Sequence record: NC_041974.1
Reading direction: 5' to 3' (one strand)
DNA length: 64,000 nt
The notes beneath the pieces were generated by a model. That model did not search any database and was not told the origin of the DNA. It worked only from the letters and a program-made list of their open reading frames with translations. How positions within the stretch are numbered: position 1 is the first letter of the stretch; every line of letters starts with the position of its first letter. Below, one piece after another: positions 1-64,000 of this stretch. The position numbers and the translations under genes were made by a program.

Positions 1-618
1 AAACAAGGGTTCATCTTTGTGTTTGATCCCGAGTCGTGGGATAAGGTGAACAGGGCGTTGGATATCCTGGACAATAACCGCGGGATCTGGGGGAAGAACG
101 TTGGACAGTTCACCACCGCCGGCATGACGTCCTACGGGCCGGTGTCAGCGAGGCTTAAAGGGTATATCGTTATTGCCGTCCATTTCACGGGTGGGCGTAA
201 GCTGTTCAATCCAGGGTATCTGCAACATGTTTTGAATACAGCGACCCATGAGTTGGTCCATGCTGCTCAGTTCGCTGTTCGGGCGCAGAGCTACCATGAT
301 CCGTTGATTGCTGTAGAACCACTGGCTTACCTGACCGGTTGGTTAATGGAGAAATGGATTTATGCAGTGTGGGAGAAGTTTAACGTCACCATCTCAGTAA
401 CCCCTGCTACTACCGGTCCACTGTCGTACAACATCCTGTTTGACCTGTTGTATCGGTTCAATGAACAGCGGCTGGCGCACCGGATGGGTGATCTCACCAT
501 GACACAGATTCAGAGTGCTTTAGTTAGGGAGTCGATTAACAGCTTGAATAACGTGGCAGTGGTAAACGATATCGGTTGGTCATCGACGACGTATCTTGAT
601 GGAGTTAACAAGAAATGA
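1..618 (+). CDS. HExxH zincin-like protein, paralog 1 (5'-truncated by window edge)
   Basis: Frame is open from base 1 (KQGFIFVFD...). Contains THELVH plus downstream EPLAYLTGWL. Aligns by eye with the next gene, whose RHFIFVT lies about 20 aa in, so the true start is upstream of the window. Confidence 0.7.
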   Translation, partial: KQGFIFVFDPESWDKVNRALDILDNNRGIWGKNVGQFTTAGMTSYGPVSARLKGYIVIAVHFTGGRKLFNPGYLQHVLNTATHELVHAAQFAVRAQSYHDPLIAVEPLAYLTGWLMEKWIYAVWEKFNVTISVTPATTGPLSYNILFDLLYRFNEQRLAHRMGDLTMTQIQSALVRESINSLNNVAVVNDIGWSSTTYLDGVNKK

Positions 619-1241
619 AGATGCCGGTCAGTCAGTATGTAGATAAGTTTCTATTAAGGCTGTTCCCTTATCCGCGGCATTTTATCTTTGTCACCAGTGT
701 TGCGGATTTTGATGCGGTGGTTACCGAACTGGCACGTCGGCAGACTGCGGCTGGGATTAGTAATAAATGGCTGAGTCACAGAGGGCATTTCAAAGGGAAT
801 GGGATTTGTGCTTCGGGGAATCAGATCTGTGTATTAGGTGCGCTTTATGATACCGGCACGCAGCTCAGCCCAGCTAACATCGCCGGGACGATCGGTACCA
901 TGCAACATGAAATCCAACACATGTTACTGCATACCTGTGCACAGATTGGTTATAACCCGATGCGCGAACACGAACCGTTTACGTATTTAACGAAGTGGGT
1001 GTTTGAGTTGTTCCTGGCGTTTATGCGTAATTACCACGGTGTGATGATCACCGATGTGCAGCGGCAAGATACTGGTATGCTGAGTCGGTTGCAGAAGGGA
1101 GGGGCTTTTGAGTTACTGCACGCCCTGCCCGTTGAAAATGTTCGAGATTCATTAGCAAGAGAATCTCGTGCATTATTAAACAACGCGGTGGTCGTCAGTT
1201 CTATTGGCGCATCCCGTTCCACAACCTATTTCGAATTATAA
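615..1241 (+). CDS. HExxH zincin-like protein, paralog 2
   Basis: QHEIQH and EPFTYLTKW motifs. C-terminus LARESRALLNNAVVVSSIG matches paralog 1 LVRESINSLNNVAVVNDIG. ATGA overlap with the previous stop. Confidence 0.75.
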   Translation: MKMPVSQYVDKFLLRLFPYPRHFIFVTSVADFDAVVTELARRQTAAGISNKWLSHRGHFKGNGICASGNQICVLGALYDTGTQLSPANIAGTIGTMQHEIQHMLLHTCAQIGYNPMREHEPFTYLTKWVFELFLAFMRNYHGVMITDVQRQDTGMLSRLQKGGAFELLHALPVENVRDSLARESRALLNNAVVVSSIGASRSTTYFEL

Positions 1242-1289
1242 TTAACCCGGCCAGGGAAACCTGGCCTGTATGTCAAAAAGGAAAGTAAC

Positions 1290-1991
1290 ATGGGTATGTA
1301 TACCGGCGTCTCATTTCGTTTAAAGGTCAGAAAAAATGCACCCTTGCCGGTGTTAGAATTCATGGATAAGTTCTTCATGGAAGGTGAAACACTGCAAGCA
1401 GTGAAAGACCTACAGAAAGAAACGGGTATCCAGTTCCAATCCACAGCCATTGCATTACCGGGTGATCAGTTTCATTACAGTGAAATTGCCGATATGACCA
1501 TGATGGTTCGCGGGCACTCTTCCAGTTTTGAAAGCTGGTACTGGCGTGTTAAAGAAGATAAGGGCGACTACTGGTTGTATGAAACCCGTGCCAATACCAA
1601 GCGACCTCACCATGACCTGGCCGCCAACCTTATCCAGGCGTTATTGCCGTGTCTGGTTATCGAGGAAGGTGATGTGGTACTGCGCTCCATTTATGAAGAC
1701 AGCGCCCAAGAACGCGTTCTGGCATTGGTAAATGGCAAGATTATTGAGGAACGTGGTTATGAGTACGAGGATGAATACAATAGCCCGTGGAATGAAAAGG
1801 CGCCAATAGATTATGTCAAGGGTGATTTTGGTGCAATTGCACATATTCGCATCACCGAGGAAGAAGAGTTCACGCCACCTTGGACTTTACAGGAACTGCG
1901 GGCCGGTGAAGAAAAAGCACGGTTAGAGAAAGAAGCCGAGCACGAACGGATACGGGCAGAGGGCGGTGGTTTCGGTTTCGGTGGTTGGTAG
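1290..1991 (+). CDS. Hypothetical phage protein (MGMYTG... N-terminus)
   Basis: 233 aa ORF with SD-like AAGGA upstream, following a hairpin at about 1249-1270. Confidence 0.75.
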   Translation: MGMYTGVSFRLKVRKNAPLPVLEFMDKFFMEGETLQAVKDLQKETGIQFQSTAIALPGDQFHYSEIADMTMMVRGHSSSFESWYWRVKEDKGDYWLYETRANTKRPHHDLAANLIQALLPCLVIEEGDVVLRSIYEDSAQERVLALVNGKIIEERGYEYEDEYNSPWNEKAPIDYVKGDFGAIAHIRITEEEEFTPPWTLQELRAGEEKARLEKEAEHERIRAEGGGFGFGGW

Positions 1992-2056
1992 TTTTAATTA
2001 ATTTAACCTGACGTACAGCACAGCAAACAATAATCCAATTTAAATAAGGGTAGTTT

Positions 2057-2758
2057 ATGAACGGTATGAAGATGATGATTGGTTCCCTGCCACTGAGCAG
2101 CATGATGGGTGGTAGTCGTTCAGACGCGGGGACTTTCAATCCTGCACCGCACGCTGCCCCTTTCCGCGCAGTTGGTGAGTACATCGCGGATGCGGCATTT
2201 GAGGATCGTGGGGTGTTGGTTTCTGCAGACGGGATCGTTGCTACTGTGCGCGCCAAAAAGATGACTTTCCAGGAAGCCGCAGATGCCCGCGGTGCAGCCA
2301 CCGGACTGTATGCCATTATGTTCCCAGTCGCTAACGGGGCGAAAGACGATACTGTCGTGATCACCACTACCAGTCAGGCTGTGTTGTTTAACTTACTGGC
2401 AGTTGAAGATCTCCCTGATGAACTGTTTGTGCAGTTTGGTCTGGCAGCGACTGCCGCGACGGTGAAAGCCATGACCAATGACAACAACGACCATATCCGG
2501 GTACTGGCCAATGCCGGCGGTATCGCCCCAAGCAATACCTCACCGTCCCATTTGATTGTGGATAAGCAGCGCAATCTGATCATTGGTCATATTGTAAAAG
2601 AAGGTGATGATCAAGCAGACTTCAGTATCTTCGCCGCCTCACGTAAATCCAAATCATCACAGGACTACATTATCAACGTGAGTACCGATGATAGTGATAT
2701 CATCAAGCATATCGTCCAGGCTACAGTGGAAGAGATTGCACTGGGAGACGCGGTCTAG
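2057..2758 (+). CDS. Hypothetical protein
   Basis: 233 aa ORF, SD AAGGG upstream, co-oriented with neighbours. Confidence 0.75.
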   Translation: MNGMKMMIGSLPLSSMMGGSRSDAGTFNPAPHAAPFRAVGEYIADAAFEDRGVLVSADGIVATVRAKKMTFQEAADARGAATGLYAIMFPVANGAKDDTVVITTTSQAVLFNLLAVEDLPDELFVQFGLAATAATVKAMTNDNNDHIRVLANAGGIAPSNTSPSHLIVDKQRNLIIGHIVKEGDDQADFSIFAASRKSKSSQDYIINVSTDDSDIIKHIVQATVEEIALGDAV

Positions 2759-2826
2759 TCTGTAATTGCAGACAAAACCGGCGGATGATATAGCACCAGA
2801 AATTAACCGGAAGTAGGAGTAAAAGA

Positions 2827-3474
2827 ATGTCAGTCATGACAGGTGGTTTTGGCGCAATCAATGCGCTAATGTCCAACGGCCGCCCGACTCAGGGTGCCAT
2901 GGAGTATTTTAACAATCAGTATCAGGGCATGCTGCAAGCAGCGCAGCAAGTGGGTAGTGTAGCGATGCAGCAGATCTATCAGATCGCAACACACACCTAT
3001 GAAAACCTGATGCAGACCCGTCCGTGGGAACTGGCAGAAGCAGCGTTGCGTCAAACAGTGCACATGTTTGACCCGAACACGGTTCGTCAGCTTCTCAACC
3101 TGGCTGATATGCAAACCGCCAAACCGATCATGCAGCGGTGGGTGATGGCGCAACCGGATATCCGTCAGATGTATCATCAGCAGCGTATCGATGGTTACAG
3201 CGAAACGTATGAAGATGCCCAACCAGGGATGGTAGGTGCAGACCATTATGATTATCGTCGTGCAGCAAACGGCATGTTGCAGTTTGCACACACTGAAGAG
3301 GTGCCGATGGCGTCTTGGCAGGCGACGACCTATTATGAGCGTCTGGTAGAAGGTGATAACGAACTGTCGTTCCATGAGAAGCGTGACATCCATGTAACCT
3401 GGGATGCGTGTCTGAATCTGATGAACACACAGGCGTATGATCCGACCTCCATCTTCAACATGAAGCTGGCGTAA
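2827..3474 (+). CDS. Conserved phiKZ-like core protein (positional candidate for phiKZ gp59/Imp3 type)
   Basis: SD AGGAG. The segment VMAQPDIRQMYHQQRIDGYSETYED...HYDYRR resembles a Chimalliviridae core family from memory. The gp59 assignment is synteny only. Confidence 0.5.
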   Translation: MSVMTGGFGAINALMSNGRPTQGAMEYFNNQYQGMLQAAQQVGSVAMQQIYQIATHTYENLMQTRPWELAEAALRQTVHMFDPNTVRQLLNLADMQTAKPIMQRWVMAQPDIRQMYHQQRIDGYSETYEDAQPGMVGADHYDYRRAANGMLQFAHTEEVPMASWQATTYYERLVEGDNELSFHEKRDIHVTWDACLNLMNTQAYDPTSIFNMKLA

Positions 3475-3482
3475 GTTAATCG

Positions 3483-3510
3483 GAGGAGGGGTAGCCCTCC
3501 TCTTATGCCG
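3483..3510 (+). terminator. Hairpin GAGGAGGG-gtag-CCCTCCTC followed by TTATGCCG
   Basis: Perfect 8-bp inverted repeat after the stop at 3474. Confidence 0.7.
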
Positions 3511-3522
3511 TTTGAGGGTAGC

Positions 3523-3747
3523 ATGGCAAAAAAGGAACTCACGATGAAGCGACTTCAGATAGACATCTCTGAACAGGGCTTTAGCAAACTCAATGCACTC
3601 AAGGTGAAAATGGAAACCACTGCCATGGGTAGCGTTGTCAGCCGCGCCTTATCGATTACCGATCGTTTGTTCACCGCCAAGGAGAAAGGCAGTAAGATCC
3701 TGATCGTGGATAAAGATGGTAATGTCACCGAAATCGAATTACTGTAG
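3523..3747 (+). CDS. Ribbon-helix-helix (CopG/Arc-like) DNA-binding protein
   Basis: SD GAGGGT before ATG 3523. Alternating strand KRLQIDIS, helix EQGFSKLNALKVKM, second helix MGSVVSRALSITDRL; pattern read by eye. Confidence 0.6.
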   Translation: MAKKELTMKRLQIDISEQGFSKLNALKVKMETTAMGSVVSRALSITDRLFTAKEKGSKILIVDKDGNVTEIELL

Positions 3748-3755
3748 AGGTTAAC

Positions 3756-3983
3756 ATGGCTTGGTCCAAACGCCGTGCAAAGAAACGCATCATTCACTTA
3801 CGTGGTTTTCATTATCGTGTTCAATCACGTAGTATCGCAATCTGGGAACAGTATCGCGAATATCATCAAAATCGACCATTTGGATCTGGCGTTGGTTTAT
3901 TGATGTTACTTGACCCTGAAACTGGTTGTCCAATAGGAGCTCATCGTGGCCTTAAGCAAAACAAAAATAAAGCGTCGTACTAA
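3756..3983 (+). CDS. Small basic hypothetical protein
   Basis: SD GAGG, 75 aa, co-oriented. Confidence 0.55.
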   Translation: MAWSKRRAKKRIIHLRGFHYRVQSRSIAIWEQYREYHQNRPFGSGVGLLMLLDPETGCPIGAHRGLKQNKNKASY

Positions 3984-4230
3984 TGCGCTGTATAACTACA
4001 AAACGCTGGTTGAACGCATTAGCTATAAATGCATGATAGCCCACATCGATGCTCAGGGTATCAAGCTTGAATTGAACCGCACGGGTTCGTCAATTAAAAG
4101 TGAAGACATTCCTGCTGCAAAAGAAGCCCGTCTTGCATTGAAACGCGAAATCGTCCGTCTGCGGAATATCCAGGGGCGTCGTCGTATCGTGAATGCCGGT
4201 AAGATCAAAGCGGCAATCAGCCAGTATTAA
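3946..4230 (+). CDS. Small basic hypothetical protein
   Basis: SD AGGAG before GTG 3946; followed by a terminator. Confidence 0.65.
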   Translation: MALSKTKIKRRTNALYNYKTLVERISYKCMIAHIDAQGIKLELNRTGSSIKSEDIPAAKEARLALKREIVRLRNIQGRRRIVNAGKIKAAISQY

Positions 4231-4233
4231 TAG

Positions 4234-4263
4234 AAGGGACTTCGGTCCCTTTATTTTTTTTTT
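4234..4263 (+). terminator. Intrinsic terminator (AAGGGAC-ttcg-GTCCCTT + T tract)
   Basis: 7-bp stem, UUCG tetraloop, long T run. Confidence 0.9.
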
Positions 4264-4289
4264 GTCTTGAATAATGAAATTTTTACGCT

Positions 4290-4326
4290 GTAGAAAATCT
4301 TAGACCTATATAACGGCACTGATAGA
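4290..4326 (+). promoter_or_regulatory. Putative early (virion RNAP) promoter, repeat copy 1
   Basis: GTAGAAAATCTTAGACCTATATAACGGCACTGATAGA aligns without gaps to copies at 4896 and 27215; intergenic, upstream of an accessory gene. Confidence 0.7.
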
Positions 4327-4354
4327 GTAATCTAAATTAACTTACGAGGTTATC

Positions 4355-4885
4355 ATGAAAAACACTACTTTTCTAATTGAGACCCTGAAACGTACCTTGG
4401 AAGAGCTGGACCAGGCAACGTTATCAACTGAAGAAAAAATTGAATTAACCACCATGGTTGAGAAAGAACATTTTGCTAAGCTGTTCGGTGTCCGCGCAGA
4501 AGAAACCACTCAGTTAAGTGAGCGCGATTTCTCTAAACTGACCGGTTATCAGTACAACAGTGTTTACGCGGGGTTAGATTTGGTTGGTAATTTTGACTGG
4601 GTGATCACGGCGGATGGCGCAGTCGTAACAAGAGAAATGCCTCATCACGGCAGTAACCATTGGTTGCCACCGCACAGGCAATTTATATTCAGACTGATCG
4701 ATGAAGGTCGTGAAATATTTAATGAAGGCACTAGACTGCTTGTTATCAGAATTGAGAACACCATCACCAAAGAGGTCTTTTCAATTAACTTTGAAGTTGC
4801 TGATATTCAAATCGGCAGTGCGGTTGTTAAAATGGTTGAGCGTTATCTGTTCGATTATTACAGGGTCAGCGTCAAGAAACTGTAA
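4355..4885 (+). CDS. Hypothetical early protein
   Basis: SD GAGG, 176 aa, behind promoter repeat. Confidence 0.75.
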   Translation: MKNTTFLIETLKRTLEELDQATLSTEEKIELTTMVEKEHFAKLFGVRAEETTQLSERDFSKLTGYQYNSVYAGLDLVGNFDWVITADGAVVTREMPHHGSNHWLPPHRQFIFRLIDEGREIFNEGTRLLVIRIENTITKEVFSINFEVADIQIGSAVVKMVERYLFDYYRVSVKKL

Positions 4886-4895
4886 AATATGAGTT

Positions 4896-4932
4896 GCAGA
4901 AAATCTCAGACCTATATGACTGGGGTGATAAA
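4896..4932 (+). promoter_or_regulatory. Putative early promoter, repeat copy 2
   Basis: GCAGAAAATCTCAGACCTATATGACTGGGGTGATAAA. Confidence 0.7.
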
Positions 4933-4988
4933 GAGTAGTGAATACTCTTAACCCCTAACCCAATTAACCTTAAGTATGGAGTAGTATC

Positions 4989-5279
4989 ATGACTGTAACT
5001 TTCTCTCAGCAAATGCAGGTTGTCGAATCTATCGCTGTGATGCAGGAAAAAGCAATGGAACTGCAAGTTGCTACCAAAGCGTGTTACGACGAAGTCACCC
5101 GACTGGCCAACCGACTGGCTGACATCAACGATCCACTCGGCTTTCAGAAAGCCTATGAAGAATATCGTGCCAAGCTGGCAGAAGCGGATGTATTAGCCGA
5201 TGCTACTCGCCTGGCTTACAACATGTCAGACGCTGCACTGAAAACCATCCTGGGTGAAGCTAACCCAACCTTTCATTAA
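4989..5279 (+). CDS. Small helical/coiled-coil hypothetical protein
   Basis: SD GGAG, 96 aa, A/E/K/L-rich. Confidence 0.7.
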   Translation: MTVTFSQQMQVVESIAVMQEKAMELQVATKACYDEVTRLANRLADINDPLGFQKAYEEYRAKLAEADVLADATRLAYNMSDAALKTILGEANPTFH

Positions 5280-5318
5280 TAGTTAATTACTCATCGTCAT
5301 TACGCCTCGGAGAAACTC

Positions 5319-5528
5319 ATGAGCGATTTTATTAGCAACCTGTTCGAAATCGCTATTGCAGTTTCTTCTGTAGTGGCGATGGTTAAATTGATTAAATCTG
5401 ATAATGCCTATATTGCAGAAACAGTTCGTATCATCGATGCCTGCGCTTCTTTACAGGAAGGGCAAGTAATTCAGGGCGAAGTGGTTAACACCAAAGCCCA
5501 CACAACCAACTTATACATCACCCATTAA
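5319..5528 (+). CDS. Small membrane-anchored hypothetical protein
   Basis: SD GGAG; hydrophobic N-terminal stretch LFEIAIAVSSVVAMVKLI. Confidence 0.6.
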   Translation: MSDFISNLFEIAIAVSSVVAMVKLIKSDNAYIAETVRIIDACASLQEGQVIQGEVVNTKAHTTNLYITH

Positions 5529-5550
5529 TCTACTTGTAAGGAATACACCT

Positions 5551-6012
5551 ATGTCAAACTCTATGTTCATCTGCCTGTCACTGTTAGCGGTTATCTCTGT
5601 CTCTGGTGGTATCGCCTTTGCCAAGAGCCTGTCACCGACCCATGCCATGATGACCGCCTTTGCTTACTTACGTGAGCAACTCGGTGATGACGCAGCACAG
5701 TACGAATACGATAAACGCTCACACCTTCTTTGCATGACAAACCTGGTGGAAACTAACTATGCCCTGGTCTGCGGTAAGCACTTTGAACGCGCAGAACAAA
5801 AACGTGCATGGTTAGTTAAGGAAGCAGAAGAGATCCAGCTCACCCCGCGTCAACAACTGATGCTACTGGACTCCTTACTGAACCTGAACACCCGTCCTGA
5901 ACAAGCAAAGAAAATTGTTAAAGTACGTTCAACCAAAGAGATCGTTGACTTGGCTGCGAAGTATGCGAGCGACAACCGTCGTATCGAAGCTCCGCTGGCC
6001 TTGTTCCGCTAA
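5551..6012 (+). CDS. Hypothetical protein with N-terminal signal/TM segment
   Basis: SD AAGGA; MFICLSLLAVISVSGGIAFA. Confidence 0.7.
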   Translation: MSNSMFICLSLLAVISVSGGIAFAKSLSPTHAMMTAFAYLREQLGDDAAQYEYDKRSHLLCMTNLVETNYALVCGKHFERAEQKRAWLVKEAEEIQLTPRQQLMLLDSLLNLNTRPEQAKKIVKVRSTKEIVDLAAKYASDNRRIEAPLALFR

Positions 6013-6046
6013 TGTAAGCTGTAGTGTATTGGTCACCTCATGACCG

Positions 6047-6096
6047 GAGCTCACCCTAACCGGTGGGCTCTTTTTTTTTGTCTTCTTTTTTTTTTT
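6047..6096 (+). terminator. Intrinsic terminator
   Basis: GAGCTCACC...GGTGGGCTC stem followed by two long T runs. Confidence 0.85.
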
Positions 6097-6105
6097 GTTC
6101 GGGGA

Positions 6106-6112
6106 TTATATG
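6106..6112 (+). promoter_or_regulatory. Candidate late promoter core (TTATATG; phiKZ late TATG type)
   Basis: Similar WTATATG motifs at 61466-61472 (+), 30011-30017 (-) and 32632-32638 (-), each intergenic or just upstream of a gene. phiKZ nvRNAP late promoters have a TATG core. Confidence 0.45.
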
Positions 6113-6138
6113 TAGTCCATATTAGCTAAGAGGACATT

Positions 6139-6543
6139 ATGGCAGAGCGTGTAGTTCCAACCATGTCCGTAACCGGGTACGTAACCGGCGTGACTGAAAC
6201 CATTGACCGGATGTTTGCCTACTGGCTGACCGCACAATACTCTCAAACGTATCTTGCGCGCGGTAACATCCACTCCCTTCAATATTTGATCCAGCAGTAT
6301 GACGGTAACCCAGAACGTCTGTGTGATGCGGTGGTGAAAGACCTCAAGAACTATTTTACGGGTCCGTTTGATGCCGCCACGGTTACCTGTAATCCACGTT
6401 ATGCGACCAGTGAGCGTGATGAGAAGTTCTATATGCTGGAGATCGATATCAAAGTCTCTAATGGCGATATCGGTTATGATGTTGGTCGCCGTCTGCTAGA
6501 GATTGAAGACGGTATCTTTAAACGCATTGTAGGTACTCTGTAA
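6139..6543 (+). CDS. Conserved phiKZ-like core protein (gp62 type; possible gp25-like baseplate fold)
   Basis: SD GAGGA, 134 aa, two genes upstream of SbcD as in phiKZ-like phages. Fold call is tentative. Confidence 0.55.
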   Translation: MAERVVPTMSVTGYVTGVTETIDRMFAYWLTAQYSQTYLARGNIHSLQYLIQQYDGNPERLCDAVVKDLKNYFTGPFDAATVTCNPRYATSERDEKFYMLEIDIKVSNGDIGYDVGRRLLEIEDGIFKRIVGTL

Positions 6544-7145
6544 TGGCACAAACCGAACACGATAAAATGATGCACCAACGGGCAGGGTCGATTGAGCGCC
6601 GACTGGCACAGGCCGCCCAGCATGAACGTAATCCCCAGATCCAGGAAGCGGAGTTCACCCGGGTATTCCTGCCGATGTTTGTTGGTGGGGGTGAATACAT
6701 TAATCAGGATGCCTGGGTGGCAGTTGCCGGCTCTGTTAATAATGAAGTCGATGTCTTCCGCGGGCAAGAGTACCTTTATACCCTGCCAGCCTTAGCCATC
6801 CCGATTCGCTCTGAGATCTCCAGTCGTAGCCAAAATGGTCGCATGGGTGATAACTGGATGGGCACAGGCTTAAACGCCGCAGACGATCCAGGCTCAATTG
6901 AGAGCGTGATGTCGATCGATGCCAAGGGTAAGCAGGTTGCGTTAGCCAGTACTGCTGAGGAGCACATGGCACGCTGGGATGAGGTGTTCAAACGTTACGG
7001 GCTGGACTACCGCGTAATCCGTGCTGACCTCCATGAACGTAAAACAGGTCAGAAAGTTAATCCCAACATTATCGATCAATCAGATAAGGCATTAGCGACT
7101 AAACAGGTTGAGCTCGATGACAACGGTGATTACGAAGACTACTAA
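6543..7145 (+). CDS. Conserved phiKZ-like core protein (gp63/64 type)
   Basis: TAATG coupling; position directly upstream of SbcD; acidic C-terminus. Confidence 0.6.
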   Translation: MAQTEHDKMMHQRAGSIERRLAQAAQHERNPQIQEAEFTRVFLPMFVGGGEYINQDAWVAVAGSVNNEVDVFRGQEYLYTLPALAIPIRSEISSRSQNGRMGDNWMGTGLNAADDPGSIESVMSIDAKGKQVALASTAEEHMARWDEVFKRYGLDYRVIRADLHERKTGQKVNPNIIDQSDKALATKQVELDDNGDYEDY

Positions 7146-7155
7146 AAAACCTGGC

Positions 7156-8262
7156 ATGGTACGGATTATTCAGACAGGCGATATTCACCTCTGTCATAAG
7201 CGCACCCCAACGGCGAACATTATCCGTACACTGAACTACATCTTCTATGAAAACGAATCCTTGGCTGAAACCGACCTTATCATCCTTGCCGGGGATGTTT
7301 GGGATACCCTGGTGACCATGCCTAATGACGATGCATTATTAGCTCGTCAATGGATTCGTAAGTTTGTCGAAGATTGCGCATACCACAATGTAATCTTAGA
7401 TGTGTTAGAAGGCACTCCTGATCATGATTGGGAGCAGTCTTCTGAGTTCACCCTCTTTGAAACCAATTGTGAAGTGCGCTACATCAAAACCCTGCAGATT
7501 GTCCGTCACGAGCACTTGGATTTAAATATCCTTTATGTGCCCGATGAATGGCGCCCAACCATCGAAGCGATCTGGGAAGATGTGTGTGTGGCAATGACTG
7601 AAGCTGGACTGGACAAAGTGGATGTCGGGGTGGTGCACGGGGGATTCGATTTTAACTTCCCGCCAGAGTACAACATCAAAGGCCACAGTGCTGAGCGCTT
7701 TAGCAGTATTGTCAAACATGCGGTGTTTGCTAACCACATCCACAAAGCCCAGAGCTTTATGAAAGTGCACGGCCCAGGTTCACCGGATCGATTAGCACAG
7801 GGTGAGGAAGGGGACAAAGGTTACCATCGGGTGGTGATTGATCAGAAGACCGATCAGATGCGTATCCAGTGGATTAAGAACCCACACGCCTGGACCCATA
7901 TCGCAATCAACGTTGCAGATATGTCGGTTGAGGAGATCGTCGCCAAAGCCAAAGCGATCGCAGCACCACTAAGAGCCGGCAGTTATCTGCGTTTTGATAA
8001 CGGTGATCCCTTAGTGGTGAAAGCGGTACTGTGGGCATTGAAAGCAGAAATCCCGCATGTGATATTGGAATACAAAAACAAGAAGCAAGCAGGGATCACG
8101 CAAACGCACCAAACTTATGCCAAGAAGTTTTCTGGCACCCACATTAACCGCAACAATGCCAAAGAGTCGATCGTCGGCTGGTTGCAGGGTAAAGGGTTAA
8201 CGGACGACTCACAGGGTCAGTATTTAAGCGATATCTTACAGCGCGCCATGGCGCTGAAGTAG
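7156..8262 (+). CDS. sbcD: SbcD/Mre11-like metallophosphoesterase nuclease
   Basis: Motifs GDIH, ILAGDVWD, EGTPDHD, VHGG, NHIH, GSPDR. ATG 7156 preferred over TTG 7108. Confidence 0.9.
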   Translation: MVRIIQTGDIHLCHKRTPTANIIRTLNYIFYENESLAETDLIILAGDVWDTLVTMPNDDALLARQWIRKFVEDCAYHNVILDVLEGTPDHDWEQSSEFTLFETNCEVRYIKTLQIVRHEHLDLNILYVPDEWRPTIEAIWEDVCVAMTEAGLDKVDVGVVHGGFDFNFPPEYNIKGHSAERFSSIVKHAVFANHIHKAQSFMKVHGPGSPDRLAQGEEGDKGYHRVVIDQKTDQMRIQWIKNPHAWTHIAINVADMSVEEIVAKAKAIAAPLRAGSYLRFDNGDPLVVKAVLWALKAEIPHVILEYKNKKQAGITQTHQTYAKKFSGTHINRNNAKESIVGWLQGKGLTDDSQGQYLSDILQRAMALK

Positions 8263-8272
8263 TGAGGGTGTT

Positions 8273-9073
8273 ATGGCTGACAGGACCATGGGGATCTTGC
8301 CGATGTCAGTCGGCACCTCCCTTTCATTTGAAGCATTAATGGCAAAACCCATTGAACCGATTGAAACCTTGGTGTTGAACATCGGGACCATCTTTCGTAA
8401 TGTCTATCAGGCGTATGATACCGATGACCGCGATCGCTTAGGGATTGATAAGTTGCATGACGATGTGATTGCAGACATGTCAGCGATTTATGACATCTTA
8501 AAAGATATCGGGAAAGCGGGGGTGCCAGATTACAAACTGTATCACGGGCGTTATGAACGGTTAGCTTCCGCCTTTCCACTGGCGAAGATCTGGGAGCCTT
8601 CTTCGGATATTCAGAAGACGTACGCACGACTTGAACGCAACGTCCTGGAGAAGGTGATCAAGACAATGCGGGGGTTAGTGCAAGAGGTGGATCACACCTT
8701 ACCGATTTCCGTAAAGAATACCTATGTGATGACCCATCACATCGTAGACCTGGTTGTGCCGGCTGGTTACGGTGAGATTACGTTGGTGGAATCCCATACA
8801 GGCGCCTTGAAGAAGAAACCGTTATGGCACACCAAACTCACCAACGGGCGTTCGCTTGAACGTATTCCGTTTAACCGACTGACCTTGCAGGTGTTCGGTG
8901 ATAATTCTGTGAACTTCAAAGCCAACAGCTTTAAATACAAAGCGGCACTGATGAAGCTTGCAGAGGAGAACAAGTGGACACCCATGGCAACCCGTGATCG
9001 TATCAAGCTTGGCATTGAAACGTTAAAGGACGCGCAGCTGAAAGCGGACTTGTCAAAAATGCTCAGTGTATAA
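8273..9073 (+). CDS. Conserved phiKZ-like core protein (gp66 type)
   Basis: SD GAGGG; lies between SbcD and the ChmC-like gene. Confidence 0.65.
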   Translation: MADRTMGILPMSVGTSLSFEALMAKPIEPIETLVLNIGTIFRNVYQAYDTDDRDRLGIDKLHDDVIADMSAIYDILKDIGKAGVPDYKLYHGRYERLASAFPLAKIWEPSSDIQKTYARLERNVLEKVIKTMRGLVQEVDHTLPISVKNTYVMTHHIVDLVVPAGYGEITLVESHTGALKKKPLWHTKLTNGRSLERIPFNRLTLQVFGDNSVNFKANSFKYKAALMKLAEENKWTPMATRDRIKLGIETLKDAQLKADLSKMLSV

Positions 9074-9136
9074 ATCAACATAACTGCTCTAACTTTATAG
9101 AGCAGTATAACTAATTAGTCCTAAAAGGAGCAACAC

Positions 9137-9907
9137 ATGGCTGGTCCACAGCGTCAATTTAAAGCTCGTGAAAAATCTTACTTGAGCGAGTACTCGATGA
9201 ACCTTCAGGGCCCGGTGCAAGCTGGCGCTCAGTTCCCTGCTGAATTCCGCATGGCCTTTGCAGCCAACAAAGTGGCCATTCAGGTTGAAACCAAAAACCG
9301 CGATAACAAAAATAACGGTCGCTTTGAAATCGTTGTTCCTTATCTGGGCGCTATCGGTGTGCTGAATACGATCGACAAGCTTATTCAGGACAAAGCACGC
9401 AGTAAGCTGCAATACAAAGTGAAAGACTTCGTTTACTTCGGTAAAGGTAACAAGTCTGACTCGCCAATGATCAAAGGCACCCTGACTGTAGGGCGTGATA
9501 ACGAAGGCTGTCTCTATATCGGCATGTCCGGTAAAGACATCACCCCAATCAAATTCATCTTCACCCTGCCGGCGCATGATGAACTGTGCGATGACTCAGG
9601 TCAACGTCTGGGTGAAGCTGAGCACTCTGAGTTTGCTGCGAAGAACTTCGTGGTCGGTTACCTGGGCCTGCTGCCAGTGGTGATGGGTATTCACTATACC
9701 CCACCTGAACCGAAGAACCCAGATGGCGGTAATGGCGGTGGCGGTGGTCAAGGCGGTGGCGGCTGGGGCGGTAATGGCGGCGGGAACCGTGGCGGTGGTA
9801 ATGGCGGGGGAAACCAGTACAGCCAAGGCGGCAATCAGGGCGGCGGGAACGCCTCTGGTTCTGGTAGCAGCGGCGGCGGTGACTTCGCAGATGACCTGCC
9901 TTTCTAA
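9137..9907 (+). CDS. chmC: ChmC-like phage-nucleus-associated nucleic-acid-binding protein (phiKZ gp67/Imp6 type)
   Basis: SD AGGAG. Beta-rich N-terminal domain plus G/N/Q-rich disordered tail. Sits upstream of the gp68-type subunit and PicA, the position known for ChmC. Confidence 0.7.
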   Translation: MAGPQRQFKAREKSYLSEYSMNLQGPVQAGAQFPAEFRMAFAANKVAIQVETKNRDNKNNGRFEIVVPYLGAIGVLNTIDKLIQDKARSKLQYKVKDFVYFGKGNKSDSPMIKGTLTVGRDNEGCLYIGMSGKDITPIKFIFTLPAHDELCDDSGQRLGEAEHSEFAAKNFVVGYLGLLPVVMGIHYTPPEPKNPDGGNGGGGGQGGGGWGGNGGGNRGGGNGGGNQYSQGGNQGGGNASGSGSSGGGDFADDLPF

Positions 9908-9984
9908 ATAGACAGGACGATGAATTCAGCATAAGTCATTGTCTGGGTTCATCCACAACAGAGGAGGGTGAAAACCCTCCTCTT

Positions 9985-10308
9985 GTGCCGTCCACGGACT
10001 GGGCTATAGCTCACGCTTACTCCCCAGGGTATGGGCGATTCAAACGCCGACATTTCAGGAAGAATACGCGCAAGCGACCCCCACGGCCATGTAAGAATAA
10101 AAGTAAGTTGATGAAGGTGGCTCAGAGTAAGTTGGGTTATGCGATCATGACAGGCAGGGTAATCAGGCAGGCAGTATGTGATGAGTGTGAGGCGGATGAA
10201 CGTATCGAGCCTTTGCAAGTCAATTATGCTAAGCCGTATATCGTGCTGTGGCTTTGTCCACGTTGTCATGCTGACTGGTACCTGACAAATGAGCCGGCGT
10301 ACAGCTGA
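9985..10308 (+). CDS. Degenerate small HNH-type zinc-binding protein
   Basis: AIMTGRVIRQAVCDEC...NYAKPYIVLWLCPRCHADW resembles small phage HNH proteins (CxxC...HHxDYxKPLxVxWLCxxCH), but the HH is replaced by LQ. Start uncertain. Confidence 0.5.
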   Translation: MPSTDWAIAHAYSPGYGRFKRRHFRKNTRKRPPRPCKNKSKLMKVAQSKLGYAIMTGRVIRQAVCDECEADERIEPLQVNYAKPYIVLWLCPRCHADWYLTNEPAYS

Positions 10309-10345
10309 GGGTTTCGGCCCTCCTTTATGATACCAAGAGGTGACA

Positions 10346-10738
10346 ATGTTTGAAGAACCGACACATGTTCGTTATGCATTGGTAACCCGCCCTCAACACG
10401 ATGAGAAGGTAACACTGACACCCTGTGATAATCTGATCGAAGCGGTACACAAACAAGACCGTTACGATTCGATTGCTTCCGTGGTGATCTGTGATGACTT
10501 CAAAGCGCAGGCGGTGGATGTCCGGTTACACTTTATCACGGGTCCGGATGACTCGGCGTACCGTGCAAAGGAAATGTTACTGGCTTCTTTTATACGCCAG
10601 AACAATGGTTGGATTCCCCGTCATGTTACGGGTTGTATGATAGACGCTTTTGATGACGAGACCCTTACCTTCATCCAAAGCCTACTATCTTTCTTTGATT
10701 CACACAGAACCAATTTTGCTCGTTCGCTTGCTTCGTAA
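10346..10738 (+). CDS. Hypothetical protein
   Basis: SD GAGGTG; about 130 aa. Confidence 0.65.
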   Translation: MFEEPTHVRYALVTRPQHDEKVTLTPCDNLIEAVHKQDRYDSIASVVICDDFKAQAVDVRLHFITGPDDSAYRAKEMLLASFIRQNNGWIPRHVTGCMIDAFDDETLTFIQSLLSFFDSHRTNFARSLAS

Positions 10739-10843
10739 TTTTTATTGCTGGATGCGGTAAACCCGCTCCAGCCCTTATGCCGCCTGTAATATCGTACATT
10801 ATTCTACTATCTATTAGAGGAACAAATAATCTTAAATATTTAC

Positions 10844-10857
10844 AAGCCTACATTATC
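10844..10857 (+). promoter_or_regulatory. Putative early promoter core AAGCCTACATTATC
   Basis: Near-identical to 15985-15998 (AAGCCTATATTATC) and 34918-34931 (AAACCTACATTATA). Two of the three precede nvRNAP subunit genes. Confidence 0.6.
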
Positions 10858-10915
10858 AACATGTCATAGCAGTATGTGATTTAACCTACCGTGTGATCAC
10901 CGGGAGCAGCCACCA

Positions 10916-12460
10916 ATGATGTTTAAGTACACCACCAAATCGACCTCTGAGAAGGTATGGTTAAACACAATCATAGTTGTCAGTCGTCATGGCGAAGAGA
11001 TTGTGTTTAACGAAAACAACTTCTTCAAGTCGGAAGAGAAGGACCATAAAGGAACCTTCGACGAACTGAATCTCTATCTCTTGCGTTGCCTGAGTAACGA
11101 GCAACGTGATCGGATGTTTGAGTTCTATAAGCAAATCAGTTATATCCTGAAAACGGAACTGTCGGTCACGAAGGTCCTTCTGCCAAAGTTGCAGCCTTTG
11201 GTTAAAGGGATCTACGACCTGGTTAGCTTAAGCGACCTGAACGTCTTCATGTATGAAAACAAACTGACGCACATCCCGAACAGCGTACTGGATACCATCC
11301 CGTCCTCGAAAGAGTACCCGACGATGACCACGTATGTGAAAGCGGATTACGTCAAGCTGGTTAACCTGTCGGTGTTGTTGCATCTGATGGCGCCGATCAT
11401 TGCGGACTATGTCAGCAAGGTCAGTGAGTCAACCGGCAAGCAGTTTAAAGAACACGCCGCCTTACCGTTATTGGAATACACCAACATCATGTATTCTGAT
11501 GAGATGGTCAAGCTGCGTAACTTCGTGACCGCCAACTGCAGTAAAAAGCCAGTGCCGTTATCAGCCACCTTAGAAGGGATGTCAGAAGAGTCGTTCCCGG
11601 ATTGGATGCTGGCGTCGGTCATTGCACGTAAGCTGTGTATCAACCATGTACGGCGTGGGGATGAGAACGGGCATCTGGTTGCTGCGGTGTTTGCCTACAT
11701 CAACTACAACATCAAACTGGATGGTAAGTTTGGTGGCGGGGTCATGCCAAAGAAAGAGCGTCGGGGTCTGGGAGAAGATGAACGCGAGAAAGCGGTCATT
11801 GATAACTGGAAGATGAAAGAGGATGTGGACAAGATCGATATCTTAGCCTGTGCTGTTGGCTTTGATGATCCGGTTGCTGCTGCCAAATTCATTGAGCCTG
11901 ACATCGATCCAAACATGGTGATCCGTTGCCTGAATGCGATTCCACAAGCCTGGAACTTCAGCATGACTCGTCATCAGAGCATTCTGTTGCAGTGGGTAGT
12001 GGGTGAGCTTCTGCCGCATATAGGTGATACGTATGTGCCGCCGTTGACCGTTGAGTATTACGATTACGATGTCTGCGTGAAGTTGGTCGGGATTGCACAA
12101 GCGGTACTGTGGCATCGGGGTTATCCGAAGCTTGCAGTGTTTGCTGCGACTTATCCGTCTGAAGTGGATGCCGGGGGGATGCCGAATGCCGTGATGCCAT
12201 TAGAACTGAAAGTGATGGCAGAGCTGGAAGCGTATTACGGTAATGTGCGTCTGGGTAAACGTCAGGACAGCAGCGATGGCTTGGTGCATAAAACCATCAA
12301 CACCATGGTTACCTCATTGTTAGAAGATGATTATCAGGTCGTAGGCCCTGATGAATTGTTAGCGTTATCTGGGGTGGTAGATTTCGAACGTCGAATCGTC
12401 ATTCCTGAAAGCCTATATTACGATATTGCTGGCTACATTCGTTTCTTAGCCACTCGTTAA
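10916..12460 (+). CDS. nvRNAP fifth (promoter-specificity, sigma-like) subunit, phiKZ gp68 type
   Basis: 514 aa; position between ChmC-like and PicA-like genes matches phiKZ gp67-gp68-gp69. Confidence 0.7.
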   Translation: MMFKYTTKSTSEKVWLNTIIVVSRHGEEIVFNENNFFKSEEKDHKGTFDELNLYLLRCLSNEQRDRMFEFYKQISYILKTELSVTKVLLPKLQPLVKGIYDLVSLSDLNVFMYENKLTHIPNSVLDTIPSSKEYPTMTTYVKADYVKLVNLSVLLHLMAPIIADYVSKVSESTGKQFKEHAALPLLEYTNIMYSDEMVKLRNFVTANCSKKPVPLSATLEGMSEESFPDWMLASVIARKLCINHVRRGDENGHLVAAVFAYINYNIKLDGKFGGGVMPKKERRGLGEDEREKAVIDNWKMKEDVDKIDILACAVGFDDPVAAAKFIEPDIDPNMVIRCLNAIPQAWNFSMTRHQSILLQWVVGELLPHIGDTYVPPLTVEYYDYDVCVKLVGIAQAVLWHRGYPKLAVFAATYPSEVDAGGMPNAVMPLELKVMAELEAYYGNVRLGKRQDSSDGLVHKTINTMVTSLLEDDYQVVGPDELLALSGVVDFERRIVIPESLYYDIAGYIRFLATR

Positions 12461-12495
12461 CTTAATTTAATCTACACCGTTAGGAGTCACCCAAG

Positions 12496-14013
12496 ATGTT
12501 ACCTACCCAAAACATTCAGTTCGAAGGCTATGTTGAGAAAGCTGCTATCTGCCGTACACCAGCTTATCAGGACATGTACCGTCGACCGTACAGCATGAAT
12601 ATCAGTCAGGACACCGCATCCGTTATTGGTAACATGAGTGCCGGTGTGGATTATTCTCGTGAGCGTTTAGCGCCGATTGCCGCATCGGTCATTGCGCCAC
12701 AGACTTACGTTGAATCGGTTTGTAACGTACCAGAGGGCTGGGGTTCTGAGCGTTGTCTCTTCATTCTGAAGATCGTTCACGGTCGTCCGGGTGACCAGGG
12801 TCTGAACAAACGTGTGCAGTATCTGACCGGCTACACCAGTCACATGGGCATGATGCCAAGTCAGATGCGTGCGAATGATGTTGTTGTTGATGACAACATG
12901 CGTCTGTTCTTTAACACCAGTATGCTGTTTAACGAAACCAGCCATATCGATGGCTATGGTCGTAAGCTCGTCACCGCCATGCCGTTGATGGCAAGTCAGT
13001 TGGTAATGGGTCAGCACGGTGGGGTGCATGGTCATAACGATCGTACGTTGCGTCCTGAAGATGTTTACTCAGCAATCAATGTTGGACAGCTGATTCAGCA
13101 GAACAACCAGTATGATCAAAGCCGTGGTACCAATGGTCCGATTGGTCAGCTGTATGATGGTCGTACTGCTTTCCAACCTGGTCAGCCGTATAAGCTTTCT
13201 CAGCTGAATAACCTGGTGCCTTCAAACTACCTCAGTAAAGTGCTGACCGGCGCAGCCACCGAACAGCTGACCTTAGGTGGTCAACGTGCAAACCCAGCGG
13301 ACACCAGCAATCAGATCGCAACTGGCCTGAACGAAGGTTATCTGTCTAACGACCTGACCCTGCAGCACATCCTGGATCGCACCGGTCTGCGTGAAAACTG
13401 CTCAATCACATTTGGTGAATTGCGTCGTATTCTGCCGAACATTGATGCACCGGGTATTTTGACCAAAGCGGGTATGGAAGGTGTCGGTACTGGTCAGGTT
13501 GCCGGTGCAGTAGGTGGTGCTGGTTCTGAACATCATCAGGGTTCGAACTATGAAACCGTGATTGCCAACATGCTAAACAATGTGACCACTGCACTGATGA
13601 TGGATCTGATGATCGGTGAGATTCATTGTAATGGCGGTAACATGACCGTAGCCGATGTGGCGACTGGTACAATGAGCGGTCAGTTCCTGTTGAACACACC
13701 GTATGCAACTTCCTTCGTGGATGGTCGTGATGCGGTGGCGTTGTGTGAATCGTTTAAGCTGCGTCTGGTGCGTGAGTTCCTGTCAAGCTTTACCGGCCAC
13801 AACCATGTGCCAATCGGTTTTGCAATCCATGCAAGTCTGATGGCCGAAACGGTTATTGATGTCTCTTACAATAACCAACCGAAGATTCGCTTCGTGTTCC
13901 CGGTCTTTGCGAACGCGTCGTATACCCCGATTATCACTGGCGATCAGAACACTCTGAACTCCATTGCCGTACACACACGTGAACTGGTCCAGCAGCTGAC
14001 CAACGTCTTTTAA
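12496..14013 (+). CDS. picA: Phage-nucleus protein import factor PicA/Imp1 (phiKZ gp69 type)
   Basis: 505 aa; SD AGGAG; follows the gp68-type gene. N-terminal YQDMYRRPY...FILKI...YLTGYT pattern recalled for this family. Confidence 0.7.
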   Translation: MLPTQNIQFEGYVEKAAICRTPAYQDMYRRPYSMNISQDTASVIGNMSAGVDYSRERLAPIAASVIAPQTYVESVCNVPEGWGSERCLFILKIVHGRPGDQGLNKRVQYLTGYTSHMGMMPSQMRANDVVVDDNMRLFFNTSMLFNETSHIDGYGRKLVTAMPLMASQLVMGQHGGVHGHNDRTLRPEDVYSAINVGQLIQQNNQYDQSRGTNGPIGQLYDGRTAFQPGQPYKLSQLNNLVPSNYLSKVLTGAATEQLTLGGQRANPADTSNQIATGLNEGYLSNDLTLQHILDRTGLRENCSITFGELRRILPNIDAPGILTKAGMEGVGTGQVAGAVGGAGSEHHQGSNYETVIANMLNNVTTALMMDLMIGEIHCNGGNMTVADVATGTMSGQFLLNTPYATSFVDGRDAVALCESFKLRLVREFLSSFTGHNHVPIGFAIHASLMAETVIDVSYNNQPKIRFVFPVFANASYTPIITGDQNTLNSIAVHTRELVQQLTNVF

Positions 14014-14027
14014 GGAAAAGATAAACC

Positions 14028-15572
14028 ATGACAACTCCACTTATTAACTATTACACGGGCTTCCTGGAATCGACGGGCGCTGTGATTGATCAGTCCACCG
14101 GTGTGGTGAGCTATGAACGTTCCACCGGTTTAAAGCCGGTGTTAATTGATGGCAAAGAGCTGATCCTGCCCATCCGTGCGTTTCAGGATAAGCCGGACTG
14201 GACGCGTTATGTGCCATTCCATCCGCTGTCTGAATCGATTGCTCGTGGTGAATCGGAAGTGCTGCAGAAAGCCAAAGAGCTTATCAGTCTGAAGCTGTTC
14301 CTGAAATATGCGGAACTGTCTGAAGCGCTGCTGATGCTGGCAGTGAACTCTGAATCGCAGGCGAAGCTCACCCCTACCCAGATGAAGTTCCTGGAAGGGC
14401 TGGGTGATGCGGATGAGAAAACGGTTGAGAACTTCTCAAAGATCCTGGCGAAATCCAAAGCGACCTTTGAAGGTGGTGAGAACCGTTGTCTGGTGTCGTT
14501 GTTCCTGAAACGTGGCGGTACACTCAACGGGCAGAAGTTTGCCCGTCTGTGTGTTGTAGCGTTCCCGTACTACGAAGCGCTGTGTAAGATCGAAAACGAA
14601 CCTGCGGATAAGCGCGTGGTGTTTGGTGTGCCATTGCGTGCCAAAGACATCAAAGTGCTGAAGCGTCTGCATGAAGTGATCGTACCGAACAGCGATGACG
14701 GGATCTACTCGATCGGGACTAACGTACAGACTGCGCCGTACTGGGGTGCATTGATGATGACTTACGTCAACATCCTGAACCAGTTCAACAGCGTAATCAA
14801 ACCGTTCTCGAAAGTGATCAAATCGCTGAAGGCGGTTGATACCTCGTGGGATGTGGGTGATGAGTTGCAACAGTTCCGTGCTGAGATTCCACCGATGCCG
14901 TATAATGAAGGTGCAGATTCCAGCAAACCAGCTGAAACAACCCAGCCTCTGCAGACCCAACAGCAGCCTGTTGCGACGCAGCCACAAACCATCCCACAGC
15001 CAACCGGTAATCTGGTACAGCAGCCAGCAACCATCCAGCAGGCGCCGAGCTTTAACGGTAATCAGAACCAGTCCAGCACAGTCACCCATCCGCCAGCTCA
15101 CAACGTTAAACCATCTAACGGTGGCGGTGTGAACTTCGCTGATGCGATGAACAAGTCGGGCATGGGTATGATGCCACAAATGCAGATGCCGGGTATGATG
15201 CCGCAGATGTATCCTCAGCAGGGTTACCCACAGCAGCAGATGCCAATGTATCCGCAACAGCAAATGTATCCTCAGATGCAGATGCAAATGCCGATGCAGC
15301 AGCTTCCAATGCCACCGGTCTCTCAGCCGCAGGGTCAGCAGCAATTCCCGCAGCAGATGTATTATCAAAATGGTCAGTTGCCAATGCCGCCGGTTAGCCA
15401 GCAGCAACAGCAAGGTTACCCACAGCAGGGCATGTATCCTCAGCAGCAGATGATGCAGCCTCAAATGTACCCGCAGATGCAAATGCCTGGCATGATGCCA
15501 CAAATGCAGATGCCGGGTATGATGCAGCAGGGTTACCCGCAACAGCCACAGATGTTCCAGTTCGGGCGTTAA
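14028..15572 (+). CDS. phiKZ gp70-type core protein with long Q/M/P/Y-rich C-terminal low-complexity domain
   Basis: Synteny after PicA; globular first ~290 aa, then TQP-rich linker and MPQ/QQGYPQQ repeats. Confidence 0.7.
   Translation: MTTPLINYYTGFLESTGAVIDQSTGVVSYERSTGLKPVLIDGKELILPIRAFQDKPDWTRYVPFHPLSESIARGESEVLQKAKELISLKLFLKYAELSEALLMLAVNSESQAKLTPTQMKFLEGLGDADEKTVENFSKILAKSKATFEGGENRCLVSLFLKRGGTLNGQKFARLCVVAFPYYEALCKIENEPADKRVVFGVPLRAKDIKVLKRLHEVIVPNSDDGIYSIGTNVQTAPYWGALMMTYVNILNQFNSVIKPFSKVIKSLKAVDTSWDVGDELQQFRAEIPPMPYNEGADSSKPAETTQPLQTQQQPVATQPQTIPQPTGNLVQQPATIQQAPSFNGNQNQSSTVTHPPAHNVKPSNGGGVNFADAMNKSGMGMMPQMQMPGMMPQMYPQQGYPQQQMPMYPQQQMYPQMQMQMPMQQLPMPPVSQPQGQQQFPQQMYYQNGQLPMPPVSQQQQQGYPQQGMYPQQQMMQPQMYPQMQMPGMMPQMQMPGMMQQGYPQQPQMFQFGR
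15168..15524 (+). repeat. 33-bp exact direct repeat (15168-15200 and 15492-15524) bracketing the Q-rich domain
   Basis: ATGATGCCACAAATGCAGATGCCGGGTATGATG occurs twice, 324 nt (108 codons) apart. Confidence 0.9.
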
Positions 15573-15586
15573 TCTATAAATCTGAT

Positions 15587-15625
15587 CGGCATAAGGAGAG
15601 GCTACGGCCTCTCCTCTTTCAGAGT
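15587..15625. terminator. Bidirectional terminator between convergent genes, flanked by CGGCATAA
   Basis: AGGAGAGGC-tacg-GCCTCTCCT stem. Confidence 0.8.
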
Positions 15626-15960
15626 CATTTTTTATTTGAGTTGTAGAGATCTCTAATAGATGACAGAAGTGAACTGTTTTCATCTATTAGAAGAATGTCC
15701 GTTGTAATGACATCCCATTTAAAGGGATTCATGATGTTGTTGATTCGCATAGTTAACCAATGCATGTGATAAGGAACGCCGTATTCCAGTAGTAGCATGC
15801 GAAAGTCACCACGTTCTTCGTACTGTTCAAGAGGGGTAGGGGGAGTAAACTTAGTTGCATTCGCCCGAAGCAAATCGAGATGATGCACCAGGACCTGACG
15901 AAAGCCGTGATCTTGAAACAGCTTATCGGTCGGGTGTTTGATTTCGTTGCTGACTCGCAT
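15625..15960 (-). CDS. Small conserved phiKZ-like protein on the opposite strand (possible LysM/gp53-like baseplate fold)
   Basis: 111 aa; GDFRMLLLEYGVPYHMHWLTMRINN pattern; own terminator at about 15600. Fold is tentative. Confidence 0.6.
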   Translation of the reverse strand: MRVSNEIKHPTDKLFQDHGFRQVLVHHLDLLRANATKFTPPTPLEQYEERGDFRMLLLEYGVPYHMHWLTMRINNIMNPFKWDVITTDILLIDENSSLLSSIRDLYNSNKK

Positions 15961-15984
15961 ATGCGTAAATACCTATACTTGTTT

Positions 15985-15998
15985 AAGCCTATATTATC
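15985..15998 (+). promoter_or_regulatory. Putative early promoter core AAGCCTATATTATC
   Basis: Matches 10844 and 34918; about 30 nt upstream of the nvRNAP beta gene. Confidence 0.6.
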
Positions 15999-16030
15999 TC
16001 TTGGCAGTTAGGTTGATAAAAGGAATCATA

Positions 16031-18142
16031 ATGAGTCATATTACCGAGGCAAGTGAACTCTCTGCAGAGTTGTTAGGCAGTGTGTTATGTTTGAACCCAA
16101 CCGTACATGGCGATAGCAGCCCACGTTCTGCTATGTTCGGAGGTCATGCAGGACAGGCCGTGACAATCGAGGGTAGCACGCCACGTATGTTAAAAACCGG
16201 GATCGAGTATGAGTACGGTCAACGGACCTTCAAGATTGAAGCGCCGTGTCAGATGCTCGTGATCGGTGTGATTAACCGTTTCGTCACCAACCACGTTGGT
16301 ACTGGGGGTGTGAAAGAGAACCCTGAGAAATATGTGATCTATCAGAACTTAAGTGTAAATACGCCTACACCGACGTTCGGCATTCTGTGTATTCCGACCT
16401 ATCACACACGTAACCACGCATTAGGGTTTAAGTATGTGATGGACAAGAAAGCAATTAACCGTTTGTACAGTGTTGATGGTAAGGCGTATATCGAAAAGGG
16501 TGTGATCTTTGCCCGTTCCCCTAACTTGACCGAAGGTGGCGATTATAAGTACGGTCGTGAAACCAACGTAGCATTTATGTCATTACCGGAAGTCGAACAG
16601 GACGGAATGGTGGTAACAGAAAGCTTCGCACAAGCCATGGCCTGTACCAAGATCGAAAGCCGTATCGCACAGTGGGGCGATGATCAGGTGTTGTTGAACC
16701 TGTATGGCGACGATGAGAACTACAAAGCGTTTCCGGATATCGGCGATAAGATTCGTGAAGATGGGATGTTGTTTGCGGTACGTAAGATCATACCAGGTAC
16801 TGGCATTGTCAATCTGACCCCAAAAGCCCTTCGTACTTACGATCCGAACTTCGACTATCCGCAGTATGCTGAAGCCGGCGCCACGGTGGTGAACGTACAG
16901 GTGAACTCGGACCGCATGCGTACAGGACGTACTGATGTGCAGTTCTATGATAAACAAGCTGAACGGTATGAACGTGCAGCGCGTGAGTTCTCCAAGTCTC
17001 TGCGTAAGATCTACGACGACCTCTATCGTACGTATGGTCATGGCATGATCCTGGAACCTGAGCTCAACCGGATGGTCACGGATGCCATCTCAGATACCGG
17101 CGGCATGGATCGCAAGATGAATAATCAAGGACAGATTATCAGCGTGGACAAAGGCACACAGGTCTATAACAAAGTCCCGATTGGTGACTGGCGTGTGAAG
17201 ATCACCTTTGTTAAACGGATTGAAGCCGGCGTACGCTTCAAGATCACCGATACCCATGGCGGTAAAGGTGTTATCGTAAACGTGATTCCTGACGCAGATG
17301 CCCCGACCGATGATTACGGTAACCGGGCGGATGTGATCATGGATGATGTGTCGATCACCAAACGCATGAACCTGGGCAAGCCAACCGAGCAGTATATCAA
17401 CGGTGCATCAGTATATGCAGCGAAGATTGCACGCCAGATGGCAACCAGCGGGGATCTGGATGGTGCCTGGAATCACCTCATGAGCTATTACCATGCGGCG
17501 GCGTATGAACAGTGGGAAATGATGCAATCACCGACGTACCTGGATAACAAACCGAATCGCGATCATCATGTGCGTTGGGTGTGTGATCACGGTATTGAGT
17601 TGTTTGCACCAACTGACCGTCGCTACTTTGGGGCCGAGCAGGTACGGCGTATCATGAAGGAGCATGACTTCCCGGTTACACCCGTGACGTATCGTGCACC
17701 CGATGGGCGTATGGTCCGTACGCGTGATCCGGTGGTGATTGCACCGATCTATATCATCCTGCTGGAAAAGATGGGCGAATACTGGGCATCGTGTGCGATT
17801 CCAAAACTCACACACTTCGGTACACTCTCATCCTTAACACAGGCGGATAAGTTTGCGTTACCGTGGCGTAACACTCCAACCCGTTTCGGTGAGTCTGAGT
17901 TGCGTCTGTTCTTAGCAGCGTGTCGTGGCTATTATGCGAACCGCTTGCAAAGCATGGCGAACACTCCGGCGATGCAGAAGGAAGCTGCACTGATGTTCTT
18001 GCGTCACGATACACCAATGAACATCCCGAACGTGATTGATGAAACGAAGACACCACTGGGGCGTGCACGTCCACTGCAGATGTATAAGCATAACCAGGGC
18101 TGTCGTGGTATTGAGTTTGAAACAACCGTGTTAAATAAATAA
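16031..18142 (+). CDS. rpoB: nvRNAP beta subunit, C-terminal half (phiKZ gp71/73 type)
   Basis: DSSPRSAM (dna/RpoB-like), EQDGMVV, KITDTHGGKGVI, RADVIMD...RMNLG, RFGESE. SD AGGA before ATG 16031. Uninterrupted. Confidence 0.93.
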   Translation: MSHITEASELSAELLGSVLCLNPTVHGDSSPRSAMFGGHAGQAVTIEGSTPRMLKTGIEYEYGQRTFKIEAPCQMLVIGVINRFVTNHVGTGGVKENPEKYVIYQNLSVNTPTPTFGILCIPTYHTRNHALGFKYVMDKKAINRLYSVDGKAYIEKGVIFARSPNLTEGGDYKYGRETNVAFMSLPEVEQDGMVVTESFAQAMACTKIESRIAQWGDDQVLLNLYGDDENYKAFPDIGDKIREDGMLFAVRKIIPGTGIVNLTPKALRTYDPNFDYPQYAEAGATVVNVQVNSDRMRTGRTDVQFYDKQAERYERAAREFSKSLRKIYDDLYRTYGHGMILEPELNRMVTDAISDTGGMDRKMNNQGQIISVDKGTQVYNKVPIGDWRVKITFVKRIEAGVRFKITDTHGGKGVIVNVIPDADAPTDDYGNRADVIMDDVSITKRMNLGKPTEQYINGASVYAAKIARQMATSGDLDGAWNHLMSYYHAAAYEQWEMMQSPTYLDNKPNRDHHVRWVCDHGIELFAPTDRRYFGAEQVRRIMKEHDFPVTPVTYRAPDGRMVRTRDPVVIAPIYIILLEKMGEYWASCAIPKLTHFGTLSSLTQADKFALPWRNTPTRFGESELRLFLAACRGYYANRLQSMANTPAMQKEAALMFLRHDTPMNIPNVIDETKTPLGRARPLQMYKHNQGCRGIEFETTVLNK

Positions 18143-18152
18143 GGGGTGTGTG

Positions 18153-20120
18153 ATGCAAAGCTATCATTGGCGTGATCTGTTGTCGATGTCTGAGGAGCAG
18201 ATTTGGCAACTTGATCCTGCAATCAACAACCCAATCATTGAAGTGGTGGCAGAGGATGCCACCTTCAAGATTCCTGCCCGGCAGGTTATCGGTAGCTGGT
18301 ATTGCTGGCCGTTTCAAAAGCTCTATCGCAACATGGTGTTGTGTAAGCGTCATTTCATCACAGCGTTTCGTCTGTCGAACAAAACCATCCTGGGGATCAT
18401 GACCAACGGTTATCGTGATTATGATGCGATGATGAACGGCACTATCTTAGATGTCGTGGCATTAAACAGCTTGATTGCGAAAACGGCGAACCGCATTAAC
18501 AATGCGTTTGTCACCAAGATCCCGGAGTATGTCACGACCTCGGGCATGAAGCAGTATATTGAAATCGTGGATGACCCTGAGTTTAAAGCGATTCGTGATG
18601 CAATGGAACCTAACCAGAACTCGATTCGTGATGGTTATGATGCGTCACTCAAACTGCTGATGGACCCGAAGAAGTATGTCGGTAATCAGGTGGCGGAATA
18701 TGTGAAGCAAGGATCAGCATCAGCAGGTCAGGCATTACAATGTCTGGTGGTGCGTGGTTATCTGACTGACCATAACTCGCGTATCTTTGTTAAGCCGGTC
18801 ATGGGTAACTATGTCGAAGGGCTGGGTAAGTTCTACGACTCGTTCGTGGAATCACGCTCAGCAACCAAAGCGGCGTTGTTTACCAAGAAACCCCTGGAAG
18901 ACTCCGAATGGTTTAACCGTAAAATGCAGCTGGTTGCACAAGCGGTGCAGAAGATCCATCTGGGGGAAGATTGTGGGTCGACGATAACAGTGCCTATTGT
19001 TATGCGTCGTGGCTGGGCAAGTGCGATGGCCGGTACGTATTATCTGGATGATGATGGATCGTACAAAATGATCACGGAAGAGGACAAGCATCTGGAGAAC
19101 CGGTTACTCAATATCCGCTCTCCGATGTATTGTAATCATCCTGACCGTACCGGTATCTGTGAGCGGTGTTATGGGAAGTTAGCGGTGTCCATTCCGTACT
19201 TCAATGTCGAAGGGAAAGTTGGGGATAACCAGGTGATCGTGGGACACGTCAGTGCAACGGAAATCGGTGAGGATCTCTCACAGAAGATGCTGTCAACCAA
19301 ACACCTGGATACGTCCTCGACGGTAGATCCGTTTGCTATTCGTCGTGCCGATGCGTTGTATGTGAAACCAGGCTTGCGTGAAAACGCCATTCGCCTGAAT
19401 CCACGTCTGCGTAATGAAAAGGTCACGATGAAGGTATCTTTCGACAAAACTACCGCATTATCTGATATCGCAGTTGCCGAAAACTTAGATGAAGTAGCAA
19501 CGCGTGTTTCCGGTTTCAATGAGATCGTGCTGGAGTTTGAGCGTGAAGATGGGGGTAAAGAGTCTATCCCAATCAACACCACCCAGGGTTCTCGTCAGGG
19601 TCAATTCACTGTCGACTTCCTGCGTTACTTGCAGCGCGTAAGCTGGACGAGTGCGGACAAAGATTATATCTCTATCCGTCTGGATCAATTTGAATATGAT
19701 TGCGATGTGGTTGAATTGCCGTTAGTGCATGAAGACATGATGGCGTATCAGAAACAGATTGAATCCTACATCCGTTTCAGTAAGGAATCAGCGAACTGGA
19801 AAAACAAGTTTGTCACGCCGGATGAAGTGGGTGTGGTACTGGATGAGTTCTTCTCGTTACTGCGTCAGCGTTTGGGTGTGAACATTGTTCATGCACAGAT
19901 CATGCTGTATTCAGTGATGACCATGGACCCAGCCAAAGGCGACTATCGTCTTCCGCGGGCGTATGAACCACGGCAGTTCTCTTCCTATCACGAATGTATC
20001 GAGTACCGTTCTCTCTCGGTCCAGCTCGTGTATCAGGAACAGGCTGCGGTGATGCTGAAGCCGTCCACTTTCCTCAATGACAAACGACAACCGCACCCGA
20101 TGGATGAAATCTTCAAATAA
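18153..20120 (+). CDS. rpoC: nvRNAP beta' subunit, C-terminal part (phiKZ gp74 type)
   Basis: GSASAGQALQC, bridge-helix-like SRSATKAALFTK, EDCG, CERCYG, trigger loop SATEIGEDLSQKMLSTKH. Confidence 0.93.
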   Translation: MQSYHWRDLLSMSEEQIWQLDPAINNPIIEVVAEDATFKIPARQVIGSWYCWPFQKLYRNMVLCKRHFITAFRLSNKTILGIMTNGYRDYDAMMNGTILDVVALNSLIAKTANRINNAFVTKIPEYVTTSGMKQYIEIVDDPEFKAIRDAMEPNQNSIRDGYDASLKLLMDPKKYVGNQVAEYVKQGSASAGQALQCLVVRGYLTDHNSRIFVKPVMGNYVEGLGKFYDSFVESRSATKAALFTKKPLEDSEWFNRKMQLVAQAVQKIHLGEDCGSTITVPIVMRRGWASAMAGTYYLDDDGSYKMITEEDKHLENRLLNIRSPMYCNHPDRTGICERCYGKLAVSIPYFNVEGKVGDNQVIVGHVSATEIGEDLSQKMLSTKHLDTSSTVDPFAIRRADALYVKPGLRENAIRLNPRLRNEKVTMKVSFDKTTALSDIAVAENLDEVATRVSGFNEIVLEFEREDGGKESIPINTTQGSRQGQFTVDFLRYLQRVSWTSADKDYISIRLDQFEYDCDVVELPLVHEDMMAYQKQIESYIRFSKESANWKNKFVTPDEVGVVLDEFFSLLRQRLGVNIVHAQIMLYSVMTMDPAKGDYRLPRAYEPRQFSSYHECIEYRSLSVQLVYQEQAAVMLKPSTFLNDKRQPHPMDEIFK

Positions 20121-20134
20121 GTAAGAGGTTGGCG

Positions 20135-21682
20135 ATGCGCAATACTGCGACAATCACTATCAATAGTCACGGCTTTACAGTCTCTGATTATAATAGTGAG
20201 TTCTACGAGAAGTTGAAGTTGTATTGCGCTCGTTTTGTCAAAACAAAAATGGTCTCTAAGGTCGTCCACGGACGGAGGATCTTGGCTAAAGAAAATGACC
20301 GTGTTTTTGCGAGCGCTCTAAGCAACCGTCGAGAGATCCGCTTTCACATCAACTGCTATGAAGAGTTCAAACGTCATATGCAGCAGTGGGGATATAATGT
20401 CTCCCGCTTTAAGGAAGTGCGAACACCAATTCCAGAAGGCAAAGATGCTAACTTCGAATTCAAGTTCGAAGGTGTGCAGCCCCGTGAGCATCAAGTGGAA
20501 TGGTTGGAGTACCAGTTAAATAAAGACCAGGGTGAAGTCACCACAAAGATCAATACCTTGCAAACCGGTAAGGGAAAGAGCTTCTGCGGTATTTACAACA
20601 TGGTCAAGCTGGGAAAAGTAACGGTCATTGTCATCATGCCAAAATACATCAATACGTGGATTGTGGCGCTGAATGACTTTGTCAAGTTAGGTGAGAAAGA
20701 TATCATGGTGGTGCAAGGCTCGGGTGAACTCAACGGCTGCATGAAGTTGGCTGAAGAAGGTAAGCTTGAATCCCGCATCATTATCATCAGTCTCCCCACC
20801 TTCCAATATTACATGTCGGAGTATGAAGATAACAACGGCGTGATGACGCATTACAACTACACACCTGATCAATTCTGGGCGATGATCCAACCCGGGTTCC
20901 TCATTGTCGATGAAGGCCATGAGTCAATCCACGCGCTGTTCAAGTTCGACCTTTACACCCATGTCAAAAATAAACTGGTACTCTCGGCCACCCTTGAGGC
21001 GGATGACCAGTTTATTAACGACATGTACTTTGTCATCTACCCGAATAAAATCAGGTTCCGTGGTGGCGAGTATGATAAGTACATCGAAGCGATCGCCTTG
21101 ATGTATGGACTGGTGAGTAATAAGAAGGTCAAGACCAAAGGCTTCGGCGGGACGTATAACCACGTCAAGTTTGAGCAGAGCATCATGAAAGACAAGCAGC
21201 TGTTGAAGACGTACCTTACGCTCATCAACAAGGTGTTCTCCTTCTTCTTTATTAAAGTGAAGGAACCCGAACAACGCTGCCTCATTTATTGTGCCACGGT
21301 CGAGATGTGTTTGTACGTGACGGATTATCTGAGCAGTATTCATGATACCCTGATCGTGCGTAAGTATACCCAGGAAGACCCGAAAGAATCGTTGTATGAA
21401 TCTGACGTGAGTGTTTCGACACTGAAGTCAGCCGGTACCGGTGTGGATATCCCAGGACTCCGCACTTGCATCATGACGATCGCGATTGGGTCACGGCAAG
21501 CCAGTGATCAGGCATTGGGACGACTGCGGCGGTTGAAAGACTACCCGGACACCATCCCGACGTTTGTTTACTTCGCCTGCACGGGTATCGAAGCACACAT
21601 GAAATACCACAGCAAGAAACTCGAACTCTTCCCAGTGAAGACGTTGAGTCTGCGTGAGGTGAACAGCGGCTTCTCGTTATAA
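20135..21682 (+). CDS. SF2 DExH helicase (phiKZ gp75 type)
   Basis: Walker A QTGKGKS, Walker B IVDEGH, motif III SAT, motif VI QALGRLRR. Confidence 0.92.
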   Translation: MRNTATITINSHGFTVSDYNSEFYEKLKLYCARFVKTKMVSKVVHGRRILAKENDRVFASALSNRREIRFHINCYEEFKRHMQQWGYNVSRFKEVRTPIPEGKDANFEFKFEGVQPREHQVEWLEYQLNKDQGEVTTKINTLQTGKGKSFCGIYNMVKLGKVTVIVIMPKYINTWIVALNDFVKLGEKDIMVVQGSGELNGCMKLAEEGKLESRIIIISLPTFQYYMSEYEDNNGVMTHYNYTPDQFWAMIQPGFLIVDEGHESIHALFKFDLYTHVKNKLVLSATLEADDQFINDMYFVIYPNKIRFRGGEYDKYIEAIALMYGLVSNKKVKTKGFGGTYNHVKFEQSIMKDKQLLKTYLTLINKVFSFFFIKVKEPEQRCLIYCATVEMCLYVTDYLSSIHDTLIVRKYTQEDPKESLYESDVSVSTLKSAGTGVDIPGLRTCIMTIAIGSRQASDQALGRLRRLKDYPDTIPTFVYFACTGIEAHMKYHSKKLELFPVKTLSLREVNSGFSL

Positions 21683-21694
21683 ACTGACTGTGTA

Positions 21695-21731
21695 AAAGAC
21701 CAGGGGGATTACTCCTTGGTCTTTTATGCTT
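21695..21731 (+). terminator. Intrinsic terminator ending the core operon
   Basis: AAAGACCAGGGG...CCTTGGTCTTT stem, then TTATGCTT and T-rich run. Confidence 0.75.
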
Positions 21732-21766
21732 TCTTTCCTTTTCTTTTTGTTAAGGATACACAGCTT

Positions 21767-22093
21767 ATGAATGGTAACCGGCCAGTAATGGTGATTGGCA
21801 GCATGGGGTTGAGTCCTGCATTGATTGAGCGCTTACGACAGTTAGACGACCTGGAGATCAAGTTGGTGGCCGATGTGGCAATCAGTGATATCCTGGAGTT
21901 TGAACCGGGTTATGCTCGCGGCTTGGTTCAGGCGATTCAGCATCAGCAACAACGTGAGTGGAATCCCTTCCGGGAAAGCTACTGGGATAACTTCATTACC
22001 CTGCGACGTAAAGAAGTCAACGGACATACCCGCATTCCTCCCAAGAAAGCCACCTGCAGCTCCCGTCGTAAGGGACGGAGGTTCAAGGGATGA
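21767..22093 (+). CDS. Hypothetical protein with basic C-tail
   Basis: SD AAGGA before ATG 21767; ends SSRRKGRRFKG. Confidence 0.7.
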   Translation: MNGNRPVMVIGSMGLSPALIERLRQLDDLEIKLVADVAISDILEFEPGYARGLVQAIQHQQQREWNPFRESYWDNFITLRRKEVNGHTRIPPKKATCSSRRKGRRFKG

Positions 22094-22413
22094 GCGAGAT
22101 CGATTATCGTGCATTGAAGTATTGTGTCACCAAGGTTAGTCGGCGTATCCGCGACGGGGATTCCCGTAACGCGTCACGTTGCCTCTTCCAGTATGTTGAG
22201 ACGCATGCCGCATTACAAGACATGGCCGCCATTGATCGTCTTTTAGCACAGTGCCGAGAAAATAAGGTACCCCTAAAAGAGATCAACAAAGTCTCGTTAC
22301 TGCGTGCATGCTCATGTTTACGCCCCCACCTTACAGAGTATCAGTCGTGTATGGACCTGTGGCGCCAGGACATTAAAGCGGCGGGTATGGAAAACTTATT
22401 AATAGGATTGTGA
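22090..22413 (+). CDS. Hypothetical protein
   Basis: ATGA coupling, SD AAGGG. Confidence 0.7.
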   Translation: MSEIDYRALKYCVTKVSRRIRDGDSRNASRCLFQYVETHAALQDMAAIDRLLAQCRENKVPLKEINKVSLLRACSCLRPHLTEYQSCMDLWRQDIKAAGMENLLIGL

Positions 22414-22414
22414 C

Positions 22415-22777
22415 ATGTCTGATTATTGTGCGGATATCTTTAAAGCGATCAGTTGCAAAACCCCCACCAAAGGCAGTGAACTTTACATCGATGATTTCGG
22501 TGATCTGTGGATGTTGATTCCCAAGCTTAACCGCTTCGGTGAACAGTCAGTGTTTCGTCAGTATGCCGGTAACCTTGCGTTGATGGCTGACCGCGGGCAG
22601 ATGTATCAGGGTCAGTTATATGTGTGTGAGTTGATCCCGGGATATCACTTGGTGTTAACCAACCAAGCCGTGATGGTCAACCAATACAGCCTGGTGCAGT
22701 ATGTGAAGACCCGTGCTGCGAAAGTGGAAGCGCGCTACCGTAAGAAACCCAAGCCGATGAGCCGAGCTTACGCGTAA
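22415..22777 (+). CDS. Hypothetical protein
   Basis: Starts 2 nt after the previous stop; 120 aa. Confidence 0.7.
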   Translation: MSDYCADIFKAISCKTPTKGSELYIDDFGDLWMLIPKLNRFGEQSVFRQYAGNLALMADRGQMYQGQLYVCELIPGYHLVLTNQAVMVNQYSLVQYVKTRAAKVEARYRKKPKPMSRAYA

Positions 22778-22807
22778 GCAACCTGACTGACAAGAAAGGA
22801 TAGACCT

Positions 22808-23317
22808 ATGTTCGAATGGTTCTCTGTGTTATTGATGAAGTGGCAGACCCGAAAGGAAAAGAAACACAACAGGACAGTGCGGGTAGAACCGGTGGTGTTT
22901 GAACCGCAACTCAAACCCACCCCGCAGCCGTTGAGTAACGCGTTAAAAGAAGAAGCGCAGCAGATTCGGGACACCCTGCTGTTTGAGTCGCCGTTGAATA
23001 AATCCCGACCGATCCCGACCAAACCCACCTTACGGGTAGTAAGACCCAGTACAAGCTCCTCACGCCCACACGGTAAGGCGAACGATGACAGCATGCTAAC
23101 ACATGCCTTATTGATGCAGCAGGTGTTAGCAGACGATACAGCGGCGTCTGATCGTCATCATCGTACCCATACCCCTCAGGATAACCACCGCCATGAAGAC
23201 CGACCCTCGTACCATTCCACGCCCACTCATCATAGCAGCCCTAGTAGTAGTCGCGATGATGATAACGGGAGTAATGATTACAGTAGCGGACCTAGTGACA
23301 GCGGTTCGTCTGATTAA
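22808..23317 (+). CDS. Hypothetical protein with H/S/D-rich disordered C-terminus
   Basis: SD AAGGA; tail HHRTHT...HSTPTHHSSPSSSRDDDNGSNDYSSGPSDSGSSD. Confidence 0.7.
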   Translation: MFEWFSVLLMKWQTRKEKKHNRTVRVEPVVFEPQLKPTPQPLSNALKEEAQQIRDTLLFESPLNKSRPIPTKPTLRVVRPSTSSSRPHGKANDDSMLTHALLMQQVLADDTAASDRHHRTHTPQDNHRHEDRPSYHSTPTHHSSPSSSRDDDNGSNDYSSGPSDSGSSD

Positions 23318-23356
23318 CACCCTCGATTAACCTTACGTAATAAGGAACGCCTCACC

Positions 23357-24265
23357 ATGACAGATCCCCACCCCATTCTCGCCGCAGCCATCGGAGAGCC
23401 CCAGGATGACGATTGCTGGGATTTTCCGGGCGAGACTGTTGTTGGTCACGGTGACTTGATGTACACCAACGTCCATAAGCCTCAGGCGTTATGGAACGGT
23501 GTTATCCGGTCACTGCGAAAACGTTTCCTTACTGAGCCATCAATTAACCAAAAGGATACTTGTATGACCGAGCAATACAAGCCATTACCTGACACCGGGT
23601 ACCAAAACCCTTTCTGCGAGCCCGATGCTCTCAACACAAACGACCGGATTTATCCCCGCAAGAGTCTGGTGGCCTTACTGGAGAAATTCCCCTCCGATAA
23701 TTTTCGTGGAACACCCGCAGTTCGCTATCCTTTTATGCGCCGTCTGGCGGTGTTGTTTAAGATAGCGTTCTTACAGACCAGCCTTGACCAGAAAGCTTTA
23801 TCCTTGAATACACGCCAGACCGGTAAGCCACGGATCACGCAACATTCATTAACCAGTATCTGTAATTTAATGCACCAGCTGCATTATGAGCTCAGAGAGC
23901 TTCAGTATCAGAACCCCAATCCGATTGACCTGACCCGTTACCTGAAACTTTTAACCGGTAAGGATGTCTGGGAGAAGCCGGCTGTGGCTGCGTGGGCTAG
24001 TGAATTTACCGAGCTCTATTTTCATAGACATCAAGCAGGTGTTGGTAAGTCAATGTTCTACAACATGCTACCAAAAATCAAACTGCACCTGGCGGGTATT
24101 CATGCGACGTTCGGTGGTCGGCCGTGGATCTATGAGAGTAATTGCAGGGGTCCTGCTGGCTTCTGGCCTGCCACGATTGAATACGGCATGGCGCATAATG
24201 GACCGGCCATCACTGCTCAGTTAAATCGCGAGCGTCTGGTGAAACCTAAGAAAGGAAAAGCATAA
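23357..24265 (+). CDS. Hypothetical protein
   Basis: SD AAGGA; 302 aa; possible second start at MTEQY. Confidence 0.7.
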   Translation: MTDPHPILAAAIGEPQDDDCWDFPGETVVGHGDLMYTNVHKPQALWNGVIRSLRKRFLTEPSINQKDTCMTEQYKPLPDTGYQNPFCEPDALNTNDRIYPRKSLVALLEKFPSDNFRGTPAVRYPFMRRLAVLFKIAFLQTSLDQKALSLNTRQTGKPRITQHSLTSICNLMHQLHYELRELQYQNPNPIDLTRYLKLLTGKDVWEKPAVAAWASEFTELYFHRHQAGVGKSMFYNMLPKIKLHLAGIHATFGGRPWIYESNCRGPAGFWPATIEYGMAHNGPAITAQLNRERLVKPKKGKA

Positions 24266-25404
24266 TGGCACTGGATCAAGAGTATTATGAAAAGGCATTG
24301 GGCATCCTACTGACCAAAGGTTTCTCTAACCAAGAAGCTGACCAGATCGCCACCACGCTTTCGGTATATCTCCCGATGCGTTTCATCAAAGCTGGTGTAT
24401 GGGCACTCATGCCTTACGACCAGCATCCGGCTGATTCCCTGGCATTTAAACACATGCGGCTACTTGACCGTATCCCTGAGTTAAAGAAACCAGTGATCCT
24501 TCAAATGCCGACTGACTTTACTTACACCACGTATGGTCAGGAGTATTGCCCTGGTGCTGACGCACCGACATACACCACAGGGCCCGATGGTTATACACAT
24601 CATCCGGTTGGTTGGGAAAGTGGGATTACTGGCATGCCAGGCGTAATGGGTCCGGCTGGGGATGACAATATTGAAGTCAGTGATCTGACCTGTGATCGCC
24701 CCCAAAGCGATTTTAGACTATCGTTACCTGCCGAATCAATGGTTAGACAGTTTACCGTCGTCATGCGGGTTGGTGGTAAACCTATTAAAATGACGCTGGA
24801 AGAACTCATCCAGGAAATTGGAGGTTATGACAAACTTCCTGCTTCTGCACGTGCTGCGATTGATCGTGTTATGGAAGAGCATCGCAATGCCCCTGTATCT
24901 ACCGTATCTGTGCGTACACCCTTACCAGGCGGAGTATCTCAGGAGCAAGCTGACTATCTGAAACTGGGCGACCTCAGCGACATCGAAGGGATCAAACGGG
25001 CTTACCCGATCATCGACGAGAAAACAGCTGAACGGATGTCTAAGTTACATTGTCAGCTTAATCAGCATATCGCGCGGGTTCATCGTGAGCCGAGAGACGT
25101 TGAGGTATTTGATCTGCTTGCGGGCGATCACTCTCAGCGGATATTCCAATCTCGACATGCTAAACGTCAGTACCCAAACAGTTTGTTTGAGAAGTTCCTG
25201 CCGGATCAAGCAGACATCGGTGAACCCGAGGGCATGACTGTTAAAATCAAAACCCACAGTGTACGTCACTTCGGTCACGGTCTTGAAATTAGCACGCCTT
25301 TGTTTGGCCAATCCCACAAAAACCCTACAGGCCCCCAAACCATGCCGGGGCTTGAGAAAGGCCGTGATGGCAAACGTAAACGTAACAAGAAGGGCAAACG
25401 ATGA
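24265..25404 (+). CDS. Hypothetical protein with basic C-tail
   Basis: TAATG coupling; ends GKRKRNKKGKR. Confidence 0.75.
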   Translation: MALDQEYYEKALGILLTKGFSNQEADQIATTLSVYLPMRFIKAGVWALMPYDQHPADSLAFKHMRLLDRIPELKKPVILQMPTDFTYTTYGQEYCPGADAPTYTTGPDGYTHHPVGWESGITGMPGVMGPAGDDNIEVSDLTCDRPQSDFRLSLPAESMVRQFTVVMRVGGKPIKMTLEELIQEIGGYDKLPASARAAIDRVMEEHRNAPVSTVSVRTPLPGGVSQEQADYLKLGDLSDIEGIKRAYPIIDEKTAERMSKLHCQLNQHIARVHREPRDVEVFDLLAGDHSQRIFQSRHAKRQYPNSLFEKFLPDQADIGEPEGMTVKIKTHSVRHFGHGLEISTPLFGQSHKNPTGPQTMPGLEKGRDGKRKRNKKGKR

Positions 25405-26174
25405 TCGATCGCAGTTTTGAAGGTGGCTGGGAGTCTATACTGCAATGGCATGGGTTTGCTGATCGTGCTAAACAGGGGCTGTCTGAGCACTTTGTTATCG
25501 TGGATTACGGAACCCTGGCAGAGGCCGCCGCTTTTGAGCAATTGACGGCGTTGGCGGAGAAAGTGAAGTATGTCTCAGTCGAGCGAGTTAAAGCCGTTGA
25601 CTTTACCCCGACGCTTGTACGTACGCTACATGAACGTGAACATGGCTGGCATTACTGTCATGTCATGGGGCGATGTGGTTACGGCGGTCATGGGATAATG
25701 ATCGGCGCTAATGGCGGCTGGACAGGCGCACACGGCGGTGCAGGTGATGCAGGCCCGCCCTCAACACCTGATGATGGCTCGATACTATACCAGACAGATT
25801 ACAGTAGTCCCGGAATCCAGGGCCGAGGATTTACTACGCTGCAAGACATGATGGAAAACGCCAGCCCTTACGATTACCCTCGGGAGATTCGTATAGTAGG
25901 GGATCGGCATGACCCGGATATCAAAGCGTTAACGCAGGTAGTGATAAAGCTTGTTGGGCGTCGAGCTATCAAAGTAGTTAGCATACCGCATGCCGACATG
26001 ATGTATAGACCCGGCCCGCACCGAACGTATAACCTCGCGCCGGAGAAATACCGGGAGCGATTTGACATTGCTTATAAACAAGCATTAGAAAATGTCAACA
26101 AGGCGGCTACCCTGCCGTATGCCCGTGGGCCATTGCAGTCTGTTCTGGCGACTCAACGCAAGAAACACTTTTAA
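25401..26174 (+). CDS. Hypothetical protein with central Gly-rich segment
   Basis: ATGA coupling; 257 aa. Confidence 0.7.
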   Translation: MIDRSFEGGWESILQWHGFADRAKQGLSEHFVIVDYGTLAEAAAFEQLTALAEKVKYVSVERVKAVDFTPTLVRTLHEREHGWHYCHVMGRCGYGGHGIMIGANGGWTGAHGGAGDAGPPSTPDDGSILYQTDYSSPGIQGRGFTTLQDMMENASPYDYPREIRIVGDRHDPDIKALTQVVIKLVGRRAIKVVSIPHADMMYRPGPHRTYNLAPEKYRERFDIAYKQALENVNKAATLPYARGPLQSVLATQRKKHF

Positions 26175-26201
26175 TCAGTTCCCCTCAACAGGAGAGTAAC
26201 C

Positions 26202-26507
26202 ATGTGTAACATGCGATCGGATTGGTTTGTAGAAGACGAACCGTCCATGAAGGAAAGTGATCCGCATTTCGACAATAAAGCAATGGATGGCTTGATGGCA
26301 AAAATCCGTGACTTTGTTAAAGAGAGTGATGCGGCGACCTATGTCCCGCAAGCCCTGTTTGGCGAAGCCGGTAAAGTTAACCTGTCCAAAGTGGCAGCAG
26401 TAACCCGTCCGGTCGATCACCTCATTACCCTGAACCCAGTGGCCAATGACGGTGATGTGTATCTGGACTTCGCGCGAGGGAAGCGACGTGGATACAAACC
26501 CCACTGA
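26202..26507 (+). CDS. Hypothetical protein
   Basis: SD AGGAG. Confidence 0.65.
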   Translation: MCNMRSDWFVEDEPSMKESDPHFDNKAMDGLMAKIRDFVKESDAATYVPQALFGEAGKVNLSKVAAVTRPVDHLITLNPVANDGDVYLDFARGKRRGYKPH

Positions 26508-26718
26508 AGTTAACATCGAGCAGGCCAATCGTTATGAGGGGTCTACCGATGATTTGGTCCAGCAAGCTAATGATCGTGGTTTTCTCCAGGGGTTTCGTAT
26601 CACTTCTGGCGAGGACATCGATCCAAGCATTTGGACGCCTGAGAAGATCGAAAAGTTGAAAGCTGCACTTCGACATATTCGTGACTCAGAACAACGCATC
26701 AAAGGTAGCCAGGGGTAA
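26488..26718 (+). CDS. Small hypothetical protein
   Basis: GTG 26488 with SD GAGGGA; followed by hairpin+TTATGCCG. Confidence 0.55.
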   Translation: MDTNPTEVNIEQANRYEGSTDDLVQQANDRGFLQGFRITSGEDIDPSIWTPEKIEKLKAALRHIRDSEQRIKGSQG

Positions 26719-26756
26719 CACCCTGGCTTTATGCCGGTTTAACGAGGACGTGTAAC

Positions 26757-27212
26757 ATGGAATCGAGCGGTTTGATTACGCTGGCAATGCTCTTTTTAAC
26801 CTTCGTCATCGGGTTGTGTTGTTGGCTGACACGTTTTGTTCGCTATCACACCAACCGCTACACCGTTGACACCAAGAAGGCGTTAAAGCAATTTGCCTGC
26901 AAGCTTGAAAGAGTACTGGATGTCCCGCAGCCGTATTCGCTGGCACAAAGCGAAATGACAAGGCTGGATAATGAACTGAACGCTTCTCTCTTCCTCTTTG
27001 AAGAGATCACAGGGAAGATCCACGATGAAACCAGTCGACTGTACCTGGAGTCAAGTTTCATGGTGGTGCGCGGCACTCAACACGATACCCCGATTCGTAT
27101 CTGTGTGGCGAACACAATCTTCAGCCTGTCAACGACTAACCACAATCACCACAGCGTCATGAAGGTCATCAACGACTTTAATAACCGCTTGGCTAAAATT
27201 GTAGAAAGTTAA
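26757..27212 (+). CDS. Membrane-anchored hypothetical protein
   Basis: SD GAGGA; N-terminal TM LITLAMLFLTFVIGLCCWL. Confidence 0.7.
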   Translation: MESSGLITLAMLFLTFVIGLCCWLTRFVRYHTNRYTVDTKKALKQFACKLERVLDVPQPYSLAQSEMTRLDNELNASLFLFEEITGKIHDETSRLYLESSFMVVRGTQHDTPIRICVANTIFSLSTTNHNHHSVMKVINDFNNRLAKIVES

Positions 27213-27214
27213 GC

Positions 27215-27251
27215 ACAGAAAAACTCAGACCTATATCACGCCCGTGATAGA
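27215..27251 (+). promoter_or_regulatory. Putative early promoter, repeat copy 3, with perfect TATCAC-N4-GTGATA palindrome
   Basis: ACAGAAAAACTCAGACCTATATCACGCCCGTGATAGA. Confidence 0.7.
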
Positions 27252-27287
27252 CCCCTCAACCCCCATTAATCTTAAGTGAGTTCAATC

Positions 27288-27728
27288 ATGAAATACGTTT
27301 ACGCTATTATCGCTGTTCTTGGTTTCTCTTTTGTGTCTGTTGCATTTGCTGCAGATCAAACCAAAGTGGTGAAAGGCTGGTACGCCGAATACAACACGGC
27401 TTCGGTCCTGTATTCTGCTGGGCCAAAGAAAGGACAAGAATTGACCATGGAATGTGTATTAGGTGGTTGGACGTTTGCGTATGCAGACAAGATGGGTGAG
27501 GAGATAAACTCGGTCGATGATGACATGACAATCCTGGTCGACGGTGCAGCATTTGCTGTGCCGAAGACGCAGGGTCAACGTGAGAAGTTATACGCCGCCA
27601 TTCAGCATGCTAAGAGTGGCATTCAATACAAAACCCACGCCTATGGTGCGTCGGTAGTATTCCCAGTGGATGGCTTGGCCGAGATGTTTCGTGACCTGCC
27701 GTTTGAAGTCAGCCCGTGCATGAGCTAA
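27288..27728 (+). CDS. Sec-exported (periplasmic) hypothetical protein
   Basis: MKYVYAIIAVLGFSFVSVAFA|ADQ has n/h/c regions and an AxA signal peptidase I site. Confidence 0.7.
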   Translation: MKYVYAIIAVLGFSFVSVAFAADQTKVVKGWYAEYNTASVLYSAGPKKGQELTMECVLGGWTFAYADKMGEEINSVDDDMTILVDGAAFAVPKTQGQREKLYAAIQHAKSGIQYKTHAYGASVVFPVDGLAEMFRDLPFEVSPCMS

Positions 27729-27741
27729 AAGGAAAACAATT

Positions 27742-28452
27742 GTGATGACCCCTACCAAACAAATTAAACGCAGCTACCGTCTGATCAAAGTGACTGCCGA
27801 TGTAACACGGGATAACTGGGTCGGGAAAGACATCGACTTCATTGTTCAGCCCAATAAAGACATGATCGATGACACCACACGTGGTGGACCTAATCGCCTG
27901 CTCGCGACATACATCGTGCTGGGTAACCGTATTCCTGTAACCGTTAACAGCCATGCGACCATTACCCGGGAAGAAGGCTTGCAGGATCTGCAGGTTAGTA
28001 TCGTCGATGGTCAGTCAAACTACATTGACATCAGTAATGTGCGTTACGTTGTGTCGTGTGAGTTAGAAGAGCACTTCACCTACGCCCCACCAAAAAAGCG
28101 TTCGCTACTTGATCTTCTTGATCTCCTGGTTGGCGGGCCGATGGGTGACCCGGAGTGGATGTTCATTATTGATGAACAGCACAAGGTCTTTGTGGGTAAA
28201 GACGGCGATGTTAAAACGGACTATGTTTACTGTGGTTATCTGGTACAACAGGAAAGTGATCAGCCTGACCAATTACTAACGTTGGATTGGTTTGGTGTAT
28301 TTGATGACAACTTTGGTAACGGGCACAAAATCGGTTTTGTCAGCGCCGAAGGTTACTTATTTGACAAACCCGAGACCCGGAAGAAAACCTACGAAAAACT
28401 CACCGAGTTAGTTTACTTACTGCTGGCCAAAATTGAACCTGACTCCAAATAG
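27742..28452 (+). CDS. Hypothetical protein
   Basis: SD AAGGA; 236 aa. Confidence 0.75.
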   Translation: MMTPTKQIKRSYRLIKVTADVTRDNWVGKDIDFIVQPNKDMIDDTTRGGPNRLLATYIVLGNRIPVTVNSHATITREEGLQDLQVSIVDGQSNYIDISNVRYVVSCELEEHFTYAPPKKRSLLDLLDLLVGGPMGDPEWMFIIDEQHKVFVGKDGDVKTDYVYCGYLVQQESDQPDQLLTLDWFGVFDDNFGNGHKIGFVSAEGYLFDKPETRKKTYEKLTELVYLLLAKIEPDSK

Positions 28453-28475
28453 CTAGTTGCACAGATCTAAACTAC

Positions 28476-28509
28476 AGGCAGGGGGAATACTCTCTGCCTT
28501 TATTTTTTG
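28476..28509 (+). terminator. Intrinsic terminator
   Basis: AGGCAGGGG...CTCTCTGCCT plus T tract. Confidence 0.8.
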
Positions 28510-28582
28510 TGGTATTCTGCCACAGAAAACTACTGGCCATACTACCAGTGGTATTCACTCAATAGACTGCGAGGAATAAACG

Positions 28583-29140
28583 ATGTTTGATAAAATTGAA
28601 GGATTGGCTGATGTGATCGAGCTGAAGTACGGCTTGCTTGATATCACCTATCACCGTGGTAACGACAAAGACCTCTATGTCGATGTCTTTTATAAAGCCA
28701 CCCGCTTGTCAAGCCGGCGTGATCTAACCGATGCCCTGGACTACGCTTATATCGGTGTGCGGTTGTGTAACCCTCAGTTCGGTGCCTGGTGTTATGGTGC
28801 TGAGCGTGAGTTGGTCATGTCGCATTTAATGGACGCATTGAGAATGGTGGGTAAGCCTGCACCCAGGGCGGTTGAAGACTCACGGTTAAAGACAGGGATT
28901 CATCGTACCATTCAGCTGCTTGCCGAGAACGGTAACCTGCATCCGAAAGAAGATGATATCCGCATCACGATCCATCGTGCGGCGCGAGTGGACTACGGTT
29001 CAACAGATACCATCGAAACAACCATCAGCATGACCAACCACGATATTACTATTAGTAAGCGACGGATTGAGTGTGTTAGTGGTGAGATGCGGGATTTACA
29101 AGCATGGGCGCGTAAGTTATATGCGAGACACTTTGAATAA
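28583..29140 (+). CDS. Hypothetical protein
   Basis: SD GAGGA. Confidence 0.75.
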   Translation: MFDKIEGLADVIELKYGLLDITYHRGNDKDLYVDVFYKATRLSSRRDLTDALDYAYIGVRLCNPQFGAWCYGAERELVMSHLMDALRMVGKPAPRAVEDSRLKTGIHRTIQLLAENGNLHPKEDDIRITIHRAARVDYGSTDTIETTISMTNHDITISKRRIECVSGEMRDLQAWARKLYARHFE

Positions 29141-29150
29141 CGAGGTAGCT

Positions 29151-29552
29151 ATGGGTAGTGCGTACTGTAAGGTTGTGGCAATCCACAGCATCTATGTACA
29201 CAGTGCAGCGATGGAAGCGGTATCCGCTAAATACAGGAGCTGTTTTCGTTTGGCGTATAACTTCGTGAATGCTACGCAGTTAGCCCAACAGCTACGGCTT
29301 GCCGTGAAGAACAGCGAAATCCTGATTGTTGATACCAGCGACTTTACTCGCCGGGCACTTAACAATCTTAATGAGCAGTTCTACTGCATCTATCCGGGTG
29401 AGGAACAACATTCCGATATGTCAATCAAGCATCAGCGTAACTGTCGCATGACGCCTGACTGTATTCATATCGAAATTCAAAACCTCAGCGACTTTGAGCG
29501 CTTAAACTGGGAAATTCGACCCGATGCAGGGTTAAGGATATCACGCCGTTAG
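29151..29552 (+). CDS. Hypothetical protein
   Basis: SD GAGGT before ATG 29151 (preferred to GTG 29067). Confidence 0.7.
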   Translation: MGSAYCKVVAIHSIYVHSAAMEAVSAKYRSCFRLAYNFVNATQLAQQLRLAVKNSEILIVDTSDFTRRALNNLNEQFYCIYPGEEQHSDMSIKHQRNCRMTPDCIHIEIQNLSDFERLNWEIRPDAGLRISRR

Positions 29553-29554
29553 AA

Positions 29555-29610
29555 CGGCATATAGGCCCTCCATTACGGAGGGCCTTTTATGACATCTTTT
29601 TTTTTTGGTT
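29555..29610. terminator. Bidirectional terminator at convergent junction
   Basis: CGGCATAT-AGGCCCTCC...GGAGGGCCT-TTTATGAC plus T run. Confidence 0.8.
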
Positions 29611-29617
29611 TACAGCG

Positions 29618-29995
29618 TTATACCAGGCGCTGAGTTAGCTGCGAACTATATTGAATAGCGTGATAGGTCGCAGGTTTCTCAAGCTGCTCGGTGCAGCGGT
29701 AGACCGGGGTCTTCATAAAAGGACAACCGGCATTCATTAATGCCTCACGGTTGCTGGGCGACTCATCCACGCGAATCACCACATCCGTGGACTGGAAGCC
29801 AAAGACTTCCCGCTTCGTTGCAGTATATTCTGCATCCAGCACCACGATCTTACGGTTGATCACCAGCTTCACGGCCACCGGGTATTTGATTACCAGGTCT
29901 GACCCTAAGCCCGCCAAGACAAACTTAATGACAAACTTCTTAAGTCCATTTAGCAACTGACTCTCACTGGCCCAACTTTTAACAATCTGCAGCAT
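29618..29995 (-). CDS. Hypothetical protein
   Basis: Likely start MLQIV (ATG 29995) with GAGTGGA upstream and a TTATATG motif. Confidence 0.55.
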   Translation of the reverse strand: MLQIVKSWASESQLLNGLKKFVIKFVLAGLGSDLVIKYPVAVKLVINRKIVVLDAEYTATKREVFGFQSTDVVIRVDESPSNREALMNAGCPFMKTPVYRCTEQLEKPATYHAIQYSSQLTQRLV

Positions 29996-30070
29996 GTGTG
30001 TATTTCCACTCATATAAGGGGAAGTTAAGAAAAGCAACCTGAGGGTCCGTCCGTGATCCCTCATAATGTA

Positions 30071-30542
30071 TTACTTCATACCGTCCAACTGCTTTTGAAG
30101 TTCCTTTAACTGACGGCTTGCATCCGGCGTCTCGGCGTCATGGTCTCTGATCGCTTCAATAAACGACTTCCGTTTGCAATAAGGATACTTCATCCATTTA
30201 TCAAATGACAAACCAAATTTGCCCAAGATATCCGCACGCAGATATTCGAGCTCATACTTTCGATACCCAACTAACGCCAGCGAGTCTTCCTGCTCGACCT
30301 GTAAGATTAACGAGAGCGGCGAGGTTTCCACGTTATGGTCAATAATCCCAAACGTGTCATCGTAAAGCTCTGTTAATCGAATTAGTGGATACTCCCAGTT
30401 CTCGGTAAGAAACGTGGGGTTTTCTAACGCGACATCCCAGGCATCGGACCGATCACTTTCGGACAGACCGAAATCCCAATGGATTAGATGTCGGCTTGAT
30501 CGAACGTCTGATTCAGTGTATTCGTCATTAGGGTAAAAAAAA
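30071..30542 (-). CDS. Downstream ORF in the -1 frame of the gp77-type gene (probable frameshift extension; tail-chaperone GT/E'-like)
   Basis: Frame is open through the last 48 nt of the upstream gene; no ATG for about 115 codons after the T8 run; terminator-like hairpin follows at 30040-30062. Confidence 0.65.
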
Positions 30543-32112
30543 CCCGTGCTACGTTCAGCGGGGTGTACGCAGGGAAGGTATTGCTCACCAGCGGCTGACG
30601 CGCCTGGCAGTTCGGGCATTTCCAACGCGGCACCGCAACCACACCGACCGTTACCCGGTTGATGAACTTGTTCAGCTCTTCAAAGAACGGTTTACGCATA
30701 TCCGGGGTTGCACTGAATTGCTTCAGCAGTAATGCCACGTCATCGGCCGACTCAACATAGTTGCCGTCGTTGAACTCGATCTTGGTCACCCAGTGGGCGT
30801 AACCGCGCATGGAGGACAGCGCTGCCTGTTTGTTGATGTGCTGCTCACGCTGCTCACGCGTCATGCTGTCGTTGAAGCTGTCGGTGATCGCTTGTTGAAT
30901 ACCGTTGATCCAGGCATAACCCGCTGCATTCTTATCTTCGAGTGATGGCACCCGCAGATAGAACTTCACATCTTTCACAGTGATGACATTGTCTTTCATC
31001 ACTTCAAAGCCGGTCTGGTAGGCAATGACCTGCTCGACGGTACGGCCGCTGAAGTGAGACATGTGCGCACGCTGGGTTGGTGACAGACGATTGTTGTCAA
31101 TGATCGACAGACGAGAGACGTTAACTTTCGCTGCTTCAACATGCACACACTTCTTCGGATCGGCGGCACAGGCAGTGACCATGTGGTAGCCAGACTTAAA
31201 GCGTGCGCCCAGGTAGGCGTTAGCGATCAGATCAAGATCCTGCTCTTTGATTAACGGCAGCAGGGTTTTCTTATCGGAGACACCGATGCTGCTGTCAGTA
31301 ACCATACCCAGCAGGAAGTCGGTCATGTGCTTACGTACCACGACATCCAGGTTGTTAAACACCAGACCGTTGGTACGACGACCGAGGATCGCTTTCTCAG
31401 CCATGATGGCAGTTTGCATATCCACAAACTCATCATCGCCGGCAATCAGCAACGTAACCCAGATACCGGAATGTGGCAGCGGCAGATGGACATAGTCACC
31501 CATGTTCATTACACCACGTGCCCGCATCACCGCCTGTGGACCGGTCAGTAGTTTAGTGCCTTCGGTACTGCGCTTCACTGGCGGACGAGAGACACCCTGC
31601 ACTTTGTTGTTGTCGAGCAGAACACCCTGCAGCCACTGTGCGCCATCTTGACGAATGGTCAGGTTCAGACCAGAACGGTACGACAGGTTGGTGATGGCGT
31701 TACTGGCCAGGGATAGCCAGATCATCGCTTTATCAGCACCGTACAGACTGACGATCTCTTTTAAGATCTTCTTGTCTTCGGTGTTGGTGTCGATCTCATT
31801 GATCAGCGCCGTCGCTGCATCGTAATCCTGATGCATAATAGACAGCACACCTTCCGTGCCGACATCCTCCATGGAATTCAGCTTTTCAATGATCGGGTTC
31901 TGATAGAGCGGATCGAATGCCTGCTCAACGGCTTCAGCTTCGGGTGCTTCGGCATCGCCCTGCTGACCGGCTTCTGCTGGCTCGAGATCGGTGCCAATAG
32001 TGCCAGTAGCCACCGGGGTAGCAGGACGGCCTGGATCAACTTCAGGGATACCAGAGTGGTTTTCTTCAACAGGCTCTTGCTGTGACAGAATGGATGGGTT
32101 ATCACCGGACAT
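30484..32112 (-). CDS. phiKZ gp77-type core protein; candidate tail/baseplate-hub assembly chaperone
   Basis: 542 aa; acidic disordered N-terminus; C-terminal WKCPNCQ knuckle followed by ARVFF, reminiscent by eye of T4 gp26-type chaperones. Confidence 0.6.
   Translation of the reverse strand: MSGDNPSILSQQEPVEENHSGIPEVDPGRPATPVATGTIGTDLEPAEAGQQGDAEAPEAEAVEQAFDPLYQNPIIEKLNSMEDVGTEGVLSIMHQDYDAATALINEIDTNTEDKKILKEIVSLYGADKAMIWLSLASNAITNLSYRSGLNLTIRQDGAQWLQGVLLDNNKVQGVSRPPVKRSTEGTKLLTGPQAVMRARGVMNMGDYVHLPLPHSGIWVTLLIAGDDEFVDMQTAIMAEKAILGRRTNGLVFNNLDVVVRKHMTDFLLGMVTDSSIGVSDKKTLLPLIKEQDLDLIANAYLGARFKSGYHMVTACAADPKKCVHVEAAKVNVSRLSIIDNNRLSPTQRAHMSHFSGRTVEQVIAYQTGFEVMKDNVITVKDVKFYLRVPSLEDKNAAGYAWINGIQQAITDSFNDSMTREQREQHINKQAALSSMRGYAHWVTKIEFNDGNYVESADDVALLLKQFSATPDMRKPFFEELNKFINRVTVGVVAVPRWKCPNCQARQPLVSNTFPAYTPLNVARVFFTLMTNTLNQTFDQADI
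30535..30542 (-). other. Candidate -1 ribosomal frameshift slippery site (GTT TTT TTT; U UUU UUU)
   Basis: A8 on the + strand. Reads CGG GTT TTT TTT ACC in the gp77 frame and GGT TTT TTT TAC in the downstream frame. Confidence 0.7.
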
Positions 32113-32129
32113 TATGCTTATCCTTACCT

Positions 32130-32597
32130 TTACTTTTTAGTGGGGTCGACCTGAACCGGGTCATTGAGTTTGCTTGCTGCGCCAGCGGCAACCGCGTTAG
32201 CATGGGCGCTGTCTGACATGGTCAGAATGGCAGCACCGTGACGCTGCATCGCATCCAGCAATTTACTTTGCAGGACGATGTATTGTTCGTGCACACTGAG
32301 GAAGTCAGCGATGGTGCTGTCATGCAAGGCATAACCGGTTTTGCCTTGATGCTGCTGCTTGATCATCGGCAGGGTTTCATCGATCTCTTTGACTACAGCC
32401 AGCGCCGCTTCGATGTGCGAGCTTAACGCAGAGGGGTTTGGCTGAAAGCGAATGATGTTGGTGTTGACGGCCATGAGACAAGTATTGCTCAGCTCATTGC
32501 GCAAATTAATCGTATAAGTTGCCGCAGAATCCAGGTACTCCCAGAACTGATCGGGCTGATGGACCTCTGGTGCGAGAGGCGGTTCATTGGTTGACAT
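32130..32597 (-). CDS. Conserved phiKZ-like protein (gp78 type)
   Basis: SD AAGGA; same operon as the gp77-type gene. Confidence 0.65.
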   Translation of the reverse strand: MSTNEPPLAPEVHQPDQFWEYLDSAATYTINLRNELSNTCLMAVNTNIIRFQPNPSALSSHIEAALAVVKEIDETLPMIKQQHQGKTGYALHDSTIADFLSVHEQYIVLQSKLLDAMQRHGAAILTMSDSAHANAVAAGAASKLNDPVQVDPTKK

Positions 32598-32689
32598 AAC
32601 GGGTCCTTGAGGTGATTTATCTTGTGGCTTACATATATTGACACTACTAATGTCAACAATTACAACGTTTATACGGAAAAGGCACGGTC

Positions 32690-33601
32690 ATGAGTGATTT
32701 TACTGACTTAACGAAATTGAAGACCGAATTACCACAAAACATCCAAAAGATTGATGAGCAGGATGATGTGGGTGACTTCAGCGATCTTAACGACTACCTC
32801 ATGACCATCATTCCGGATGAACGGCGTGAGCGCTTGATCGCGATCTGTCAAAACCTGAGCACCCTGCAGTATCATCAAGTCCAGCCCGATGTGGATCGGT
32901 TACTGATGATGGCCAACGACGGTGAAGCGCCGTCGGTACTCGATGACCTGACCCGGTTGTTATTTGAACACGCTTATGACTTAACGAAAAACATGGGCTT
33001 TAACTGGGCTGATGAGATTGAGTTTGATCAATTATTCCTGCTCGGTGATGTAATCGAAGGCGCCATGTTGATTGATGGCATGGAAGACTACGGCGACCTC
33101 TCAGCGATCCTGGATGGTGATGACTCAGTTGAAGAGAAGGTGGTGGATATCTGGGGCCTGGTGCTCGACAAAGACATGCACCATCTCTTTGAACAGATCC
33201 AGTCCATTGAACCGGCAGTGATCAGCGGGATCAAACAAGTCACGACCCGCCCGTATGCCGAAGACGATTATGCGGATGTCCAGCGTCCACTTGAGTTCGT
33301 GGTTGAGCGGTTGGTGAAAGTTCGTGAGATGATGAAGACCGATGGCATTGCTTACCAGCATGTGGCCAAGGGTGGAGCATTAGGCGTTGAGCTCGATTCA
33401 CTGATTACGCTCTACACCCCTGAGCTGAATGCCGTGACCGATCCGATCGAACTGACCGACCTGCTGGTTGCCTTTACCCTGATCAGCAACACCCCAGATG
33501 GTTTGGTGAAATCCACCGCATCCCGGCTGGCAGAAAAATGGATTGATGATATCGAAGTCATCAATGTGGTAGGTAAACATATCGACAGGTATCCCGTGTG
33601 A
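32690..33601 (+). CDS. Conserved phiKZ-like acidic protein (gp79 type)
   Basis: 303 aa, immediately upstream of and coupled (GTGA) to the vRNAP subunit gene. Confidence 0.7.
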   Translation: MSDFTDLTKLKTELPQNIQKIDEQDDVGDFSDLNDYLMTIIPDERRERLIAICQNLSTLQYHQVQPDVDRLLMMANDGEAPSVLDDLTRLLFEHAYDLTKNMGFNWADEIEFDQLFLLGDVIEGAMLIDGMEDYGDLSAILDGDDSVEEKVVDIWGLVLDKDMHHLFEQIQSIEPAVISGIKQVTTRPYAEDDYADVQRPLEFVVERLVKVREMMKTDGIAYQHVAKGGALGVELDSLITLYTPELNAVTDPIELTDLLVAFTLISNTPDGLVKSTASRLAEKWIDDIEVINVVGKHIDRYPV

Positions 33602-34908
33602 ATATTCGCGACTATTTAATCATGGCCTTTCGGGCAGGGGCTTACAAGCAACGCCAGTGGGTGTTGAGTGTCATGAGTATCACCCAGACCCCGGATGGTA
33701 AATCCGTAGCAGACAGTATGATCCCGTATCAGGCACACCGCATCAACATCGGCGCGACCCTCGATTGGGCTTACTGGGACGACTTCAACAAAACCTTTGT
33801 GCCGATTGAGGGAGTGGATGTTAACTTCCCGTTGTTTCGACCCGAGGATCAATACACACTACAACCTGGGGATTTTGCCAATGTCACTGAAGAAGTTACT
33901 ACTACTTTCGGCCGTATTCTGGCTAACCATTATTATTTTATCGATGTGGTCGGTGAACGTGTCCCATTTCAGAACGTAGAATTCAACCGTGGGATGTTGG
34001 AGAAGATCTACAAGGCCCGGGTATTAGAAGATGCCCAGGACTTGCGGCGCTCTGATCCGTTCTACCTGACCGTCGATGAATTCAAACGCTCCGTGGATAA
34101 TGGCTTTGCCTTGGGTGGGTTGTCGAAACTCTGTGTACCGACTGCTTGTCCGGAAACCATGTATCCGCCGAAGTTCATCATCGAGATGCGTGACCGTCTG
34201 TTTGAAGAGCACAAGGATGAGCTCAACAACCCGGTGGTCATGGGGCGTATTCAGGATGAGCTGTTAAAGCATTATCGTGAGTTCCTGATGTCCACCCCGT
34301 CAGCCAAGTTCTTTGTGATCAAGAAGACCATCGACCAGGCCTTCAACAACATGTTCCTGACCGGCGGTATTGCCGGGGCTTTTGGCGGTAACACGGTTAT
34401 TACCAACTCGCTGTACGAAGGCTGGAACCTGAAGAACTTCCCGGCGTTAGTGAATGGCTCTATCGAAGCTTCCTTTGACCGCGGTGCGGCTACAGCCGAC
34501 GGTGGTGAGAAAGTGAAGATGTTGATCCGTGCCACGCAGAACATCCGTATCACCGATGATGATTGCGGGACCCAGCTCGGGGTGCCGTGGGTGATTGAAG
34601 ATGCCGGCAAGGCACGCTTCATTAACTCTTACATACTGGATAAAGGTGTGACGATTCTGTTAACCCCGGAGAACATTGATAAGTTCGTCGGTAAGCCGGT
34701 CATGACCCGATCACCCAGCTTCTGTAAGAAATCCCATGGCGACTCCTGTAAGTTCTGCGTCGGGGCACATAACGCCACCAACCCACGCGGGATGTCTTCT
34801 GGCACCTCGAAGATCGGTTCTACCCTGATGTTGCTCAGTATGAAGGCAATGCACAAGGGGTCAAAAATAGACTTAATTGAATATAATCTCGATGAAGTCT
34901 TCAATTGA
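33598..34908 (+). CDS. rpoC: Virion RNAP beta' middle subunit (phiKZ gp80 type)
   Basis: Bridge-helix-like SFDRGAATADGGEKVKML, ITDDDCGT, Zn-site C..C..C (SFCKKSHGDSCKFCVG), trigger-loop LLSMKAMH. Confidence 0.85.
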   Translation: MNIRDYLIMAFRAGAYKQRQWVLSVMSITQTPDGKSVADSMIPYQAHRINIGATLDWAYWDDFNKTFVPIEGVDVNFPLFRPEDQYTLQPGDFANVTEEVTTTFGRILANHYYFIDVVGERVPFQNVEFNRGMLEKIYKARVLEDAQDLRRSDPFYLTVDEFKRSVDNGFALGGLSKLCVPTACPETMYPPKFIIEMRDRLFEEHKDELNNPVVMGRIQDELLKHYREFLMSTPSAKFFVIKKTIDQAFNNMFLTGGIAGAFGGNTVITNSLYEGWNLKNFPALVNGSIEASFDRGAATADGGEKVKMLIRATQNIRITDDDCGTQLGVPWVIEDAGKARFINSYILDKGVTILLTPENIDKFVGKPVMTRSPSFCKKSHGDSCKFCVGAHNATNPRGMSSGTSKIGSTLMLLSMKAMHKGSKIDLIEYNLDEVFN

Positions 34909-34917
34909 GGATATCTG

Positions 34918-34931
34918 AAACCTACATTATA
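34918..34931 (+). promoter_or_regulatory. Putative early promoter core heading the accessory island
   Basis: AAACCTACATTATA matches 10844 and 15985. Confidence 0.55.
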
Positions 34932-34962
34932 AGAGGGAGATATCTTTTATAAGGAACGTATC

Positions 34963-35679
34963 ATGTATGGTTTATTAATCCTCGCCTTGCCTCTGTCACC
35001 GTACGTCCACATGAGTGCGATGACTGAGGAACAATTCCAGAAACGCCTCCCGCAATTCATCAAAGACCTGGAAGCCGACATCTTCCCCAACGTCTGTTTC
35101 CAGGGTGCCTTTAACGTCAGCAACACCCGCACGGTCACTCAGCTGTTCATTCCGTGTAACGGCTTGGTGTCAGCACGGGAACTGGCGTATGAACAGATCC
35201 GTAATATTCTTGCTAACCCAGAGAAAGAAGTCCAGCACGTCACCAACATCGGTGATTGGTTAGGTCGTCCGGGTAAGGTGATGTTTGATAATGCGGATGG
35301 GTCTGTGGATGAGGTCGTTGTGACCGACATGTACAAATATCTGGTACACGAGAGAAGAGAGCGTTCTGTCTTTCGGTTCAGTCCGGTTGATCTCAGTATC
35401 ACCGATACCGAACCATTACCAACTCACCTCTACCCGCGTGATCATTTCTACGACCAGGTCTACATCGACAAAGACGGTGAGCGTGCTTTCCTGTCTTACG
35501 GGTCGTGCGGTGAGGAAGGCTGTGCCATAGAGCCGGGCGAAGAGAAGCCCGTGCAAGTGTACGGCGTTACCTACTCGTCACTGGATGAAGCGGCCCGATG
35601 CTATAACCTGCCTGAGCAGTACGTGAAAGAACGCGTTGAATCTGACAGCCTTGAATGGCTGGAGTGGTCATATTTGTAA
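34963..35679 (+). CDS. Homing-endonuclease-derived protein A (NUMOD4/HNH/NUMOD1-like remnants)
   Basis: QGAFNVSNTRTV (NUMOD4-like), VTNIGDWL, C-terminal KPVQVYGVTYSSLDEAAR. Paralog of 39225-40007. Confidence 0.5.
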   Translation: MYGLLILALPLSPYVHMSAMTEEQFQKRLPQFIKDLEADIFPNVCFQGAFNVSNTRTVTQLFIPCNGLVSARELAYEQIRNILANPEKEVQHVTNIGDWLGRPGKVMFDNADGSVDEVVVTDMYKYLVHERRERSVFRFSPVDLSITDTEPLPTHLYPRDHFYDQVYIDKDGERAFLSYGSCGEEGCAIEPGEEKPVQVYGVTYSSLDEAARCYNLPEQYVKERVESDSLEWLEWSYL

Positions 35680-35807
35680 AAGTATTTGGGGATGAGACGC
35701 AGAGCTGATTCCCATCTACGGTAAGTTGTTCAAGGAAGCAGCAAACCGGTTATAAAAAATGAAAGGGTTTTCGTAAGATAGTCAGTGCTCCGTACCCGAG
35801 ACAATAC

Positions 35808-36005
35808 ATGACCACAAACCCGCAGTTTATTTTCGTGGCTCAGAATTCTGATGCTACACACAGCGTAGAGAAACTGGAAGTAGGACGCGATACCGATACC
35901 CAGAAGAACCTCACGGAACTTCGTAAAGGTTTGCCGTTCGACTTCTCGTTTATCATGTCTGAAGAGGCGATCTATCAACTTCGACAGGCAGGGCACATCA
36001 ACTAA
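35808..36005 (+). CDS. Small T5orf172/GIY-YIG-like remnant
   Basis: FIFVAQN...LEVGRDTDTQKNLTELRKGLPF resembles YVY...IKIGxSxxPxxRLxxLxTGxPF without the Tyr/Arg residues. Confidence 0.4.
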   Translation: MTTNPQFIFVAQNSDATHSVEKLEVGRDTDTQKNLTELRKGLPFDFSFIMSEEAIYQLRQAGHIN

Positions 36006-36020
36006 ACTGCTGAGGTAGTC

Positions 36021-36473
36021 ATGACGAACAAATCGGAGATCTCACACGGTGGTGGTGATCAGCCTATGGAAAAAGAGCAAAGCAACTTATCCGTACTGGT
36101 GAACTACTCCACAGGTGTGATGGAAGGTGACCGTTTTAATTACTCGGTTGCATTGGCGCTGTTGAAAGACGGCATCAAAGTGAAACGCGAAGACTGGAAG
36201 AACGCTTTCCTGGTATTCGTCCCGGGTAGTCAGAATGTTGAACTGCCAAAAGGGTCGCCGTATGAAGTCGCACTCCACGGTAAGAAGTCCGTTGCCAATA
36301 TTCGTCCGCACATCGATCTGTACACGGAGTACGGTGAATTCGAAGTCGGTTGGACCGCCAACCAGGAAGACACCAACGCCGATGACTGGATGATTGTCTT
36401 AGACAAGAACACCAATCAAGACGACAGTGCCGACGAAGAGAAAGAGTCTTCACAAGACGACTCGAAGTCATAA
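36021..36473 (+). CDS. tad2: DUF2829 / Tad2-like anti-defence signal-sponge protein
   Basis: FNYSVALALLKDGIKVKREDW...FLVFVPGS...RPHIDLYT...VGWTANQEDTNADDWMIV follows the DUF2829 pattern (FxxALxxLKxGxKVxRxxW...PHID...WxxSQxDxLAxDW). SD GAGGT. Confidence 0.75.
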   Translation: MTNKSEISHGGGDQPMEKEQSNLSVLVNYSTGVMEGDRFNYSVALALLKDGIKVKREDWKNAFLVFVPGSQNVELPKGSPYEVALHGKKSVANIRPHIDLYTEYGEFEVGWTANQEDTNADDWMIVLDKNTNQDDSADEEKESSQDDSKS

Positions 36474-36479
36474 ACTCCA

Positions 36480-36506
36480 GGAGAGCTTCGGCTCTCCTTT
36501 TATGCC
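36480..36506 (+). terminator. Hairpin GGAGAGC-ttcg-GCTCTCC + TTTTATGCCC
   Basis: 7-bp stem with UUCG loop. Confidence 0.8.
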
Positions 36507-36522
36507 CATTAAGGAACATGTC

Positions 36523-36882
36523 ATGAGTGAAAAGAAAGCGTTCGAAGTGGTATTGGATAGCCGTCATGAACCGTACGAGGCTTACCAGTTATTAGTGGCG
36601 CGTATCAATACGTTATTACGCACCGGTCAAGGCTACCATGAAGTGAAACTCACGAAGTGGCAGCTTTACGATAACGGTCTTCTTATCAAAGGAGATGATG
36701 ATGTGCATATCTCCTTGTTGCGTCATTTCTATTACGACGAACAACGCAATACGTTTGGTGGTGGCTTCATGGCCTTTGAGATCCTGGAAGATTTGGGTCG
36801 GTACTACAAAGTGCCCGATATCACAGAAGGGATGGGCGAGAACGTTGGCCTCGTCTTCACGGTCACGGTAACCACACCATAA
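36523..36882 (+). CDS. Paralog array member 1 (hypothetical)
   Basis: SD AAGGA before ATG 36523; motif VKLTKWQLYDNGLLIKGDD. Confidence 0.7.
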   Translation: MSEKKAFEVVLDSRHEPYEAYQLLVARINTLLRTGQGYHEVKLTKWQLYDNGLLIKGDDDVHISLLRHFYYDEQRNTFGGGFMAFEILEDLGRYYKVPDITEGMGENVGLVFTVTVTTP

Positions 36883-36888
36883 GAGGTT

Positions 36889-37257
36889 GTGATGAAACCA
36901 CTCTTCGCCATGAAGTTTGATACCCGGGATGCGGGATTAGGGGATCAACTCGATCTCTTGCAATCACGGGTGAAGGCTTACTCTAAACACGGCACCATGA
37001 TCAAAGATGTGGCGGTGACTGCCTGGGTGGTCTGTTCGGATAACATGCCAGTTGCCGGTGATGACCCTGCTCATGTCAGCATTATCCACCGTTACCGTTA
37101 CGACATCGAACAGCAGTGTGTGGTCGGTGGGGTCAGTGCCATGGATGCTCTGCGTGAGATCTGGTCGGCGTATGGTCCTGACTCTACCCTCCCACCGTTC
37201 AGCCGGATACCCGGTGCTGTCGATATGCAATTTACCTTAACTGTGTTCACTATTTAA
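36889..37257 (+). CDS. Paralog array member 2 (hypothetical)
   Basis: Motif VAVTAWVVCSDNMPVAGDD; SD GAGG. Confidence 0.7.
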   Translation: MMKPLFAMKFDTRDAGLGDQLDLLQSRVKAYSKHGTMIKDVAVTAWVVCSDNMPVAGDDPAHVSIIHRYRYDIEQQCVVGGVSAMDALREIWSAYGPDSTLPPFSRIPGAVDMQFTLTVFTI

Positions 37258-37270
37258 AGGAGATACCCTC

Positions 37271-37660
37271 ATGGGAGTTTCTGCTGCTGCTCGTCGTTCT
37301 AAAGAAGGGGTGTTTACCCGTAGCATTGAAGTGCGTCCAGACCACTGGAAACGGGATATCACTGATTTAGGACTGGATGTCCATAACCTGGTGTTGTGTA
37401 AACAGGAGATCGTGTCAGTGACCGTCACGGCTTGGCGGGCGTATGACGAGTGCGGGGTACTGCGCGGCAGTGCCAAAGAGTTGAAGTTAGACATTACGGA
37501 ATGGTTCCTCGGCGACAAAGGCCCGGTCATTAATGATGCGATCAAACCTCTCACGTTTGCCTTCATCATTAATCAACAACGCAGCCAACGCACGCCCTGG
37601 GTAAAAGATGTCCGCTTAGGGCTTAACCTGTCCATTGTCTACAAGAGGATTCAGCAATAA
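37271..37660 (+). CDS. Paralog array member 3 (hypothetical)
   Basis: Motif VTVTAWRAYDECGVLRGS; SD AGGAG. Confidence 0.7.
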   Translation: MGVSAAARRSKEGVFTRSIEVRPDHWKRDITDLGLDVHNLVLCKQEIVSVTVTAWRAYDECGVLRGSAKELKLDITEWFLGDKGPVINDAIKPLTFAFIINQQRSQRTPWVKDVRLGLNLSIVYKRIQQ

Positions 37661-38004
37661 TGGAAATTGTCCACCAACTCGATCTTAGCCACGGCTGGGA
37701 ACCCTTCAACCGCCTGAAAGCCGCCTTTGCCAAGAAACCCCCGGAGGCAATCTACATCACTGCCTGGGTCGCTCATGGCTATAAAGGAAACCTCATCGGT
37801 GATGAGCAAGTGGTGAAAGGGTCGTGCCAGGAGTGTCGGATTGATGTGACCCACATCTTCTTCCCCAGTCGGCCTGAGATCTTGATTGGTTTGTCGAGCT
37901 TCATTAACACCATTAATCGTGACGGGCCGGTGAAGATCCCGGCCTGGACCGGATCGATTACTCTTTGTCTTGAATTAGCGATAAGTTATACGGATAGAAT
38001 TTAA
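37660..38004 (+). CDS. Paralog array member 4 (hypothetical)
   Basis: Motif IYITAWVAHGYKGNLIGDE; TAATG coupling. Confidence 0.65.
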   Translation: MEIVHQLDLSHGWEPFNRLKAAFAKKPPEAIYITAWVAHGYKGNLIGDEQVVKGSCQECRIDVTHIFFPSRPEILIGLSSFINTINRDGPVKIPAWTGSITLCLELAISYTDRI

Positions 38005-38111
38005 TCGGCATATATTCTGTCTCGTTAGCGTAAGCTCGCTAAAAACCCTTTTAAAGTTTTGTATAACAAACTATCAACTTTGTAGAAAGAAACAAATAGG
38101 AAATTAATCTC

Positions 38112-38822
38112 ATGTTGCATGAAAACTTTGAAGCCTTAGTGGCGAACATCGCCAACCAAATCAATCAGCTGGAACCCGAGGATCTGCCGTCACTGATCCT
38201 GACCAAGAGCGGGGTCTACATCAACGACAAGCGCCACGATCGCACTCGTCTACTGCTGAACCTGTTTACCCCCCAGCCCGGGCACACGCACGACGTGACC
38301 TTCGATCAAGAGCTGCAGGATGCCTTCGCTCACAACAACCTGGAGTTTATCAAAGTCGGTGAAGGGATCGCCTACGGACTACTGCGTACCAGTATCGTTA
38401 ACAACGAACCCGCGGTGTTCTGGATTCACGCCGATGTCTCCGATGATGCATCATTACTGAAGCAAGCCTGGGATATCATCACCGACCTGAAGAAGAATGC
38501 GGGTTACCCCCAGGCGTTTAACATTGACGTGCTCGACGTAAGCTGGCATGCGTTAAGCTGGGCACAACTGCTGGGGACTTTGCTTGACCGCACTGACCCG
38601 ACACGCCGGTTTCGTTTGGCAACTAACGCTGACTACGATTTTGTGTTATCCCAGAAAGCCATCACGTACTACCAGGAGACGTTGAGTAAACGTCCGATGG
38701 CACCGGTTGCTTACCTCGATGACACTAACTTGTTTAACGGTGGCGACTTTAACGACAGTGATCGCAACTGGGCAATCGCCCCGAACGACAGCACCCGCCC
38801 TATCGTGAAGGTGTATGTTTAA
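38112..38822 (+). CDS. Hypothetical protein
   Basis: SD AGGA; 236 aa. Confidence 0.75.
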   Translation: MLHENFEALVANIANQINQLEPEDLPSLILTKSGVYINDKRHDRTRLLLNLFTPQPGHTHDVTFDQELQDAFAHNNLEFIKVGEGIAYGLLRTSIVNNEPAVFWIHADVSDDASLLKQAWDIITDLKKNAGYPQAFNIDVLDVSWHALSWAQLLGTLLDRTDPTRRFRLATNADYDFVLSQKAITYYQETLSKRPMAPVAYLDDTNLFNGGDFNDSDRNWAIAPNDSTRPIVKVYV

Positions 38823-38880
38823 ATAAACACAAGCTCCAGATGGTATACTTGGAAACATTTATTGATCTGGAGCCCCAGCC

Positions 38881-39180
38881 ATGCAAAACAATGACGATGT
38901 GGTGCCGATGCACTATAACCACAACGTGGACATGAATAACCCGCTCGACGTGGATGAAGAGGCGTTAAAGGTTCGCTTCGCCGCGCGCCTGTGCAGCTTC
39001 CTTGATCTTGCCGAGCAACTGAATAAGGATGACTTAACCCAAAACGATATCAGTCAGTTCACCGTCGGTATCGTAAACTTAGTGTGTGACTCAATGGGCA
39101 GTAGTCCCAAACGAGACCTTTACAGGAGACAGATGGTTGACAAACTTGAACCTGTTCTGTCGAGGCATCTGATTAAATAG
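38881..39180 (+). CDS. Hypothetical protein
   Basis: SD GGAG; 99 aa. Confidence 0.65.
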   Translation: MQNNDDVVPMHYNHNVDMNNPLDVDEEALKVRFAARLCSFLDLAEQLNKDDLTQNDISQFTVGIVNLVCDSMGSSPKRDLYRRQMVDKLEPVLSRHLIK

Positions 39181-39224
39181 TCGGAGGCGTGACGGAACGC
39201 GACTACATTGCAGTATAAAAGGAT

Positions 39225-40007
39225 ATGGCTATGACGTTCGAAAAAGAAGGGGACACGTTGCACATTGTGCGACTGAGAACCAAAGGCTGGTACCACATGA
39301 CGGTAACCAGCGATCCTGATGCGAGTATGGATATCGTTAACACGAACTTACGTCAGGGCACTTTTACTGATCCACTTTTACAACACCAGTACGACATCTG
39401 TAAAAAAGAGATGGGGCAAGATCCCAATCCAAATGACATCGTTTTCCACCAGTTCGTGACCACGCCAGACCAGACCGGATATCAGTCTGGCCACTGGATG
39501 ATTCGTGATCACATTCGCCACGGCTATTCACTGAAGTGCCTGACTAACATCGGTGACTGGCTTTCGACCGCAGCCTATCTTTATATCCCAGACCCTGATG
39601 ATAAAGAGGGTGGTGAGAGAAAATACAAAGTAACTGACTTAGGCAAGTATCTCGACAAGGAAGAGTTGTTGGGTCACTCCGACCACCTGCCGATGTATTT
39701 CTTGCCTGATGAGGAACCGGGTGACAGCTATGATGAGTTGATTGAAACCCATCGTCTTCCGCAACCTGACAAAGGTTACTCTTGTGTGGCCATCAAGAAC
39801 GGTATGTCGTTTAGTTTGCTGACGTACAACAACTCCAAGCGGGTGCTTTCAGAAGAGGAAGAACTGCAAACCACAACCGTCCCAGTCAGGGCAGATGGTT
39901 TGCTGTACAGCTCCGTCTTAGAGTTGGCTATGGCTAAGAACGCCCCAGTCTGGTTTGTCTTGGAGATGCTAACCTCCGAAACCGACCCAAACTGGCATTT
40001 CGTCTAA
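39225..40007 (+). CDS. Homing-endonuclease-derived protein B
   Basis: IVFHQFVTTPD, LTNIGDWL, YKVTDLGKYL, C-terminal VRADGLLYSSVLELA...DPNWHFV. Paralog of 34963-35679. Confidence 0.5.
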   Translation: MAMTFEKEGDTLHIVRLRTKGWYHMTVTSDPDASMDIVNTNLRQGTFTDPLLQHQYDICKKEMGQDPNPNDIVFHQFVTTPDQTGYQSGHWMIRDHIRHGYSLKCLTNIGDWLSTAAYLYIPDPDDKEGGERKYKVTDLGKYLDKEELLGHSDHLPMYFLPDEEPGDSYDELIETHRLPQPDKGYSCVAIKNGMSFSLLTYNNSKRVLSEEEELQTTTVPVRADGLLYSSVLELAMAKNAPVWFVLEMLTSETDPNWHFV

Positions 40008-40095
40008 CCGAGATTGGCTGTGGGGAATCCTATGCAATTGCAAAGTGTAGAGAGAACCACGGCCAATCGTAAGCTGTATCATAAGGAGAGAGATT

Positions 40096-41676
40096 GTGAG
40101 TGAAGCTAACCAGAACATCGTAGAAAGCTACGACGACCTGCCGAAGAACGCGCAGAAAGGTGATCGCTATACCGTGCGTGAAGACGCGATCGTTTACGAA
40201 CTCCAGGAAGATGGTTCTTGGAAAGACGTAGACATCAACGAACAGGTTGATCAGGAAAACGAAGAGCAGGCGCAGACCGAAGATGGTCAGCAGTCTGACA
40301 CCGGCGCAACTGATCAACCTGCCTCTGATGAAGAGGGCGATGCTGATTCGTCTAAAACTGCAGCTACCGATGAAGAAGACCAGGTAGATGACAACGGCGA
40401 TGACAAGCAGACTCCGGCTGAAGAGAAGCAGGAAGAAGCAGCGCAGGCGGTTGATGAAACCCAACCACGTGATGACCCTTACGTACGAGGAGCGAACAGC
40501 GATGCCAATCCGGCACAACCTGAAGATGCGAATCAAACGCAAGATCAGACTGACGAAGCAGGACAAACTCCTGATTCTTCTGACGATACCAACGCGCAGC
40601 AGGAAAGCACTGATGGCGTTGCGACGCAGGATGCGAAAGAGCAGGCTAACATCCCGGAAGGGGTAGATCCTGAAGAAGCGCAACCTGACAACCAGCCACT
40701 GGCAGTAGCACCGGTTGAGCAGCCCCCTGTCCAGCACGAAGCGGTCGCGGTTGATCCTAACGCTGACCAGCCATCACCTGAAGCGCGTCCAGACAGCAAG
40801 ATCGAAGAAGCAGCTGAACTGAACGCACAGAAAGAAGATGCGGCTCGTGATGAGATCGCTGAAGCCGGTGCCGATGCGCAAGCTGCGACCTCTGCTGAGC
40901 AGACTGACGCTGGCAAAGCCAAAGAAGACGCACAGGCTGAAGGCCAGTTGCCGAACGATGGTGCTGCTGATGATGTTGCAGCCGGTAAACCACGTAATGA
41001 CCAGACCTACACCGAAGATCAGAAAGCAGCGAACACGCCAGCTCCTGAAATCGTGCAGGCTCAGGAAAACCATACGTCAGAGCCCGATCCGGTAGTCAGC
41101 CAGGAAGAGACCCATGTGCAGAACGCCACGGACCCTGACCAGCCGACTATTATCCCGCAGGAAGCGAAGTCTGAATCACTGGCGCATCAAGCGGCTGATC
41201 CAACGCAGGAAACTGTGTTTGTTAAGCAGGATGAAAACCTGGACCCGGAAGTGCGCGTGCTGCAACAGCGCATTGAAGAGTACATCGGCAACATGGGTGT
41301 GAACGGTAAGCACGATCGCCGTGACGGTCCGAAGTATCAGGCTCGCCTGTACAAAGACCTGCACTCCATCATGGCGCTGGAGCCAGTGAAGTTCAAGCAA
41401 GTGATGGACTACCTGCTGAACCGTGTGTATGAAGAACGTGCCGGTGCTTTCTCCGACACCTATACACGCCGTTACTTTGATCAGCTGTCACCGATGCACA
41501 TGCAGACCGATCGCGTGCGTGAGTTTGACAACATCCTGTCGCTGGTAACCACTGTGGGTCATTCCAAAAACCGCAGTCGTGCCCTGCAGCAGGTTGATCT
41601 GCAACGCGCCCTGAAGAACATTCAGGATGCCGGTAAGCAGCAGCGTATGGCGGCGTACTTTGATGCTCTGCGTTAA
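40096..41676 (+). CDS. Large acidic, mostly disordered protein with conserved-looking helical C-terminal domain
   Basis: SD AAGGAG. N-terminal YDDLPKNAQKGDRYTV...YELQEDGSW motif, about 330 aa E/D/Q/A/P linker, about 140 aa helical end. Confidence 0.8.
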   Translation: MSEANQNIVESYDDLPKNAQKGDRYTVREDAIVYELQEDGSWKDVDINEQVDQENEEQAQTEDGQQSDTGATDQPASDEEGDADSSKTAATDEEDQVDDNGDDKQTPAEEKQEEAAQAVDETQPRDDPYVRGANSDANPAQPEDANQTQDQTDEAGQTPDSSDDTNAQQESTDGVATQDAKEQANIPEGVDPEEAQPDNQPLAVAPVEQPPVQHEAVAVDPNADQPSPEARPDSKIEEAAELNAQKEDAARDEIAEAGADAQAATSAEQTDAGKAKEDAQAEGQLPNDGAADDVAAGKPRNDQTYTEDQKAANTPAPEIVQAQENHTSEPDPVVSQEETHVQNATDPDQPTIIPQEAKSESLAHQAADPTQETVFVKQDENLDPEVRVLQQRIEEYIGNMGVNGKHDRRDGPKYQARLYKDLHSIMALEPVKFKQVMDYLLNRVYEERAGAFSDTYTRRYFDQLSPMHMQTDRVREFDNILSLVTTVGHSKNRSRALQQVDLQRALKNIQDAGKQQRMAAYFDALR

Positions 41677-41689
41677 TTGATCATTTGAT

Positions 41690-41739
41690 CAGCATAAGGA
41701 GAGGCCTCGCGCCTCTCCTGTTTATGCCGTCTTTTTTTT
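41690..41739. terminator. Bidirectional terminator with CAGCATAA / TTATGCCG arms
   Basis: AGGAGAGGC-ctcgc-GCCTCTCCT stem, T run. Confidence 0.85.
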
Positions 41740-42243
41740 TTACACTAAAATACCGTTAAAAGCCACCGGGTCATTACCCAGGAACGGGTTGTACCGAACC
41801 ACAGACCCTAATGTGTAATCGTAGTAGATAAAGTCCAAGCATTGCGCACCCTGATAAGTAGTCCATGACTTTGATAGATAGCCATTGCGGTCTAACGCAA
41901 CGTAAGCTGGCCGACTCGATAACGGGGTAAACTTCATCAACACTTGTGGCTGGTTGTTGAGGTTGTTTGTAAATACAGGCAGGGAAGGATGCGCGTGCCT
42001 TGCAATGGAGCACAACCAAGAGTCGTAGGTAAACCACTCTTTATACGACGTGCCGTACATGTTGTTGGATGTGTTCAATGTAGTATTAACATATTTACCG
42101 GCAGTAGCAGACATGCTGGTACTCGCGTTCGCTACCTTCGTATATTTGGCGGCATTGGCCGCAAGCCACGCCTCGAATTGTGCATAGGTCATCTTAGTAC
42201 CTATCTGTGGCTGTGACTTACTGCCCATTAACATCTCTAACAT
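41740..42243 (-). CDS. Putative tail-associated protein, paralog 1
   Basis: Aligns over full length with 42256-42765 (IARHA, RNGY, LDFIYYD, PVxFNGxL). Confidence 0.7.
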   Translation of the reverse strand: MLEMLMGSKSQPQIGTKMTYAQFEAWLAANAAKYTKVANASTSMSATAGKYVNTTLNTSNNMYGTSYKEWFTYDSWLCSIARHAHPSLPVFTNNLNNQPQVLMKFTPLSSRPAYVALDRNGYLSKSWTTYQGAQCLDFIYYDYTLGSVVRYNPFLGNDPVAFNGILV

Positions 42244-42255
42244 GGTAACTCCTGA

Positions 42256-42765
42256 TTAGATCAACACCCCGTTAAACGGTACCGGTGTGCCGCCATTTAA
42301 CGGAGTCCACCGCATCACAACACCCTGGGTATTGTCGTAGTAAATAAAGTCAAGCACAGTACGACCGTTAAATGATCCGTAAGACAAGCTGGTGTAACCG
42401 TTACGATTGAGGCCTGAATAGGCACTTTTGGTAACATAAGGTCCAAGCTTCATTAAACAAAACTGTTTATTCGCCAACATGTAATCAAACATCGTTTGTG
42501 CCGGACACGCATGTCGTGCGATCCTTGCCCAAGTTGAATCGTGAGTACAGGAGTTTAAATAGGGAGTACCCCACATGTTACCGCCATCAGCCGTCATGGA
42601 GATCCTGGCATAGCCGTTCGTAAACGTGGTGGACGAAGGGGTGCCTGTATTCGACGCTGCACTGACCGCACTGTACTTAGTGGTATTGGTATTTAACCAA
42701 GTAACAAAATCCGCATAGCTCATCTTTACAGTTTTCTTGCCAGCGTACATTAATAACTCGAGCAT
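42256..42765 (-). CDS. Putative tail-associated protein, paralog 2
   Basis: See paralog 1; SD GAGGTGG. Confidence 0.7.
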   Translation of the reverse strand: MLELLMYAGKKTVKMSYADFVTWLNTNTTKYSAVSAASNTGTPSSTTFTNGYARISMTADGGNMWGTPYLNSCTHDSTWARIARHACPAQTMFDYMLANKQFCLMKLGPYVTKSAYSGLNRNGYTSLSYGSFNGRTVLDFIYYDNTQGVVMRWTPLNGGTPVPFNGVLI

Positions 42766-42906
42766 AACTCCACCTCAAAATAAAATCCCGTTAGCAAGGG
42801 TTCTGGTTCTCTAATACATGACTTATAGGATTTAGCCGGCATAACGGAGCAGGCAACGCCTACTCCTGAATCCTGGTGTGAATAACGGTTGGTCGATTGG
42901 GGTATT

Positions 42907-43884
42907 TTAACCCGCTGTAGTTTGATCTGGGTAACCTCGACCTGTCCCCCAGACAATACGAACAATACCATCAGCACCACTACCTAACAAACTGGTGCCG
43001 TCACTCTTGTACTGACTTGCCCCGCCGCCTCCTGCACCCCCGCCTGGAATCGCGGTAGGTATCCCCGCCCCTGATCCTGGCATATCCTTGATACGTCCTG
43101 TCGATTTAATTCCCCCACCACCTCGACCAGTATAGATCTTGGTAGTGCCTTGGGTCGTCAGGGTAACATTCCCACCATAACCCGCTCCCGTATCCGCAGG
43201 GTTAGTGGGGGTTGCGCCATAAGCACATCCTGCGCCGCCATCGCCCATGTAACCGCCTGCACCGCCACCGCCGACCGCACGTGTCGTTAATGACCCGGTG
43301 CCACCCTTTCCACCTGTACCACCCCCAACAATAGGTTTGGTAGCAGGGTTCTGGATAGGGTTGTTCGCGATCCCGGCTAACACACCGCCGACGACATTTA
43401 ACAGCCCGCCGACCAAACCGCCTACTAATCCCCCTACTATATCCACCAATACCAGATCCAGGAGATTACCGGAAAGTCCATTCGACTGCGGCATGACGGT
43501 AACTGCCGTGTTACCGGATGCGTCCTCCCCGCCACCCACTGCTTTTAACAGATAGGTGCCATTACGCGCTATCCCGGAGAAAGACCCTTTATTCGCCGTG
43601 AAGGCGGTTTTAACGGGTGTTGGTGTACCAATCCCACCTTGCCCTACCACAACCGTCATCTTCTCACCAGGAGTCACAGGGATCGCATTACGATAACGTA
43701 ACGTCCCGCCATTCCCGCCGGTGTGTACAAGGGTAGTGCTACTGGCTGATTGCCCACCCCCTACTGCGACGGCACTCATGCTCGTTGCCCCTTCTGGCAC
43801 AATCAGTTCGTACACCCCCGCCTTTGTGAAGAGCGTCTCTAGGGGTAACTTAATGTGTGTCTTGTTTAACAATAACCCAATCAT
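42907..43884 (-). CDS. Glycine-rich tail-fibre/adhesin-like protein
   Basis: GVYELIVPEGATSMSAVAVGGG...GGNGG.LRYRNAIPVTPGE...VVVGQGG and C-terminal GADGIVRIVWG match the glycine-rich receptor-binding domain pattern. Confidence 0.7.
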   Translation of the reverse strand: MIGLLLNKTHIKLPLETLFTKAGVYELIVPEGATSMSAVAVGGGQSASSTTLVHTGGNGGTLRYRNAIPVTPGEKMTVVVGQGGIGTPTPVKTAFTANKGSFSGIARNGTYLLKAVGGGEDASGNTAVTVMPQSNGLSGNLLDLVLVDIVGGLVGGLVGGLLNVVGGVLAGIANNPIQNPATKPIVGGGTGGKGGTGSLTTRAVGGGGAGGYMGDGGAGCAYGATPTNPADTGAGYGGNVTLTTQGTTKIYTGRGGGGIKSTGRIKDMPGSGAGIPTAIPGGGAGGGGASQYKSDGTSLLGSGADGIVRIVWGTGRGYPDQTTAG

Positions 43885-43993
43885 GCATCATCCTTCTAGA
43901 ATGAGTACCTTGACGACCTACTCGCGTCATAGCATTCCAGCCGGCATAAGGGAGTGGATACCCTGACCGTAGCCAAGGTATCCACGTGGTGCG

Positions 43994-45715
43994 TCAAGCC
44001 GCAGCCATGAAATCGATCTCGATGTGTTTTTCTACCATAAAGTCTTTCAGTAACGTAATGGTCTCAGGTGCTTTGTACAACTTACGTGCAAGTTCACCGG
44101 CATTGTTCATACCACCGGCTGCCAGGTTTACTGCTACCTGACGATACTCCGTATCATCCAATCCTTCGATCTGGGTCATCTCAATCCAGGTGGTTTGTTT
44201 CCCCACATTCATGATGACCGTACCGGTCGGGTATGCTCCTTCTACGTCGATGTCGTTCGTACCTGTTCGCACATAGGACTTGACATTCGGCAGTTCTTTA
44301 AACATCGCTTTGCCGTTTAAAGCAACCAGCTCTGTTGGCAGCATGACGATCCAGCCACCCAGCCCCTGAATGTGATCATCCAGTTCGGTACGCATCTGAT
44401 CTGATGTAGTACCCCAGATATACCCTTCTTTCATTACATCGTAATGCATCGCCTCAGCGATACGTGTCGGCTGCGATATAAAGTTACGGTAGTCTGACAC
44501 CCCGCAGAACGTTGGAACCGCTACAGAGAGATCTGAGGTCTTCTCGTCCATCATTTCAACCACGATGCAGTCGAAGATGTTATACATCACATATTCGTAC
44601 TTGTAGTTGCTCTGCATGAACTCATGCCAGTCTGCCCCGTGGTACCCTTCAGCTTCACTGAACTTCATCTTGGTCACACCGAGTACTTTCTCAGCGATGT
44701 TATCCAGTTTGTAGTTCAGCTCTTTACCGTTCATGGTACGCAGGTAGTAATAGGCTGACATCGATTCAGCCCAACGGAACGACGCAGGGGCATTGACGTA
44801 AGGCCACTTCTCATAGTTAGCTAATGATGTCTTGGTGACTTCTTTGCCATCATTTTTTACTTTGTGGGTTTTGCCCTCGTAGTAATAAACGTTACGGTAC
44901 TCTTGGGGTACCGAGGGATCGCAAATAACGTCAGCAGGGTTGATGCCGGCATTAGTTAATGTTTGGGTGAGAACCTTGTAGTCGAACTCGAGCACGTTCC
45001 AGCCAGTGATGAAATCGGGCATCCACTCATGGGCGCGTTCAAACAGTTTGACAAAGCCATCTGCAGCACTGTCAACCAACACGAACTCTGGGTTGGTGAT
45101 GCTGCGTTTGGTTGCCCACTCGCCCAGGTATTTATCCCAGGCCAGTTTCAGCTTCTGATGAATACGTTCATCCGCTTCCCCGCCAAAGTAGCGACGGATC
45201 ACAAAGGTAAAGGTGCGTTCTTTAAAGGTTAAGGATGCCATGATCGGCTCACCCTTATACCGCTCGTCTACCATTTCGGTTTCGATATCGAACACACTGA
45301 TTTTGTACGGAGTAAAGGTATCAGGAAACTTCGCTTCGTACATCGCTTTGACAATCGAGGAGGGTTCGATGTCAGCGCCATACACGTACGGACTGCGACA
45401 TACCCGACGCAGTTGCTGATCGGTGGCACCTTTTCCCAACATCTTTGAGATGTGGTTAGGAAGATCCCACTGCGGGCAACTGAACTTCTGCAGCTTGGAC
45501 AGCTCTTCGTAATCTTTCTTATCCTGGTGATTGCGGTACGCCGGTTTGGTGAGGTAGTAATCACGCTTCATGTCTTTGATGATGCGGGTGTGGGGTTTGC
45601 TGTTCCCGTTCTCGTCAATCACATTCTCTTTCACGAAGATGATGTCTGATTTGCCGCGCAGAGAAAGGGTATAGATCGCGTGCTTGCATTCGAAACGAAG
45701 GTTATTGCTGCTCAT
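43994..45715 (-). CDS. Split family-B DNA polymerase, 3'-5' exonuclease-containing half (phiKZ gp82 type)
   Basis: ExoI VFDIETE, ExoII TGWNVLEFDY, ExoIII YNIFDC, then palm motif-A-like DIDVEGAYPT. Ends before motifs B/C. Confidence 0.85.
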   Translation of the reverse strand: MSSNNLRFECKHAIYTLSLRGKSDIIFVKENVIDENGNSKPHTRIIKDMKRDYYLTKPAYRNHQDKKDYEELSKLQKFSCPQWDLPNHISKMLGKGATDQQLRRVCRSPYVYGADIEPSSIVKAMYEAKFPDTFTPYKISVFDIETEMVDERYKGEPIMASLTFKERTFTFVIRRYFGGEADERIHQKLKLAWDKYLGEWATKRSITNPEFVLVDSAADGFVKLFERAHEWMPDFITGWNVLEFDYKVLTQTLTNAGINPADVICDPSVPQEYRNVYYYEGKTHKVKNDGKEVTKTSLANYEKWPYVNAPASFRWAESMSAYYYLRTMNGKELNYKLDNIAEKVLGVTKMKFSEAEGYHGADWHEFMQSNYKYEYVMYNIFDCIVVEMMDEKTSDLSVAVPTFCGVSDYRNFISQPTRIAEAMHYDVMKEGYIWGTTSDQMRTELDDHIQGLGGWIVMLPTELVALNGKAMFKELPNVKSYVRTGTNDIDVEGAYPTGTVIMNVGKQTTWIEMTQIEGLDDTEYRQVAVNLAAGGMNNAGELARKLYKAPETITLLKDFMVEKHIEIDFMAAA

Positions 45716-45815
45716 GATGAATGATAATCCTATGTCAAAACACTACAAAGTGCACCAGTGTTTAATACGCGTTATAACATCAGGCGTGCAACTACATTTA
45801 TACAAAGGAGATCAC

Positions 45816-47078
45816 ATGATCCTATCTAGCGGTCTGGAAGCGATTAGCTTTCAAAAGAATCCGCTCTTTTACAAACAGCTGGTTGTCGAATTCGGCCGTC
45901 TGATGGAACTTGCTAAAGCCAATGGTAAGAAGCGCTTGACCGAAGAGATGATGGCGCAGTCTAACCTGGCAAAAATCACCATGGCGAACACCGGCATCAA
46001 AGTCTCGCCTGGGGTGGATACCCGCATGCAGTGTAATGCGTACGTTATGATTCCGAGCATCAACTCCTATCACGTCTTCAATGACCGCATGCGTCAGATC
46101 TTCTCAGGGTATGCCGAATCGTTTGAGCAGTTTCGTAAAGCCAACGATGTGTTGATTGGGTTGGTTGATCTGCAGAACTCCAAAGTGGGCGGGGTCTTCT
46201 CGACTATTGATCACCGCATCTGTCTGTCGTACGATATGATGACCGACTATGACATGACCCCGGGTGAAGTCGCAGCCATTTACATGCATGAAGTCGGCCA
46301 TGCCTTTACCTTCCTGGAGATGCTGCATTATACCGCTACCACCAACCTGGTGCTGACCGCTGGCATTGAAGCGATCATCAAATCAGAAACTTCTCGTAAG
46401 CATGTCATCTTAAGTGATATCGAAAACTCCTTAGGGATTAAGATCGATAATAAAGATGAACTGGTCGCTTACGACAAGTATGAAGATTATGCTGTCACGA
46501 TCCTGTCGAAGTACAACCGCACCTTAGCTGCGGCCCTGGGTTCACCGGCACACGATGAATCGATGTCTGAGCAGATGGCAGATATGTTTGCCACCCGACA
46601 TGGCGCGGGATTGGATCTGGCGCGGGGATTGTCCCGTATTCACAAATATTACAATTCACCGAAGTTTAAGTTTGCCCGCTATCTGGAGATCTTTGTCGGC
46701 ATCCTGCAGACCATGGGCTTGTCCCTGGTGTTCGATGTGTTGGGAGTAATCGTTGTCCTGACTGTCGGTAACTTCTTTGGTGGGACGTATGACCGGGCGA
46801 AAGACCGTTTCATCCGCATGCGTAACGAAATCGTGGTCGGCCTGAAAGATGAAGAGATCAGTGCAGCTGACCGCAAACTCTTGATCAGTCATATCGCCGA
46901 GCTGGACAAGATCATTGCCCAGGCCAAAAACGAAAGCTCCTTTGTCGAGCAGTTGTCTCTGGTGGTGCGCGCCAGCCAGCGTGAGCGTTATGCCAGCAAG
47001 TACCTGCAAAAGGATCTTGAAGCCCTTCTTAATAATCCGCTCTATGTCAGTGCGGCCAAACTGAAAACATTGCAATAA
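45816..47078 (+). CDS. Virion head protein with M48-like Zn-metallopeptidase motif (phiKZ gp83 type)
   Basis: SD AAGGAG before ATG 45816; YMHEVGH...SEQMADMFATRHG; N-terminal SGLE processing motif. Confidence 0.7.
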   Translation: MILSSGLEAISFQKNPLFYKQLVVEFGRLMELAKANGKKRLTEEMMAQSNLAKITMANTGIKVSPGVDTRMQCNAYVMIPSINSYHVFNDRMRQIFSGYAESFEQFRKANDVLIGLVDLQNSKVGGVFSTIDHRICLSYDMMTDYDMTPGEVAAIYMHEVGHAFTFLEMLHYTATTNLVLTAGIEAIIKSETSRKHVILSDIENSLGIKIDNKDELVAYDKYEDYAVTILSKYNRTLAAALGSPAHDESMSEQMADMFATRHGAGLDLARGLSRIHKYYNSPKFKFARYLEIFVGILQTMGLSLVFDVLGVIVVLTVGNFFGGTYDRAKDRFIRMRNEIVVGLKDEEISAADRKLLISHIAELDKIIAQAKNESSFVEQLSLVVRASQRERYASKYLQKDLEALLNNPLYVSAAKLKTLQ

Positions 47079-47091
47079 GGATTCATCAGAA

Positions 47092-47598
47092 ATGATTATT
47101 GACGTAGCAGAATTAAAGAAACAGATCGTGTCGGTGCGTTCTATTGCAGAGATCCCAACTACCCTGCGTACTAAACTGATTGAAACCGGTCTGGCCCGTG
47201 CGGTAGCTTATGGTGTTGATCTGCCAAAAGAGCTGGTCGGCAACCCGGTCTCCTATTTCGCCAGCAACGCCACTGATGCTAAGCAGGCACTGGCGGTGAT
47301 CAACGAAACCAACGTGATCAACATCTCCCGTATCCTGTCACTCGCCACCATCATCTGGCAGGCACGCTACAACATGGTTTATCTGCCAGCCACTCGCGAG
47401 TCCATGGAGTTGACTCATCAGGTGTTGTCCGATCAACGCGAATGGTTGTTCGATGCAGAGCAGCAGGATTTCCTGTCGGCGACCATTGGTGACGGCACGG
47501 TGCAAGACAGCCTGAAGCTGGCTCTGTTAAACTTCACCTGCCCGGCTGTGATCAACCCTAACCAGGTAGCACCAGTCACCACCGCTGACGAGGAGTAA
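47092..47598 (+). CDS. Virion structural protein (hypothetical)
   Basis: SD AAGGA; within the structural operon. Confidence 0.7.
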   Translation: MIIDVAELKKQIVSVRSIAEIPTTLRTKLIETGLARAVAYGVDLPKELVGNPVSYFASNATDAKQALAVINETNVINISRILSLATIIWQARYNMVYLPATRESMELTHQVLSDQREWLFDAEQQDFLSATIGDGTVQDSLKLALLNFTCPAVINPNQVAPVTTADEE

Positions 47599-47600
47599 TC

Positions 47601-49067
47601 ATGTCTATTGATCTGATCGCTTCCTTTATCGACGATTCGGGCAATGTCCCGATGACGGCGCTGACCGTGGTAAAGAAAGAGAACGACGAAGCCAACGCAC
47701 AACTGCCGAAACAGGTAGCGATGCTGAAAGCCTCTAACGAACGTATCGTTGAACTTCAGTCTGTGATTGAACGTGTGCGCCGTGAAGGCATGAGCCGTGA
47801 AGTCGCCGCGATTGTTGCCTCGATTGCACCCGAAGCGTTGCCGGTTGGCTACGGTGCTGAAGGTTTCACTGAGCAACCCTCAAAGCTTGGGATGGCTGCT
47901 GGTCTGGAATCGATCACCGCCTATGTGATTGATGGTATCAAACGTCTGATCGCATTCCTGATTGATAAGGCCAAGAAAGCCGCTGCCTTTATTGTGGATC
48001 AGTATCGTCGTCTGACGGGCATTGCTCCCACTGCGTACAAGATCGATCGGCGTGCTGCTTATCTTACGGCGATGTCTGCCCGGTTTGCTCAGCATTTCGG
48101 TACGGATCTGGCGACCCTGTTAGAGCAGGATATCAATGCCGGCTTTACCAGTATCGAAAGCACCCGCATGGTATTAAGCGGTATGTTTGCTGATGCGGAA
48201 GTGCTGCAGGCGGATCTGTCTAAATATGGCAAGCACATCAATGTCATGTCCAAACAGATCGAAGCGTTACTGGCAGATGCGCCAGCACGTGTGGTGCGGG
48301 TCAATGCGATTGTTAATGATGTCACGGTATCGCGCAATGGCAGCAACGATCGCAGTGCAGAGATCCTGCGTCTGATCGACACCCGTAACCTCGATGCCCT
48401 GGTCAGTACGTTGCGCAGCGTCAGTAAGTTACTGGTCAGCAGCCCGATGTACAAATCCACTGGCACCGGTAAAGACGGCAAAATCAAACAGACTATCCTT
48501 GAGCAGTTAAACAGCGATGGTTTCCGTGAGATGATGTCCGGCCTTTCCATGGCTGCTAATGCTGGCATGACCCACACCATGGACATGACCGATGCCTCGG
48601 CGATCATTCGTTCACGTAATCTGGCTGAGGCTGTTAAAGAGCTCACCAATTACGAAGAAGTGAAGAAGCGTTCATTGGATGACCTCAAGTCTGCTACTGG
48701 TTCGATCAACAGCAACAAATATGTGCAGGCCGCTGAACAGTCACCGGGTGATGACCCGACCATGGCAGCTGTGGTGCAGTTTAACCAATACTGGGATGAT
48801 GTCACGACCGCCGTAAAAGTGGCACAGGACATCACCACCGCCTACGCGGAGACGGTATTCAAACTGCAGCTGTTCTCGGTGCGTTGTCAAGACCTGGCGC
48901 TGGTACAGTGGTCCGCTAACCCAGCCAATGCCGGTCTGGCAGAAGCCAATGCGGCGACTGAACGTCTGCAGGCGGTGGTCAAGCAGTATCTGGATAAGGT
49001 CGTGAAGAACACCACGGGCTTGAAAGGTGCGCTGGATGACCTCGGCAAACTGGTCAATCAACTGTAA
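47601..49067 (+). CDS. Virion head protein (phiKZ gp84-86 type)
   Basis: GAEGF and AGLESI protease-site motifs followed by IKRLIAFL amphipathic helix. Confidence 0.7.
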   Translation: MSIDLIASFIDDSGNVPMTALTVVKKENDEANAQLPKQVAMLKASNERIVELQSVIERVRREGMSREVAAIVASIAPEALPVGYGAEGFTEQPSKLGMAAGLESITAYVIDGIKRLIAFLIDKAKKAAAFIVDQYRRLTGIAPTAYKIDRRAAYLTAMSARFAQHFGTDLATLLEQDINAGFTSIESTRMVLSGMFADAEVLQADLSKYGKHINVMSKQIEALLADAPARVVRVNAIVNDVTVSRNGSNDRSAEILRLIDTRNLDALVSTLRSVSKLLVSSPMYKSTGTGKDGKIKQTILEQLNSDGFREMMSGLSMAANAGMTHTMDMTDASAIIRSRNLAEAVKELTNYEEVKKRSLDDLKSATGSINSNKYVQAAEQSPGDDPTMAAVVQFNQYWDDVTTAVKVAQDITTAYAETVFKLQLFSVRCQDLALVQWSANPANAGLAEANAATERLQAVVKQYLDKVVKNTTGLKGALDDLGKLVNQL

Positions 49068-49076
49068 GGAAATCGC

Positions 49077-50333
49077 ATGGAATCCACATTACTTCAAACG
49101 ATCAATGAAACCACGGAGTTGTGTGACTCTTTGATTTCGTTGTCACAACGTCTTGAGATGTTGGGTCCCATTGCTGCTGAGTCTGTTAACTTCGCAAAGA
49201 TCCATGAATCGATTAACCTGAAGGTGGCGAAGATTGCTGCTTCGATGGAGTCGATTGAAGCTAACGGCATCAACCAGGAGGCAGTGTTAGAAATCAATAC
49301 TGCCATGCCTGGTATCATTCCCAACACCATCCCTCTTAATGGATACACCAAAGCCCGCAGTCAGATGAATGTGGGGTTTGCCTTAGAGTCGTTGGAGTCA
49401 GGTAAAGCAGCAATGATCTCCGGTTCAGTAACAGGGATCGTGGCCGTGATCGTCAAACTGTTTCGTTGGGTGGTCATGACCATCAAGCAGTATGTCAAAT
49501 CACGCCGTGATGCGAACCGTCTCGGTGTCTCTGTGACACAAGCGCTGCAACGTGCGGGGACGATCAACGAATACCTGTTAGAACAGTTGGCGAAAACCCC
49601 TGAAGCCAAAGCCGCCCGTCCGGGCTTTGAATGGTTGGTATCGATCTGGCGTCCGCAGGCTGGGATCTTTAAGTTCAATGAAGATGCACTGGTGCAGTGG
49701 TGGCCAGAGCTCGTCAATGAACTGGAGTACGAATACAACCAGATCAGCAAGGCGTTTGAAACACTGCGTGGCGGTGGGTCGTTTGTCCCGAACATTGCGA
49801 AAGCGCATCAGTCACCCTCCATGAAGCGTTTCTTTGAAGCCTTACCGCAAGGGACGGATCGTCAAGGGAATATCGTTGAGGTAGAGCTGGCGAAGAAGCA
49901 GTTCCAGGAGAACCCACAGCGTGCGTTGTTCCAACTGGCTGAGCGTCTGCGCTACATGATCATGCGTGAGCCTAAATCAAAAGGTACTGACTTTGGGCAA
50001 GAGCTGATCTCAGTAGGTCGCAGTATTGAAGCTTACACCAATGTGGATCGTCTGGTGTTTGATCAGCTGAATACCTACGACACCAACAACCGATTAGGGA
50101 AACTGGAAGAGGCGTTTGGTGCGTTGTATAAGCAAGTCCAAGCCACACGCTACACTGCAGACAAAGCCCTGGTTGATGAGTTCGTGGGTTACCTGAACCG
50201 TTATTCAGAAAAGCTTAACTGTTTCGTGCAACTGATCACCATTGTGAGTTACCTGGATAGCTGTAGTTTCCAGATCCTTGACAATGTCTCCAAAGCCACC
50301 ATGAAGTACGTTGATATTGCTGCCAGTAATTAA
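49077..50333 (+). CDS. Virion head protein (phiKZ gp84-86 type)
   Basis: SMESIE and ALESLES motifs; N-terminal region parallels the previous gene. Confidence 0.7.
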   Translation: MESTLLQTINETTELCDSLISLSQRLEMLGPIAAESVNFAKIHESINLKVAKIAASMESIEANGINQEAVLEINTAMPGIIPNTIPLNGYTKARSQMNVGFALESLESGKAAMISGSVTGIVAVIVKLFRWVVMTIKQYVKSRRDANRLGVSVTQALQRAGTINEYLLEQLAKTPEAKAARPGFEWLVSIWRPQAGIFKFNEDALVQWWPELVNELEYEYNQISKAFETLRGGGSFVPNIAKAHQSPSMKRFFEALPQGTDRQGNIVEVELAKKQFQENPQRALFQLAERLRYMIMREPKSKGTDFGQELISVGRSIEAYTNVDRLVFDQLNTYDTNNRLGKLEEAFGALYKQVQATRYTADKALVDEFVGYLNRYSEKLNCFVQLITIVSYLDSCSFQILDNVSKATMKYVDIAASN

Positions 50334-50335
50334 AT

Positions 50336-50387
50336 CGGCATAAAGGCCTGGCCTTCCTTGCGGAGGGCCAGAGCCTTGCTTATGCCG
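50336..50387. terminator. Bidirectional terminator with exact CGGCATAA...TTATGCCG arms
   Basis: Long stem at a convergent junction; right arm overlaps the TAA of the minus-strand gene. Confidence 0.85.
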
Positions 50388-53337
50388 TTAAGCTTGACTT
50401 CGCTGAGGTATGTTTCAGGAAGGTGATGGAGATGTCTTCTTTCACCGTTAAGGTTTCATCCGACGCCACATCTACCCGTTTCTTGATGGCACACCGCATG
50501 GTGTCATCTAATGCGGTCATGACTTTGATATCACCGTTCACCCCGAGTGCTTTAAACTCGATGTCAACCACATCTGACGTTCGATACGGTTTCAGCGCAT
50601 CAACCAGATCTGTCAGACCAAAGGTTGCCCGGGCAATCACTGCGGCAATCGCTGGACTCACTTTCGCTGACAGGTTGTCACGCAATGAGGTGTTCTTGTA
50701 ACCGTTGTCGGTCATGTAGAAGGTTACGTCAAAACCAATCGCGGCGGAGATCTGACGAGACTCTCGTGCATTGGCAATCACATCGATCAAGCCCAGGGTT
50801 TGTTTCGGTCGTAACGACACCGTGGTCTTCTCAAGCAACTGCCGCTTCACCGTGACCATGTCTTCTGTCACCCAGTCAACCAGATCAGAGATCACATCAG
50901 TGATGTATGTCTTATCCAGCGGGTTACCGGTAAAGTAGTAGACACCATCCAGACCCACCACATCGATCTCACGCACCACCACACGTTCATTAAGCGGGAT
51001 AGGGTTACCTTGCTCATCCGACTTAATGTCACCCACCCGATAACGATAGATGATGTTGTTATCAGCGTCATACATGATGTCGCCTTTGGCGTGCAGGATG
51101 ATCGGTTGGTTGTTGCTGTCAAACACCAGTTGGTTAGTGACCGCATCACGTTGATACACCGTCTCTGCATAACGCCACGGCACATCGACATCATACTTCT
51201 GATACTCGATGTCAGACACCACTGAACGTGACCGCTGATACAGATAGGTCAGGGCTTTGCCCATCACCACATCGTAGGACTGCTCCGTCACCACCACGAA
51301 CTGCTGATCCAGGTAGAAACTCCCCAGCTTCTTATCACTGTCGCTGTACACCACGTCGTTCGGTGATTTGGCCACAGCAATACAGTTTAGCAGGATGAAG
51401 TTCTTTTCCAGTACCGAGCGCAACTTAGACGGCGCATTACCAAACTGACCAAAGGAGGTCAGGATGATCTCGTCCTCATTGGTGATGTCGAGATTACTGT
51501 CAATATCAAACTGCCAGACACGTTCGCGGGTTGCTGTCCGACCGATCATCAAGCCATTGAGGTAGCCGTAGTTGCTTTCCCCTTCCGGCATGAACAGTAA
51601 CTGACACGCCACATCGCTGTCTGCCAGGTCTTTGTAGTAATCACCTGAACTCGTCACCACGGTTGCTCTAAAGCCATTGGTGGTTTTGGTAAAGGTAAAA
51701 CTGTCCGCCACAAGTTCAACACCGATGGAGTTGTTCTCATAGCTGAATACCCGACCTGCTACAGAAGGACGATCCAGATCATAGACCCGAGTGGTAAACG
51801 CATCGTTATTCGCATCCAACACCATGTAGAAAGGTGAGAACATGAACACGTTGTTGTTGACCGTCAAGGCACGACTGTCTAATCCCGCGCCGTTGATCGT
51901 AGCCAGCTCCGCATCGGATACCATGTTGTAGATACCGTTGACCAAGCGGTATAAGGCTGTCGGAGTGATGGTGATGCGATTGCCGTTATCACGCACTGCG
52001 GTATTACTGACTAACTGCAACATCGATGACTGCAGGGTAATAATCCCGGTACCGGCCGGTGTATTGATGCCAGACTTGTTGGTCTGCGGATTCAGTGACC
52101 GGGTCGCATGGTAAATACGTTGCGTCACTGTGTCTTCTGATTTCAATGCCCCGTAGCCTAAATCGACCAGGGTTTGTGAGACCTGCGCTTCAGTAATCGG
52201 TAAGACCGTTTTGTTGGCCGAATAGATCACCGCTTCACGCAACGCTTCAACACTGAGGCCGTTCACCCCACCGCTGACACCGCTGCTGATCGACATGGTC
52301 TTTTCATTAAAGACGGTCAATGGGGTAGAGTACTTATCCAACACCCGATCTTCGTAATTGAAGTCACGGTAGACCGCACTGATCGAAGAAGACTGCAGCG
52401 CCAGCGTTTCGATAACCAGGTTACCTTTACTGGTGTAGACATCTGCCCGCACCTGACGACCCACTGCCAGATTGTTGGAGATGTAGATTTCCGGTAGCAC
52501 AACCTTCACTGAGTCTTCTAACACCTGGGCGACGAAGGTCAGCTTGGTGTTGTCATAGACCAGGTCATCATGGGTGACGTACGCCTCTTCCCACTCATCA
52601 GTCACATTCGCCCGTGTAAAGACACGCAGGTAATAGAACTGGTCACCTTTTAATGGATAGGTATTGCGATACCCACTCATGCTGGTAATCTGACCGTAAT
52701 AAGGCTGGGCTTTGAACTGACGTAAAGGTACCGTGATGTAGAGCAGTTCAACCCCGTTGAAGATCGCAGTCCGCCAGGTTAACTGGTTGGTCTCAACCGT
52801 CAGTAACGGACTGGGTTGCGACACATCGTACACCACCACAAAGCCGCCATGTTTCATCACCCGGATTTCAATCGGATACTCCAGACTGAAGGTGACGTCC
52901 ATCACCGTGATTTCCGTGTTGCGTGGAATCACCATCTTCGAGTAGATGCTGTCGATGTCATCGTTGCCACTGCTGTCGAGCTGCACTGCACGCGCCCGAA
53001 TCTCATCGGCATTGAAAATGAAGTTGGTGGTGATACGTGACGGGGTACAGAAACGGTTCTTGTAATCCTCATCACTCATGTTGCGATACAGATCTTCATA
53101 CGTCCGCGCCATCTTCGGGTAGTACGCCGTATAAAGGTCTTCATGGTTTTGCATCACTGCTGAACCGGTCAGAGCAACCAGCTCAAAAGCAAACATCGCG
53201 GGGTTGGTGGCATTCATGATATCAATCGTGCCATCCATGTTTTGATCTAACAGATCGAGTGTGTAGTCCATCATCAAAGATGGATCATTACGCAGGTCGA
53301 TCATTTTCTGTTTACGTACGTCGATGCTGTCGCTCAT
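50380..53337 (-). CDS. Large virion structural protein, baseplate-wedge-like (phiKZ gp87 type)
   Basis: 985 aa; SGGVNGLSVEALRE resembles the baseplate J/gp6 SGGxDxES motif; synteny. Confidence 0.7.
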   Translation of the reverse strand: MSDSIDVRKQKMIDLRNDPSLMMDYTLDLLDQNMDGTIDIMNATNPAMFAFELVALTGSAVMQNHEDLYTAYYPKMARTYEDLYRNMSDEDYKNRFCTPSRITTNFIFNADEIRARAVQLDSSGNDDIDSIYSKMVIPRNTEITVMDVTFSLEYPIEIRVMKHGGFVVVYDVSQPSPLLTVETNQLTWRTAIFNGVELLYITVPLRQFKAQPYYGQITSMSGYRNTYPLKGDQFYYLRVFTRANVTDEWEEAYVTHDDLVYDNTKLTFVAQVLEDSVKVVLPEIYISNNLAVGRQVRADVYTSKGNLVIETLALQSSSISAVYRDFNYEDRVLDKYSTPLTVFNEKTMSISSGVSGGVNGLSVEALREAVIYSANKTVLPITEAQVSQTLVDLGYGALKSEDTVTQRIYHATRSLNPQTNKSGINTPAGTGIITLQSSMLQLVSNTAVRDNGNRITITPTALYRLVNGIYNMVSDAELATINGAGLDSRALTVNNNVFMFSPFYMVLDANNDAFTTRVYDLDRPSVAGRVFSYENNSIGVELVADSFTFTKTTNGFRATVVTSSGDYYKDLADSDVACQLLFMPEGESNYGYLNGLMIGRTATRERVWQFDIDSNLDITNEDEIILTSFGQFGNAPSKLRSVLEKNFILLNCIAVAKSPNDVVYSDSDKKLGSFYLDQQFVVVTEQSYDVVMGKALTYLYQRSRSVVSDIEYQKYDVDVPWRYAETVYQRDAVTNQLVFDSNNQPIILHAKGDIMYDADNNIIYRYRVGDIKSDEQGNPIPLNERVVVREIDVVGLDGVYYFTGNPLDKTYITDVISDLVDWVTEDMVTVKRQLLEKTTVSLRPKQTLGLIDVIANARESRQISAAIGFDVTFYMTDNGYKNTSLRDNLSAKVSPAIAAVIARATFGLTDLVDALKPYRTSDVVDIEFKALGVNGDIKVMTALDDTMRCAIKKRVDVASDETLTVKEDISITFLKHTSAKSSLTA

Positions 53338-53346
53338 CGTAGCCTC

Positions 53347-54372
53347 TTATTTTTGATCCTTCGGAACCCACCACTGGAATTCGTTCGTCATCACGTCGAT
53401 ATAAGGATAACCAATAAAGTTGTAGCGCTGCATTTCACCCGGGGAGATTTTGCGGAAGAACGTGTTACGGTTCGCGGCTTTCATCTGCGGGTTAAATAAC
53501 TCGACACAACTGTTGAAATCCAGGATCAGGGATTGCGTGTTATAGCGCCAGCCCACACACTGCCAGTTACAACTGATTTGGTTATTGTTCTTGATCAGTG
53601 GGGTGTCTTTGGTGGTGCCAAAGTCAAACGCATTACCAATCGGGTTGGTGGTACAGATTGCTGCGTAGGGTGCACCGATCTTTGTCACATAGCGTGAAGT
53701 CTGATCCAGGATGATGCGATAGAAGCGCATGGTGTAATCAATATAGTTGTTAACAATGGCGTCCCAATAGGGAACCATGTCGCCAAGGTATACCGATGAG
53801 CTGTACGTTTGCAGCAGATCCAGAATCATGGTGATCGGGTCACCTGAGATGTTGGTGTGCGTTGATGTCACCTGATAGGCTTCATTAAACTCCGACTGAC
53901 CATCAACCATCGACCAGGTTTCTTTACGTGAGCCTGGTGGTGCAGTAAAGGTATCAATCACGATATCGGGAAAACCGGTCATCGATTCCAGGGTGTTTGA
54001 TAAAATGGACACGAAGGCCTGTTGGTTATCAAACAGTCTGGAGTAGCTTTTTCGATCAATTGTGCCGGTCGCATCAAACATCGAACGGATCGCACCTGGG
54101 ATCGTATCGGCGTTGTTTGAAGCAAGCGAAAGCAGCTTTTCTTGTCGATTCAGATTATCGTATGACAGGTTAAGGATTGGGCGTGTGAAAAAGGTATACC
54201 CCATGACGTCTTTGTTGATGGGTAGAAAGGCGCTACGGTTACTGAATTTGTTCAAACCCCAATAGTTATGCGCAAGCGATGAGGTTACACTACCATACCC
54301 GGACTCCCTTGCAGCCGAGTCAATACTCTCGGTCCACAACCCAGGATTGTAGTCGTCATTGTCATTGGCCAT
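53347..54372 (-). CDS. Virion structural protein, tube/baseplate-like (phiKZ gp88 type)
   Basis: 341 aa; GYTFFTRPILNL pattern; synteny. Confidence 0.65.
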   Translation of the reverse strand: MANDNDDYNPGLWTESIDSAARESGYGSVTSSLAHNYWGLNKFSNRSAFLPINKDVMGYTFFTRPILNLSYDNLNRQEKLLSLASNNADTIPGAIRSMFDATGTIDRKSYSRLFDNQQAFVSILSNTLESMTGFPDIVIDTFTAPPGSRKETWSMVDGQSEFNEAYQVTSTHTNISGDPITMILDLLQTYSSSVYLGDMVPYWDAIVNNYIDYTMRFYRIILDQTSRYVTKIGAPYAAICTTNPIGNAFDFGTTKDTPLIKNNNQISCNWQCVGWRYNTQSLILDFNSCVELFNPQMKAANRNTFFRKISPGEMQRYNFIGYPYIDVMTNEFQWWVPKDQK

Positions 54373-54425
54373 TACTCATCACCTCTTTGAAATAGAATAT
54401 CCGTTGAATCCATAGGAGTACTTTT

Positions 54426-55592
54426 ATGTTACCATTAGTTACGGGGGCGATTACACTGGCCAGTTCGCTTGCGCTTGTCGCCGAACGTATTCTGGCAGCC
54501 AAGAAAGCTGCTGGTGAAGTCGCTGGTACTGTTGACAATACGTTGGCCACGTTAGGCCAGATGGGCACACGTGATTTGGTAACCTTTACCAAGGTGACCC
54601 GCATGGAACCTCTGGTGTTGTTAGATGATCGTTTGAAGTTTGATCCTTCGACCCCGGAGATCCTGCAAGTACTGACCAGTTTGATTGCCGGCTACTATAC
54701 CCAGGCGTTTGCCCTGCTGGGCCAGGTCGACGGTATTGACGTCATCGGCACCCTGGATAAGCTGAACCCGTCACGTACTGGTATTGGCCTGAACAACTTT
54801 GAAGGTGATCTTGAGAAAGACGGCCTCCATAAATTTAGTAACCAGTCAAATACCCCTCTCTATAGTATCGGGCTGGAAGCACTGACTGAAGTGCAGAGCG
54901 CCGAGAACAAGCCGGTTAAAATCCAGACCGATAAAAATGTCGTGGCTGATATTTCGGCACCGACTAACCTGGCGCTGGGTAAGATGATCAAGGTGACCTT
55001 GTCAGCTAATGGCAACACCATTGAGATCCCAATCACCATCCGTGTGAAACCTGTCACTACCGGTAGCGATGCCGTTACGGCGATTCTGGCCATCGGTACC
55101 ACGAAGAACACCGTGGCTGAGCGCTGGAACCGTTTCAAAGCTGGCGAGCTGACCTTCACTAACCTGGCCACTGGTGATGACGTGATTCGTCAACACAAGA
55201 AGATCCTGGTGCAGGATACCTCGGGCTTCTATGCCGAGATCACCCGTCGTGCCCGTGGTAATGCGAAGAAAGGTGCCCTGTCCGGTAACCTGTCGCTGGC
55301 TACGGATTCTAACGTGGTAATGATCTCTTCAGCCACGGCGCTGGATGTGGGTCGCGAGCTCGGTGGTGAACTGTCCAACTTCCGTATCCGTGAAGCGATG
55401 TTCGCCAAGGTGTACTCTAACATGCTGATCATCGTGGATGACCTGCGTGGCATGGTCTCCTTCTACTACCGCGGTGAGTCATTACCAAACGTGCTGTCGC
55501 TGCAGGATATCAAACTGTATAACAAAGGCAGCGGTCCAGACATCATGTCGATCTTCAGTGCGTTTGCTGAAAACAAAATCCCTTCCCTTTAA
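54426..55592 (+). CDS. Inner-body/head protein (phiKZ gp89 type)
   Basis: SD AGGAG; divergent from gp88-type gene; GLEAL motif. Confidence 0.7.
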   Translation: MLPLVTGAITLASSLALVAERILAAKKAAGEVAGTVDNTLATLGQMGTRDLVTFTKVTRMEPLVLLDDRLKFDPSTPEILQVLTSLIAGYYTQAFALLGQVDGIDVIGTLDKLNPSRTGIGLNNFEGDLEKDGLHKFSNQSNTPLYSIGLEALTEVQSAENKPVKIQTDKNVVADISAPTNLALGKMIKVTLSANGNTIEIPITIRVKPVTTGSDAVTAILAIGTTKNTVAERWNRFKAGELTFTNLATGDDVIRQHKKILVQDTSGFYAEITRRARGNAKKGALSGNLSLATDSNVVMISSATALDVGRELGGELSNFRIREAMFAKVYSNMLIIVDDLRGMVSFYYRGESLPNVLSLQDIKLYNKGSGPDIMSIFSAFAENKIPSL

Positions 55593-55604
55593 GGATCTCG
55601 TTCG

Positions 55605-56498
55605 ATGAACATTTTTAACTACGTCAAAGGCCTGATTGGTACGGTTGACAAACGCGATGTCCTAAGCGAGATCGATGCCCTGCGTGATGAGCTCACCCGG
55701 TTCACCATTAACAACTATGCGAAAGCCATGGATGTTAATGTCAACACCGACGGCAGTAATTACTACGTAAAACAGATCAGCCGTGAATTCGCGAAAGTGA
55801 AACAGGTTGAAGGTTTACGTGGTCAGAACCTGATCGCTCAAACGTACATCTCCTTAAAGCAGCTGACCCTGACCCTGGAGTGGATGCGCAAACAGGTTGA
55901 GCGTGAGTACGGTGGTCGTATTGCCCGCGAAGCCGTTGACTTTAAACAAGCCAACTTCCTGCGCTATATCGACTCGATCGACTTCTACCTGCGTTACGCT
56001 CGCTCCATGCTGCTCGTGGTGACGTCCCTGAATGCTAACCCATCAGCGGATATCACCAAAGGCTTCACGGTGCATGAGATCCGTTTCCTGACCGATACTG
56101 CTGTGCACTTCATCTACCTGACCTCGCTGTTCTCACAGCCGGTGAGCGTGACTGAGAAAGTGTTCGATGCGGTACCGTCGGTTGTGGTCTCCGATGCGGA
56201 TCAGCAAGCGATCGAAGCAGTACTGGGTAACAAGACCGATGTGGCGAGGTCTAACTTCATCCCACTGGGTTACAACCCGTTCTTCCTGATTGGTCGTCTG
56301 CGTGCTGAACGTCGTGTGAAACGCCTGCGGGCAGCTGAAGCGGCAGCCATTGCCACTGAGCTGACCTTGAGCAAGCTCATGGACAAACAAGCAGGCGGGT
56401 CAGAAGACCCCACCATTCAGAAACAAATTGATCATTATCAGAATCAGTTGAACCGACTGAACTTTGAGATCGATCAGATCAAATCCGAAGTCGAGTAA
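55605..56498 (+). CDS. Inner-body/head protein (phiKZ gp90 type)
   Basis: Synteny; C-terminal coiled coil. Confidence 0.7.
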   Translation: MNIFNYVKGLIGTVDKRDVLSEIDALRDELTRFTINNYAKAMDVNVNTDGSNYYVKQISREFAKVKQVEGLRGQNLIAQTYISLKQLTLTLEWMRKQVEREYGGRIAREAVDFKQANFLRYIDSIDFYLRYARSMLLVVTSLNANPSADITKGFTVHEIRFLTDTAVHFIYLTSLFSQPVSVTEKVFDAVPSVVVSDADQQAIEAVLGNKTDVARSNFIPLGYNPFFLIGRLRAERRVKRLRAAEAAAIATELTLSKLMDKQAGGSEDPTIQKQIDHYQNQLNRLNFEIDQIKSEVE

Positions 56499-56508
56499 GG
56501 AGTCCGTC

Positions 56509-57048
56509 ATGGCAGATCGTGTTAGTACTGGTGCAGAGATTATCTACGGCACCGGCTTTACCTCCCATGGCGGTCCAGGACAGCAAGGTGTAAAGATCAA
56601 CGTCGACAACAACGTCATTGATCTTTACCAGCGTTTGGCAGGCAACATCACGCTCGCCGGTAACTTTAACTTCCGAAAAGAAGTGTGTGTTACTGCTGCA
56701 CGACTGTTACTGCCATTGCCAAACTGGCTCCTGGCCACCCGTAGCAATTACCTGCACTCCAAACACGCGCTGTTGTTCGCCCGTGACCTGGGGTTGATTG
56801 CAATGGGTAAGAGTCCGGACATGAGTGTGATGACGCGCATGCGTCTGTTTTCACCCAGTTCTGTGAAGTCCAACCCGGGTGAGCTGAATGCGTCGAATTA
56901 CGATGCACTCTCGTTGATCCCTAATAAGTTCATTGATGAGCTGCGTACCTATTCCAATGGTGCACAGCTGGCTAACCTGACCCGCGACGCACAGCATGTG
57001 AAAGACCTGGTCACGTCATTATATGTCATGTTTGGTTCTGTTGAATAA
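56509..57048 (+). CDS. Conserved head-region protein (phiKZ gp91 type)
   Basis: SD AAGGAG before ATG 56509. Confidence 0.65.
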   Translation: MADRVSTGAEIIYGTGFTSHGGPGQQGVKINVDNNVIDLYQRLAGNITLAGNFNFRKEVCVTAARLLLPLPNWLLATRSNYLHSKHALLFARDLGLIAMGKSPDMSVMTRMRLFSPSSVKSNPGELNASNYDALSLIPNKFIDELRTYSNGAQLANLTRDAQHVKDLVTSLYVMFGSVE

Positions 57049-57085
57049 CAGGCCTCAAAATCGGAATGTAGAGGATACGTAAAAA

Positions 57086-58675
57086 ATGAGTAAAGCATAC
57101 CTCCATACCCTGCTGACTGCAGGTAATGAAGCGTTTGATGCAGCCGGCGAACCAGTGGGTGTGACTGTGGTTGATGCCCCGATCGAAGTGCCTGTTGTTG
57201 CAGACCCAGCAGTTGAGCCAGAAGCCCCAGCGGTAACTGACGCGCCGGTGGTTACGCAGGACCCGGTTGAGCCTGATCCAGAACCAGCAGCGGTCGTCGT
57301 TGCCATCAACGAAGATGAGAAAGAGCTGGTCATTGCGTCTACTGAAGCGGCTGCGGCCGAAGTGGTTGTGATCGAATCTGATTGCGCGCTGGAAGAAGTC
57401 GAAGACCTGCTGGACGACCAGATCCAGGTTGTGGCGGAAACTGAAAACATCGTCGCCTCTATGGAATCGTTCGTCGGTTCTGCGATGACCATGCAGGATG
57501 CGCAAGCCCTGCAGCAGTGGGTGCATAACGCCACCCGTGGTCAGTATGACCAAGCTAAAGTTGTCGGCTCTCTGGAAGCGTTCGGTAACGACGTCTCTAC
57601 CGATGATGCGCTGAACGCTGGCCTGGAAGGGATCGGTGAGTTCCTGAAAGCTGCCCGTAACAAAGCAGCTGATCTGCGTAAAGTCATGGTTGCGCGCTGG
57701 AACGCTTTCTTCAAAGATGTGTTCGTGGGCTTTGATAAAGTCGCACGTCGTGCTGATGCACTGGGTAAACTGGCGAAAGGTACTTCAGGCGAATCCAACT
57801 CCTCTACTATTCAGCTGCCGCTGGATACTGCCTGGCGTCTGGTGAAAGATGGTAAGGTTTCTCAGAACCTGCCGAAAGATCTGGGTGACCTGGGTAAATT
57901 TGCCAAGGCCGTCTTTAAAGACAACCCGGAAGCGCTGCTGGTTCATCGTAAGAAACTGGTTGACATCGCTGTTCGTCTGTCTACTGCTGACTATGACGAC
58001 GCGCTGAAGATCGGCAAAGAGCTGGTGAACTTCGAACTGCCAAGCGTTGGCGTGTGCAAAACCAAAGTGGTCAACAACTCCAACACGGTTGATGTGTATC
58101 GCTCTGATGAGTTCCTGGGTGCGCTGTCTATTTTCTATTGCAAACCTGTTGACAAAATCAATGCGCAGTTACCACTGCCGCGTCAGCTGTCGGACAAGTT
58201 CAACTCCATCATTGCGATCGATGTGAGCGTGTCTGAAACCGGTAAGAAAACACCGAAGCTGGATGTCTCTATTGATACCCTGCAGCCGGCTGAAATCGCC
58301 AAAGTGGCTGATGATGTTAACGCTATCCTGGGTGACATCCGTCAGTACCGCACCAACTACGGCGAGTGGTATGCGGCCAACAGCGATCTGGATCGTGTGA
58401 TCGGTATCCTGGCGAACGTACCATGGTCTGGCGATGCTGGCACCACTACTGTCGACAGCACCACTGATGCCGAGGGTAATACCTCAACCACCGTAAACAT
58501 CATCGGTCTGAACCGCGACCTGGCGGATGTGATTGAAGGCATGCATGACATGTATAGCTACCTGTCTGTAAGCCCGATCCGTGTCCTGTCTGCTGAACTG
58601 CTGCCAATCCTGAACCGTGCACTGGAAGTGGGTGAACGTTCTCTGGCAACCTACAGCGACAACAACCTGGCGTAA
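57086..58675 (+). CDS. Processed head/ejection protein paralog (phiKZ gp93/95/97 family)
   Basis: Acidic propeptide with AGNE, SME, SLE and AGLE sites matching the S/A/G-X-E prohead protease consensus. Confidence 0.75.
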   Translation: MSKAYLHTLLTAGNEAFDAAGEPVGVTVVDAPIEVPVVADPAVEPEAPAVTDAPVVTQDPVEPDPEPAAVVVAINEDEKELVIASTEAAAAEVVVIESDCALEEVEDLLDDQIQVVAETENIVASMESFVGSAMTMQDAQALQQWVHNATRGQYDQAKVVGSLEAFGNDVSTDDALNAGLEGIGEFLKAARNKAADLRKVMVARWNAFFKDVFVGFDKVARRADALGKLAKGTSGESNSSTIQLPLDTAWRLVKDGKVSQNLPKDLGDLGKFAKAVFKDNPEALLVHRKKLVDIAVRLSTADYDDALKIGKELVNFELPSVGVCKTKVVNNSNTVDVYRSDEFLGALSIFYCKPVDKINAQLPLPRQLSDKFNSIIAIDVSVSETGKKTPKLDVSIDTLQPAEIAKVADDVNAILGDIRQYRTNYGEWYAANSDLDRVIGILANVPWSGDAGTTTVDSTTDAEGNTSTTVNIIGLNRDLADVIEGMHDMYSYLSVSPIRVLSAELLPILNRALEVGERSLATYSDNNLA

Positions 58676-58693
58676 CCGTCATAAGGCAAAGAG

Positions 58694-60079
58694 ATGTCTT
58701 TACATCAAAAGCTCCTCTCTGCCGGGCTGGAGGCGTTTGACGCGCCTCCGGCTGCTCCGGTAGTAGCGGCAGTAGTACCTGCTCCATTTGATAACAACGC
58801 CCCGGTTAGCGAAGACCCGGAACTGCTTCGTGAAGAGACCGCTGCCCGTTTAGCGCTCGTGTCGATCATCGAAGCGGAGCGTGACGAAGAAGACTCGCGG
58901 TCTGCGGTTTATGAACTGCGTCGTCTGTCTGATGGTTTGGAAGGGTTGATGGTTGAGATTCAAAACGTCAACAACCCAGAAGAACCGACTGAAGACGAAA
59001 TGGCGATGTTGAAAGCCACCGCCCAGCAAGTACGTAAAGAGCTGCTGGAAGATGGTGAGCAAGAACTCGTCATCAATGTCGAAAACGGCATTCTGGTTGG
59101 TTCACAGGAAGGTCTGGCTGATGCCCTCAGTAATGTGGCGAAGAAGATCGGTTTTGCATTAGGTAATGCAGCGAAAGGTTTACTGAGCAAAGGCGAGCAG
59201 GCGAAAGCGCCGTTGTCTTATAACCGTAAACTGGCAGCTGAACTGAAAGCGAAAATCGATAAGCTCGGCACGACTGAATTTGACTTTACCATGCCAGCTG
59301 ATCTGGTCCGTCAGATTCGTGTGAGCGATACCGGTCCGGTTGATGCACTCAAAGCAGTAGCAGACTTCCCGGCAGCACTTGATGCCTGGTATCTGACCCC
59401 TGCTGATGCAGCAATGAACCTGTTTGAAAAACACGCCAACATCGTGCAGGCGATTGCCGGTAGCAAGACTCTCGAAGAGTTCAATACGAATTATGCGAAA
59501 CTGAGCTCACTGGCGCCACCGCTGCCTGCAGGCGCTAAACGCCTTGATCCGATTAACACGCGGGATTATATCTTCGACGTTAATGAACATCACCCAAGTA
59601 TGGGTCGTGTGGCTCGCTACTATTATGTTGCGCGTCCGGATGTGGGTAAAACGCCTGAAGATAAAGCGCTGGATAATGTCATTGCTTTGGCGCAGTATTC
59701 GACCGGGATCTATCCGTTCGATAAGATCTCTAAACGTAAAGCAACTGATGAGCAGGTGAAGTTCAGTGCGGCTGAAGTCAAAGGCTTGCTGGATGACATG
59801 CTGAAAGCGTGTGACGTGGTTGATAAGTACCTTTCACGTCTTGCAGTCGCCAGCACAATGGATAAGCGCTACAACGCTCTGGTTGATTTACTCAATAGCG
59901 ACTTGCGTAAACAAGAGTGGTGTTCCACAGAAGTCAACCGCATGGCACGCGTTGCGTTGATCTCAATGGATGCGTATTATTCATACGGGTTTGCTTATAC
60001 CAGTCGTGCTTACGAACTGATGGACGTGATCGTCAAGTTGGTGAAGAAAGCCGTGTATAAATCTGACCTCAGTAAGTAA
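58694..60079 (+). CDS. Processed head/ejection protein paralog
   Basis: AGLEAFD N-terminus; GSQEGL. Confidence 0.75.
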   Translation: MSLHQKLLSAGLEAFDAPPAAPVVAAVVPAPFDNNAPVSEDPELLREETAARLALVSIIEAERDEEDSRSAVYELRRLSDGLEGLMVEIQNVNNPEEPTEDEMAMLKATAQQVRKELLEDGEQELVINVENGILVGSQEGLADALSNVAKKIGFALGNAAKGLLSKGEQAKAPLSYNRKLAAELKAKIDKLGTTEFDFTMPADLVRQIRVSDTGPVDALKAVADFPAALDAWYLTPADAAMNLFEKHANIVQAIAGSKTLEEFNTNYAKLSSLAPPLPAGAKRLDPINTRDYIFDVNEHHPSMGRVARYYYVARPDVGKTPEDKALDNVIALAQYSTGIYPFDKISKRKATDEQVKFSAAEVKGLLDDMLKACDVVDKYLSRLAVASTMDKRYNALVDLLNSDLRKQEWCSTEVNRMARVALISMDAYYSYGFAYTSRAYELMDVIVKLVKKAVYKSDLSK

Positions 60080-60090
60080 ACGGAGAAAAC

Positions 60091-61461
60091 ATGTCCGCGA
60101 TTAATGACTTTCTATTTACTGCGGGCATGGAGGGGTTTAACGACCCCTCCTCTATACCGCCCGTTGGTATAGTTGTGCCCTTTTTTGGTGTTGAAGAGTT
60201 CGCTGAAGCGGATGCTGAACAATCTGTACGTATGACAGAGATGAACCAGCAAGCTGAAGCAATTCAACGTCTGCAACAAACGCTGGTCTACATCAACGCT
60301 CACCGCCCAACCTTTGACCGTGAGAACGCCGCTGTCGTGCAGCAAGCGCTGGGTGAAGTACAGGTACTGATGCCTGACATGGAAGACCCGGTCACCATCA
60401 TGGGGTCGCTGGAGCATTATACCCCGGCTTACACCAACCACTTGCTTGCGCACGGTATTGAAGGCATTGGTGATAAGATCCTGAGCGTGGTCAAGAAGAT
60501 CATCGAACTCTTGAAGAAAGGTTATGCCTTCTTGAGTAAAGCCATCCAGGCAAAGGGTGTGGTCTTCGGTAAACAGAAGCGCGAACTCGATGAGCTCAAT
60601 GCATGGTTTAAAGATCAACGCAAAAGCAACGATAAACCCGCTACCACCACCGGTAATGAACCTAAGGTTGTTACGGTCACTGCCCCGACCTATCTGTACA
60701 CCGTCGACAGTAACAAACCGTTAGCGGCGGATCGCTTAGCAAGCGAAGTGGCGAAGTACAACAAATTCCTGCAGGCCTTCTCGGTTGATTTCATCCGGGC
60801 GCATATTACCCTGGGTGATCTCTATATTCGCGCGCTGGGCACGCTGGATATTGCCAGTACCAGTAACGAAGAGTTGTTCACCAAGATGTTTAAGGGTCAG
60901 TTTAAATACCAGGCCTCGGGTGCAACGCTGTACACCAAACGCAATGGCGAAATGTGCGATATCGAAACAGTCGGGTTGATTGGTGGGATTGGCTTTAAAG
61001 CCTCCATCGCGAATATCCTGGTCGCACCGCTTGAGATGACCGCAGACGGCTCTAACCAGCGTAAGTTCTTTAAGCAGATGAACGGGCTGTATAACTACAG
61101 TTTTGTCTCCAAAATAAAAATGGATGGCAGTACGGTGGGTAATACCCCAATCTATGCTTGCAGTCTCGCTGACGCTGAGCGGTTGGTGAATCAACTTGAT
61201 ATGCTGACCAACTGGATGATTAACAGTCAGCACGACGAAGAGATCCGTGACTTTAATAAACGGGTGACTGAGTGTGTGGATAAGCTGGCTGATCGTGCTG
61301 GTCGTCTGGGTAATGACCGCAGTGATTTTATCACTACTGTGATCAATGCCTTGTCTGGTATCTCCAGTGGTCTGGAAAATGTGTCTCGTGGCATGAATCA
61401 GCAAACGAACACATTGATCAACAACTTGCGTGAGTACGTTACCAAATCCACGAAAGCGTAA
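60091..61461 (+). CDS. Processed head/ejection protein paralog
   Basis: AGMEGF, GSLE, GIEGIGDKILSVVKKIIELL. Confidence 0.75.
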   Translation: MSAINDFLFTAGMEGFNDPSSIPPVGIVVPFFGVEEFAEADAEQSVRMTEMNQQAEAIQRLQQTLVYINAHRPTFDRENAAVVQQALGEVQVLMPDMEDPVTIMGSLEHYTPAYTNHLLAHGIEGIGDKILSVVKKIIELLKKGYAFLSKAIQAKGVVFGKQKRELDELNAWFKDQRKSNDKPATTTGNEPKVVTVTAPTYLYTVDSNKPLAADRLASEVAKYNKFLQAFSVDFIRAHITLGDLYIRALGTLDIASTSNEELFTKMFKGQFKYQASGATLYTKRNGEMCDIETVGLIGGIGFKASIANILVAPLEMTADGSNQRKFFKQMNGLYNYSFVSKIKMDGSTVGNTPIYACSLADAERLVNQLDMLTNWMINSQHDEEIRDFNKRVTECVDKLADRAGRLGNDRSDFITTVINALSGISSGLENVSRGMNQQTNTLINNLREYVTKSTKA

Positions 61462-61554
61462 ATTATTATATGTGTTAATGGCCCTGCAGGAAACGCGGGG
61501 CCTTATCACAATACGATCGTATTTAATTTCATGAAATTAAGGTAGAGACTCACT

Positions 61555-62910
61555 ATGTCTATTCAAGCATTTTTAAACCTCGGCGCCGAGGCTTTCGAAG
61601 ACGCACCGGTAGTTGAAGAAGCACCGGTTGTGGTTGTTGCACCAGTGCCAGAAGAAGTGATCGAGCTGATTGCCGAGCGTGATGATTCGAACATCGCCCT
61701 GGCCATTGCTCAGGATGCGGCGGCAATGTCTGCTGCCGAGCGTCAGGTGGAAGAGTTTGCTTCCGCAATCGAGCGCGTTGAAAATGTCCAGGCATCAATG
61801 GAACACTTTATCGAAGCGGGCCTGTCACAGAAATCAGCAATGATGCTGCATCGCCAGATCACAACTGTCATGGCATCTGTCGGCAAGGATGGCGCTGCCA
61901 TCGGTGGCGGTCTGGAAAACTTCGACAACGAAGAAGCCAGCATTGCACTGCTGACCGCTGGTCTGGAAGCACTGGATGCCGAGAAAGCCGATCTGTCCTC
62001 CCGTGCCGGTGCATCCATTGCCGGTATCGCTGGTAACATTAAAAGCTTTCTGGGCAACATCAGTACTCAGGCCGGTCGTTATAAACTGCGTGCTGAAGCG
62101 ATCGTTAAATCTGCTGACGGCGCTGAAGCCAAGTCCGGTACTGTTGAAGTAAAAGATAAACACCTGGTTGTAAAAGGTGGCAATCCATCAACTAACCTGA
62201 AAGGCGATCTGGGTAACTTCAGCAAGCTGGTTGGTGCGGCAATCGCTACCTTCATCGAAGGCGATATCGTTAAAGAAGGCAGCGCTCTGGCAAAAGCTGG
62301 CGAGACCATCATTAAAGCGACTACCGCTGATGTGGCAGTGAAAGCTGCAATGGGTGTGAAACACAATCCATTCCCGGGCGCAACCATCGCAGTGCAGGAC
62401 AAAGACACCTTCAGTATCAAACGTACTGAAGTGGTTCTCGGCGGCTATGCGGTATTCGATCTGCAATATAAAGCCACCGGCGGCGAAGGTGCTGAAGCAG
62501 CTGTTGCGCATCTGAATGCACTGAGCAAAAACCGCGTTACTCTTCGTCAGGCTCCAGTTGAAGCTGGTAGCGAGAAAGTATTCTCTGCCACTATGTCTCC
62601 GGCCGATGGCGCAGCACTGGCGAAAGATGTTATCGCAATGCTGGACAACATCACAGCGGTCAATAACCGTAGCCTGGGTGCGGTAAGTGGCGCACTGGCC
62701 CGTCTGGGTACCAGCGCTGTGTTGAAAGGCGCTGTGGCGAAAGACGCAGACAAAGACGTGAAGAAAATTGCTGGCGCCATGGGTAAAACCCTGGTTGGTT
62801 CTATCCAGGCTGTTAACAGTCTGCCACGCGATGCCCTGAGCGCTGCGCTGAAAGTGTCTGATGCTGTACTGAAAGTTGCTAAGAAAGCTGCTGCAGGTCA
62901 AGTAGACTAA
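61555..62910 (+). CDS. Processed head/ejection protein paralog (Ala-rich, strongly biased codons)
   Basis: GAEAFED, SMEHF, GGLENF, AGLEAL. Confidence 0.75.
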   Translation: MSIQAFLNLGAEAFEDAPVVEEAPVVVVAPVPEEVIELIAERDDSNIALAIAQDAAAMSAAERQVEEFASAIERVENVQASMEHFIEAGLSQKSAMMLHRQITTVMASVGKDGAAIGGGLENFDNEEASIALLTAGLEALDAEKADLSSRAGASIAGIAGNIKSFLGNISTQAGRYKLRAEAIVKSADGAEAKSGTVEVKDKHLVVKGGNPSTNLKGDLGNFSKLVGAAIATFIEGDIVKEGSALAKAGETIIKATTADVAVKAAMGVKHNPFPGATIAVQDKDTFSIKRTEVVLGGYAVFDLQYKATGGEGAEAAVAHLNALSKNRVTLRQAPVEAGSEKVFSATMSPADGAALAKDVIAMLDNITAVNNRSLGAVSGALARLGTSAVLKGAVAKDADKDVKKIAGAMGKTLVGSIQAVNSLPRDALSAALKVSDAVLKVAKKAAAGQVD

Positions 62911-62934
62911 TCGAGTAACTTGATAACCTTAGGG

Positions 62935-62964
62935 GGAGAGGGGTTTCCCTCTCCTCTTATACCG
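62935..62964 (+). terminator. Hairpin followed by TTATACCG
   Basis: GGAGAGGG-gttt-CCCTCTCC stem. Confidence 0.7.
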
Positions 62965-62981
62965 ACCAAGAAGGTGAATGC

Positions 62982-64000
62982 ATGTCAACCATGACAGAAC
63001 TGGGTCCGTCACAAGGCACACTCCTTGCCGATGAGAAAGCAGTACACGATGACGCGGCCACCGAAGCCACCGAAGTTGCACTCCACGTATTAAAGAAGAT
63101 TGGTAAGAAGAAAGAGAAAGATGACGAGGATGAAGAGGTCGTGCTCTCCTTTGGTAGCGAAGGCTATGCCATGCTCACCAGTATGTCATTTGATCTGACT
63201 GAGAACACCGATCTGGCCGTACAGGAACTCCTGGATAAGATCACCACCATCGTCATTGAAGCAAATGGCAATCTCACGCAGAAAGATCTGGAGAAGATCA
63301 AGAGCGTGGGGAATGAGTCGTTATTAGGCGATGGGAATGAAGACTATAAAGAAGTCGTCACCATGGTCATGAAACGGATCATGCAATTCATTCGCTGGGC
63401 GATCAACCAGGGTAAGCAAGGGATCAAACGGGTTGCTGACCGCTTGAGTCGTCTGAGCGTGAAGACGATGTATGTTGAGCGTAAGATCGATATCTCCACT
63501 GACAACTCATTGCCGACTGACAAGTTTGTGTTACCGCGCAGCTATCCAATGCTGATGATGGTGAACAAACCACCGGCCAATGCCATGGAAGTGATTAACG
63601 CCGTCAACCGCACCAAGTATCTCTTCACCACGCTACATAACGACTACCAAGGCTTCCAGGCGTTGTTTAAGGCAGCGGTAGCCACTGGCTCTCGGGCTGA
63701 CACCTTAGAGATGATCAACAACTATCTCAACGGGTTGATCAGTAAGCTCTCAGCACGCCCTAACCCACTGTTCGATAACCGCAATACCTTTAACCAGTTA
63801 CCGGGTGGGTATCGTCTGGTGTTCTCAGAAGGTCAGTCGTTTGCGGATTGTGGGGCAACGATCCTGCGTACGCCGGAGAAATACGAAGCCGCACCGGCGG
63901 TTCAGCGTCCAGATAAAGCGAGTCTGGTACGGTTGGTCAGTGAGATCAAAACCTACCTGCGGGTGATTAACGAAGTCTACGGTAAAGTCTCCAGTCGGTT
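62982..64000 (+). CDS. Head/ejection protein paralog (3'-truncated; not in the ORF track)
   Basis: Hand translation from ATG 62982: MSTMTELGPSQ...GSEG...GNESLLGDGNEDYKEVVTMVMKRIMQFIRWAIN. No stop seen in the part translated; assumed to run off the window. Confidence 0.7.
   Translation, partial: MSTMTELGPSQGTLLADEKAVHDDAATEATEVALHVLKKIGKKKEKDDEDEEVVLSFGSEGYAMLTSMSFDLTENTDLAVQELLDKITTIVIEANGNLTQKDLEKIKSVGNESLLGDGNEDYKEVVTMVMKRIMQFIRWAINQGKQGIKRVADRLSRLSVKTMYVERKIDISTDNSLPTDKFVLPRSYPMLMMVNKPPANAMEVINAVNRTKYLFTTLHNDYQGFQALFKAAVATGSRADTLEMINNYLNGLISKLSARPNPLFDNRNTFNQLPGGYRLVFSEGQSFADCGATILRTPEKYEAAPAVQRPDKASLVRLVSEIKTYLRVINEVYGKVSSR

Follow-up and report, generated by a model that had tools for sequence, protein, structure and literature searches.

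Gene ends in the DNA analysed here are marked by GC-rich hairpins followed directly by the octamer TTATGCCG (the tail), and on the basis of motif homology and position we consider these elements probable intrinsic-type terminators in which the tail takes the place of the U-tract. We favour this reading because in the related phage 201phi2-1 RNA 3' ends fall inside the tail, 7-8 nt past the stem. The signal is real but largely known, as the core finding was published for phiKZ and 201phi2-1 in 2024. The stretch under study (the window, 64,000 nt) covers genome positions 186001-250000 of Erwinia phage vB_EamM_Simmy50, a nucleus-forming jumbo phage. Its annotation lists a nuclear shell protein, PhuZ and several split RNAP beta/beta' genes and thus describes a phiKZ-like genome, and a chimallin search linked Simmy50 to phiKZ, 201phi2-1 and Goslar. 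We found no description of the motif in Erwinia phages in the literature, and a full-text search for TTATGCCG returned as its sole match a primer with no bearing on the motif, in the announcement of a Klebsiella jumbo phage. An Rfam scan of the 64-kb window matched no family.

An earlier note on this DNA had listed exact copies of TTATGCCG at 3503, 10775, 26729, 41722 and 50380 on the plus strand and at 15587, 42837, 43942 and 50336 on the minus strand, as well as seven near-matches beside hairpins. All of them were recovered, with the near-match given there at 36499 lying at 36500, and all nine exact copies are located directly 3' of a GC-rich hairpin at a gene end, as claimed. The note's estimate of about two chance occurrences was also sound: 1.71 +/- 1.34 copies are expected, none of 100 dinucleotide shuffles of the window reached nine, and chance was rejected as the source of the copies. 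The complete Simmy50 genome (271 kb) contains 41 exact copies vs about 8 expected. The genome-wide comparison of intergenic and coding DNA that the note had proposed came out clearly, with 38 of the 41 copies intergenic and hairpin-linked and the other three coding and hairpin-less. The 38 hairpin-linked copies are co-oriented with the upstream gene, and the distance from stop codon to tail is mostly 26-67 nt. A set of 61 sites comprises 34 at tandem junctions, 26 that are convergent or antisense and no divergent one, and a gene end always precedes the element; likewise, no hairpin-less copy of TTATGCCG was found in the 18 divergent (promoter-only) junctions. Counting only hairpin-adjacent copies we obtained 32 exact and 41 one-mismatch occurrences, while eight permuted-motif controls gave 0-2 and 7-12, respectively. 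Gene positions in our scripts came from a greedy longest-ORF model, whose stops match the annotation and whose starts are over-extended; we compared the junction classes visually with the annotation tables. The sites within the window are listed in the table.

Putative terminators in the window (window coordinates; tail position in brackets where given)
Site	Position	Strand	Remarks
After gp234, 9-bp hairpin + TTATGCCG (3503-3510)	3482..3510	+	-17.7 kcal/mol, tail unpaired
After gp245, hairpin + variant tail TTGTGCCG (9983)	9961..9990	+	variant kept in AH06
After gp247, hairpin + TTATGCCG	10747..10782	+	promoter-like CCTACATTA downstream at 10848
After gp251, convergent junction, TTATGCCG on minus strand only	15587..15614	-	
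After helicase gene gp255, 12-bp hairpin + degenerate TTATGCTT (21724), then T-rich DNA	21696..21731	+	
After gp264, hairpin + TTATGCCG	26707..26736	+	next start codon 20 nt on
Bidirectional gp269(+)/gp270(-), minus half, tail ATATGCCG (29555)	29555..29585	-	compensatory C-G to T-A in AH06
Bidirectional gp269(+)/gp270(-), plus half, tail TTATGACA (29587), then T-run	29563..29594	+	
After gp278, UUCG-loop hairpin + tail TTATGCCC (36500)	36479..36507	+	
Bidirectional gp286(+)/gp287(-), minus half, tail TTATGCTG (41690)	41690..41718	-	
Bidirectional gp286(+)/gp287(-), plus half, TTATGCCG then TCTTTTTTTTTT	41697..41729	+	
After gp289, tandem junction, hairpin + TTATGCCG	42837..42866	-	
After DNA polymerase gene gp290, 14-bp hairpin, 4-nt spacer, TTATGCCG	43942..43985	-	
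Bidirectional gp294(+)/gp295(-), minus half, tail TTATGCCG	50336..50376	-	
Bidirectional gp294(+)/gp295(-), plus half, tail TTATGCCG	50344..50387	+	two tails complementary, stem lengthened
After gp303, 10-bp hairpin + variant TTATACCG (62957)	62933..62964	+	identical variant in AH06

The hairpins are diverse in sequence. In the 54 sites whose tail has one mismatch or none, stems comprise 6-13 bp, loops mostly 4 nt (UUCG and GAAA loops are present) and spacers 0-3 nt. Folding energies range from -13 to -26 kcal/mol. The 24 nt upstream of the tail show a mean pairwise identity of 37%, with no more than 2 of 1431 pairs at 85% or above. Where stem positions depart from Watson-Crick pairing, they are G·T 10 times and C·A twice, the wobbles lying on the transcribed (sense) strand, and in the orthologous elements of phage AH06 (about 80% identical) the tail is kept and the stem carries compensatory changes. 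Stem pairing is selected at the RNA level, on the transcribed strand, and the stable nascent-RNA hairpin of a canonical intrinsic terminator is present together with this selection. Purines make up 81% of the 5' arm (GGAGGAGG), which leaves a 3' arm rich in C and U (CCUCCUC in Simmy50). At convergent junctions both arms had been said to extend the stem, and our foldings agree: 50334-50389 gives -37.7/-35.1 kcal/mol, its tail pairing with CGGCATAA on the upstream side, 41688-41731 likewise folds with its tail drawn into a longer stem, and paired tails occur at 29555/29587, 41690/41722 and 50336/50380. Minimum-energy stems take up the first T residues of the tail. As stem and loop lengths vary, a MAFFT alignment of 38 sites was not structure-aware, and we used anchored Python scans instead. 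Because the site set was seeded on the motif, its tail positions give no independent logo; the pyrimidines at +3 and +4 alone lie outside the seed.

A U-tract is not the usual companion of these hairpins. Within 60 nt of a stop codon there are 93 compact strong hairpins; the tail (one mismatch or none) accompanies 43 of them and a U-tract 11. A T-rich run follows the tail in only 6 of the 43 motif sites, in agreement with the lack of a good poly-T noted earlier for several copies. The tail itself has 3 U in 8 nt, short of the roughly five or more in the 8 nt after the stem that are typical of canonical terminators. A classic hairpin-plus-U-tract scan of the 36-52 kb region yielded 15 sites vs 13.9 expected, with none of the real junction hairpins among them, and the sigma-70 and U-tract scan showed no enrichment and missed the real elements.

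The conserved terminator of phiKZ, defined from 61 ONT-cappable-seq terminators, consists of a stem-loop followed by TTATKYYGT (Putzeys et al. 2024, PMC10914365). Terminator motif A of 201phi2-1 (n=59) resembles it, and a second, co-occurring motif leads to a longer stem (PMC11512511). Several features of the phiKZ type are found in Simmy50, namely a stem-loop followed by the tail, position at gene ends, co-orientation and bidirectionality. We read the eight printed termination coordinates of 201phi2-1 on its genome, and all eight lie inside the tail, at position 6-7. The RNA 3' ends thus fall 7-8 nt past the stem, at the pyrimidine just before the conserved G, with a pyrimidine at -1 in 8/8, G at +1 in 7/8 and G at -10 in 8/8, bearing in mind that ONT-cappable-seq places 3' ends to about 2 nt and reads termination and processing or trimming alike. 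Terminators of this kind from 201phi2-1 also stop host RNA polymerase, as a downstream reporter was reduced in uninfected Pseudomonas. The proposal of a terminator specific to the phage's own RNA polymerases therefore stands in part: the motif match and the 3' ends in the tail speak for a terminator, and, given the reporter result, its use need not be exclusive to phage enzymes.

Judging by homology, the GC-rich hairpin of 6-10 bp would close while the conserved 8 nt (UUAUGCCG) form the RNA stretch still paired to the template, so that the tail would be no separate site. The weak, rU:dA-rich proximal part UUAU would replace the U-tract, and the pyrimidine-then-G step further on may correspond to Y-1 G+1, the portion of the consensus pause signal at the downstream fork; with both in place, the polymerase would stall where the hairpin can dislodge it. 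Between convergent genes a single hairpin with one tail per strand would serve both directions. This explanation leaves the use of TATG, over any A/U-rich word, unaccounted for. Alternatively, the phage polymerases may themselves recognise the tail as a stop word of defined sequence, in which case the same four bases would mark starts and stops, an idea to which we give a small chance. If it were true, a terminated polymerase could pass directly to re-initiation at tandem junctions.

The presence of TATG also raises the question of initiation, as the late promoter of phiKZ has a TATG core with the G as +1 (PMC4666361, PMC12809450). In a composite element the hairpin would end the upstream transcript and TATG in the tail would restart the non-virion polymerase for the next gene. 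The nvRNAP cannot initiate without TATG, which it recognises on the non-template strand, a co-directional gene follows 34 of the 61 sites with start codons 15-130 nt away, and in the literature TATG alone is insufficient for a phiKZ late promoter, 'other determinants' still being sought. However, 26 of the 61 sites face a convergent gene or lie antisense, lacking a co-directional downstream gene, and a promoter there would therefore give only antisense RNA. The octamer is absent from all 18 divergent junctions, and a hairpin accompanies each of the 38 intergenic exact copies. The base following TATG is A or T in 151 of 240 hairpin-less non-coding occurrences vs C in 57 of 69 hairpin-linked ones (CCG). 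Published work saw no conserved bases after TATG in late promoters. The model late promoter p119L is A/T-rich upstream, has no hairpin and reads TATGTAG. Moreover, a separate promoter-like motif, CCTAYATTA, lies downstream of several tails. The terminator-coupled late promoter of the earlier note is thus disfavoured by the convergent sites, the empty divergent junctions, the TATG context and p119L, and we regard it as quite unlikely. A stand-alone late promoter was rejected, since tails occur at sites with no following gene and in none of the 18 divergent junctions.

It is unlikely, though less so, that the hairpin with UUAUGCCG is a mark on the RNA, such as a processing site, a 3'-protection module or a site for a phage protein (e.g. 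in nuclear mRNA export), in which case the mapped 3' ends would arise post-transcriptionally. Selection of pairing on the transcribed strand suits such a mark, as does the retention of the tail as a specific word, and not a composition, in phages of five host genera, and 3'-end mapping cannot separate termination from processing. Yet the 3' ends lie inside the conserved word, 7-8 nt past the stem, which leaves the mature RNA without the invariant G and thus fits a DNA signal read by the polymerase better than a site on the finished RNA; the pyrimidines conserved at +3 and +4 even lie beyond the end of the RNA. The same 201phi2-1 elements also lower the reporter in uninfected Pseudomonas, where there is no phage protein. 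Nothing requires the RNA-processing, 3'-protection or export-tag option. A DNA-level repeat with no part in transcription, be it a mobile palindrome of the REP type, a target for recombination or homing or a signal for replication or packaging, is very improbable indeed. A short palindromic unit in about 60-100 intergenic copies would be in line with it, and a few hairpins are near-identical (e.g. genome positions 154223 and 251694), but the 8-nt tail alone is shared among unrelated stem sequences, orientation tracks the upstream gene, G·U wobbles are confined to the sense strand, and RNA 3' ends map to the motif in the relative 201phi2-1. This reading is close to refuted, and the REP-like repeat was rejected: the copies do not share the sequence of the palindrome (37% mean identity).

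Returning to the terminator, conservation in related phages, suggested earlier as a check, was readily seen: strong hairpins have the tail next to them more often than expected in phiKZ, 201phi2-1, Goslar, Proteus phage 10, Eowyn and AH06, with 4-9 sites each vs a background of about 0.2. Enrichment is weak in Ralstonia phage RSF1, and scans for hairpin-adjacent tails found none in Bacillus phage AgentSmith or in Erwinia phage phiEa21-4, which presumably relies on the host RNA polymerase. Phages of Pseudomonas, Erwinia, Escherichia, Klebsiella and Proteus have the phiKZ terminator word in common, and its retention across five host genera points to a constraint from the shared phage transcription machinery, not from the host. 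In practice the motif can guide the annotation of transcription units in Agricanvirus and in further nucleus-forming jumbo phages of enterobacteria, on which standard U-tract finders fail, and the Y-1 G+1 step at the 201phi2-1 3' ends provides a testable idea for U-tract-less termination by non-canonical polymerases.

Compared with known systems, the likeness to the phiKZ late promoter amounts to the four bases TATG, the promoter being A/T-rich and hairpin-less. With the terminators of phiKZ and 201phi2-1 the Simmy50 elements share a GC-rich stem-loop followed by TTAT-K-Y-Y-G, an intergenic position after gene ends, bidirectionality at convergent pairs, an upstream complement that extends the stem at some sites, and their occurrence in phages that have chimallin, PhuZ and two multisubunit RNA polymerases. 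The Simmy50 tail varies less, with exact TTATGCCG at 38 sites, and its stems have the opposite polarity: in phiKZ, 201phi2-1 and Goslar the 5' arm is rich in C and the 3' arm in G, the pattern of the published logo, which Simmy50 does not follow and that in our judgement describes Pseudomonas phages and does not define the terminator class. Owing to this reversal the G at -10 is lost (C in 39 of 54 sites). The consensus elemental pause of multisubunit RNA polymerases comprises G-10 and Y-1 G+1 (PMC12288461); positions 7 and 8 of the tail are still C and G, so the idea of a pause turns in Simmy50 only on the Y-1 G+1 step, of a consensus that was defined on cellular polymerases and may not hold for phiKZ-type enzymes. 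Unlike a canonical intrinsic terminator, the element has no U-tract, only UUAU followed by a conserved G/C-rich GCCG, and its tail is a fixed word and not a composition, so that a hairpin-plus-U-tract scanner misses the sites. Like a canonical intrinsic terminator, it combines a nascent-RNA hairpin with A/U-rich first four residues after the stem, and the 201phi2-1 elements add a 3' end 7-8 nt past the stem and function with a bacterial polymerase.

Erwinia phage vB_EamM_Simmy50 (NC_041974.1) belongs to the genus Agricanvirus and has a genome of 271,088 bp, in which the window corresponds to positions 186001-250000 with identical sequence. Its annotation includes a nuclear shell protein, PhuZ (a tubulin) and a number of split genes for RNA polymerase beta/beta', and it is therefore a phiKZ-like nucleus-forming jumbo phage with its own multisubunit RNA polymerases. 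Matches to sigma-70-like promoters are depleted between window positions 36000 and 52000 (6 versus 16.9 ± 4.2 expected), which fits a genome not transcribed by the host polymerase. The annotated 43-aa gene gp252 overlaps gp251 on the opposite strand, at the 5' end of the latter and inside a divergent promoter region, and may be a spurious gene call.

All nine exact copies of TTATGCCG that the earlier note had reported for the window were recovered, each after a gene end and preceded by a GC-rich hairpin. Only 1.71 copies are expected, none of 100 shuffled sequences reached nine, and the seven near-matches proved real as well. Extending the count to the complete genome yielded 41 exact copies (genome size alone predicts about 8), of which 38 are intergenic and located directly 3' of a hairpin, while the other 3 fall within coding sequence and lack a hairpin. 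With strict filtering for folding we found 32 exact and 41 one-mismatch copies of this tail, as we call the 8-mer and its variants, adjacent to hairpins, compared to 0-2 exact and 7-12 one-mismatch copies for eight permutations of the motif. This confirms a signal far beyond chance. Among 93 compact, stable hairpins situated ≤60 nt from a stop codon, 43 have a tail with zero or one mismatch, 8 a tail with two mismatches and 11 an ordinary U-tract. The phage therefore uses both kinds of terminator, with about 11 U-tract versus 43-51 tail sites after genes. A conventional hairpin plus U-tract scan of the 36-52 kb region gave no more sites than shuffled sequence and detected none of the junction hairpins. 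Some tails are directly followed by T runs, which could serve as a back-up U-tract or form the upstream portion of the promoter that follows.

Coordinates of individual features in Simmy50 and, where indicated, AH06
Feature	Coordinates	Strand	Remark
Convergent pairs of tails	window 29555/29587, 41690/41722, 50336/50380	both	separate tail on each strand
Stems with compensatory changes in AH06	window 29555; genome 264325		examples
Inverted hairpin core	window 50336-50387; AH06 locus L008, ~2511-2562		CCTTCCTTGCGGAGGG in Simmy50, CCCTCCGCAAGGAAGG in AH06
T runs directly after tails	window 41730-41741, 29595-29607; genome 75712, 119032		TCTTTTTTTTTT
Complete hairpin with TTATGCCG outside the window	genome 11330-11365	-	antisense between + strand genes gp8 and gp9
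Ordinary hairpin plus U-tract terminators (pair of sites)	window 6047-6079 and 28476-28509		T9 run after gp240; hybrid terminator TTATTTTTTG after gp267
CCTAYATTA(C/T)	window 2665, 10848, 12413, 15989, 34922	+
gp252	15880-16011	+
gp251	15625-15960	-

The 54 well-folded Simmy50 sites have stems of 6-13 bp, a loop of 4 nt in 32 cases (UUCG and GAAA occurring five times each) and a spacer of 0-3 nt between stem and tail. The 5' arm consists of 81% purines; genome-wide, 5' arms resemble Shine-Dalgarno sequences (GGAGG, GAGGAGG) and 3' arms resemble CCUCC. As the stem sequences are mutually unrelated (mean pairwise identity 37%, with ≥85% in 2 of 1431 pairs), the element is a shared signal rather than a copied repeat. 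Departures from Watson-Crick pairing in the stems comprise ten G·T and two C·A, a bias to be expected from selection for pairing on the transcribed strand, i.e. in RNA. The site set was seeded with the 8-mer itself; beyond this seed, counted after the conserved G at tail position 8, a pyrimidine is present at +3 in 49 and at +4 in 48 of the 54 sites.

Regarding the position relative to genes, analyzed for 61 sites genome-wide, the tail mostly starts 26-67 nt past the stop codon of a co-oriented gene. The next gene is co-directional at 34 sites, 26 sites either face a convergent gene or are themselves antisense, and none of the 61 sites is located in a divergent junction. In convergent pairs the two tails are complementary, so that the stem becomes longer in a full-length RNA. 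One complete element is located antisense; in phiKZ the antisense share of terminators is 9% (PMC10914365).

In phiKZ, 133 terminators were mapped by ONT-cappable-seq (Putzeys et al. 2024, PMC10914365). For 201phi2-1 the same group described a motif A (n=59) strongly resembling the phiKZ motif and a second motif whose co-occurrence makes the stem longer; the eight terminators tested also function in uninfected P. chlororaphis (PMC11512511). Since TTATGCCG is one instance of TTATKYYG, the earlier note had rediscovered the published phiKZ-type motif in another genus; our literature search found no paper describing it in Erwinia phages. We located the eight termination coordinates printed in the main text of the 201phi2-1 paper on NC_010821.1, and all eight fall within a tail on the plus strand, the arrangement being hairpin-(C)TTTATGC[C]G. 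The RNA ends with a pyrimidine, at tail position 7 in all cases but one (position 6), followed by G in seven of eight cases and with G at -10 in all eight; given a mapping resolution of ~2 nt (PMC11512511), the safe statement is tail position 6-8. These ends lie 7-8 nt past the stem, the same distance as in bacterial intrinsic terminators, and sit on the G-10 / Y-1 G+1 pattern of the elemental pause of multisubunit polymerases (PMC12288461). By homology, transcripts of Simmy50 are expected to terminate at ...UUAUGC(C); the C7-G8 step is kept, but position -10 is C, not G.

The tail also contains TATG, the core of phiKZ late promoters, in which G is +1 and which is necessary but not sufficient (PMC4666361), and the earlier note had listed a terminator-coupled late promoter among its options. 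However, the model late promoter p119L of phiKZ (TATGTAG) has an A/T-rich upstream region and no hairpin, and the 8-mer is found in 0 of 18 divergent junctions of Simmy50, where TATGs are embedded in A/T-rich context. Of 69 non-coding TATGs that have a hairpin close upstream, 57 show C as the next base (CCG in 35), whereas A or T comes next in 151 of the 240 that lack one. Because hairpin-linked and hairpin-less TATGs thus form two populations and 26 sites have no downstream gene in the facing direction, we consider a promoter role unlikely, although re-initiation may take place at tandem junctions. The proposed terminator function is supported.

A second recurrent motif, CCTAYATTA(C/T), occurs genome-wide in 23 copies on the plus and 1 on the minus strand. 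It is located just before genes and in divergent junctions with A/T-rich DNA upstream, often 20-25 nt past a terminator tail, and probably represents the core of early promoters read by the virion RNA polymerase. This assignment is by analogy, as early promoters of phiKZ and 201phi2-1 are reported to be AT-rich.

In the related Erwinia phage AH06 (~80% identical) the tail is kept at orthologous junctions and stems show compensatory changes; at one convergent pair the hairpin core is inverted, with both flanking tails kept. We surveyed loci of ~23-50 kb per phage, mostly around the chimallin gene. Next to strong hairpins the tail is enriched, with 4-9 sites per phage versus ~0.2 expected, in seven phages: phiKZ, 201phi2-1, Goslar (E. 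coli), Proteus phage 10, Klebsiella phage Eowyn, AH06 and Simmy50. Enrichment is weak in the sampled locus of Ralstonia phage RSF1, and no tail was found in those of Bacillus phage AgentSmith and Erwinia phage phiEa21-4, the latter presumably dependent on the host RNA polymerase. The AgentSmith locus (MW749006.1 79979-121352) carries a homologue of chimallin (25% identity, 68% query coverage) together with a tubulin-like gene and split genes for RNA polymerase, and uses U-tract terminators without the TTATGCCG tail.

In hand are an RNA-level hairpin at gene ends with a conserved 8-nt word and, in 201phi2-1, RNA 3' ends inside this word. In intrinsic termination generally, forward translocation is expected to prevail over hybrid shearing when the distal hybrid is G/C-rich. 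The 8-nt word would make up the RNA-DNA hybrid within the terminating complex: its proximal part, UUAU, would pair weakly, and the polymerase would stall at the C-G step, allowing the hairpin to release it. At late promoters TATG is bound by a non-template-strand pocket (PMC12809450); we speculate that this pocket also engages TATG during elongation, which would explain a fixed TATG over any A/U-rich word.

Added here are the cross-genus conservation of the tail, its separation from late-promoter TATGs and the placement of published 3' ends on the Y-1 G+1 step within it. The Simmy50 element is the Agricanvirus representative of the already published phiKZ-type terminators, from which it differs by a nearly invariant tail and a reversed stem polarity, the 5' arm being C-rich in phiKZ, 201phi2-1 and Goslar and the opposite in Agricanvirus.

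What the first reader, a model, noticed from the sequence alone, without database searches (positions are those of the whole stretch)
14900..15572. Prion-like Q/M/P/Y low-complexity domain on the gene next to PicA, bracketed by a 33-bp in-frame direct repeat
Seen: the last ~135 aa are almost only Q, M, P, Y and G (MMPQMQMPG, QQGYPQQ, MYPQQQM, LPMPPVSQ repeats), with no charged residue until the final Arg. An exact 33-bp repeat at 15168 and 15492, 324 nt apart, would allow in-frame deletion or expansion of 108 aa. Established: uncharged Q/Y-rich domains drive condensates in eukaryotes, and FG-type disordered domains gate nuclear pores. The gene is syntenic with the import factor PicA and ChmC. 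Inference: it could form a condensate or selective gel at phage-nucleus import sites, with length tunable by recombination.
Basis: partly seen in the sequence, partly recalled or inferred. Interest (0 to 1): 0.66.

Follow-up and report, generated by a model that had tools for sequence, protein, structure and literature searches.

The report
Low-complexity tail on phage-nucleus shell protein
A core protein of nucleus-forming jumbo phages (the phiKZ gp70 / PhiPA3 gp64 family) carries a real, strongly conserved disordered tail made almost only of Q, M, P, G and Y, and its chemical "flavour" matches the disordered parts of the nuclear-shell protein ChmA and two other phage proteins, which suggests these segments stick to each other at the shell.

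Summary
ORF 14028-15572 (514 aa) of this Erwinia jumbo phage (Simmy50/RAY group) is the orthologue of phiKZ gp70 / PhiPA3 gp64, a core protein that associates with the nuclear shell in PhiPA3. It has a confidently folded 295-aa N-domain with no known fold and a 220-aa disordered tail. The tail ends in 136 residues of Q, M, P, G and Y without one charged residue. An exact 34-nt in-frame repeat lies at 15168 and 15492.

The tail is not junk. Among sister phages it takes almost only synonymous changes and never changes length, and the two repeat copies evolve in concert. Recombination therefore happens, but "tunable length" is not supported.

157 of 158 proteins examined carry such a tail, in lineage-specific flavours: uncharged Q/M/P/G, Arg/Asp-rich, or Gly/Leu-rich. 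New here: in each genome examined the same flavour appears in the disordered ends and a loop of the shell protein ChmA, in the gp124-family protein, and in some lineages in PicA. Almost no other protein has it, and ChmC keeps its own N/G tail.

Most likely the tail is a cohesive low-complexity module that holds the protein in a matching fuzzy layer on the shell. A selective gel at import sites remains possible but untested.

The parts
14028..15572 (+). CDS, 514 aa: orthologue of RAY gp245, phiKZ gp70, PhiPA3 gp64, 201phi2-1 gp126 and Goslar_173 (PHROG 3520; no Pfam family)
14028..14912 (+). Folded N-terminal domain, aa 1-295 (pLDDT about 97). It includes the invariant FHPLSESIARGESEV signature and ends in the conserved IPPMPYNEG cap (aa 287-295). 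No known fold.
   Evidence: AlphaFold2 model; alignments; fold and profile searches
14913..15128 (+). Disordered P/Q/T/A/N-rich linker, aa 296-367 (pLDDT 38-57)
15129..15155 (+). Short conserved motif VNFADAMNK (aa 368-376), family pattern [VIL]-x-[FWM]-x-x-[hydrophobic], about 70 residues after the N-domain. Candidate linear binding motif.
   Evidence: a strict pattern is found in 88 of 157 representatives
15162..15569 (+). Uncharged Q/M/P/G/Y low-complexity region, aa 379-514 (23% Met, 35% Gln, 19% Pro)
15168..15201 (+). Copy 1 of the exact 34-nt in-frame direct repeat (MMPQMQMPGMM)
15492..15525 (+). Copy 2 of the exact 34-nt direct repeat. It evolves in concert with copy 1 (CCG GGT / CCA GGG haplotypes).
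15417..15461 (+). 15-aa peptide YPQQGMYPQQQMMQP (aa 464-478), identical to aa 17-31 of gp4 of the same phage (outside the window). 38 of 45 nt are identical.
   Evidence: 0 of 2000 shuffles reach 15; maximum 9
15552..15569 (+). C-terminal end MFQFGR. Family-wide the last residue is hydrophobic (I/V/L/F/Y in 114 of 157) or Arg, after a Gly/Arg/Ser-rich stretch. Candidate docking end.
15595..15614 (+). 8-bp GC-rich hairpin with a 4-nt loop, followed by a T-rich stretch. Terminator-like, between this gene and the convergent small gene 15625-15960.
   Evidence: read directly; it does not pass the T-run rule of the scan
12496..14013 (+). PicA/Imp1 orthologue (PHROG 3141), directly upstream
10916..12460 (+). 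phiKZ gp68-type nvRNAP subunit by position (PHROG 3209)
   Evidence: gene order as described in 10.1101/2024.03.27.586873
9137..9907 (+). ChmC orthologue (256 aa) with an N/G-rich tail ending DFADDLPF
   Evidence: tail as described in PMC11077065

Best explanation
The gene encodes the Agricanvirus member of the phiKZ gp70 / PhiPA3 gp64 family, a core protein of nucleus-forming phages that sits at the ChmA nuclear shell.

Shown: it has a compact 295-aa N-domain of unknown fold plus a 220-aa disordered tail. The tail consists of a linker, a short conserved motif, a 136-aa uncharged Q/M/P/G/Y low-complexity region and a hydrophobic/Arg C-terminal end. The tail is under strong purifying selection for sequence and length.

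Inferred: the low-complexity region is a cohesive, multivalent 'sticker and spacer' module. Met, Tyr and Phe act as stickers. Gln, Gly and evenly spaced Pro act as spacers that keep it disordered and non-amyloid. It engages, like with like, the equally flavoured disordered N-extension, loop and C-tail of ChmA, and the matching segments of the gp124-family protein (gp4 here) and, in some lineages, PicA. This would hold these proteins together in a fuzzy low-complexity layer on the shell, where import (PicA) and transcription-linked factors act. The two short conserved motifs probably add specific docking contacts.
For: - Homology and synteny.
- Shell localisation of the PhiPA3 orthologue and its recovery in ChmB pull-downs: PMC10643120.
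- Disorder: pLDDT below 57 from residue 300 on, against about 97 before it.
- Selection: across five sister genomes the LCR has 25 synonymous changes and 1 replacement (M419V in Ea35-70). pS is 0.03-0.16 with pN 0 in the four comparisons computed. There are no indels in 16 close genome records or in 4 runs. gp4 of the same genomes does show indels.
- Universality: 157 of 158 proteins examined have a tail of 115-298 aa. Hydrophobic residues are spaced more evenly than random in 97% of them.
- Flavour matching with ChmA: the charged fraction of the tail against the ChmA ends gives r 0.97 in 11 phages. The same holds for an internal ChmA loop and for 3 more phages.
- Flavour matching with the gp124 family, the gene directly downstream of the gp123-type nvRNAP beta gene (one small ORF intervenes in RAY).
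- Exclusivity: R/D-rich windows occur in 4 of 707 (Xoo-sp14) and 3 of 384 (SPLA10) ORFs, Q/M-rich windows in 5 of 611 (RAY), and G/L-rich windows in 2 of 667 (Asesino: PicA and the gp70 homologue).
- Control: ChmC tails stay N/G-rich in the R/D lineages.
- A 15-aa peptide is identical between this tail and gp4.
- PicA and gp64 homologues share the C-terminal LGLL/LGLV in PhiPA3 and PS119XW.
Against: - No experiment on this protein or its tail exists.
- The flavour switches may be as few as one to three events: the backbone of the family tree is unresolved. The correlation therefore carries little statistical weight, although three or four unlinked genes switch together.
- phiKZ gp70 did not bind Imp1 in co-expression (10.1101/2024.03.27.586873).
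- ASO knock-down of PHIKZ070 gave no listed phenotype (PMC12571901), so the protein may be dispensable in phiKZ under laboratory conditions.
- Aromatic residues in this particular tail are not spaced more evenly than chance (p 0.35).
- Which face of the shell the ChmA segments and this tail point to is unknown.
- The complex prediction could not be run.
Confidence: 0.45

Rival explanations
1. Flexible tether. The low-complexity region is mainly an entropic spacer of constrained length. It presents two short docking motifs (the VNFADAM-type motif and the hydrophobic/Arg C-terminal end) to a partner such as a pocket of ChmA. Its composition matters little beyond staying disordered and soluble.
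For: Both motifs are conserved across tails of very different flavour. The C-terminal residue is hydrophobic in 114 of 157 representatives. PicA and the gp64 homologues of PhiPA3 and PS119XW end in the same LGLL/LGLV. ChmA itself assembles by docking terminal segments on neighbours (10.1101/2022.02.14.480162). Length is invariant among sister phages.
Against: A mere spacer would not need zero amino-acid replacements at pS up to 0.16. It would also not need a flavour matched in three or four proteins and nearly absent elsewhere in each genome.
Confidence: 0.25
2. One reading: a condensate or selective gel specifically at PicA import sites, FG-nucleoporin-like, with length tuned by recombination between the 34-nt repeats.
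For: Adjacent to PicA in every genome examined. In Asesino, PicA itself carries a G/L tail of the same flavour as its neighbour, and these are the only two such ORFs of 667. The Xoo-sp14 PicA tail is R/D-flavoured. The repeat copies do recombine. Import selects cargo by surface residues of folded proteins, with no terminal signal sequence (PMC12908238).
Against: No length variant in 16 genome records and 4 runs. There is only one FG dipeptide. phiKZ gp70 did not co-purify with Imp1 (10.1101/2024.03.27.586873). PhiPA3 gp64 was reported at the shell, with no mention of a single punctum like that of PicA (PMC10643120, PMC12908238). RAY-group PicA has no low-complexity tail.
Confidence: 0.12
3. 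Transcription-linked or nucleic-acid-linked role inside the nucleus. The protein works with the non-virion RNA polymerase and the gp124-family protein. The tail acts like eukaryotic Q-rich or R/D-rich (RS-like) activation or RNA-handling domains.
For: The gene lies in the nvRNAP gene block. The flavour is shared with the gene that follows nvRNAP beta, whose phiKZ knock-down changes phage transcription (PMC12571901). phiKZ gp70 was treated as a nuclear protein (10.1101/2024.03.27.586873). The best, weak fold matches are RNA-binding hibernation factors (Z 5.7). One phiKZ-like record annotates the homologue as Med15-like.
Against: The uncharged flavours cannot bind nucleic acid electrostatically. 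The N-domain is near neutral. The fold matches are below the level that means anything. PhiPA3 gp64 is at the shell, not in the lumen (PMC10643120).
Confidence: 0.1
4. Chemistry of methionine: the Met-rich stretch binds Cu(I) or other soft metals, or acts as a redox-sensitive switch or sink through Met oxidation.
For: 23% Met with many MxM and MxxM spacings. Met-rich tails recur in the RAY, phiKZ, PS119XW and pEt-SU groups. Met-rich copper sites and the redox-sensitive Met-rich domain of yeast Pbp1 are known (own knowledge).
Against: Whole lineages have tails without any Met (R/D and G/L flavours), so this cannot be the family's function. There are no His or Cys partners.
Confidence: 0.03
5. 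Neutral by-product: a slippage-prone repeat tract tolerated at the end of the gene, without function.
For: Sequence of the tail turns over quickly between genera.
Against: Only 1 replacement against 25 synonymous changes and no indel among sister phages. A tail is present in 157 of 158 proteins examined. Residues are non-randomly spaced.
Confidence: 0.03

Closest known systems
PhiPA3 gp64 / phiKZ gp70 / 201phi2-1 gp126 (uncharacterised nuclear-shell-associated core protein of Chimalliviridae)
   Same: Homologous N-domain (tblastn E 1e-24 to 1e-30, PHROG 3520). Same position between PicA and the nvRNAP beta gene. A disordered low-complexity tail follows the N-domain.
   Different: The tail here is longer and richer in Q/P/Y. 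Nothing has been published on the tails of this family in the library searched. Localisation and phenotype are known only for the Pseudomonas phages.
ChmC (PhiPA3 gp61 / phiKZ gp67 / Imp6), whose N/G-rich C-terminal tail drives RNA-protein condensates (PMC11077065)
   Same: Encoded in the same conserved block, shell-associated, with a folded N-domain plus a C-terminal low-complexity tail. It is precedent that such a tail in this system is needed for condensation in vitro.
   Different: ChmC has a Whirly RNA-binding fold and an N/G tail with an acidic end, and that tail keeps the same flavour in all lineages. The gp70-family tail changes flavour with ChmA and has no known RNA-binding domain.
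Cohesive FG domains of nucleoporins (GLFG type, such as Nup98/Nup100; own knowledge)
   Same: Long, uncharged, Q/N/G/P-rich disordered domain with interspersed hydrophobic residues, on a protein at the boundary of a nucleus-like compartment.
   Different: No FG repeats (3 Phe, one FG). Met and Tyr take the place of Phe. No pore, no transport receptors and no evidence of a permeability barrier.
Met-rich low-complexity domain of yeast Pbp1/ataxin-2, and P/Q(/M)-rich self-assembling proteins such as amelogenin and cereal prolamins (own knowledge)
   Same: Composition: abundant Met, Gln and Pro, few or no charges, self-association without stable folding.
   Different: No sequence relationship. Redox control or nanosphere formation is untested here.
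Arg-rich mixed-charge (R/D, R/E, RS-like) domains of nuclear-speckle proteins (own knowledge)
   Same: The R/D-rich tails of the Xoo-sp14, SPN3US-like, FBKp24, 2050HW and Ralstonia-phage homologues look like these cohesive domains.
   Different: This applies to other lineages of the family, not to the tail in this window.

Membership tests
phiKZ gp70 / PhiPA3 gp64 family (PHROG 3520) | Sequence homology of the N-terminal domain of about 290 aa | tested here: met
   PHROG 3520 E 4.5e-147. tblastn hits on PHIKZ070, PhiPA3 064 and 201phi2-1 gp126. 1651 cluster representatives at E<=1e-3.
phiKZ gp70 / PhiPA3 gp64 family (PHROG 3520) | Position directly after PicA/Imp1 and before the nvRNAP beta gene | tested here: met
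   Same order in the window and in 16 other phages. PicA identity confirmed.
phiKZ gp70 / PhiPA3 gp64 family (PHROG 3520) | Localisation at the phage nuclear shell during infection | not testable with these tools
   Shown only for PhiPA3 gp64 (PMC10643120).
Yeast-type prion-like domain | Q/N-rich, few charged residues, disordered | tested here: met
   35% Q+N and no charged residue in 136 aa (only the terminal Arg). pLDDT below 57.
Yeast-type prion-like domain | Low proline content and amyloid-forming propensity | tested here: not met
   19% Pro, more evenly spaced than in 99.98% of shuffles. PLAAC/PAPA were not available.
FG-nucleoporin cohesive domain | Repeated FG (GLFG/FxFG) motifs | tested here: not met
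   3 Phe and one FG dipeptide in the tail.
FG-nucleoporin cohesive domain | Uncharged disordered domain with evenly spread hydrophobic stickers | tested here: inconclusive
   In the window tail, all hydrophobics give p 0.09 and aromatics p 0.35. Family-wide, hydrophobics are more even than random in 97% of 157 tails.
FG-nucleoporin cohesive domain | Anchored at a transport channel and forming a selective barrier | not testable with these tools
   No localisation or permeability data for this protein.
ChmC-type condensate tail | Whirly RNA-binding domain plus an N/G-rich tail with an acidic end | tested here: not met
   No PDB fold match. The tail is Q/M/P/Y and ends in FGR. The true ChmC is ORF 9137-9907.
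Repeat-mediated length-variable (contingency-type) locus | In-frame direct repeats long enough for recombination | tested here: met
   34-nt exact repeat, 324 nt apart. Concerted evolution of the copies.
Repeat-mediated length-variable (contingency-type) locus | Length polymorphism among isolates or within populations | tested here: not met
   All 16 close genome records have 1545 nt. No joints or indels in contigs of 4 runs. Contigs cannot exclude rare variants.

The most novel reading that the evidence does not exclude
Nucleus-forming phages use a lineage-specific low-complexity 'flavour code'. The disordered segments of ChmA, the gp70-family tail, the gp124-family segment and, in some lineages, the PicA tail would together form a cohesive, selective low-complexity phase on the protein shell. 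This would be a functional analogue of the FG phase of nuclear pores. It would recruit its own members and help decide which folded proteins or mRNAs pass, and its chemistry has been swapped wholesale (uncharged Q/M/G, Arg/Asp, Gly/Leu) during phage evolution.
Probability: 0.15. Interest if true: 0.9.

Novelty: new variant of a known kind. Interest (0 to 1): 0.64.

Why it matters
How proteins and mRNA cross the closed ChmA lattice is the main open question of phage-nucleus biology. PicA/Imp1 selects cargo by surface features, and no pore is known. ChmC showed that one shell-associated protein uses a low-complexity tail to form condensates.

This work shows that a second core shell-associated protein always carries such a tail. 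It also shows that the tail's chemistry is matched to the disordered parts of the shell protein itself and of two further proteins, one genome after another. That turns a vague idea (a 'fuzzy layer on the shell') into direct tests: delete the tail, swap flavours between lineages, mix purified segments. It also points to the gp124 family and the disordered parts of ChmA as members of the same set.

If the tails turn out to be mere tethers, the shared C-terminal ends of PicA and gp64 still suggest how accessory proteins dock on the shell.

Tried and rejected
- Fold of the N-domain: Foldseek against PDB gave nothing at E<=0.001. VIA-align against 48,161 chains gave a best Z of 5.7 to ribosome hibernation factors over about 90 residues, below the level that means anything. 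BFVD returned only uncharacterised jumbo-phage homologues. A profile search of PDB sequences found nothing. Pfam found nothing.
- ESM Atlas gave Sec16-like clusters at 0.82-0.84, which is within the range of shuffled proteins. I treat this as a composition effect.
No complex test was made.
- The search for related loci in IMG/VR found only 3 loci. The word-index search found only 11 proteins. The exhaustive representative search was therefore used.
- Sequencing runs: all holders are kept as assembled contigs and none is on record as RNA, so expression and rare length variants could not be tested.
- RAY gp4 could not be tied to the gp124 family (PHROG 15010) by sequence: BLASTP E 0.05-0.16, no PHROG hit. 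The link rests on position after the nvRNAP beta gene and on similar architecture.
- The ChmA Pfam model and my ChmA profile missed or barely found ChmA in Asesino and D3. Those phages add little to the ChmA comparison.
- A tree of the N-domains did not resolve how often the R/D flavour arose: 1 to 3 changes.
- The terminator scan did not accept the hairpin at 15595-15614.
- The first 8 of 13 earlier notes of this scan on this genome, as shown, concern other features and did not bear on this finding.
Full report
**What the window is.** The ORF 14028-15572 is 100% identical to Erwinia phages Simmy50 and Special G. It is 98-99.8% identical to the other Agricanvirus phages (RAY, Ea35-70, Deimos-Minion and others). 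In RAY it is gp245, annotated as hypothetical. RAY is a nucleus-forming phage (10.1101/2023.02.24.529968).

**The observation.**
- The ORF gives 514 aa. Residues 379-514 are Q47 M31 P26 G11 Y10 plus nine others.
- No D, E, K, R or H occurs between K376 and the terminal R514.
- The exact repeat is 34 nt, at 15168 and 15492, 324 nt apart and in frame.
- No codon shuffle of the tail (0 of 5000) reaches that length. With the peptide fixed, 2.6% of synonymous shuffles do.
- The window is the second most compositionally simple stretch among 991 ORFs of RAY.
- The reading frame is certain: 12 of 13 variable sites in the tail among six genomes are third codon positions of this frame.

**Identity of the gene and its neighbours.**
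- PHROG 3520 matches at E 4.5e-147; Pfam has nothing.
- tblastn finds the N-terminal 295 residues or so in 271 phage records, all jumbo phages. Among them are PHIKZ070, PhiPA3 gp64, 201phi2-1 gp126 and Goslar_173.
- An exhaustive search finds 1651 cluster representatives.
- In all 17 phages inspected the gene lies directly after the PicA/Imp1 gene and before the nvRNAP beta gene, usually with a small convergent gene between.
- Window ORF 12496-14013 hits phiKZ gp69 and PhiPA3 gp63, which are PicA.
- ORF 9137-9907 hits the gene two upstream of PicA in phiKZ, PhiPA3 and Goslar. It carries the N/G-rich tail with acidic end described for ChmC in PMC11077065.

**What is published on the family.**
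- PhiPA3 gp64 is one of six proteins that localise to the nuclear shell. It was recovered in ChmB pull-downs (PMC10643120).
- phiKZ gp70 did not co-purify with Imp1, whereas gp67 did (10.1101/2024.03.27.586873).
- Two antisense oligomers against PHIKZ070 have no phenotype entry, and 070 is absent from the hit table, while PicA and ChmC score strongly (PMC12571901, Table 1 and supplement 5).
- PHIKZ070 shows few transposon insertions, like its essential neighbours (PMC12676376, supplements 2-3; my reading of the columns).
- I found nothing on the tails of this family.

**Anatomy.**
- AlphaFold2 with 128 homologues gives pLDDT of about 97 for residues 1-295 and below 57 after residue 300.
- The N-domain has no match in the PDB by Foldseek, by VIA-align (best Z 5.7, hibernation-factor-like, not meaningful) or by profile search. 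In BFVD it matches only family members.
- The conserved IPPMPYNEG stretch belongs to the folded part.
- The tail holds a P/Q/T-rich linker, a short conserved motif (VNFADAM here), the low-complexity region, and a conserved kind of C-terminal end. That end is a hydrophobic last residue in 114 of 157 representatives, or h-x-h-x-Arg as here.

**Selection and the repeat.**
- Against five sister genomes the low-complexity region shows pS 0.03-0.16 with pN 0 in the four comparisons computed. Across all five comparisons there are 25 synonymous differences and one replacement (M419V in Ea35-70), and no indel.
- All 16 close genome records keep 1545 nt.
- Contigs from two further isolates and two metagenomes show no joint or indel; assemblies simply break at the repeat.
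- By contrast gp4 of the same phages, which has a similar Q/M region, shows a QQ insertion and a 4-aa deletion.
- A two-site synonymous haplotype (CCG GGT or CCA GGG) is the same in both repeat copies in the window, MadMel and Ea35-70 (one form) and in Deimos-Minion and Bosolaphorus (the other form). It is mixed in RAY. The copies have therefore exchanged sequence.
- Recombination occurs, but deletion or expansion products are not seen. The tail is held at fixed length and sequence.

**The tail across the family.**
- Of the 158 proteins examined (the 150 best representatives plus close relatives), 157 have 115-298 residues after the N-domain.
- 124 of these tails are uncharged (16 with at least 10% Met), 29 are intermediate and 4 are Arg/Asp/Glu-rich.
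- Named phages show the same range:
  - Q/M/P/G in the RAY group, SNUABM_37, phiKZ, PhiPA3, PS119XW and pEt-SU.
  - N/G/Y/F in 201phi2-1.
  - R/D/E in Xoo-sp14, FBKp24, 2050HW, SPLA10 and RsoM3USA.
  - G/L/S in Asesino.
- Hydrophobic residues are spread more evenly than random in 97% of the tails (mean z -1.1). In the window tail the prolines are spread strikingly evenly (p 0.0002) but the aromatics are not.

**Flavour matching, the new result.**
- The disordered N-extension and C-tail of ChmA have the same flavour as the gp70-family tail in the same phage. They are R/D-rich in Xoo-sp14, RsoM3USA, FBKp24 and SPLA10 (and 2050HW). They are uncharged in phiKZ, PhiPA3, 201phi2-1, PS119XW, RAY, SNUABM_37, pEt-SU and phiKT1028.
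- The charged fractions correlate with r 0.97 over 11 phages.
- An internal ChmA loop follows the same rule. In RAY it is a Q/M-rich insert resembling the gp245 tail.
- Another RAY protein with this flavour is gp4. Its N-terminus shares an identical 15-aa peptide with the gp245 tail.
- gp4 lies just after the gp123-type nvRNAP beta gene (a small ORF, gp3, intervenes). The gene in that position in phiKZ (gp124), PhiPA3, Goslar, RsoM3USA, SPLA10 and Xoo-sp14 also carries a low-complexity segment of the lineage's flavour.
- Genome-wide scans show how exclusive this is:
  - R/D windows occur in 4 of 707 ORFs of Xoo-sp14 and 3 of 384 of SPLA10.
  - Q/M windows occur in 5 of 611 ORFs of RAY.
  - Each set includes ChmA, the gp70 homologue and the gp124-position gene.
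- In Asesino, G/L windows occur in only 2 of 667 ORFs: the gp70 homologue and PicA next to it.
- The PicA tail is R/D-flavoured in Xoo-sp14. In PhiPA3 and PS119XW, PicA and the gp64 homologue end in the same LGLL or LGLV.
- ChmC is the control: its tail stays N/G-rich in the R/D lineages.
- The weakness is that the family tree does not resolve how many independent switches there were, 1 to 3 for R/D. The pattern is striking but not a statistical proof.

**Reading.** Most likely (0.45) the tail is a cohesive low-complexity module that associates with the matching disordered parts of ChmA, gp4 and, in some lineages, PicA at the shell. The short motifs would add specific contacts. The main rival (0.25) is a tether that only presents those motifs. 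The link to PicA gains some support from Asesino and Xoo-sp14, while the tunable length does not. A role in transcription with nvRNAP and gp124 (0.10), methionine chemistry (0.03) and a neutral tract (0.03) are less likely.

**Limits.** No expression data and no experiment were available. The complex prediction could not be run. Proteins from annotated phage records could not be used for folds. Statements about FG domains, Pbp1, prolamins, amelogenin, mixed-charge domains and Met-rich copper sites rest on my own knowledge.

Noticed in passing
outside the window: RAY (G001) 2926-5409, locus L028:27-2507; Simmy50 KU886223.1 2926-5397: gp4 (827 aa, PHROG 11639) has a Q/M/P/Y-rich N-terminal 240 aa or so. 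It shares an identical 15-aa peptide with the gp245 tail, with 38 of 45 nt identical. It lies just after the gp123-type nvRNAP beta gene (a small ORF, gp3, intervenes), in the position of phiKZ gp124, whose knock-down alters phage transcription. Sequence homology to the gp124 family (PHROG 15010) could not be shown.
   Followed up: partly
outside the window: RAY (G001) 181696-183831, locus L038:10696-12831: The RAY-group ChmA (711 aa) has a 95-aa Q/P/N/T-rich N-terminal extension and a Q/M-rich internal loop at about aa 345-372. In other lineages the same loop and both termini are R/D-rich or Q/P/G-rich, in step with the gp70-family tail.
   Followed up: partly
window 9137-9907 (+): The ChmC orthologue (256 aa) has a G/N/Q tail ending DFADDLPF. 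The tail flavour and the aromatic or hydrophobic C-terminal end after acidic residues (DDLPF, DDISF, NDVPW, DTLPF, NDIPW) are kept in five distant phages, including those whose other tails are R/D-rich.
   Followed up: partly
Asesino KX397364.2 26270-28030 and 28049-29413 (loci L097, L014): In Asesino the PicA homologue (586 aa) ends in a G/L-rich low-complexity tail of the same kind as its downstream gp70-family neighbour. These are the only two ORFs of 667 with such windows.
   Followed up: partly
loci L003, L008 (PhiPA3, PS119XW): ends of the PicA and gp64-type genes: PicA and the gp64 homologue end in the same tetrapeptide: LGLL in PhiPA3 and LGLV in PS119XW. In 201phi2-1 they end in LGLL and MGLI. 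This may be a shared C-terminal docking end.
   Followed up: no
window 14436-15683 (-): A 415-aa antisense ORF rich in L, H and R overlaps the tail. It is the complement of the CAG/ATG/CCG-rich coding strand and is not supported by the pattern of substitutions.
   Followed up: yes
window 15595-15614: A perfect 8-bp GC-rich hairpin with a 4-nt loop and a T-rich stretch lies between the gene's stop and the convergent small gene 15625-15960. It is probably a terminator, although the consensus scan did not call it.
   Followed up: partly
Serratia phage 2050HW MF285618.1 234089-235900 (loci L059, L062, L063): The ChmA gene of this record matches the ChmA profile in four pieces in different frames, which suggests frameshift errors in the deposited sequence or a broken gene.
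   Followed up: no
RAY (G001) 140546-141754 (locus L036:7546-8751): A 402-aa protein (PHROG 11391) has a weaker Q/M/N-rich stretch. It is the fourth of the five RAY ORFs with Q/M-rich windows. Function unknown.
   Followed up: no

Follow-up and report, generated by a model that had tools for sequence, protein, structure and literature searches.

Our comparative analysis suggests that the gp77-family gene of nucleus-forming jumbo phages gives rise to a short and a long protein by programmed −1 ribosomal frameshifting, with gp271 as the recoded extension; we put the probability of this reading at roughly 0.68. The DNA under study (the window, a stretch of 64,000 nucleotides from NC_041974.1) is that of Erwinia phage Simmy50 (Agricanvirus), in which the gene is annotated as gp272. 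The locus is composed of the following features.

30484..32112, minus strand: gp272, the 0-frame ORF for the short product (542 aa); homologue of phiKZ gp77, Goslar gp081 and RAY gp267
30535..30542, minus strand: T8 run, the proposed −1 shift site, with the slippery heptamer T TTT TTT at 30541-30535; A8 on the plus strand
30071..30535, minus strand: −1 frame extension (GenBank gp271), the C-terminal domain of the proposed long product; 154 codons plus stop (30071-30073), counted from the last T of the run
30484..30535, minus strand: dual-coding overlap, with the 16-codon tail and stop in the 0 frame and the variable linker of the extension in the −1 frame
30617..30619, minus strand: ATG annotated in GenBank as the start of gp271, within gp272 and 28 codons upstream of the run; not conserved
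about 30040-30063, minus strand: hairpin followed by a U-rich tract (GGUUGCUUUUCUU), 8 nt past the extension stop; probable terminator

In the 0 frame, the run reads CGG GTT TTT TTT ACC (R-V-F-F-T). The heptamer is in the X XXY YYZ phase, with the P-site TTT at 30540-30538 and the A-site TTT at 30537-30535, which are the codons of Phe525 and Phe526. The original prediction, made from the letters of this stretch alone, had placed an in-phase slippery heptamer 16 codons ahead of the gp272 stop, on the A8 at 30535-30542, and had proposed a fusion of about 680 aa through a −1 frame open to 30071. All of these elements were re-found, including the 154 open codons, and the arithmetic of the fusion (526 + 154 = 680 aa) is right. 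Runs of seven or more T are not rare in themselves: the window holds six, with 22 overlapping matches versus 10.2 ± 4.3 expected. The significance of the gp272 run comes from the comparative data. Among the six, only the gp272 run sits within a long ORF. What the DNA itself shows is the position and phase of the slip site, the frame left open after it, the conservation of all three and the extension's coding signature.

The family to which gp272 belongs is Chimalliviridae core gene cg18 of the published core genome table (Goslar gp081, phiKZ gp077, RAY gp267), and RAY gp267 is its orthologue. Both homology and conserved synteny support this membership. Relatives of gp272 were found by tblastn in 221 phage records, PHIKZ077 among them at E 8e-36, which bears out the 'gp77-type' label given to the gene originally; a profile search for homologous proteins returned the same 20 proteins again and nothing further. 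Next to the gene lie one for a virion RNA polymerase subunit and others for proteins of unknown function, and its synteny with RNA polymerase genes is conserved among the relatives. In the alignment of homologues, C315, C322, C499 and C502 are near-invariant, and F525 and F526 are invariant. The AlphaFold2 model of gp272 has a pLDDT of 71 and a pTM of 0.72.

Our survey covers 99 evaluable homologous loci of 22-100% protein identity, 61 of them non-redundant, drawn from 16 Agricanvirus records and, beyond these, from about 80 independent isolates and metagenome assemblies; the hosts include Pseudomonas, Erwinia, Salmonella, Vibrio and Ralstonia, among others. The original prediction had proposed comparing the homologues at the DNA level, and this comparison finds a T-run at the conserved Phe-Phe codons, in the same phase and followed by an open −1 frame, in all 99. 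Of these loci, 69 have the heptamer T TTT TTT and 21 have T TTT TTC; the remaining nine are tetramer-only variants, all of which still carry the U_UUU tetramer. Run lengths are T5 (6 loci), T6 (11), T7 (44), T8 (34) and T9 (4), and the 0-frame stop follows the run after 11-44 codons (median 15). Past the run, the −1 frame stays open for 150-192 codons in every locus, whereas the +1 frame is open for a median of 9. From the codon usage elsewhere in the same genes (TTT for 40% of Phe, 28% of codons ending in T), T TTT TTY would be expected in a share of ~0.11, and it is present in 56 of the 61 non-redundant loci. U7 is otherwise avoided in genes (PMC4066793). An in-frame fused form is absent from the 150 best of 1706 representative homologue clusters, 146 of which (of the 150) end 8-34 residues past FF; this speaks for both forms being maintained.

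The extension itself bears the marks of a translated sequence well ahead of its possible start codons. Its homology begins at extension residue 1 in all relatives (tblastn), and residues H16, F22 and G23, which lie upstream of most possible starts, are conserved in 74-85% of lineages. Between Simmy50 and AH06, the start-free stretch has 8/9/26 differences at codon positions 1/2/3, and the changed codons comprise 22 synonymous and 11 nonsynonymous cases. Judged by this substitution pattern, the extension is evolving as coding sequence where no start codon exists upstream. In the overlap, the same two genomes have only 3 differences in 48 nt (16 codons), in contrast to a divergence of ~21% downstream, and the 0-frame tail completes the C-terminal helix 521-539 in the AlphaFold2 model of gp272. 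The extension matches PHROGs 13274 and 12109, and sequence searches of Pfam and PDB gave no match to it. Its AlphaFold2 model is all-helical and of low confidence (pLDDT 48), because the homologue search with the extension gave only 5 relatives.

These data bear on whether the downstream ORF is a gene of its own, translated from ATG 30619 or from an internal GTG, TTG or ATG, with the T-run reflecting nothing but codon choice at Phe-Phe. GenBank annotates gp271 separately, phrog_12109 and other families of ~85-180 aa represent the downstream ORFs as called, and in RP12 the downstream ORF also has a start in an ATGA overlap. We nevertheless consider two independent genes very improbable. Such genes would spread over the three frames, whereas the extension ORF is in the −1 frame relative to the gp77 gene in 99/99 loci, and the choice of T TTT TTY is far over expectation. 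In addition, the first ATG, GTG or TTG of the −1 ORF lies at least 20 codons past the run in 90/99 loci, leaving a start-free stretch of 20-150 codons that is conserved and evolves as coding sequence. In Simmy50 the first ATG is codon 115 and the only GTG is codon 69, without a clear Shine-Dalgarno sequence, just as had been noted originally; in AH06, a stretch of 100 codons past the run is free of starts. Upstream of the run, an ATG in the −1 ORF is present in only 1/99 loci (RAY, Simmy50 group), and in AH06, L006, phiKZ, pVa-21 and BONAISHI the −1 frame has stops 2-15 codons upstream of the run's end. ATG 30619 is unique to the Simmy50/RAY group, and for lack of conservation we reject the idea that an independent gene begins there. 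The contrary case named with the original prediction, homologues that lack the run and carry a conserved SD+ATG for the downstream ORF, was not what we found. The central claim of that prediction, that a programmed −1 shift at the T-run joins the gp77-type gene and the ORF downstream of it, is strongly supported by the conserved in-phase run, the uniform frame, the coding signature and the rarity of nearby starts. The extension is conserved across Chimalliviridae and, on the reading preferred here, is not an independent gene; some lineages may have a second route to the extension domain, as RP12 has its ATGA-coupled start. A homopolymer sequencing error, or decay of a single 680-aa ORF into a frameshifted pseudogene, is an explanation that we hold to be extremely improbable. 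Some sequencing chemistries are error-prone at homopolymers, but the same layout recurs in all the independently obtained records of the survey, the 0-frame tail, too, is conserved, with a predicted helical structure, and no intact in-frame version occurs among the 150 best representatives.

The main rival to a ribosomal shift is transcriptional slippage, in which RNA polymerase, most probably the multisubunit non-virion polymerase encoded by the phage itself, would reiterate one extra U on the A-run template so that the two ORFs are fused in some of the mRNAs. Because the long protein would be identical, the comparative data fit both mechanisms, and the phase of the run, being partly fixed by the conserved Phe-Phe, does not by itself separate one from the other. 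Productive sites of transcriptional slippage are usually 9 or more bases long, and the T8 of Simmy50 falls under this length. A pure T7-T9 homopolymer is present in 82/99 loci, and U7 runs are known to be slippage-prone (PMC4066793; PMC5009743). Against this, 17/99 loci have only T5 or T6, and in 22/99 the heptamer ends in C (T TTT TTC in 21, G TTT TTC in 1), which shortens the run yet keeps a perfect X XXY YYZ heptamer. The search for stimulatory elements gave evidence on both sides. One metagenomic clade has a conserved hairpin of 8-10 bp that starts 7-9 nt past the heptamer, the classical position of ribosomal stimulators, and we count it in favour of a ribosomal shift. Across the 61 non-redundant loci, the downstream fold has z < −2 in 15, versus 6 in a control window. 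In the Simmy50 clade, where no ribosomal stimulator was found, transcriptional slippage gains from this result. Taken together, we consider transcriptional slippage unlikely and programmed −1 ribosomal frameshifting the likeliest mechanism.

Three candidate stimulators were rejected. The 95 nt downstream of the run in the Simmy50 clade fold no better than shuffles (z −0.16), and the sole conserved pairing there lies at a distance of 40 nt and shows next to no covariation. Shine-Dalgarno-like tetramers within 20 nt upstream of the run occur in 5 of 61 loci, the background rate being 0.10 per window, and are not enriched. The GGGT/ACCC inverted repeat, which the original prediction had pointed out, is indeed present beside the run, but its hairpin has only 4 bp (−5.1 kcal/mol, z −1.4) and is missing in most relatives. 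Without a stimulator in the Simmy50 clade, the efficiency of the shift may be low. Of the −1 motifs that work in E. coli, H_HH.U_UU.Y heptamers and U_UU.[U,C] tetramers rank near the top in efficiency (PMC4066793).

According to the ribosomal mechanism that we propose, most ribosomes would stay in the 0 frame until the stop at 30484 and produce the 542-aa short form, whose last 18 residues would complete the C-terminal helix. On U UUU UUU (30541-30535), where tRNA-Phe would occupy both the P and the A site, some ribosomes would slip back by one base and translate 154 codons in the −1 frame, ending at 30071. The resulting long form of ~680 aa would have its terminal helix swapped for a linker and the conserved helical domain. 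We infer the shift on the ribosome, the synthesis of both forms and any function for them from sequence and conservation. RAY gp267 and gp266 are both absent from the 44 proteins of a crude-lysate mass spectrometry survey, which was shallow. The original prediction was not aware of a description of this recoding for phiKZ-like phages, and we likewise found no published description of it.

Hints to the function of the family come from structure prediction. In a Foldseek search of BFVD, the gp272 model has about ten matches (E 2e-6 to 5e-2) named 'Baseplate hub assembly protein, bacteriophage T4-like', 'baseplate hub subunit' or 'baseplate hub assembly chaperone'. The target TM of these matches is 0.5-0.6 and the query TM about 0.3, over about 330-350 alignment columns; the comparison is of model to model, and the names are annotations with no solved structure behind the comparison. 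Against PDB, the best Foldseek match of the gp272 model has E 0.27. Single-sequence and profile searches with gp272 and with its extension gave nothing in Pfam, NCBIfam or PDB sequences, and phrog_150 'baseplate hub' came up in 2 of 17 members, at E 0.26 only. The AH06 record names its gp272 homologue 'baseplate protein'. The predicted fold of gp272 weakly resembles T4-like baseplate hub assembly chaperones, and the gp26/gp51-type chaperone suggested by the original prediction gains some support at the level of the fold (BFVD E 2e-6 to 1e-3) and none from sequence-family matches. No solved virion structure matches gp272, and the text of the Goslar virion-structure paper (a 28-protein model) does not mention gp81 or gp82. 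This is consistent with the case of T4 gp51, which hub assembly requires but the finished particle lacks (PMC3004832). The gp77-family protein is probably not a virion component.

Tentatively, the gp77 family may be a baseplate or tail-hub assembly factor made in two forms at a fixed ratio, as are gpG and gpGT of lambda. A more specific reading, which we regard as possible though doubtful, is that the G/GT principle is applied here to a T4 gp51/gp26-like hub chaperone, with the long form tethering a second partner. The short form would then chaperone hub or tape-measure assembly, and the helical domain of the rare long form would set the stoichiometry for the very long phiKZ-type tail.

Known recoding systems share part of this arrangement. 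As in lambda gpG/gpGT and P2 E/E+E', a −1 shift on a heptamer near the upstream stop would lead to a C-terminally extended form; in the lambda type the extended form is the minor one, as it would be in the gp77 family. The P2 E/E' shift uses a T-rich site. In contrast, the heptamer is G GGA AAG in lambda and U UUU UUY in the gp77 family, whose upstream protein of 542 aa is about four times the size of tail assembly chaperones (roughly 100-150 aa). The gp77 pair also does not lie between tube and tape-measure genes, unlike lambda G/GT. No Pfam or PHROG chaperone family matches gp272, and its BFVD matches named 'tail assembly chaperone' have E around 1, which is noise. The 'G/GT-like' description originally given to the pair therefore stands as a mechanistic analogy, not as homology, given its size, genomic position and lack of a family match. 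In the conserved tail-assembly-chaperone frameshift of long-tailed dsDNA phages, as in the gp77 family, the arrangement is better conserved than the sequence and the second ORF has no start of its own (PMC5009743). T4 itself is the stated exception to G-T type frameshifting, and gp272 is twice the size of T4 gp51 and gp26. We know of no recoding in T4 genes 26 or 51.

E. coli dnaX (tau/gamma) and IS elements offer a further parallel, a bacterial −1 shift on an X XXY YYZ heptamer, and sites of this type yield a fixed ratio of two products from one gene. They use A AAA AAG with strong stimulators, namely an upstream Shine-Dalgarno-like element and a downstream hairpin or pseudoknot, whereas the heptamer here is U-only and its stimulators are absent or clade-specific. 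In addition, the shifted product is the shorter one in dnaX and would be the longer one in the gp77 family.

The gene pair at the gp77 locus is mis-annotated in more than 200 jumbo-phage genomes. For example, the extension ORF is cut to 68 aa in AH06 and to 80 aa in phiKZ, and the Agricanvirus records give it a non-conserved overlapping start. The extension is found in every relative examined, yet it is missing from the published core-genome table. If programmed frameshifting is correct, nucleus-forming phages would have their first described case of conserved recoding, and the bare U UUU UUY motif would work on host ribosomes of many genera. The loci would then provide a natural series for the efficiency of the bare motif and its tuning, for example by the clade-specific hairpin. 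The finding singles out an uncharacterised core protein, links it tentatively to baseplate hub assembly and predicts that the isoform ratio matters. If the hub-chaperone reading also holds, the extension would count as a universal ('73rd') core domain of Chimalliviridae that has been overlooked, with the first conserved recoding signal of that family, and the T4-type tail lineage would use the chaperone-frameshift trick at a different protein.

Past the extension, the terminator-like hairpin of the original prediction was recovered at its expected place (−10.8 kcal/mol, z −1.3 in Simmy50); a simple hairpin scan had missed it, as its loop exceeds 8 nt. The hairpin probably serves as a transcription terminator or marks the 3' end of the unit. 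AH06 keeps a hairpin after the extension (−11.7 kcal/mol, z −2.0), built on another stem sequence.

The window belongs to Erwinia phage vB_EamM_Simmy50 (Agricanvirus); the stretch 29900-32300 (minus strand), within which the gene pair lies, is 100% identical to KU886223 215900-218300. Its first member, gp272, is a homologue of phiKZ gp77 and carries a run of eight T at a conserved Phe-Phe near its end. A -1 change of frame appears to be programmed at this run and would yield two products, a short form of 542 aa and a long form of 526 + 154 = about 680 aa. We put the probability of conserved, family-wide -1 recoding, by a frame change of either kind (ribosomal or transcriptional), at roughly 0.85-0.9. 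The features in the window are as follows.

30484-32112, minus strand: gp272 ORF, 542 aa
30625 to 30071, minus strand: open ORF in the -1 frame of gp272
30535-30542, minus strand: T8 run, 0 frame CGG GTT TTT TTT ACC
30619, minus strand: start ATG of GenBank gp271, inside gp272 with a 136 nt overlap; used in the Agricanvirus records but not conserved in relatives

The run places T TTT TTT in the X XXY YYZ phase with 16 codons remaining to the gp272 stop, and the -1 frame, counted from the last T, extends for 154 codons. In this extension an ATG is first met at codon 115, and the sole GTG, at codon 69, has no Shine-Dalgarno sequence. The original prediction had described the slippery site, the frame open to 30071, the ~115 codons without ATG and the GTG without a clear Shine-Dalgarno sequence, all of which are borne out; the length of its predicted fusion, ~680 aa, also adds up. 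Runs of T7 or more are fairly common here: the window holds six, and the one at 30535-30542 is the only one within a long ORF. The five others, T9-T11 runs on the plus strand (4254-4263, 6071-6079, 6086-6096, 29597-29606 and 41732-41741), are not within any long ORF (no open frame that covers them exceeds 69 codons) and are probably terminator U-tracts or other intergenic signals.

The arrangement is identical in 16 Agricanvirus records of 97-100% identity. Phage AH06, at 80% DNA identity, retains T8; its -1 frame has a stop 15 codons upstream and 100 codons without ATG, GTG or TTG, and its extension peptide is 80% identical to that of Simmy50, matching from residue 1. Over extension codons 17-85, part of the start-free stretch beyond the 0-frame stop, there are 8/9/26 differences between the two phages at codon positions 1/2/3, and the changed codons are 22 synonymous and 11 nonsynonymous. 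The start-free stretch therefore carries a clear coding signature. In Salmonella SA002, Erwinia pEa_SNUABM_37 and Proteus phage 10 (40-49% identity), T7 or T8 is found in unchanged phase, and tblastn again aligns the extension from its residue 1. With gp272 as query, tblastn matched 221 phage records, among them PHIKZ077 at E 8e-36, in agreement with the initial assignment as a gp77-type gene. The family is core gene cg18, a 'hypothetical protein' in Prichard et al. 2023 (PMC10299810).

We extended the comparison to the gp77-family loci of phiKZ, PhiPA3, SPN3US, Goslar, PCH45, RP12, LucasX, pVa-21, BONAISHI and Huxley, of metagenomic relatives and of 80 IMG/VR loci, and surveyed 99 evaluable loci. 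All 99 have a T-run at the conserved Phe-Phe (T5 in 6 loci, T6 in 11, T7 in 44, T8 in 34 and T9 in 4), and the 0-frame stop follows 11-44 codons later (median 15). In each of them the -1 frame runs for 150-192 codons without a stop (median 162; +1 frame, median 9). In 90 of the 99, no possible start codon of the -1 ORF occurs until at least 20 codons past the run. Sixty-nine loci carry the heptamer T TTT TTT and 21 carry T TTT TTC. Elsewhere in these genes TTT makes up 40% of Phe codons and 28% of all codons have T in third position, so that T TTT TTY is expected at ~0.11 of x-Phe-Phe sites, as against 56 of 61 non-redundant loci observed. The nine exceptions (A CTT TTT, G GTT TTT, G TTT TTT or G TTT TTC) all keep the T_TTT tetramer:

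L013 (PhiPA3) 3339-3344: tetramer only
L019 (pVa-21) 3109-3113: tetramer only
L048, L055, L077, L079, L081, L082, L087: tetramer only

These nine loci have a long -1 ORF without a nearby start past the run (in L079 and L087 it also reaches well upstream) and would be useful natural variants for comparing efficiency. In PCH45 (L016 2239-2245), L094 (Serratia 2050HW-type) and L100, 37-44 codons of the 0 frame follow the run rather than 11-23, so that the stretch coding in both frames is two to three times as long. An exhaustive search with a profile yielded 1706 representative clusters; among the best 150 the protein ends where the profile ends, with FF 8-34 residues before the C-terminus in 146, and none is an in-frame fusion.

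Independent initiation of the downstream ORF and sequencing error are both effectively excluded by these comparisons. As for how the frame is changed, we consider a ribosomal shift reasonably likely. As a heptamer for tandem slippage U UUU UUY is perfect, which counts for this route, and the most efficient E. coli motifs include H_HH.U_UU.Y heptamers and U_UU.[U,C] tetramers (Sharma et al. 2014, PMC4066793). Alternatively, the phage RNA polymerase may slip on the run, which is a homopolymer; the protein would be the same, and no frameshift stimulator was found in Simmy50's own clade. However, 17 loci have only T5-T6 and the heptamer ends in C in 22, which argues for the ribosomal shift. In addition, a hairpin of 8-10 bp is conserved in one IMG/VR metagenomic clade whose heptamer is T TTT TTC; it begins 7-9 nt past the heptamer, with the 0-frame stop codon within its 3' arm and compensatory changes in two pairs. 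This hairpin is a candidate clade-specific stimulator of the ribosomal shift, and is located as follows.

L049 2583-2650; L052 2703-2770; L054 2778-2845
L056 2913-2980; L057 2796-2863; L064 2532-2599

Consistent with the original prediction, we found no prior description of this recoding in literature searches on frameshifting in phiKZ or jumbo phages, nor in the PRFect paper, the Atkins review, the Agricanvirus family paper or the core-genome paper. Long-tailed phages, 'except T4', share a conserved frameshift of the lambda G/GT type (PMC5009743). The frameshift logic of the gp272-extension pair is similar, but size, genomic position and fold are all different; the proposed G/GT likeness is therefore analogy, not homology.

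The function of the pair is tentative. In T4, gp26 and gp51 act as chaperones in hub assembly, and gp51 is not part of the particle (PMC3004832). For the short form, the AlphaFold2 model (pLDDT 71, pTM 0.72) had no Foldseek match in the PDB; in BFVD, besides jumbo-phage homologues, it matched models named as T4-like baseplate hub assembly protein, subunit or chaperone (E 2e-6 to 1e-3, target TM 0.5-0.6). The suggested gp26/gp51-type chaperone has matches at the level of predicted folds, but we found no significant sequence-level match to baseplate hub proteins, and for this reason a gp51/gp26-like hub assembly factor is a tentative lead, not membership. In the model, a C-terminal helix (521-539) holds FF and the entire 0-frame tail, so in the long form it would be cut short and replaced by a linker. 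Four nearly invariant cysteines, C315 and C322 (~31170-31147) and C499 and C502 (~30618-30607, minus strand), are spaced C-x6-C and C-x2-C ~180 residues apart. They suggest a putative Cys4 metal site, which would bring the segment preceding the shift site up against the core. Residues 1-86 (31855-32112, minus strand) are acidic, Pro/Ala/Glu-rich and predicted disordered (pLDDT below 50). The N-terminal region differs in length among close relatives (539 vs 542 aa), and distant homologues align only from residue ~130-190.

Extensions throughout the family are homologous, with columns conserved in >70% of 62 lineages including P2, H16, F22, G23, Y58, E83, G108 and P118, several of them ahead of most possible start codons. 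The AlphaFold2 model of the Simmy50 extension is helical at low confidence, and it matched no known family. Gene callers treat the extension inconsistently: it is annotated as 68 aa in AH06 (gene 283, L002 7527-7733), as 80 aa in phiKZ (PHIKZ076.4, leaving a 218-nt 'intergenic' gap; L012 3680-3897, 3898-4140) and from internal starts in SA002, pEa_SNUABM_37 and Proteus phage 10. The extension (RAY gp266, Goslar gp082) is absent from the core-genome table, and none of 16 GenBank records inspected has a joined CDS at the site. In RP12 ORF254 (L017 3158), a T7 heptamer is followed 14 codons later by an ATGA stop/start overlap, so this lineage could also make a free extension domain by translational coupling.

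Directly 3' of the extension stop lies a hairpin with a U-rich tract (30040-30063, minus strand), reported initially as terminator-like at 30040-30062. It is retained at that place in AH06 (L002 about 7743-7768) with a different stem sequence, and probably terminates the gp273-gp272-extension unit, although the next gene, gp270, follows ~45 nt later on the same strand.
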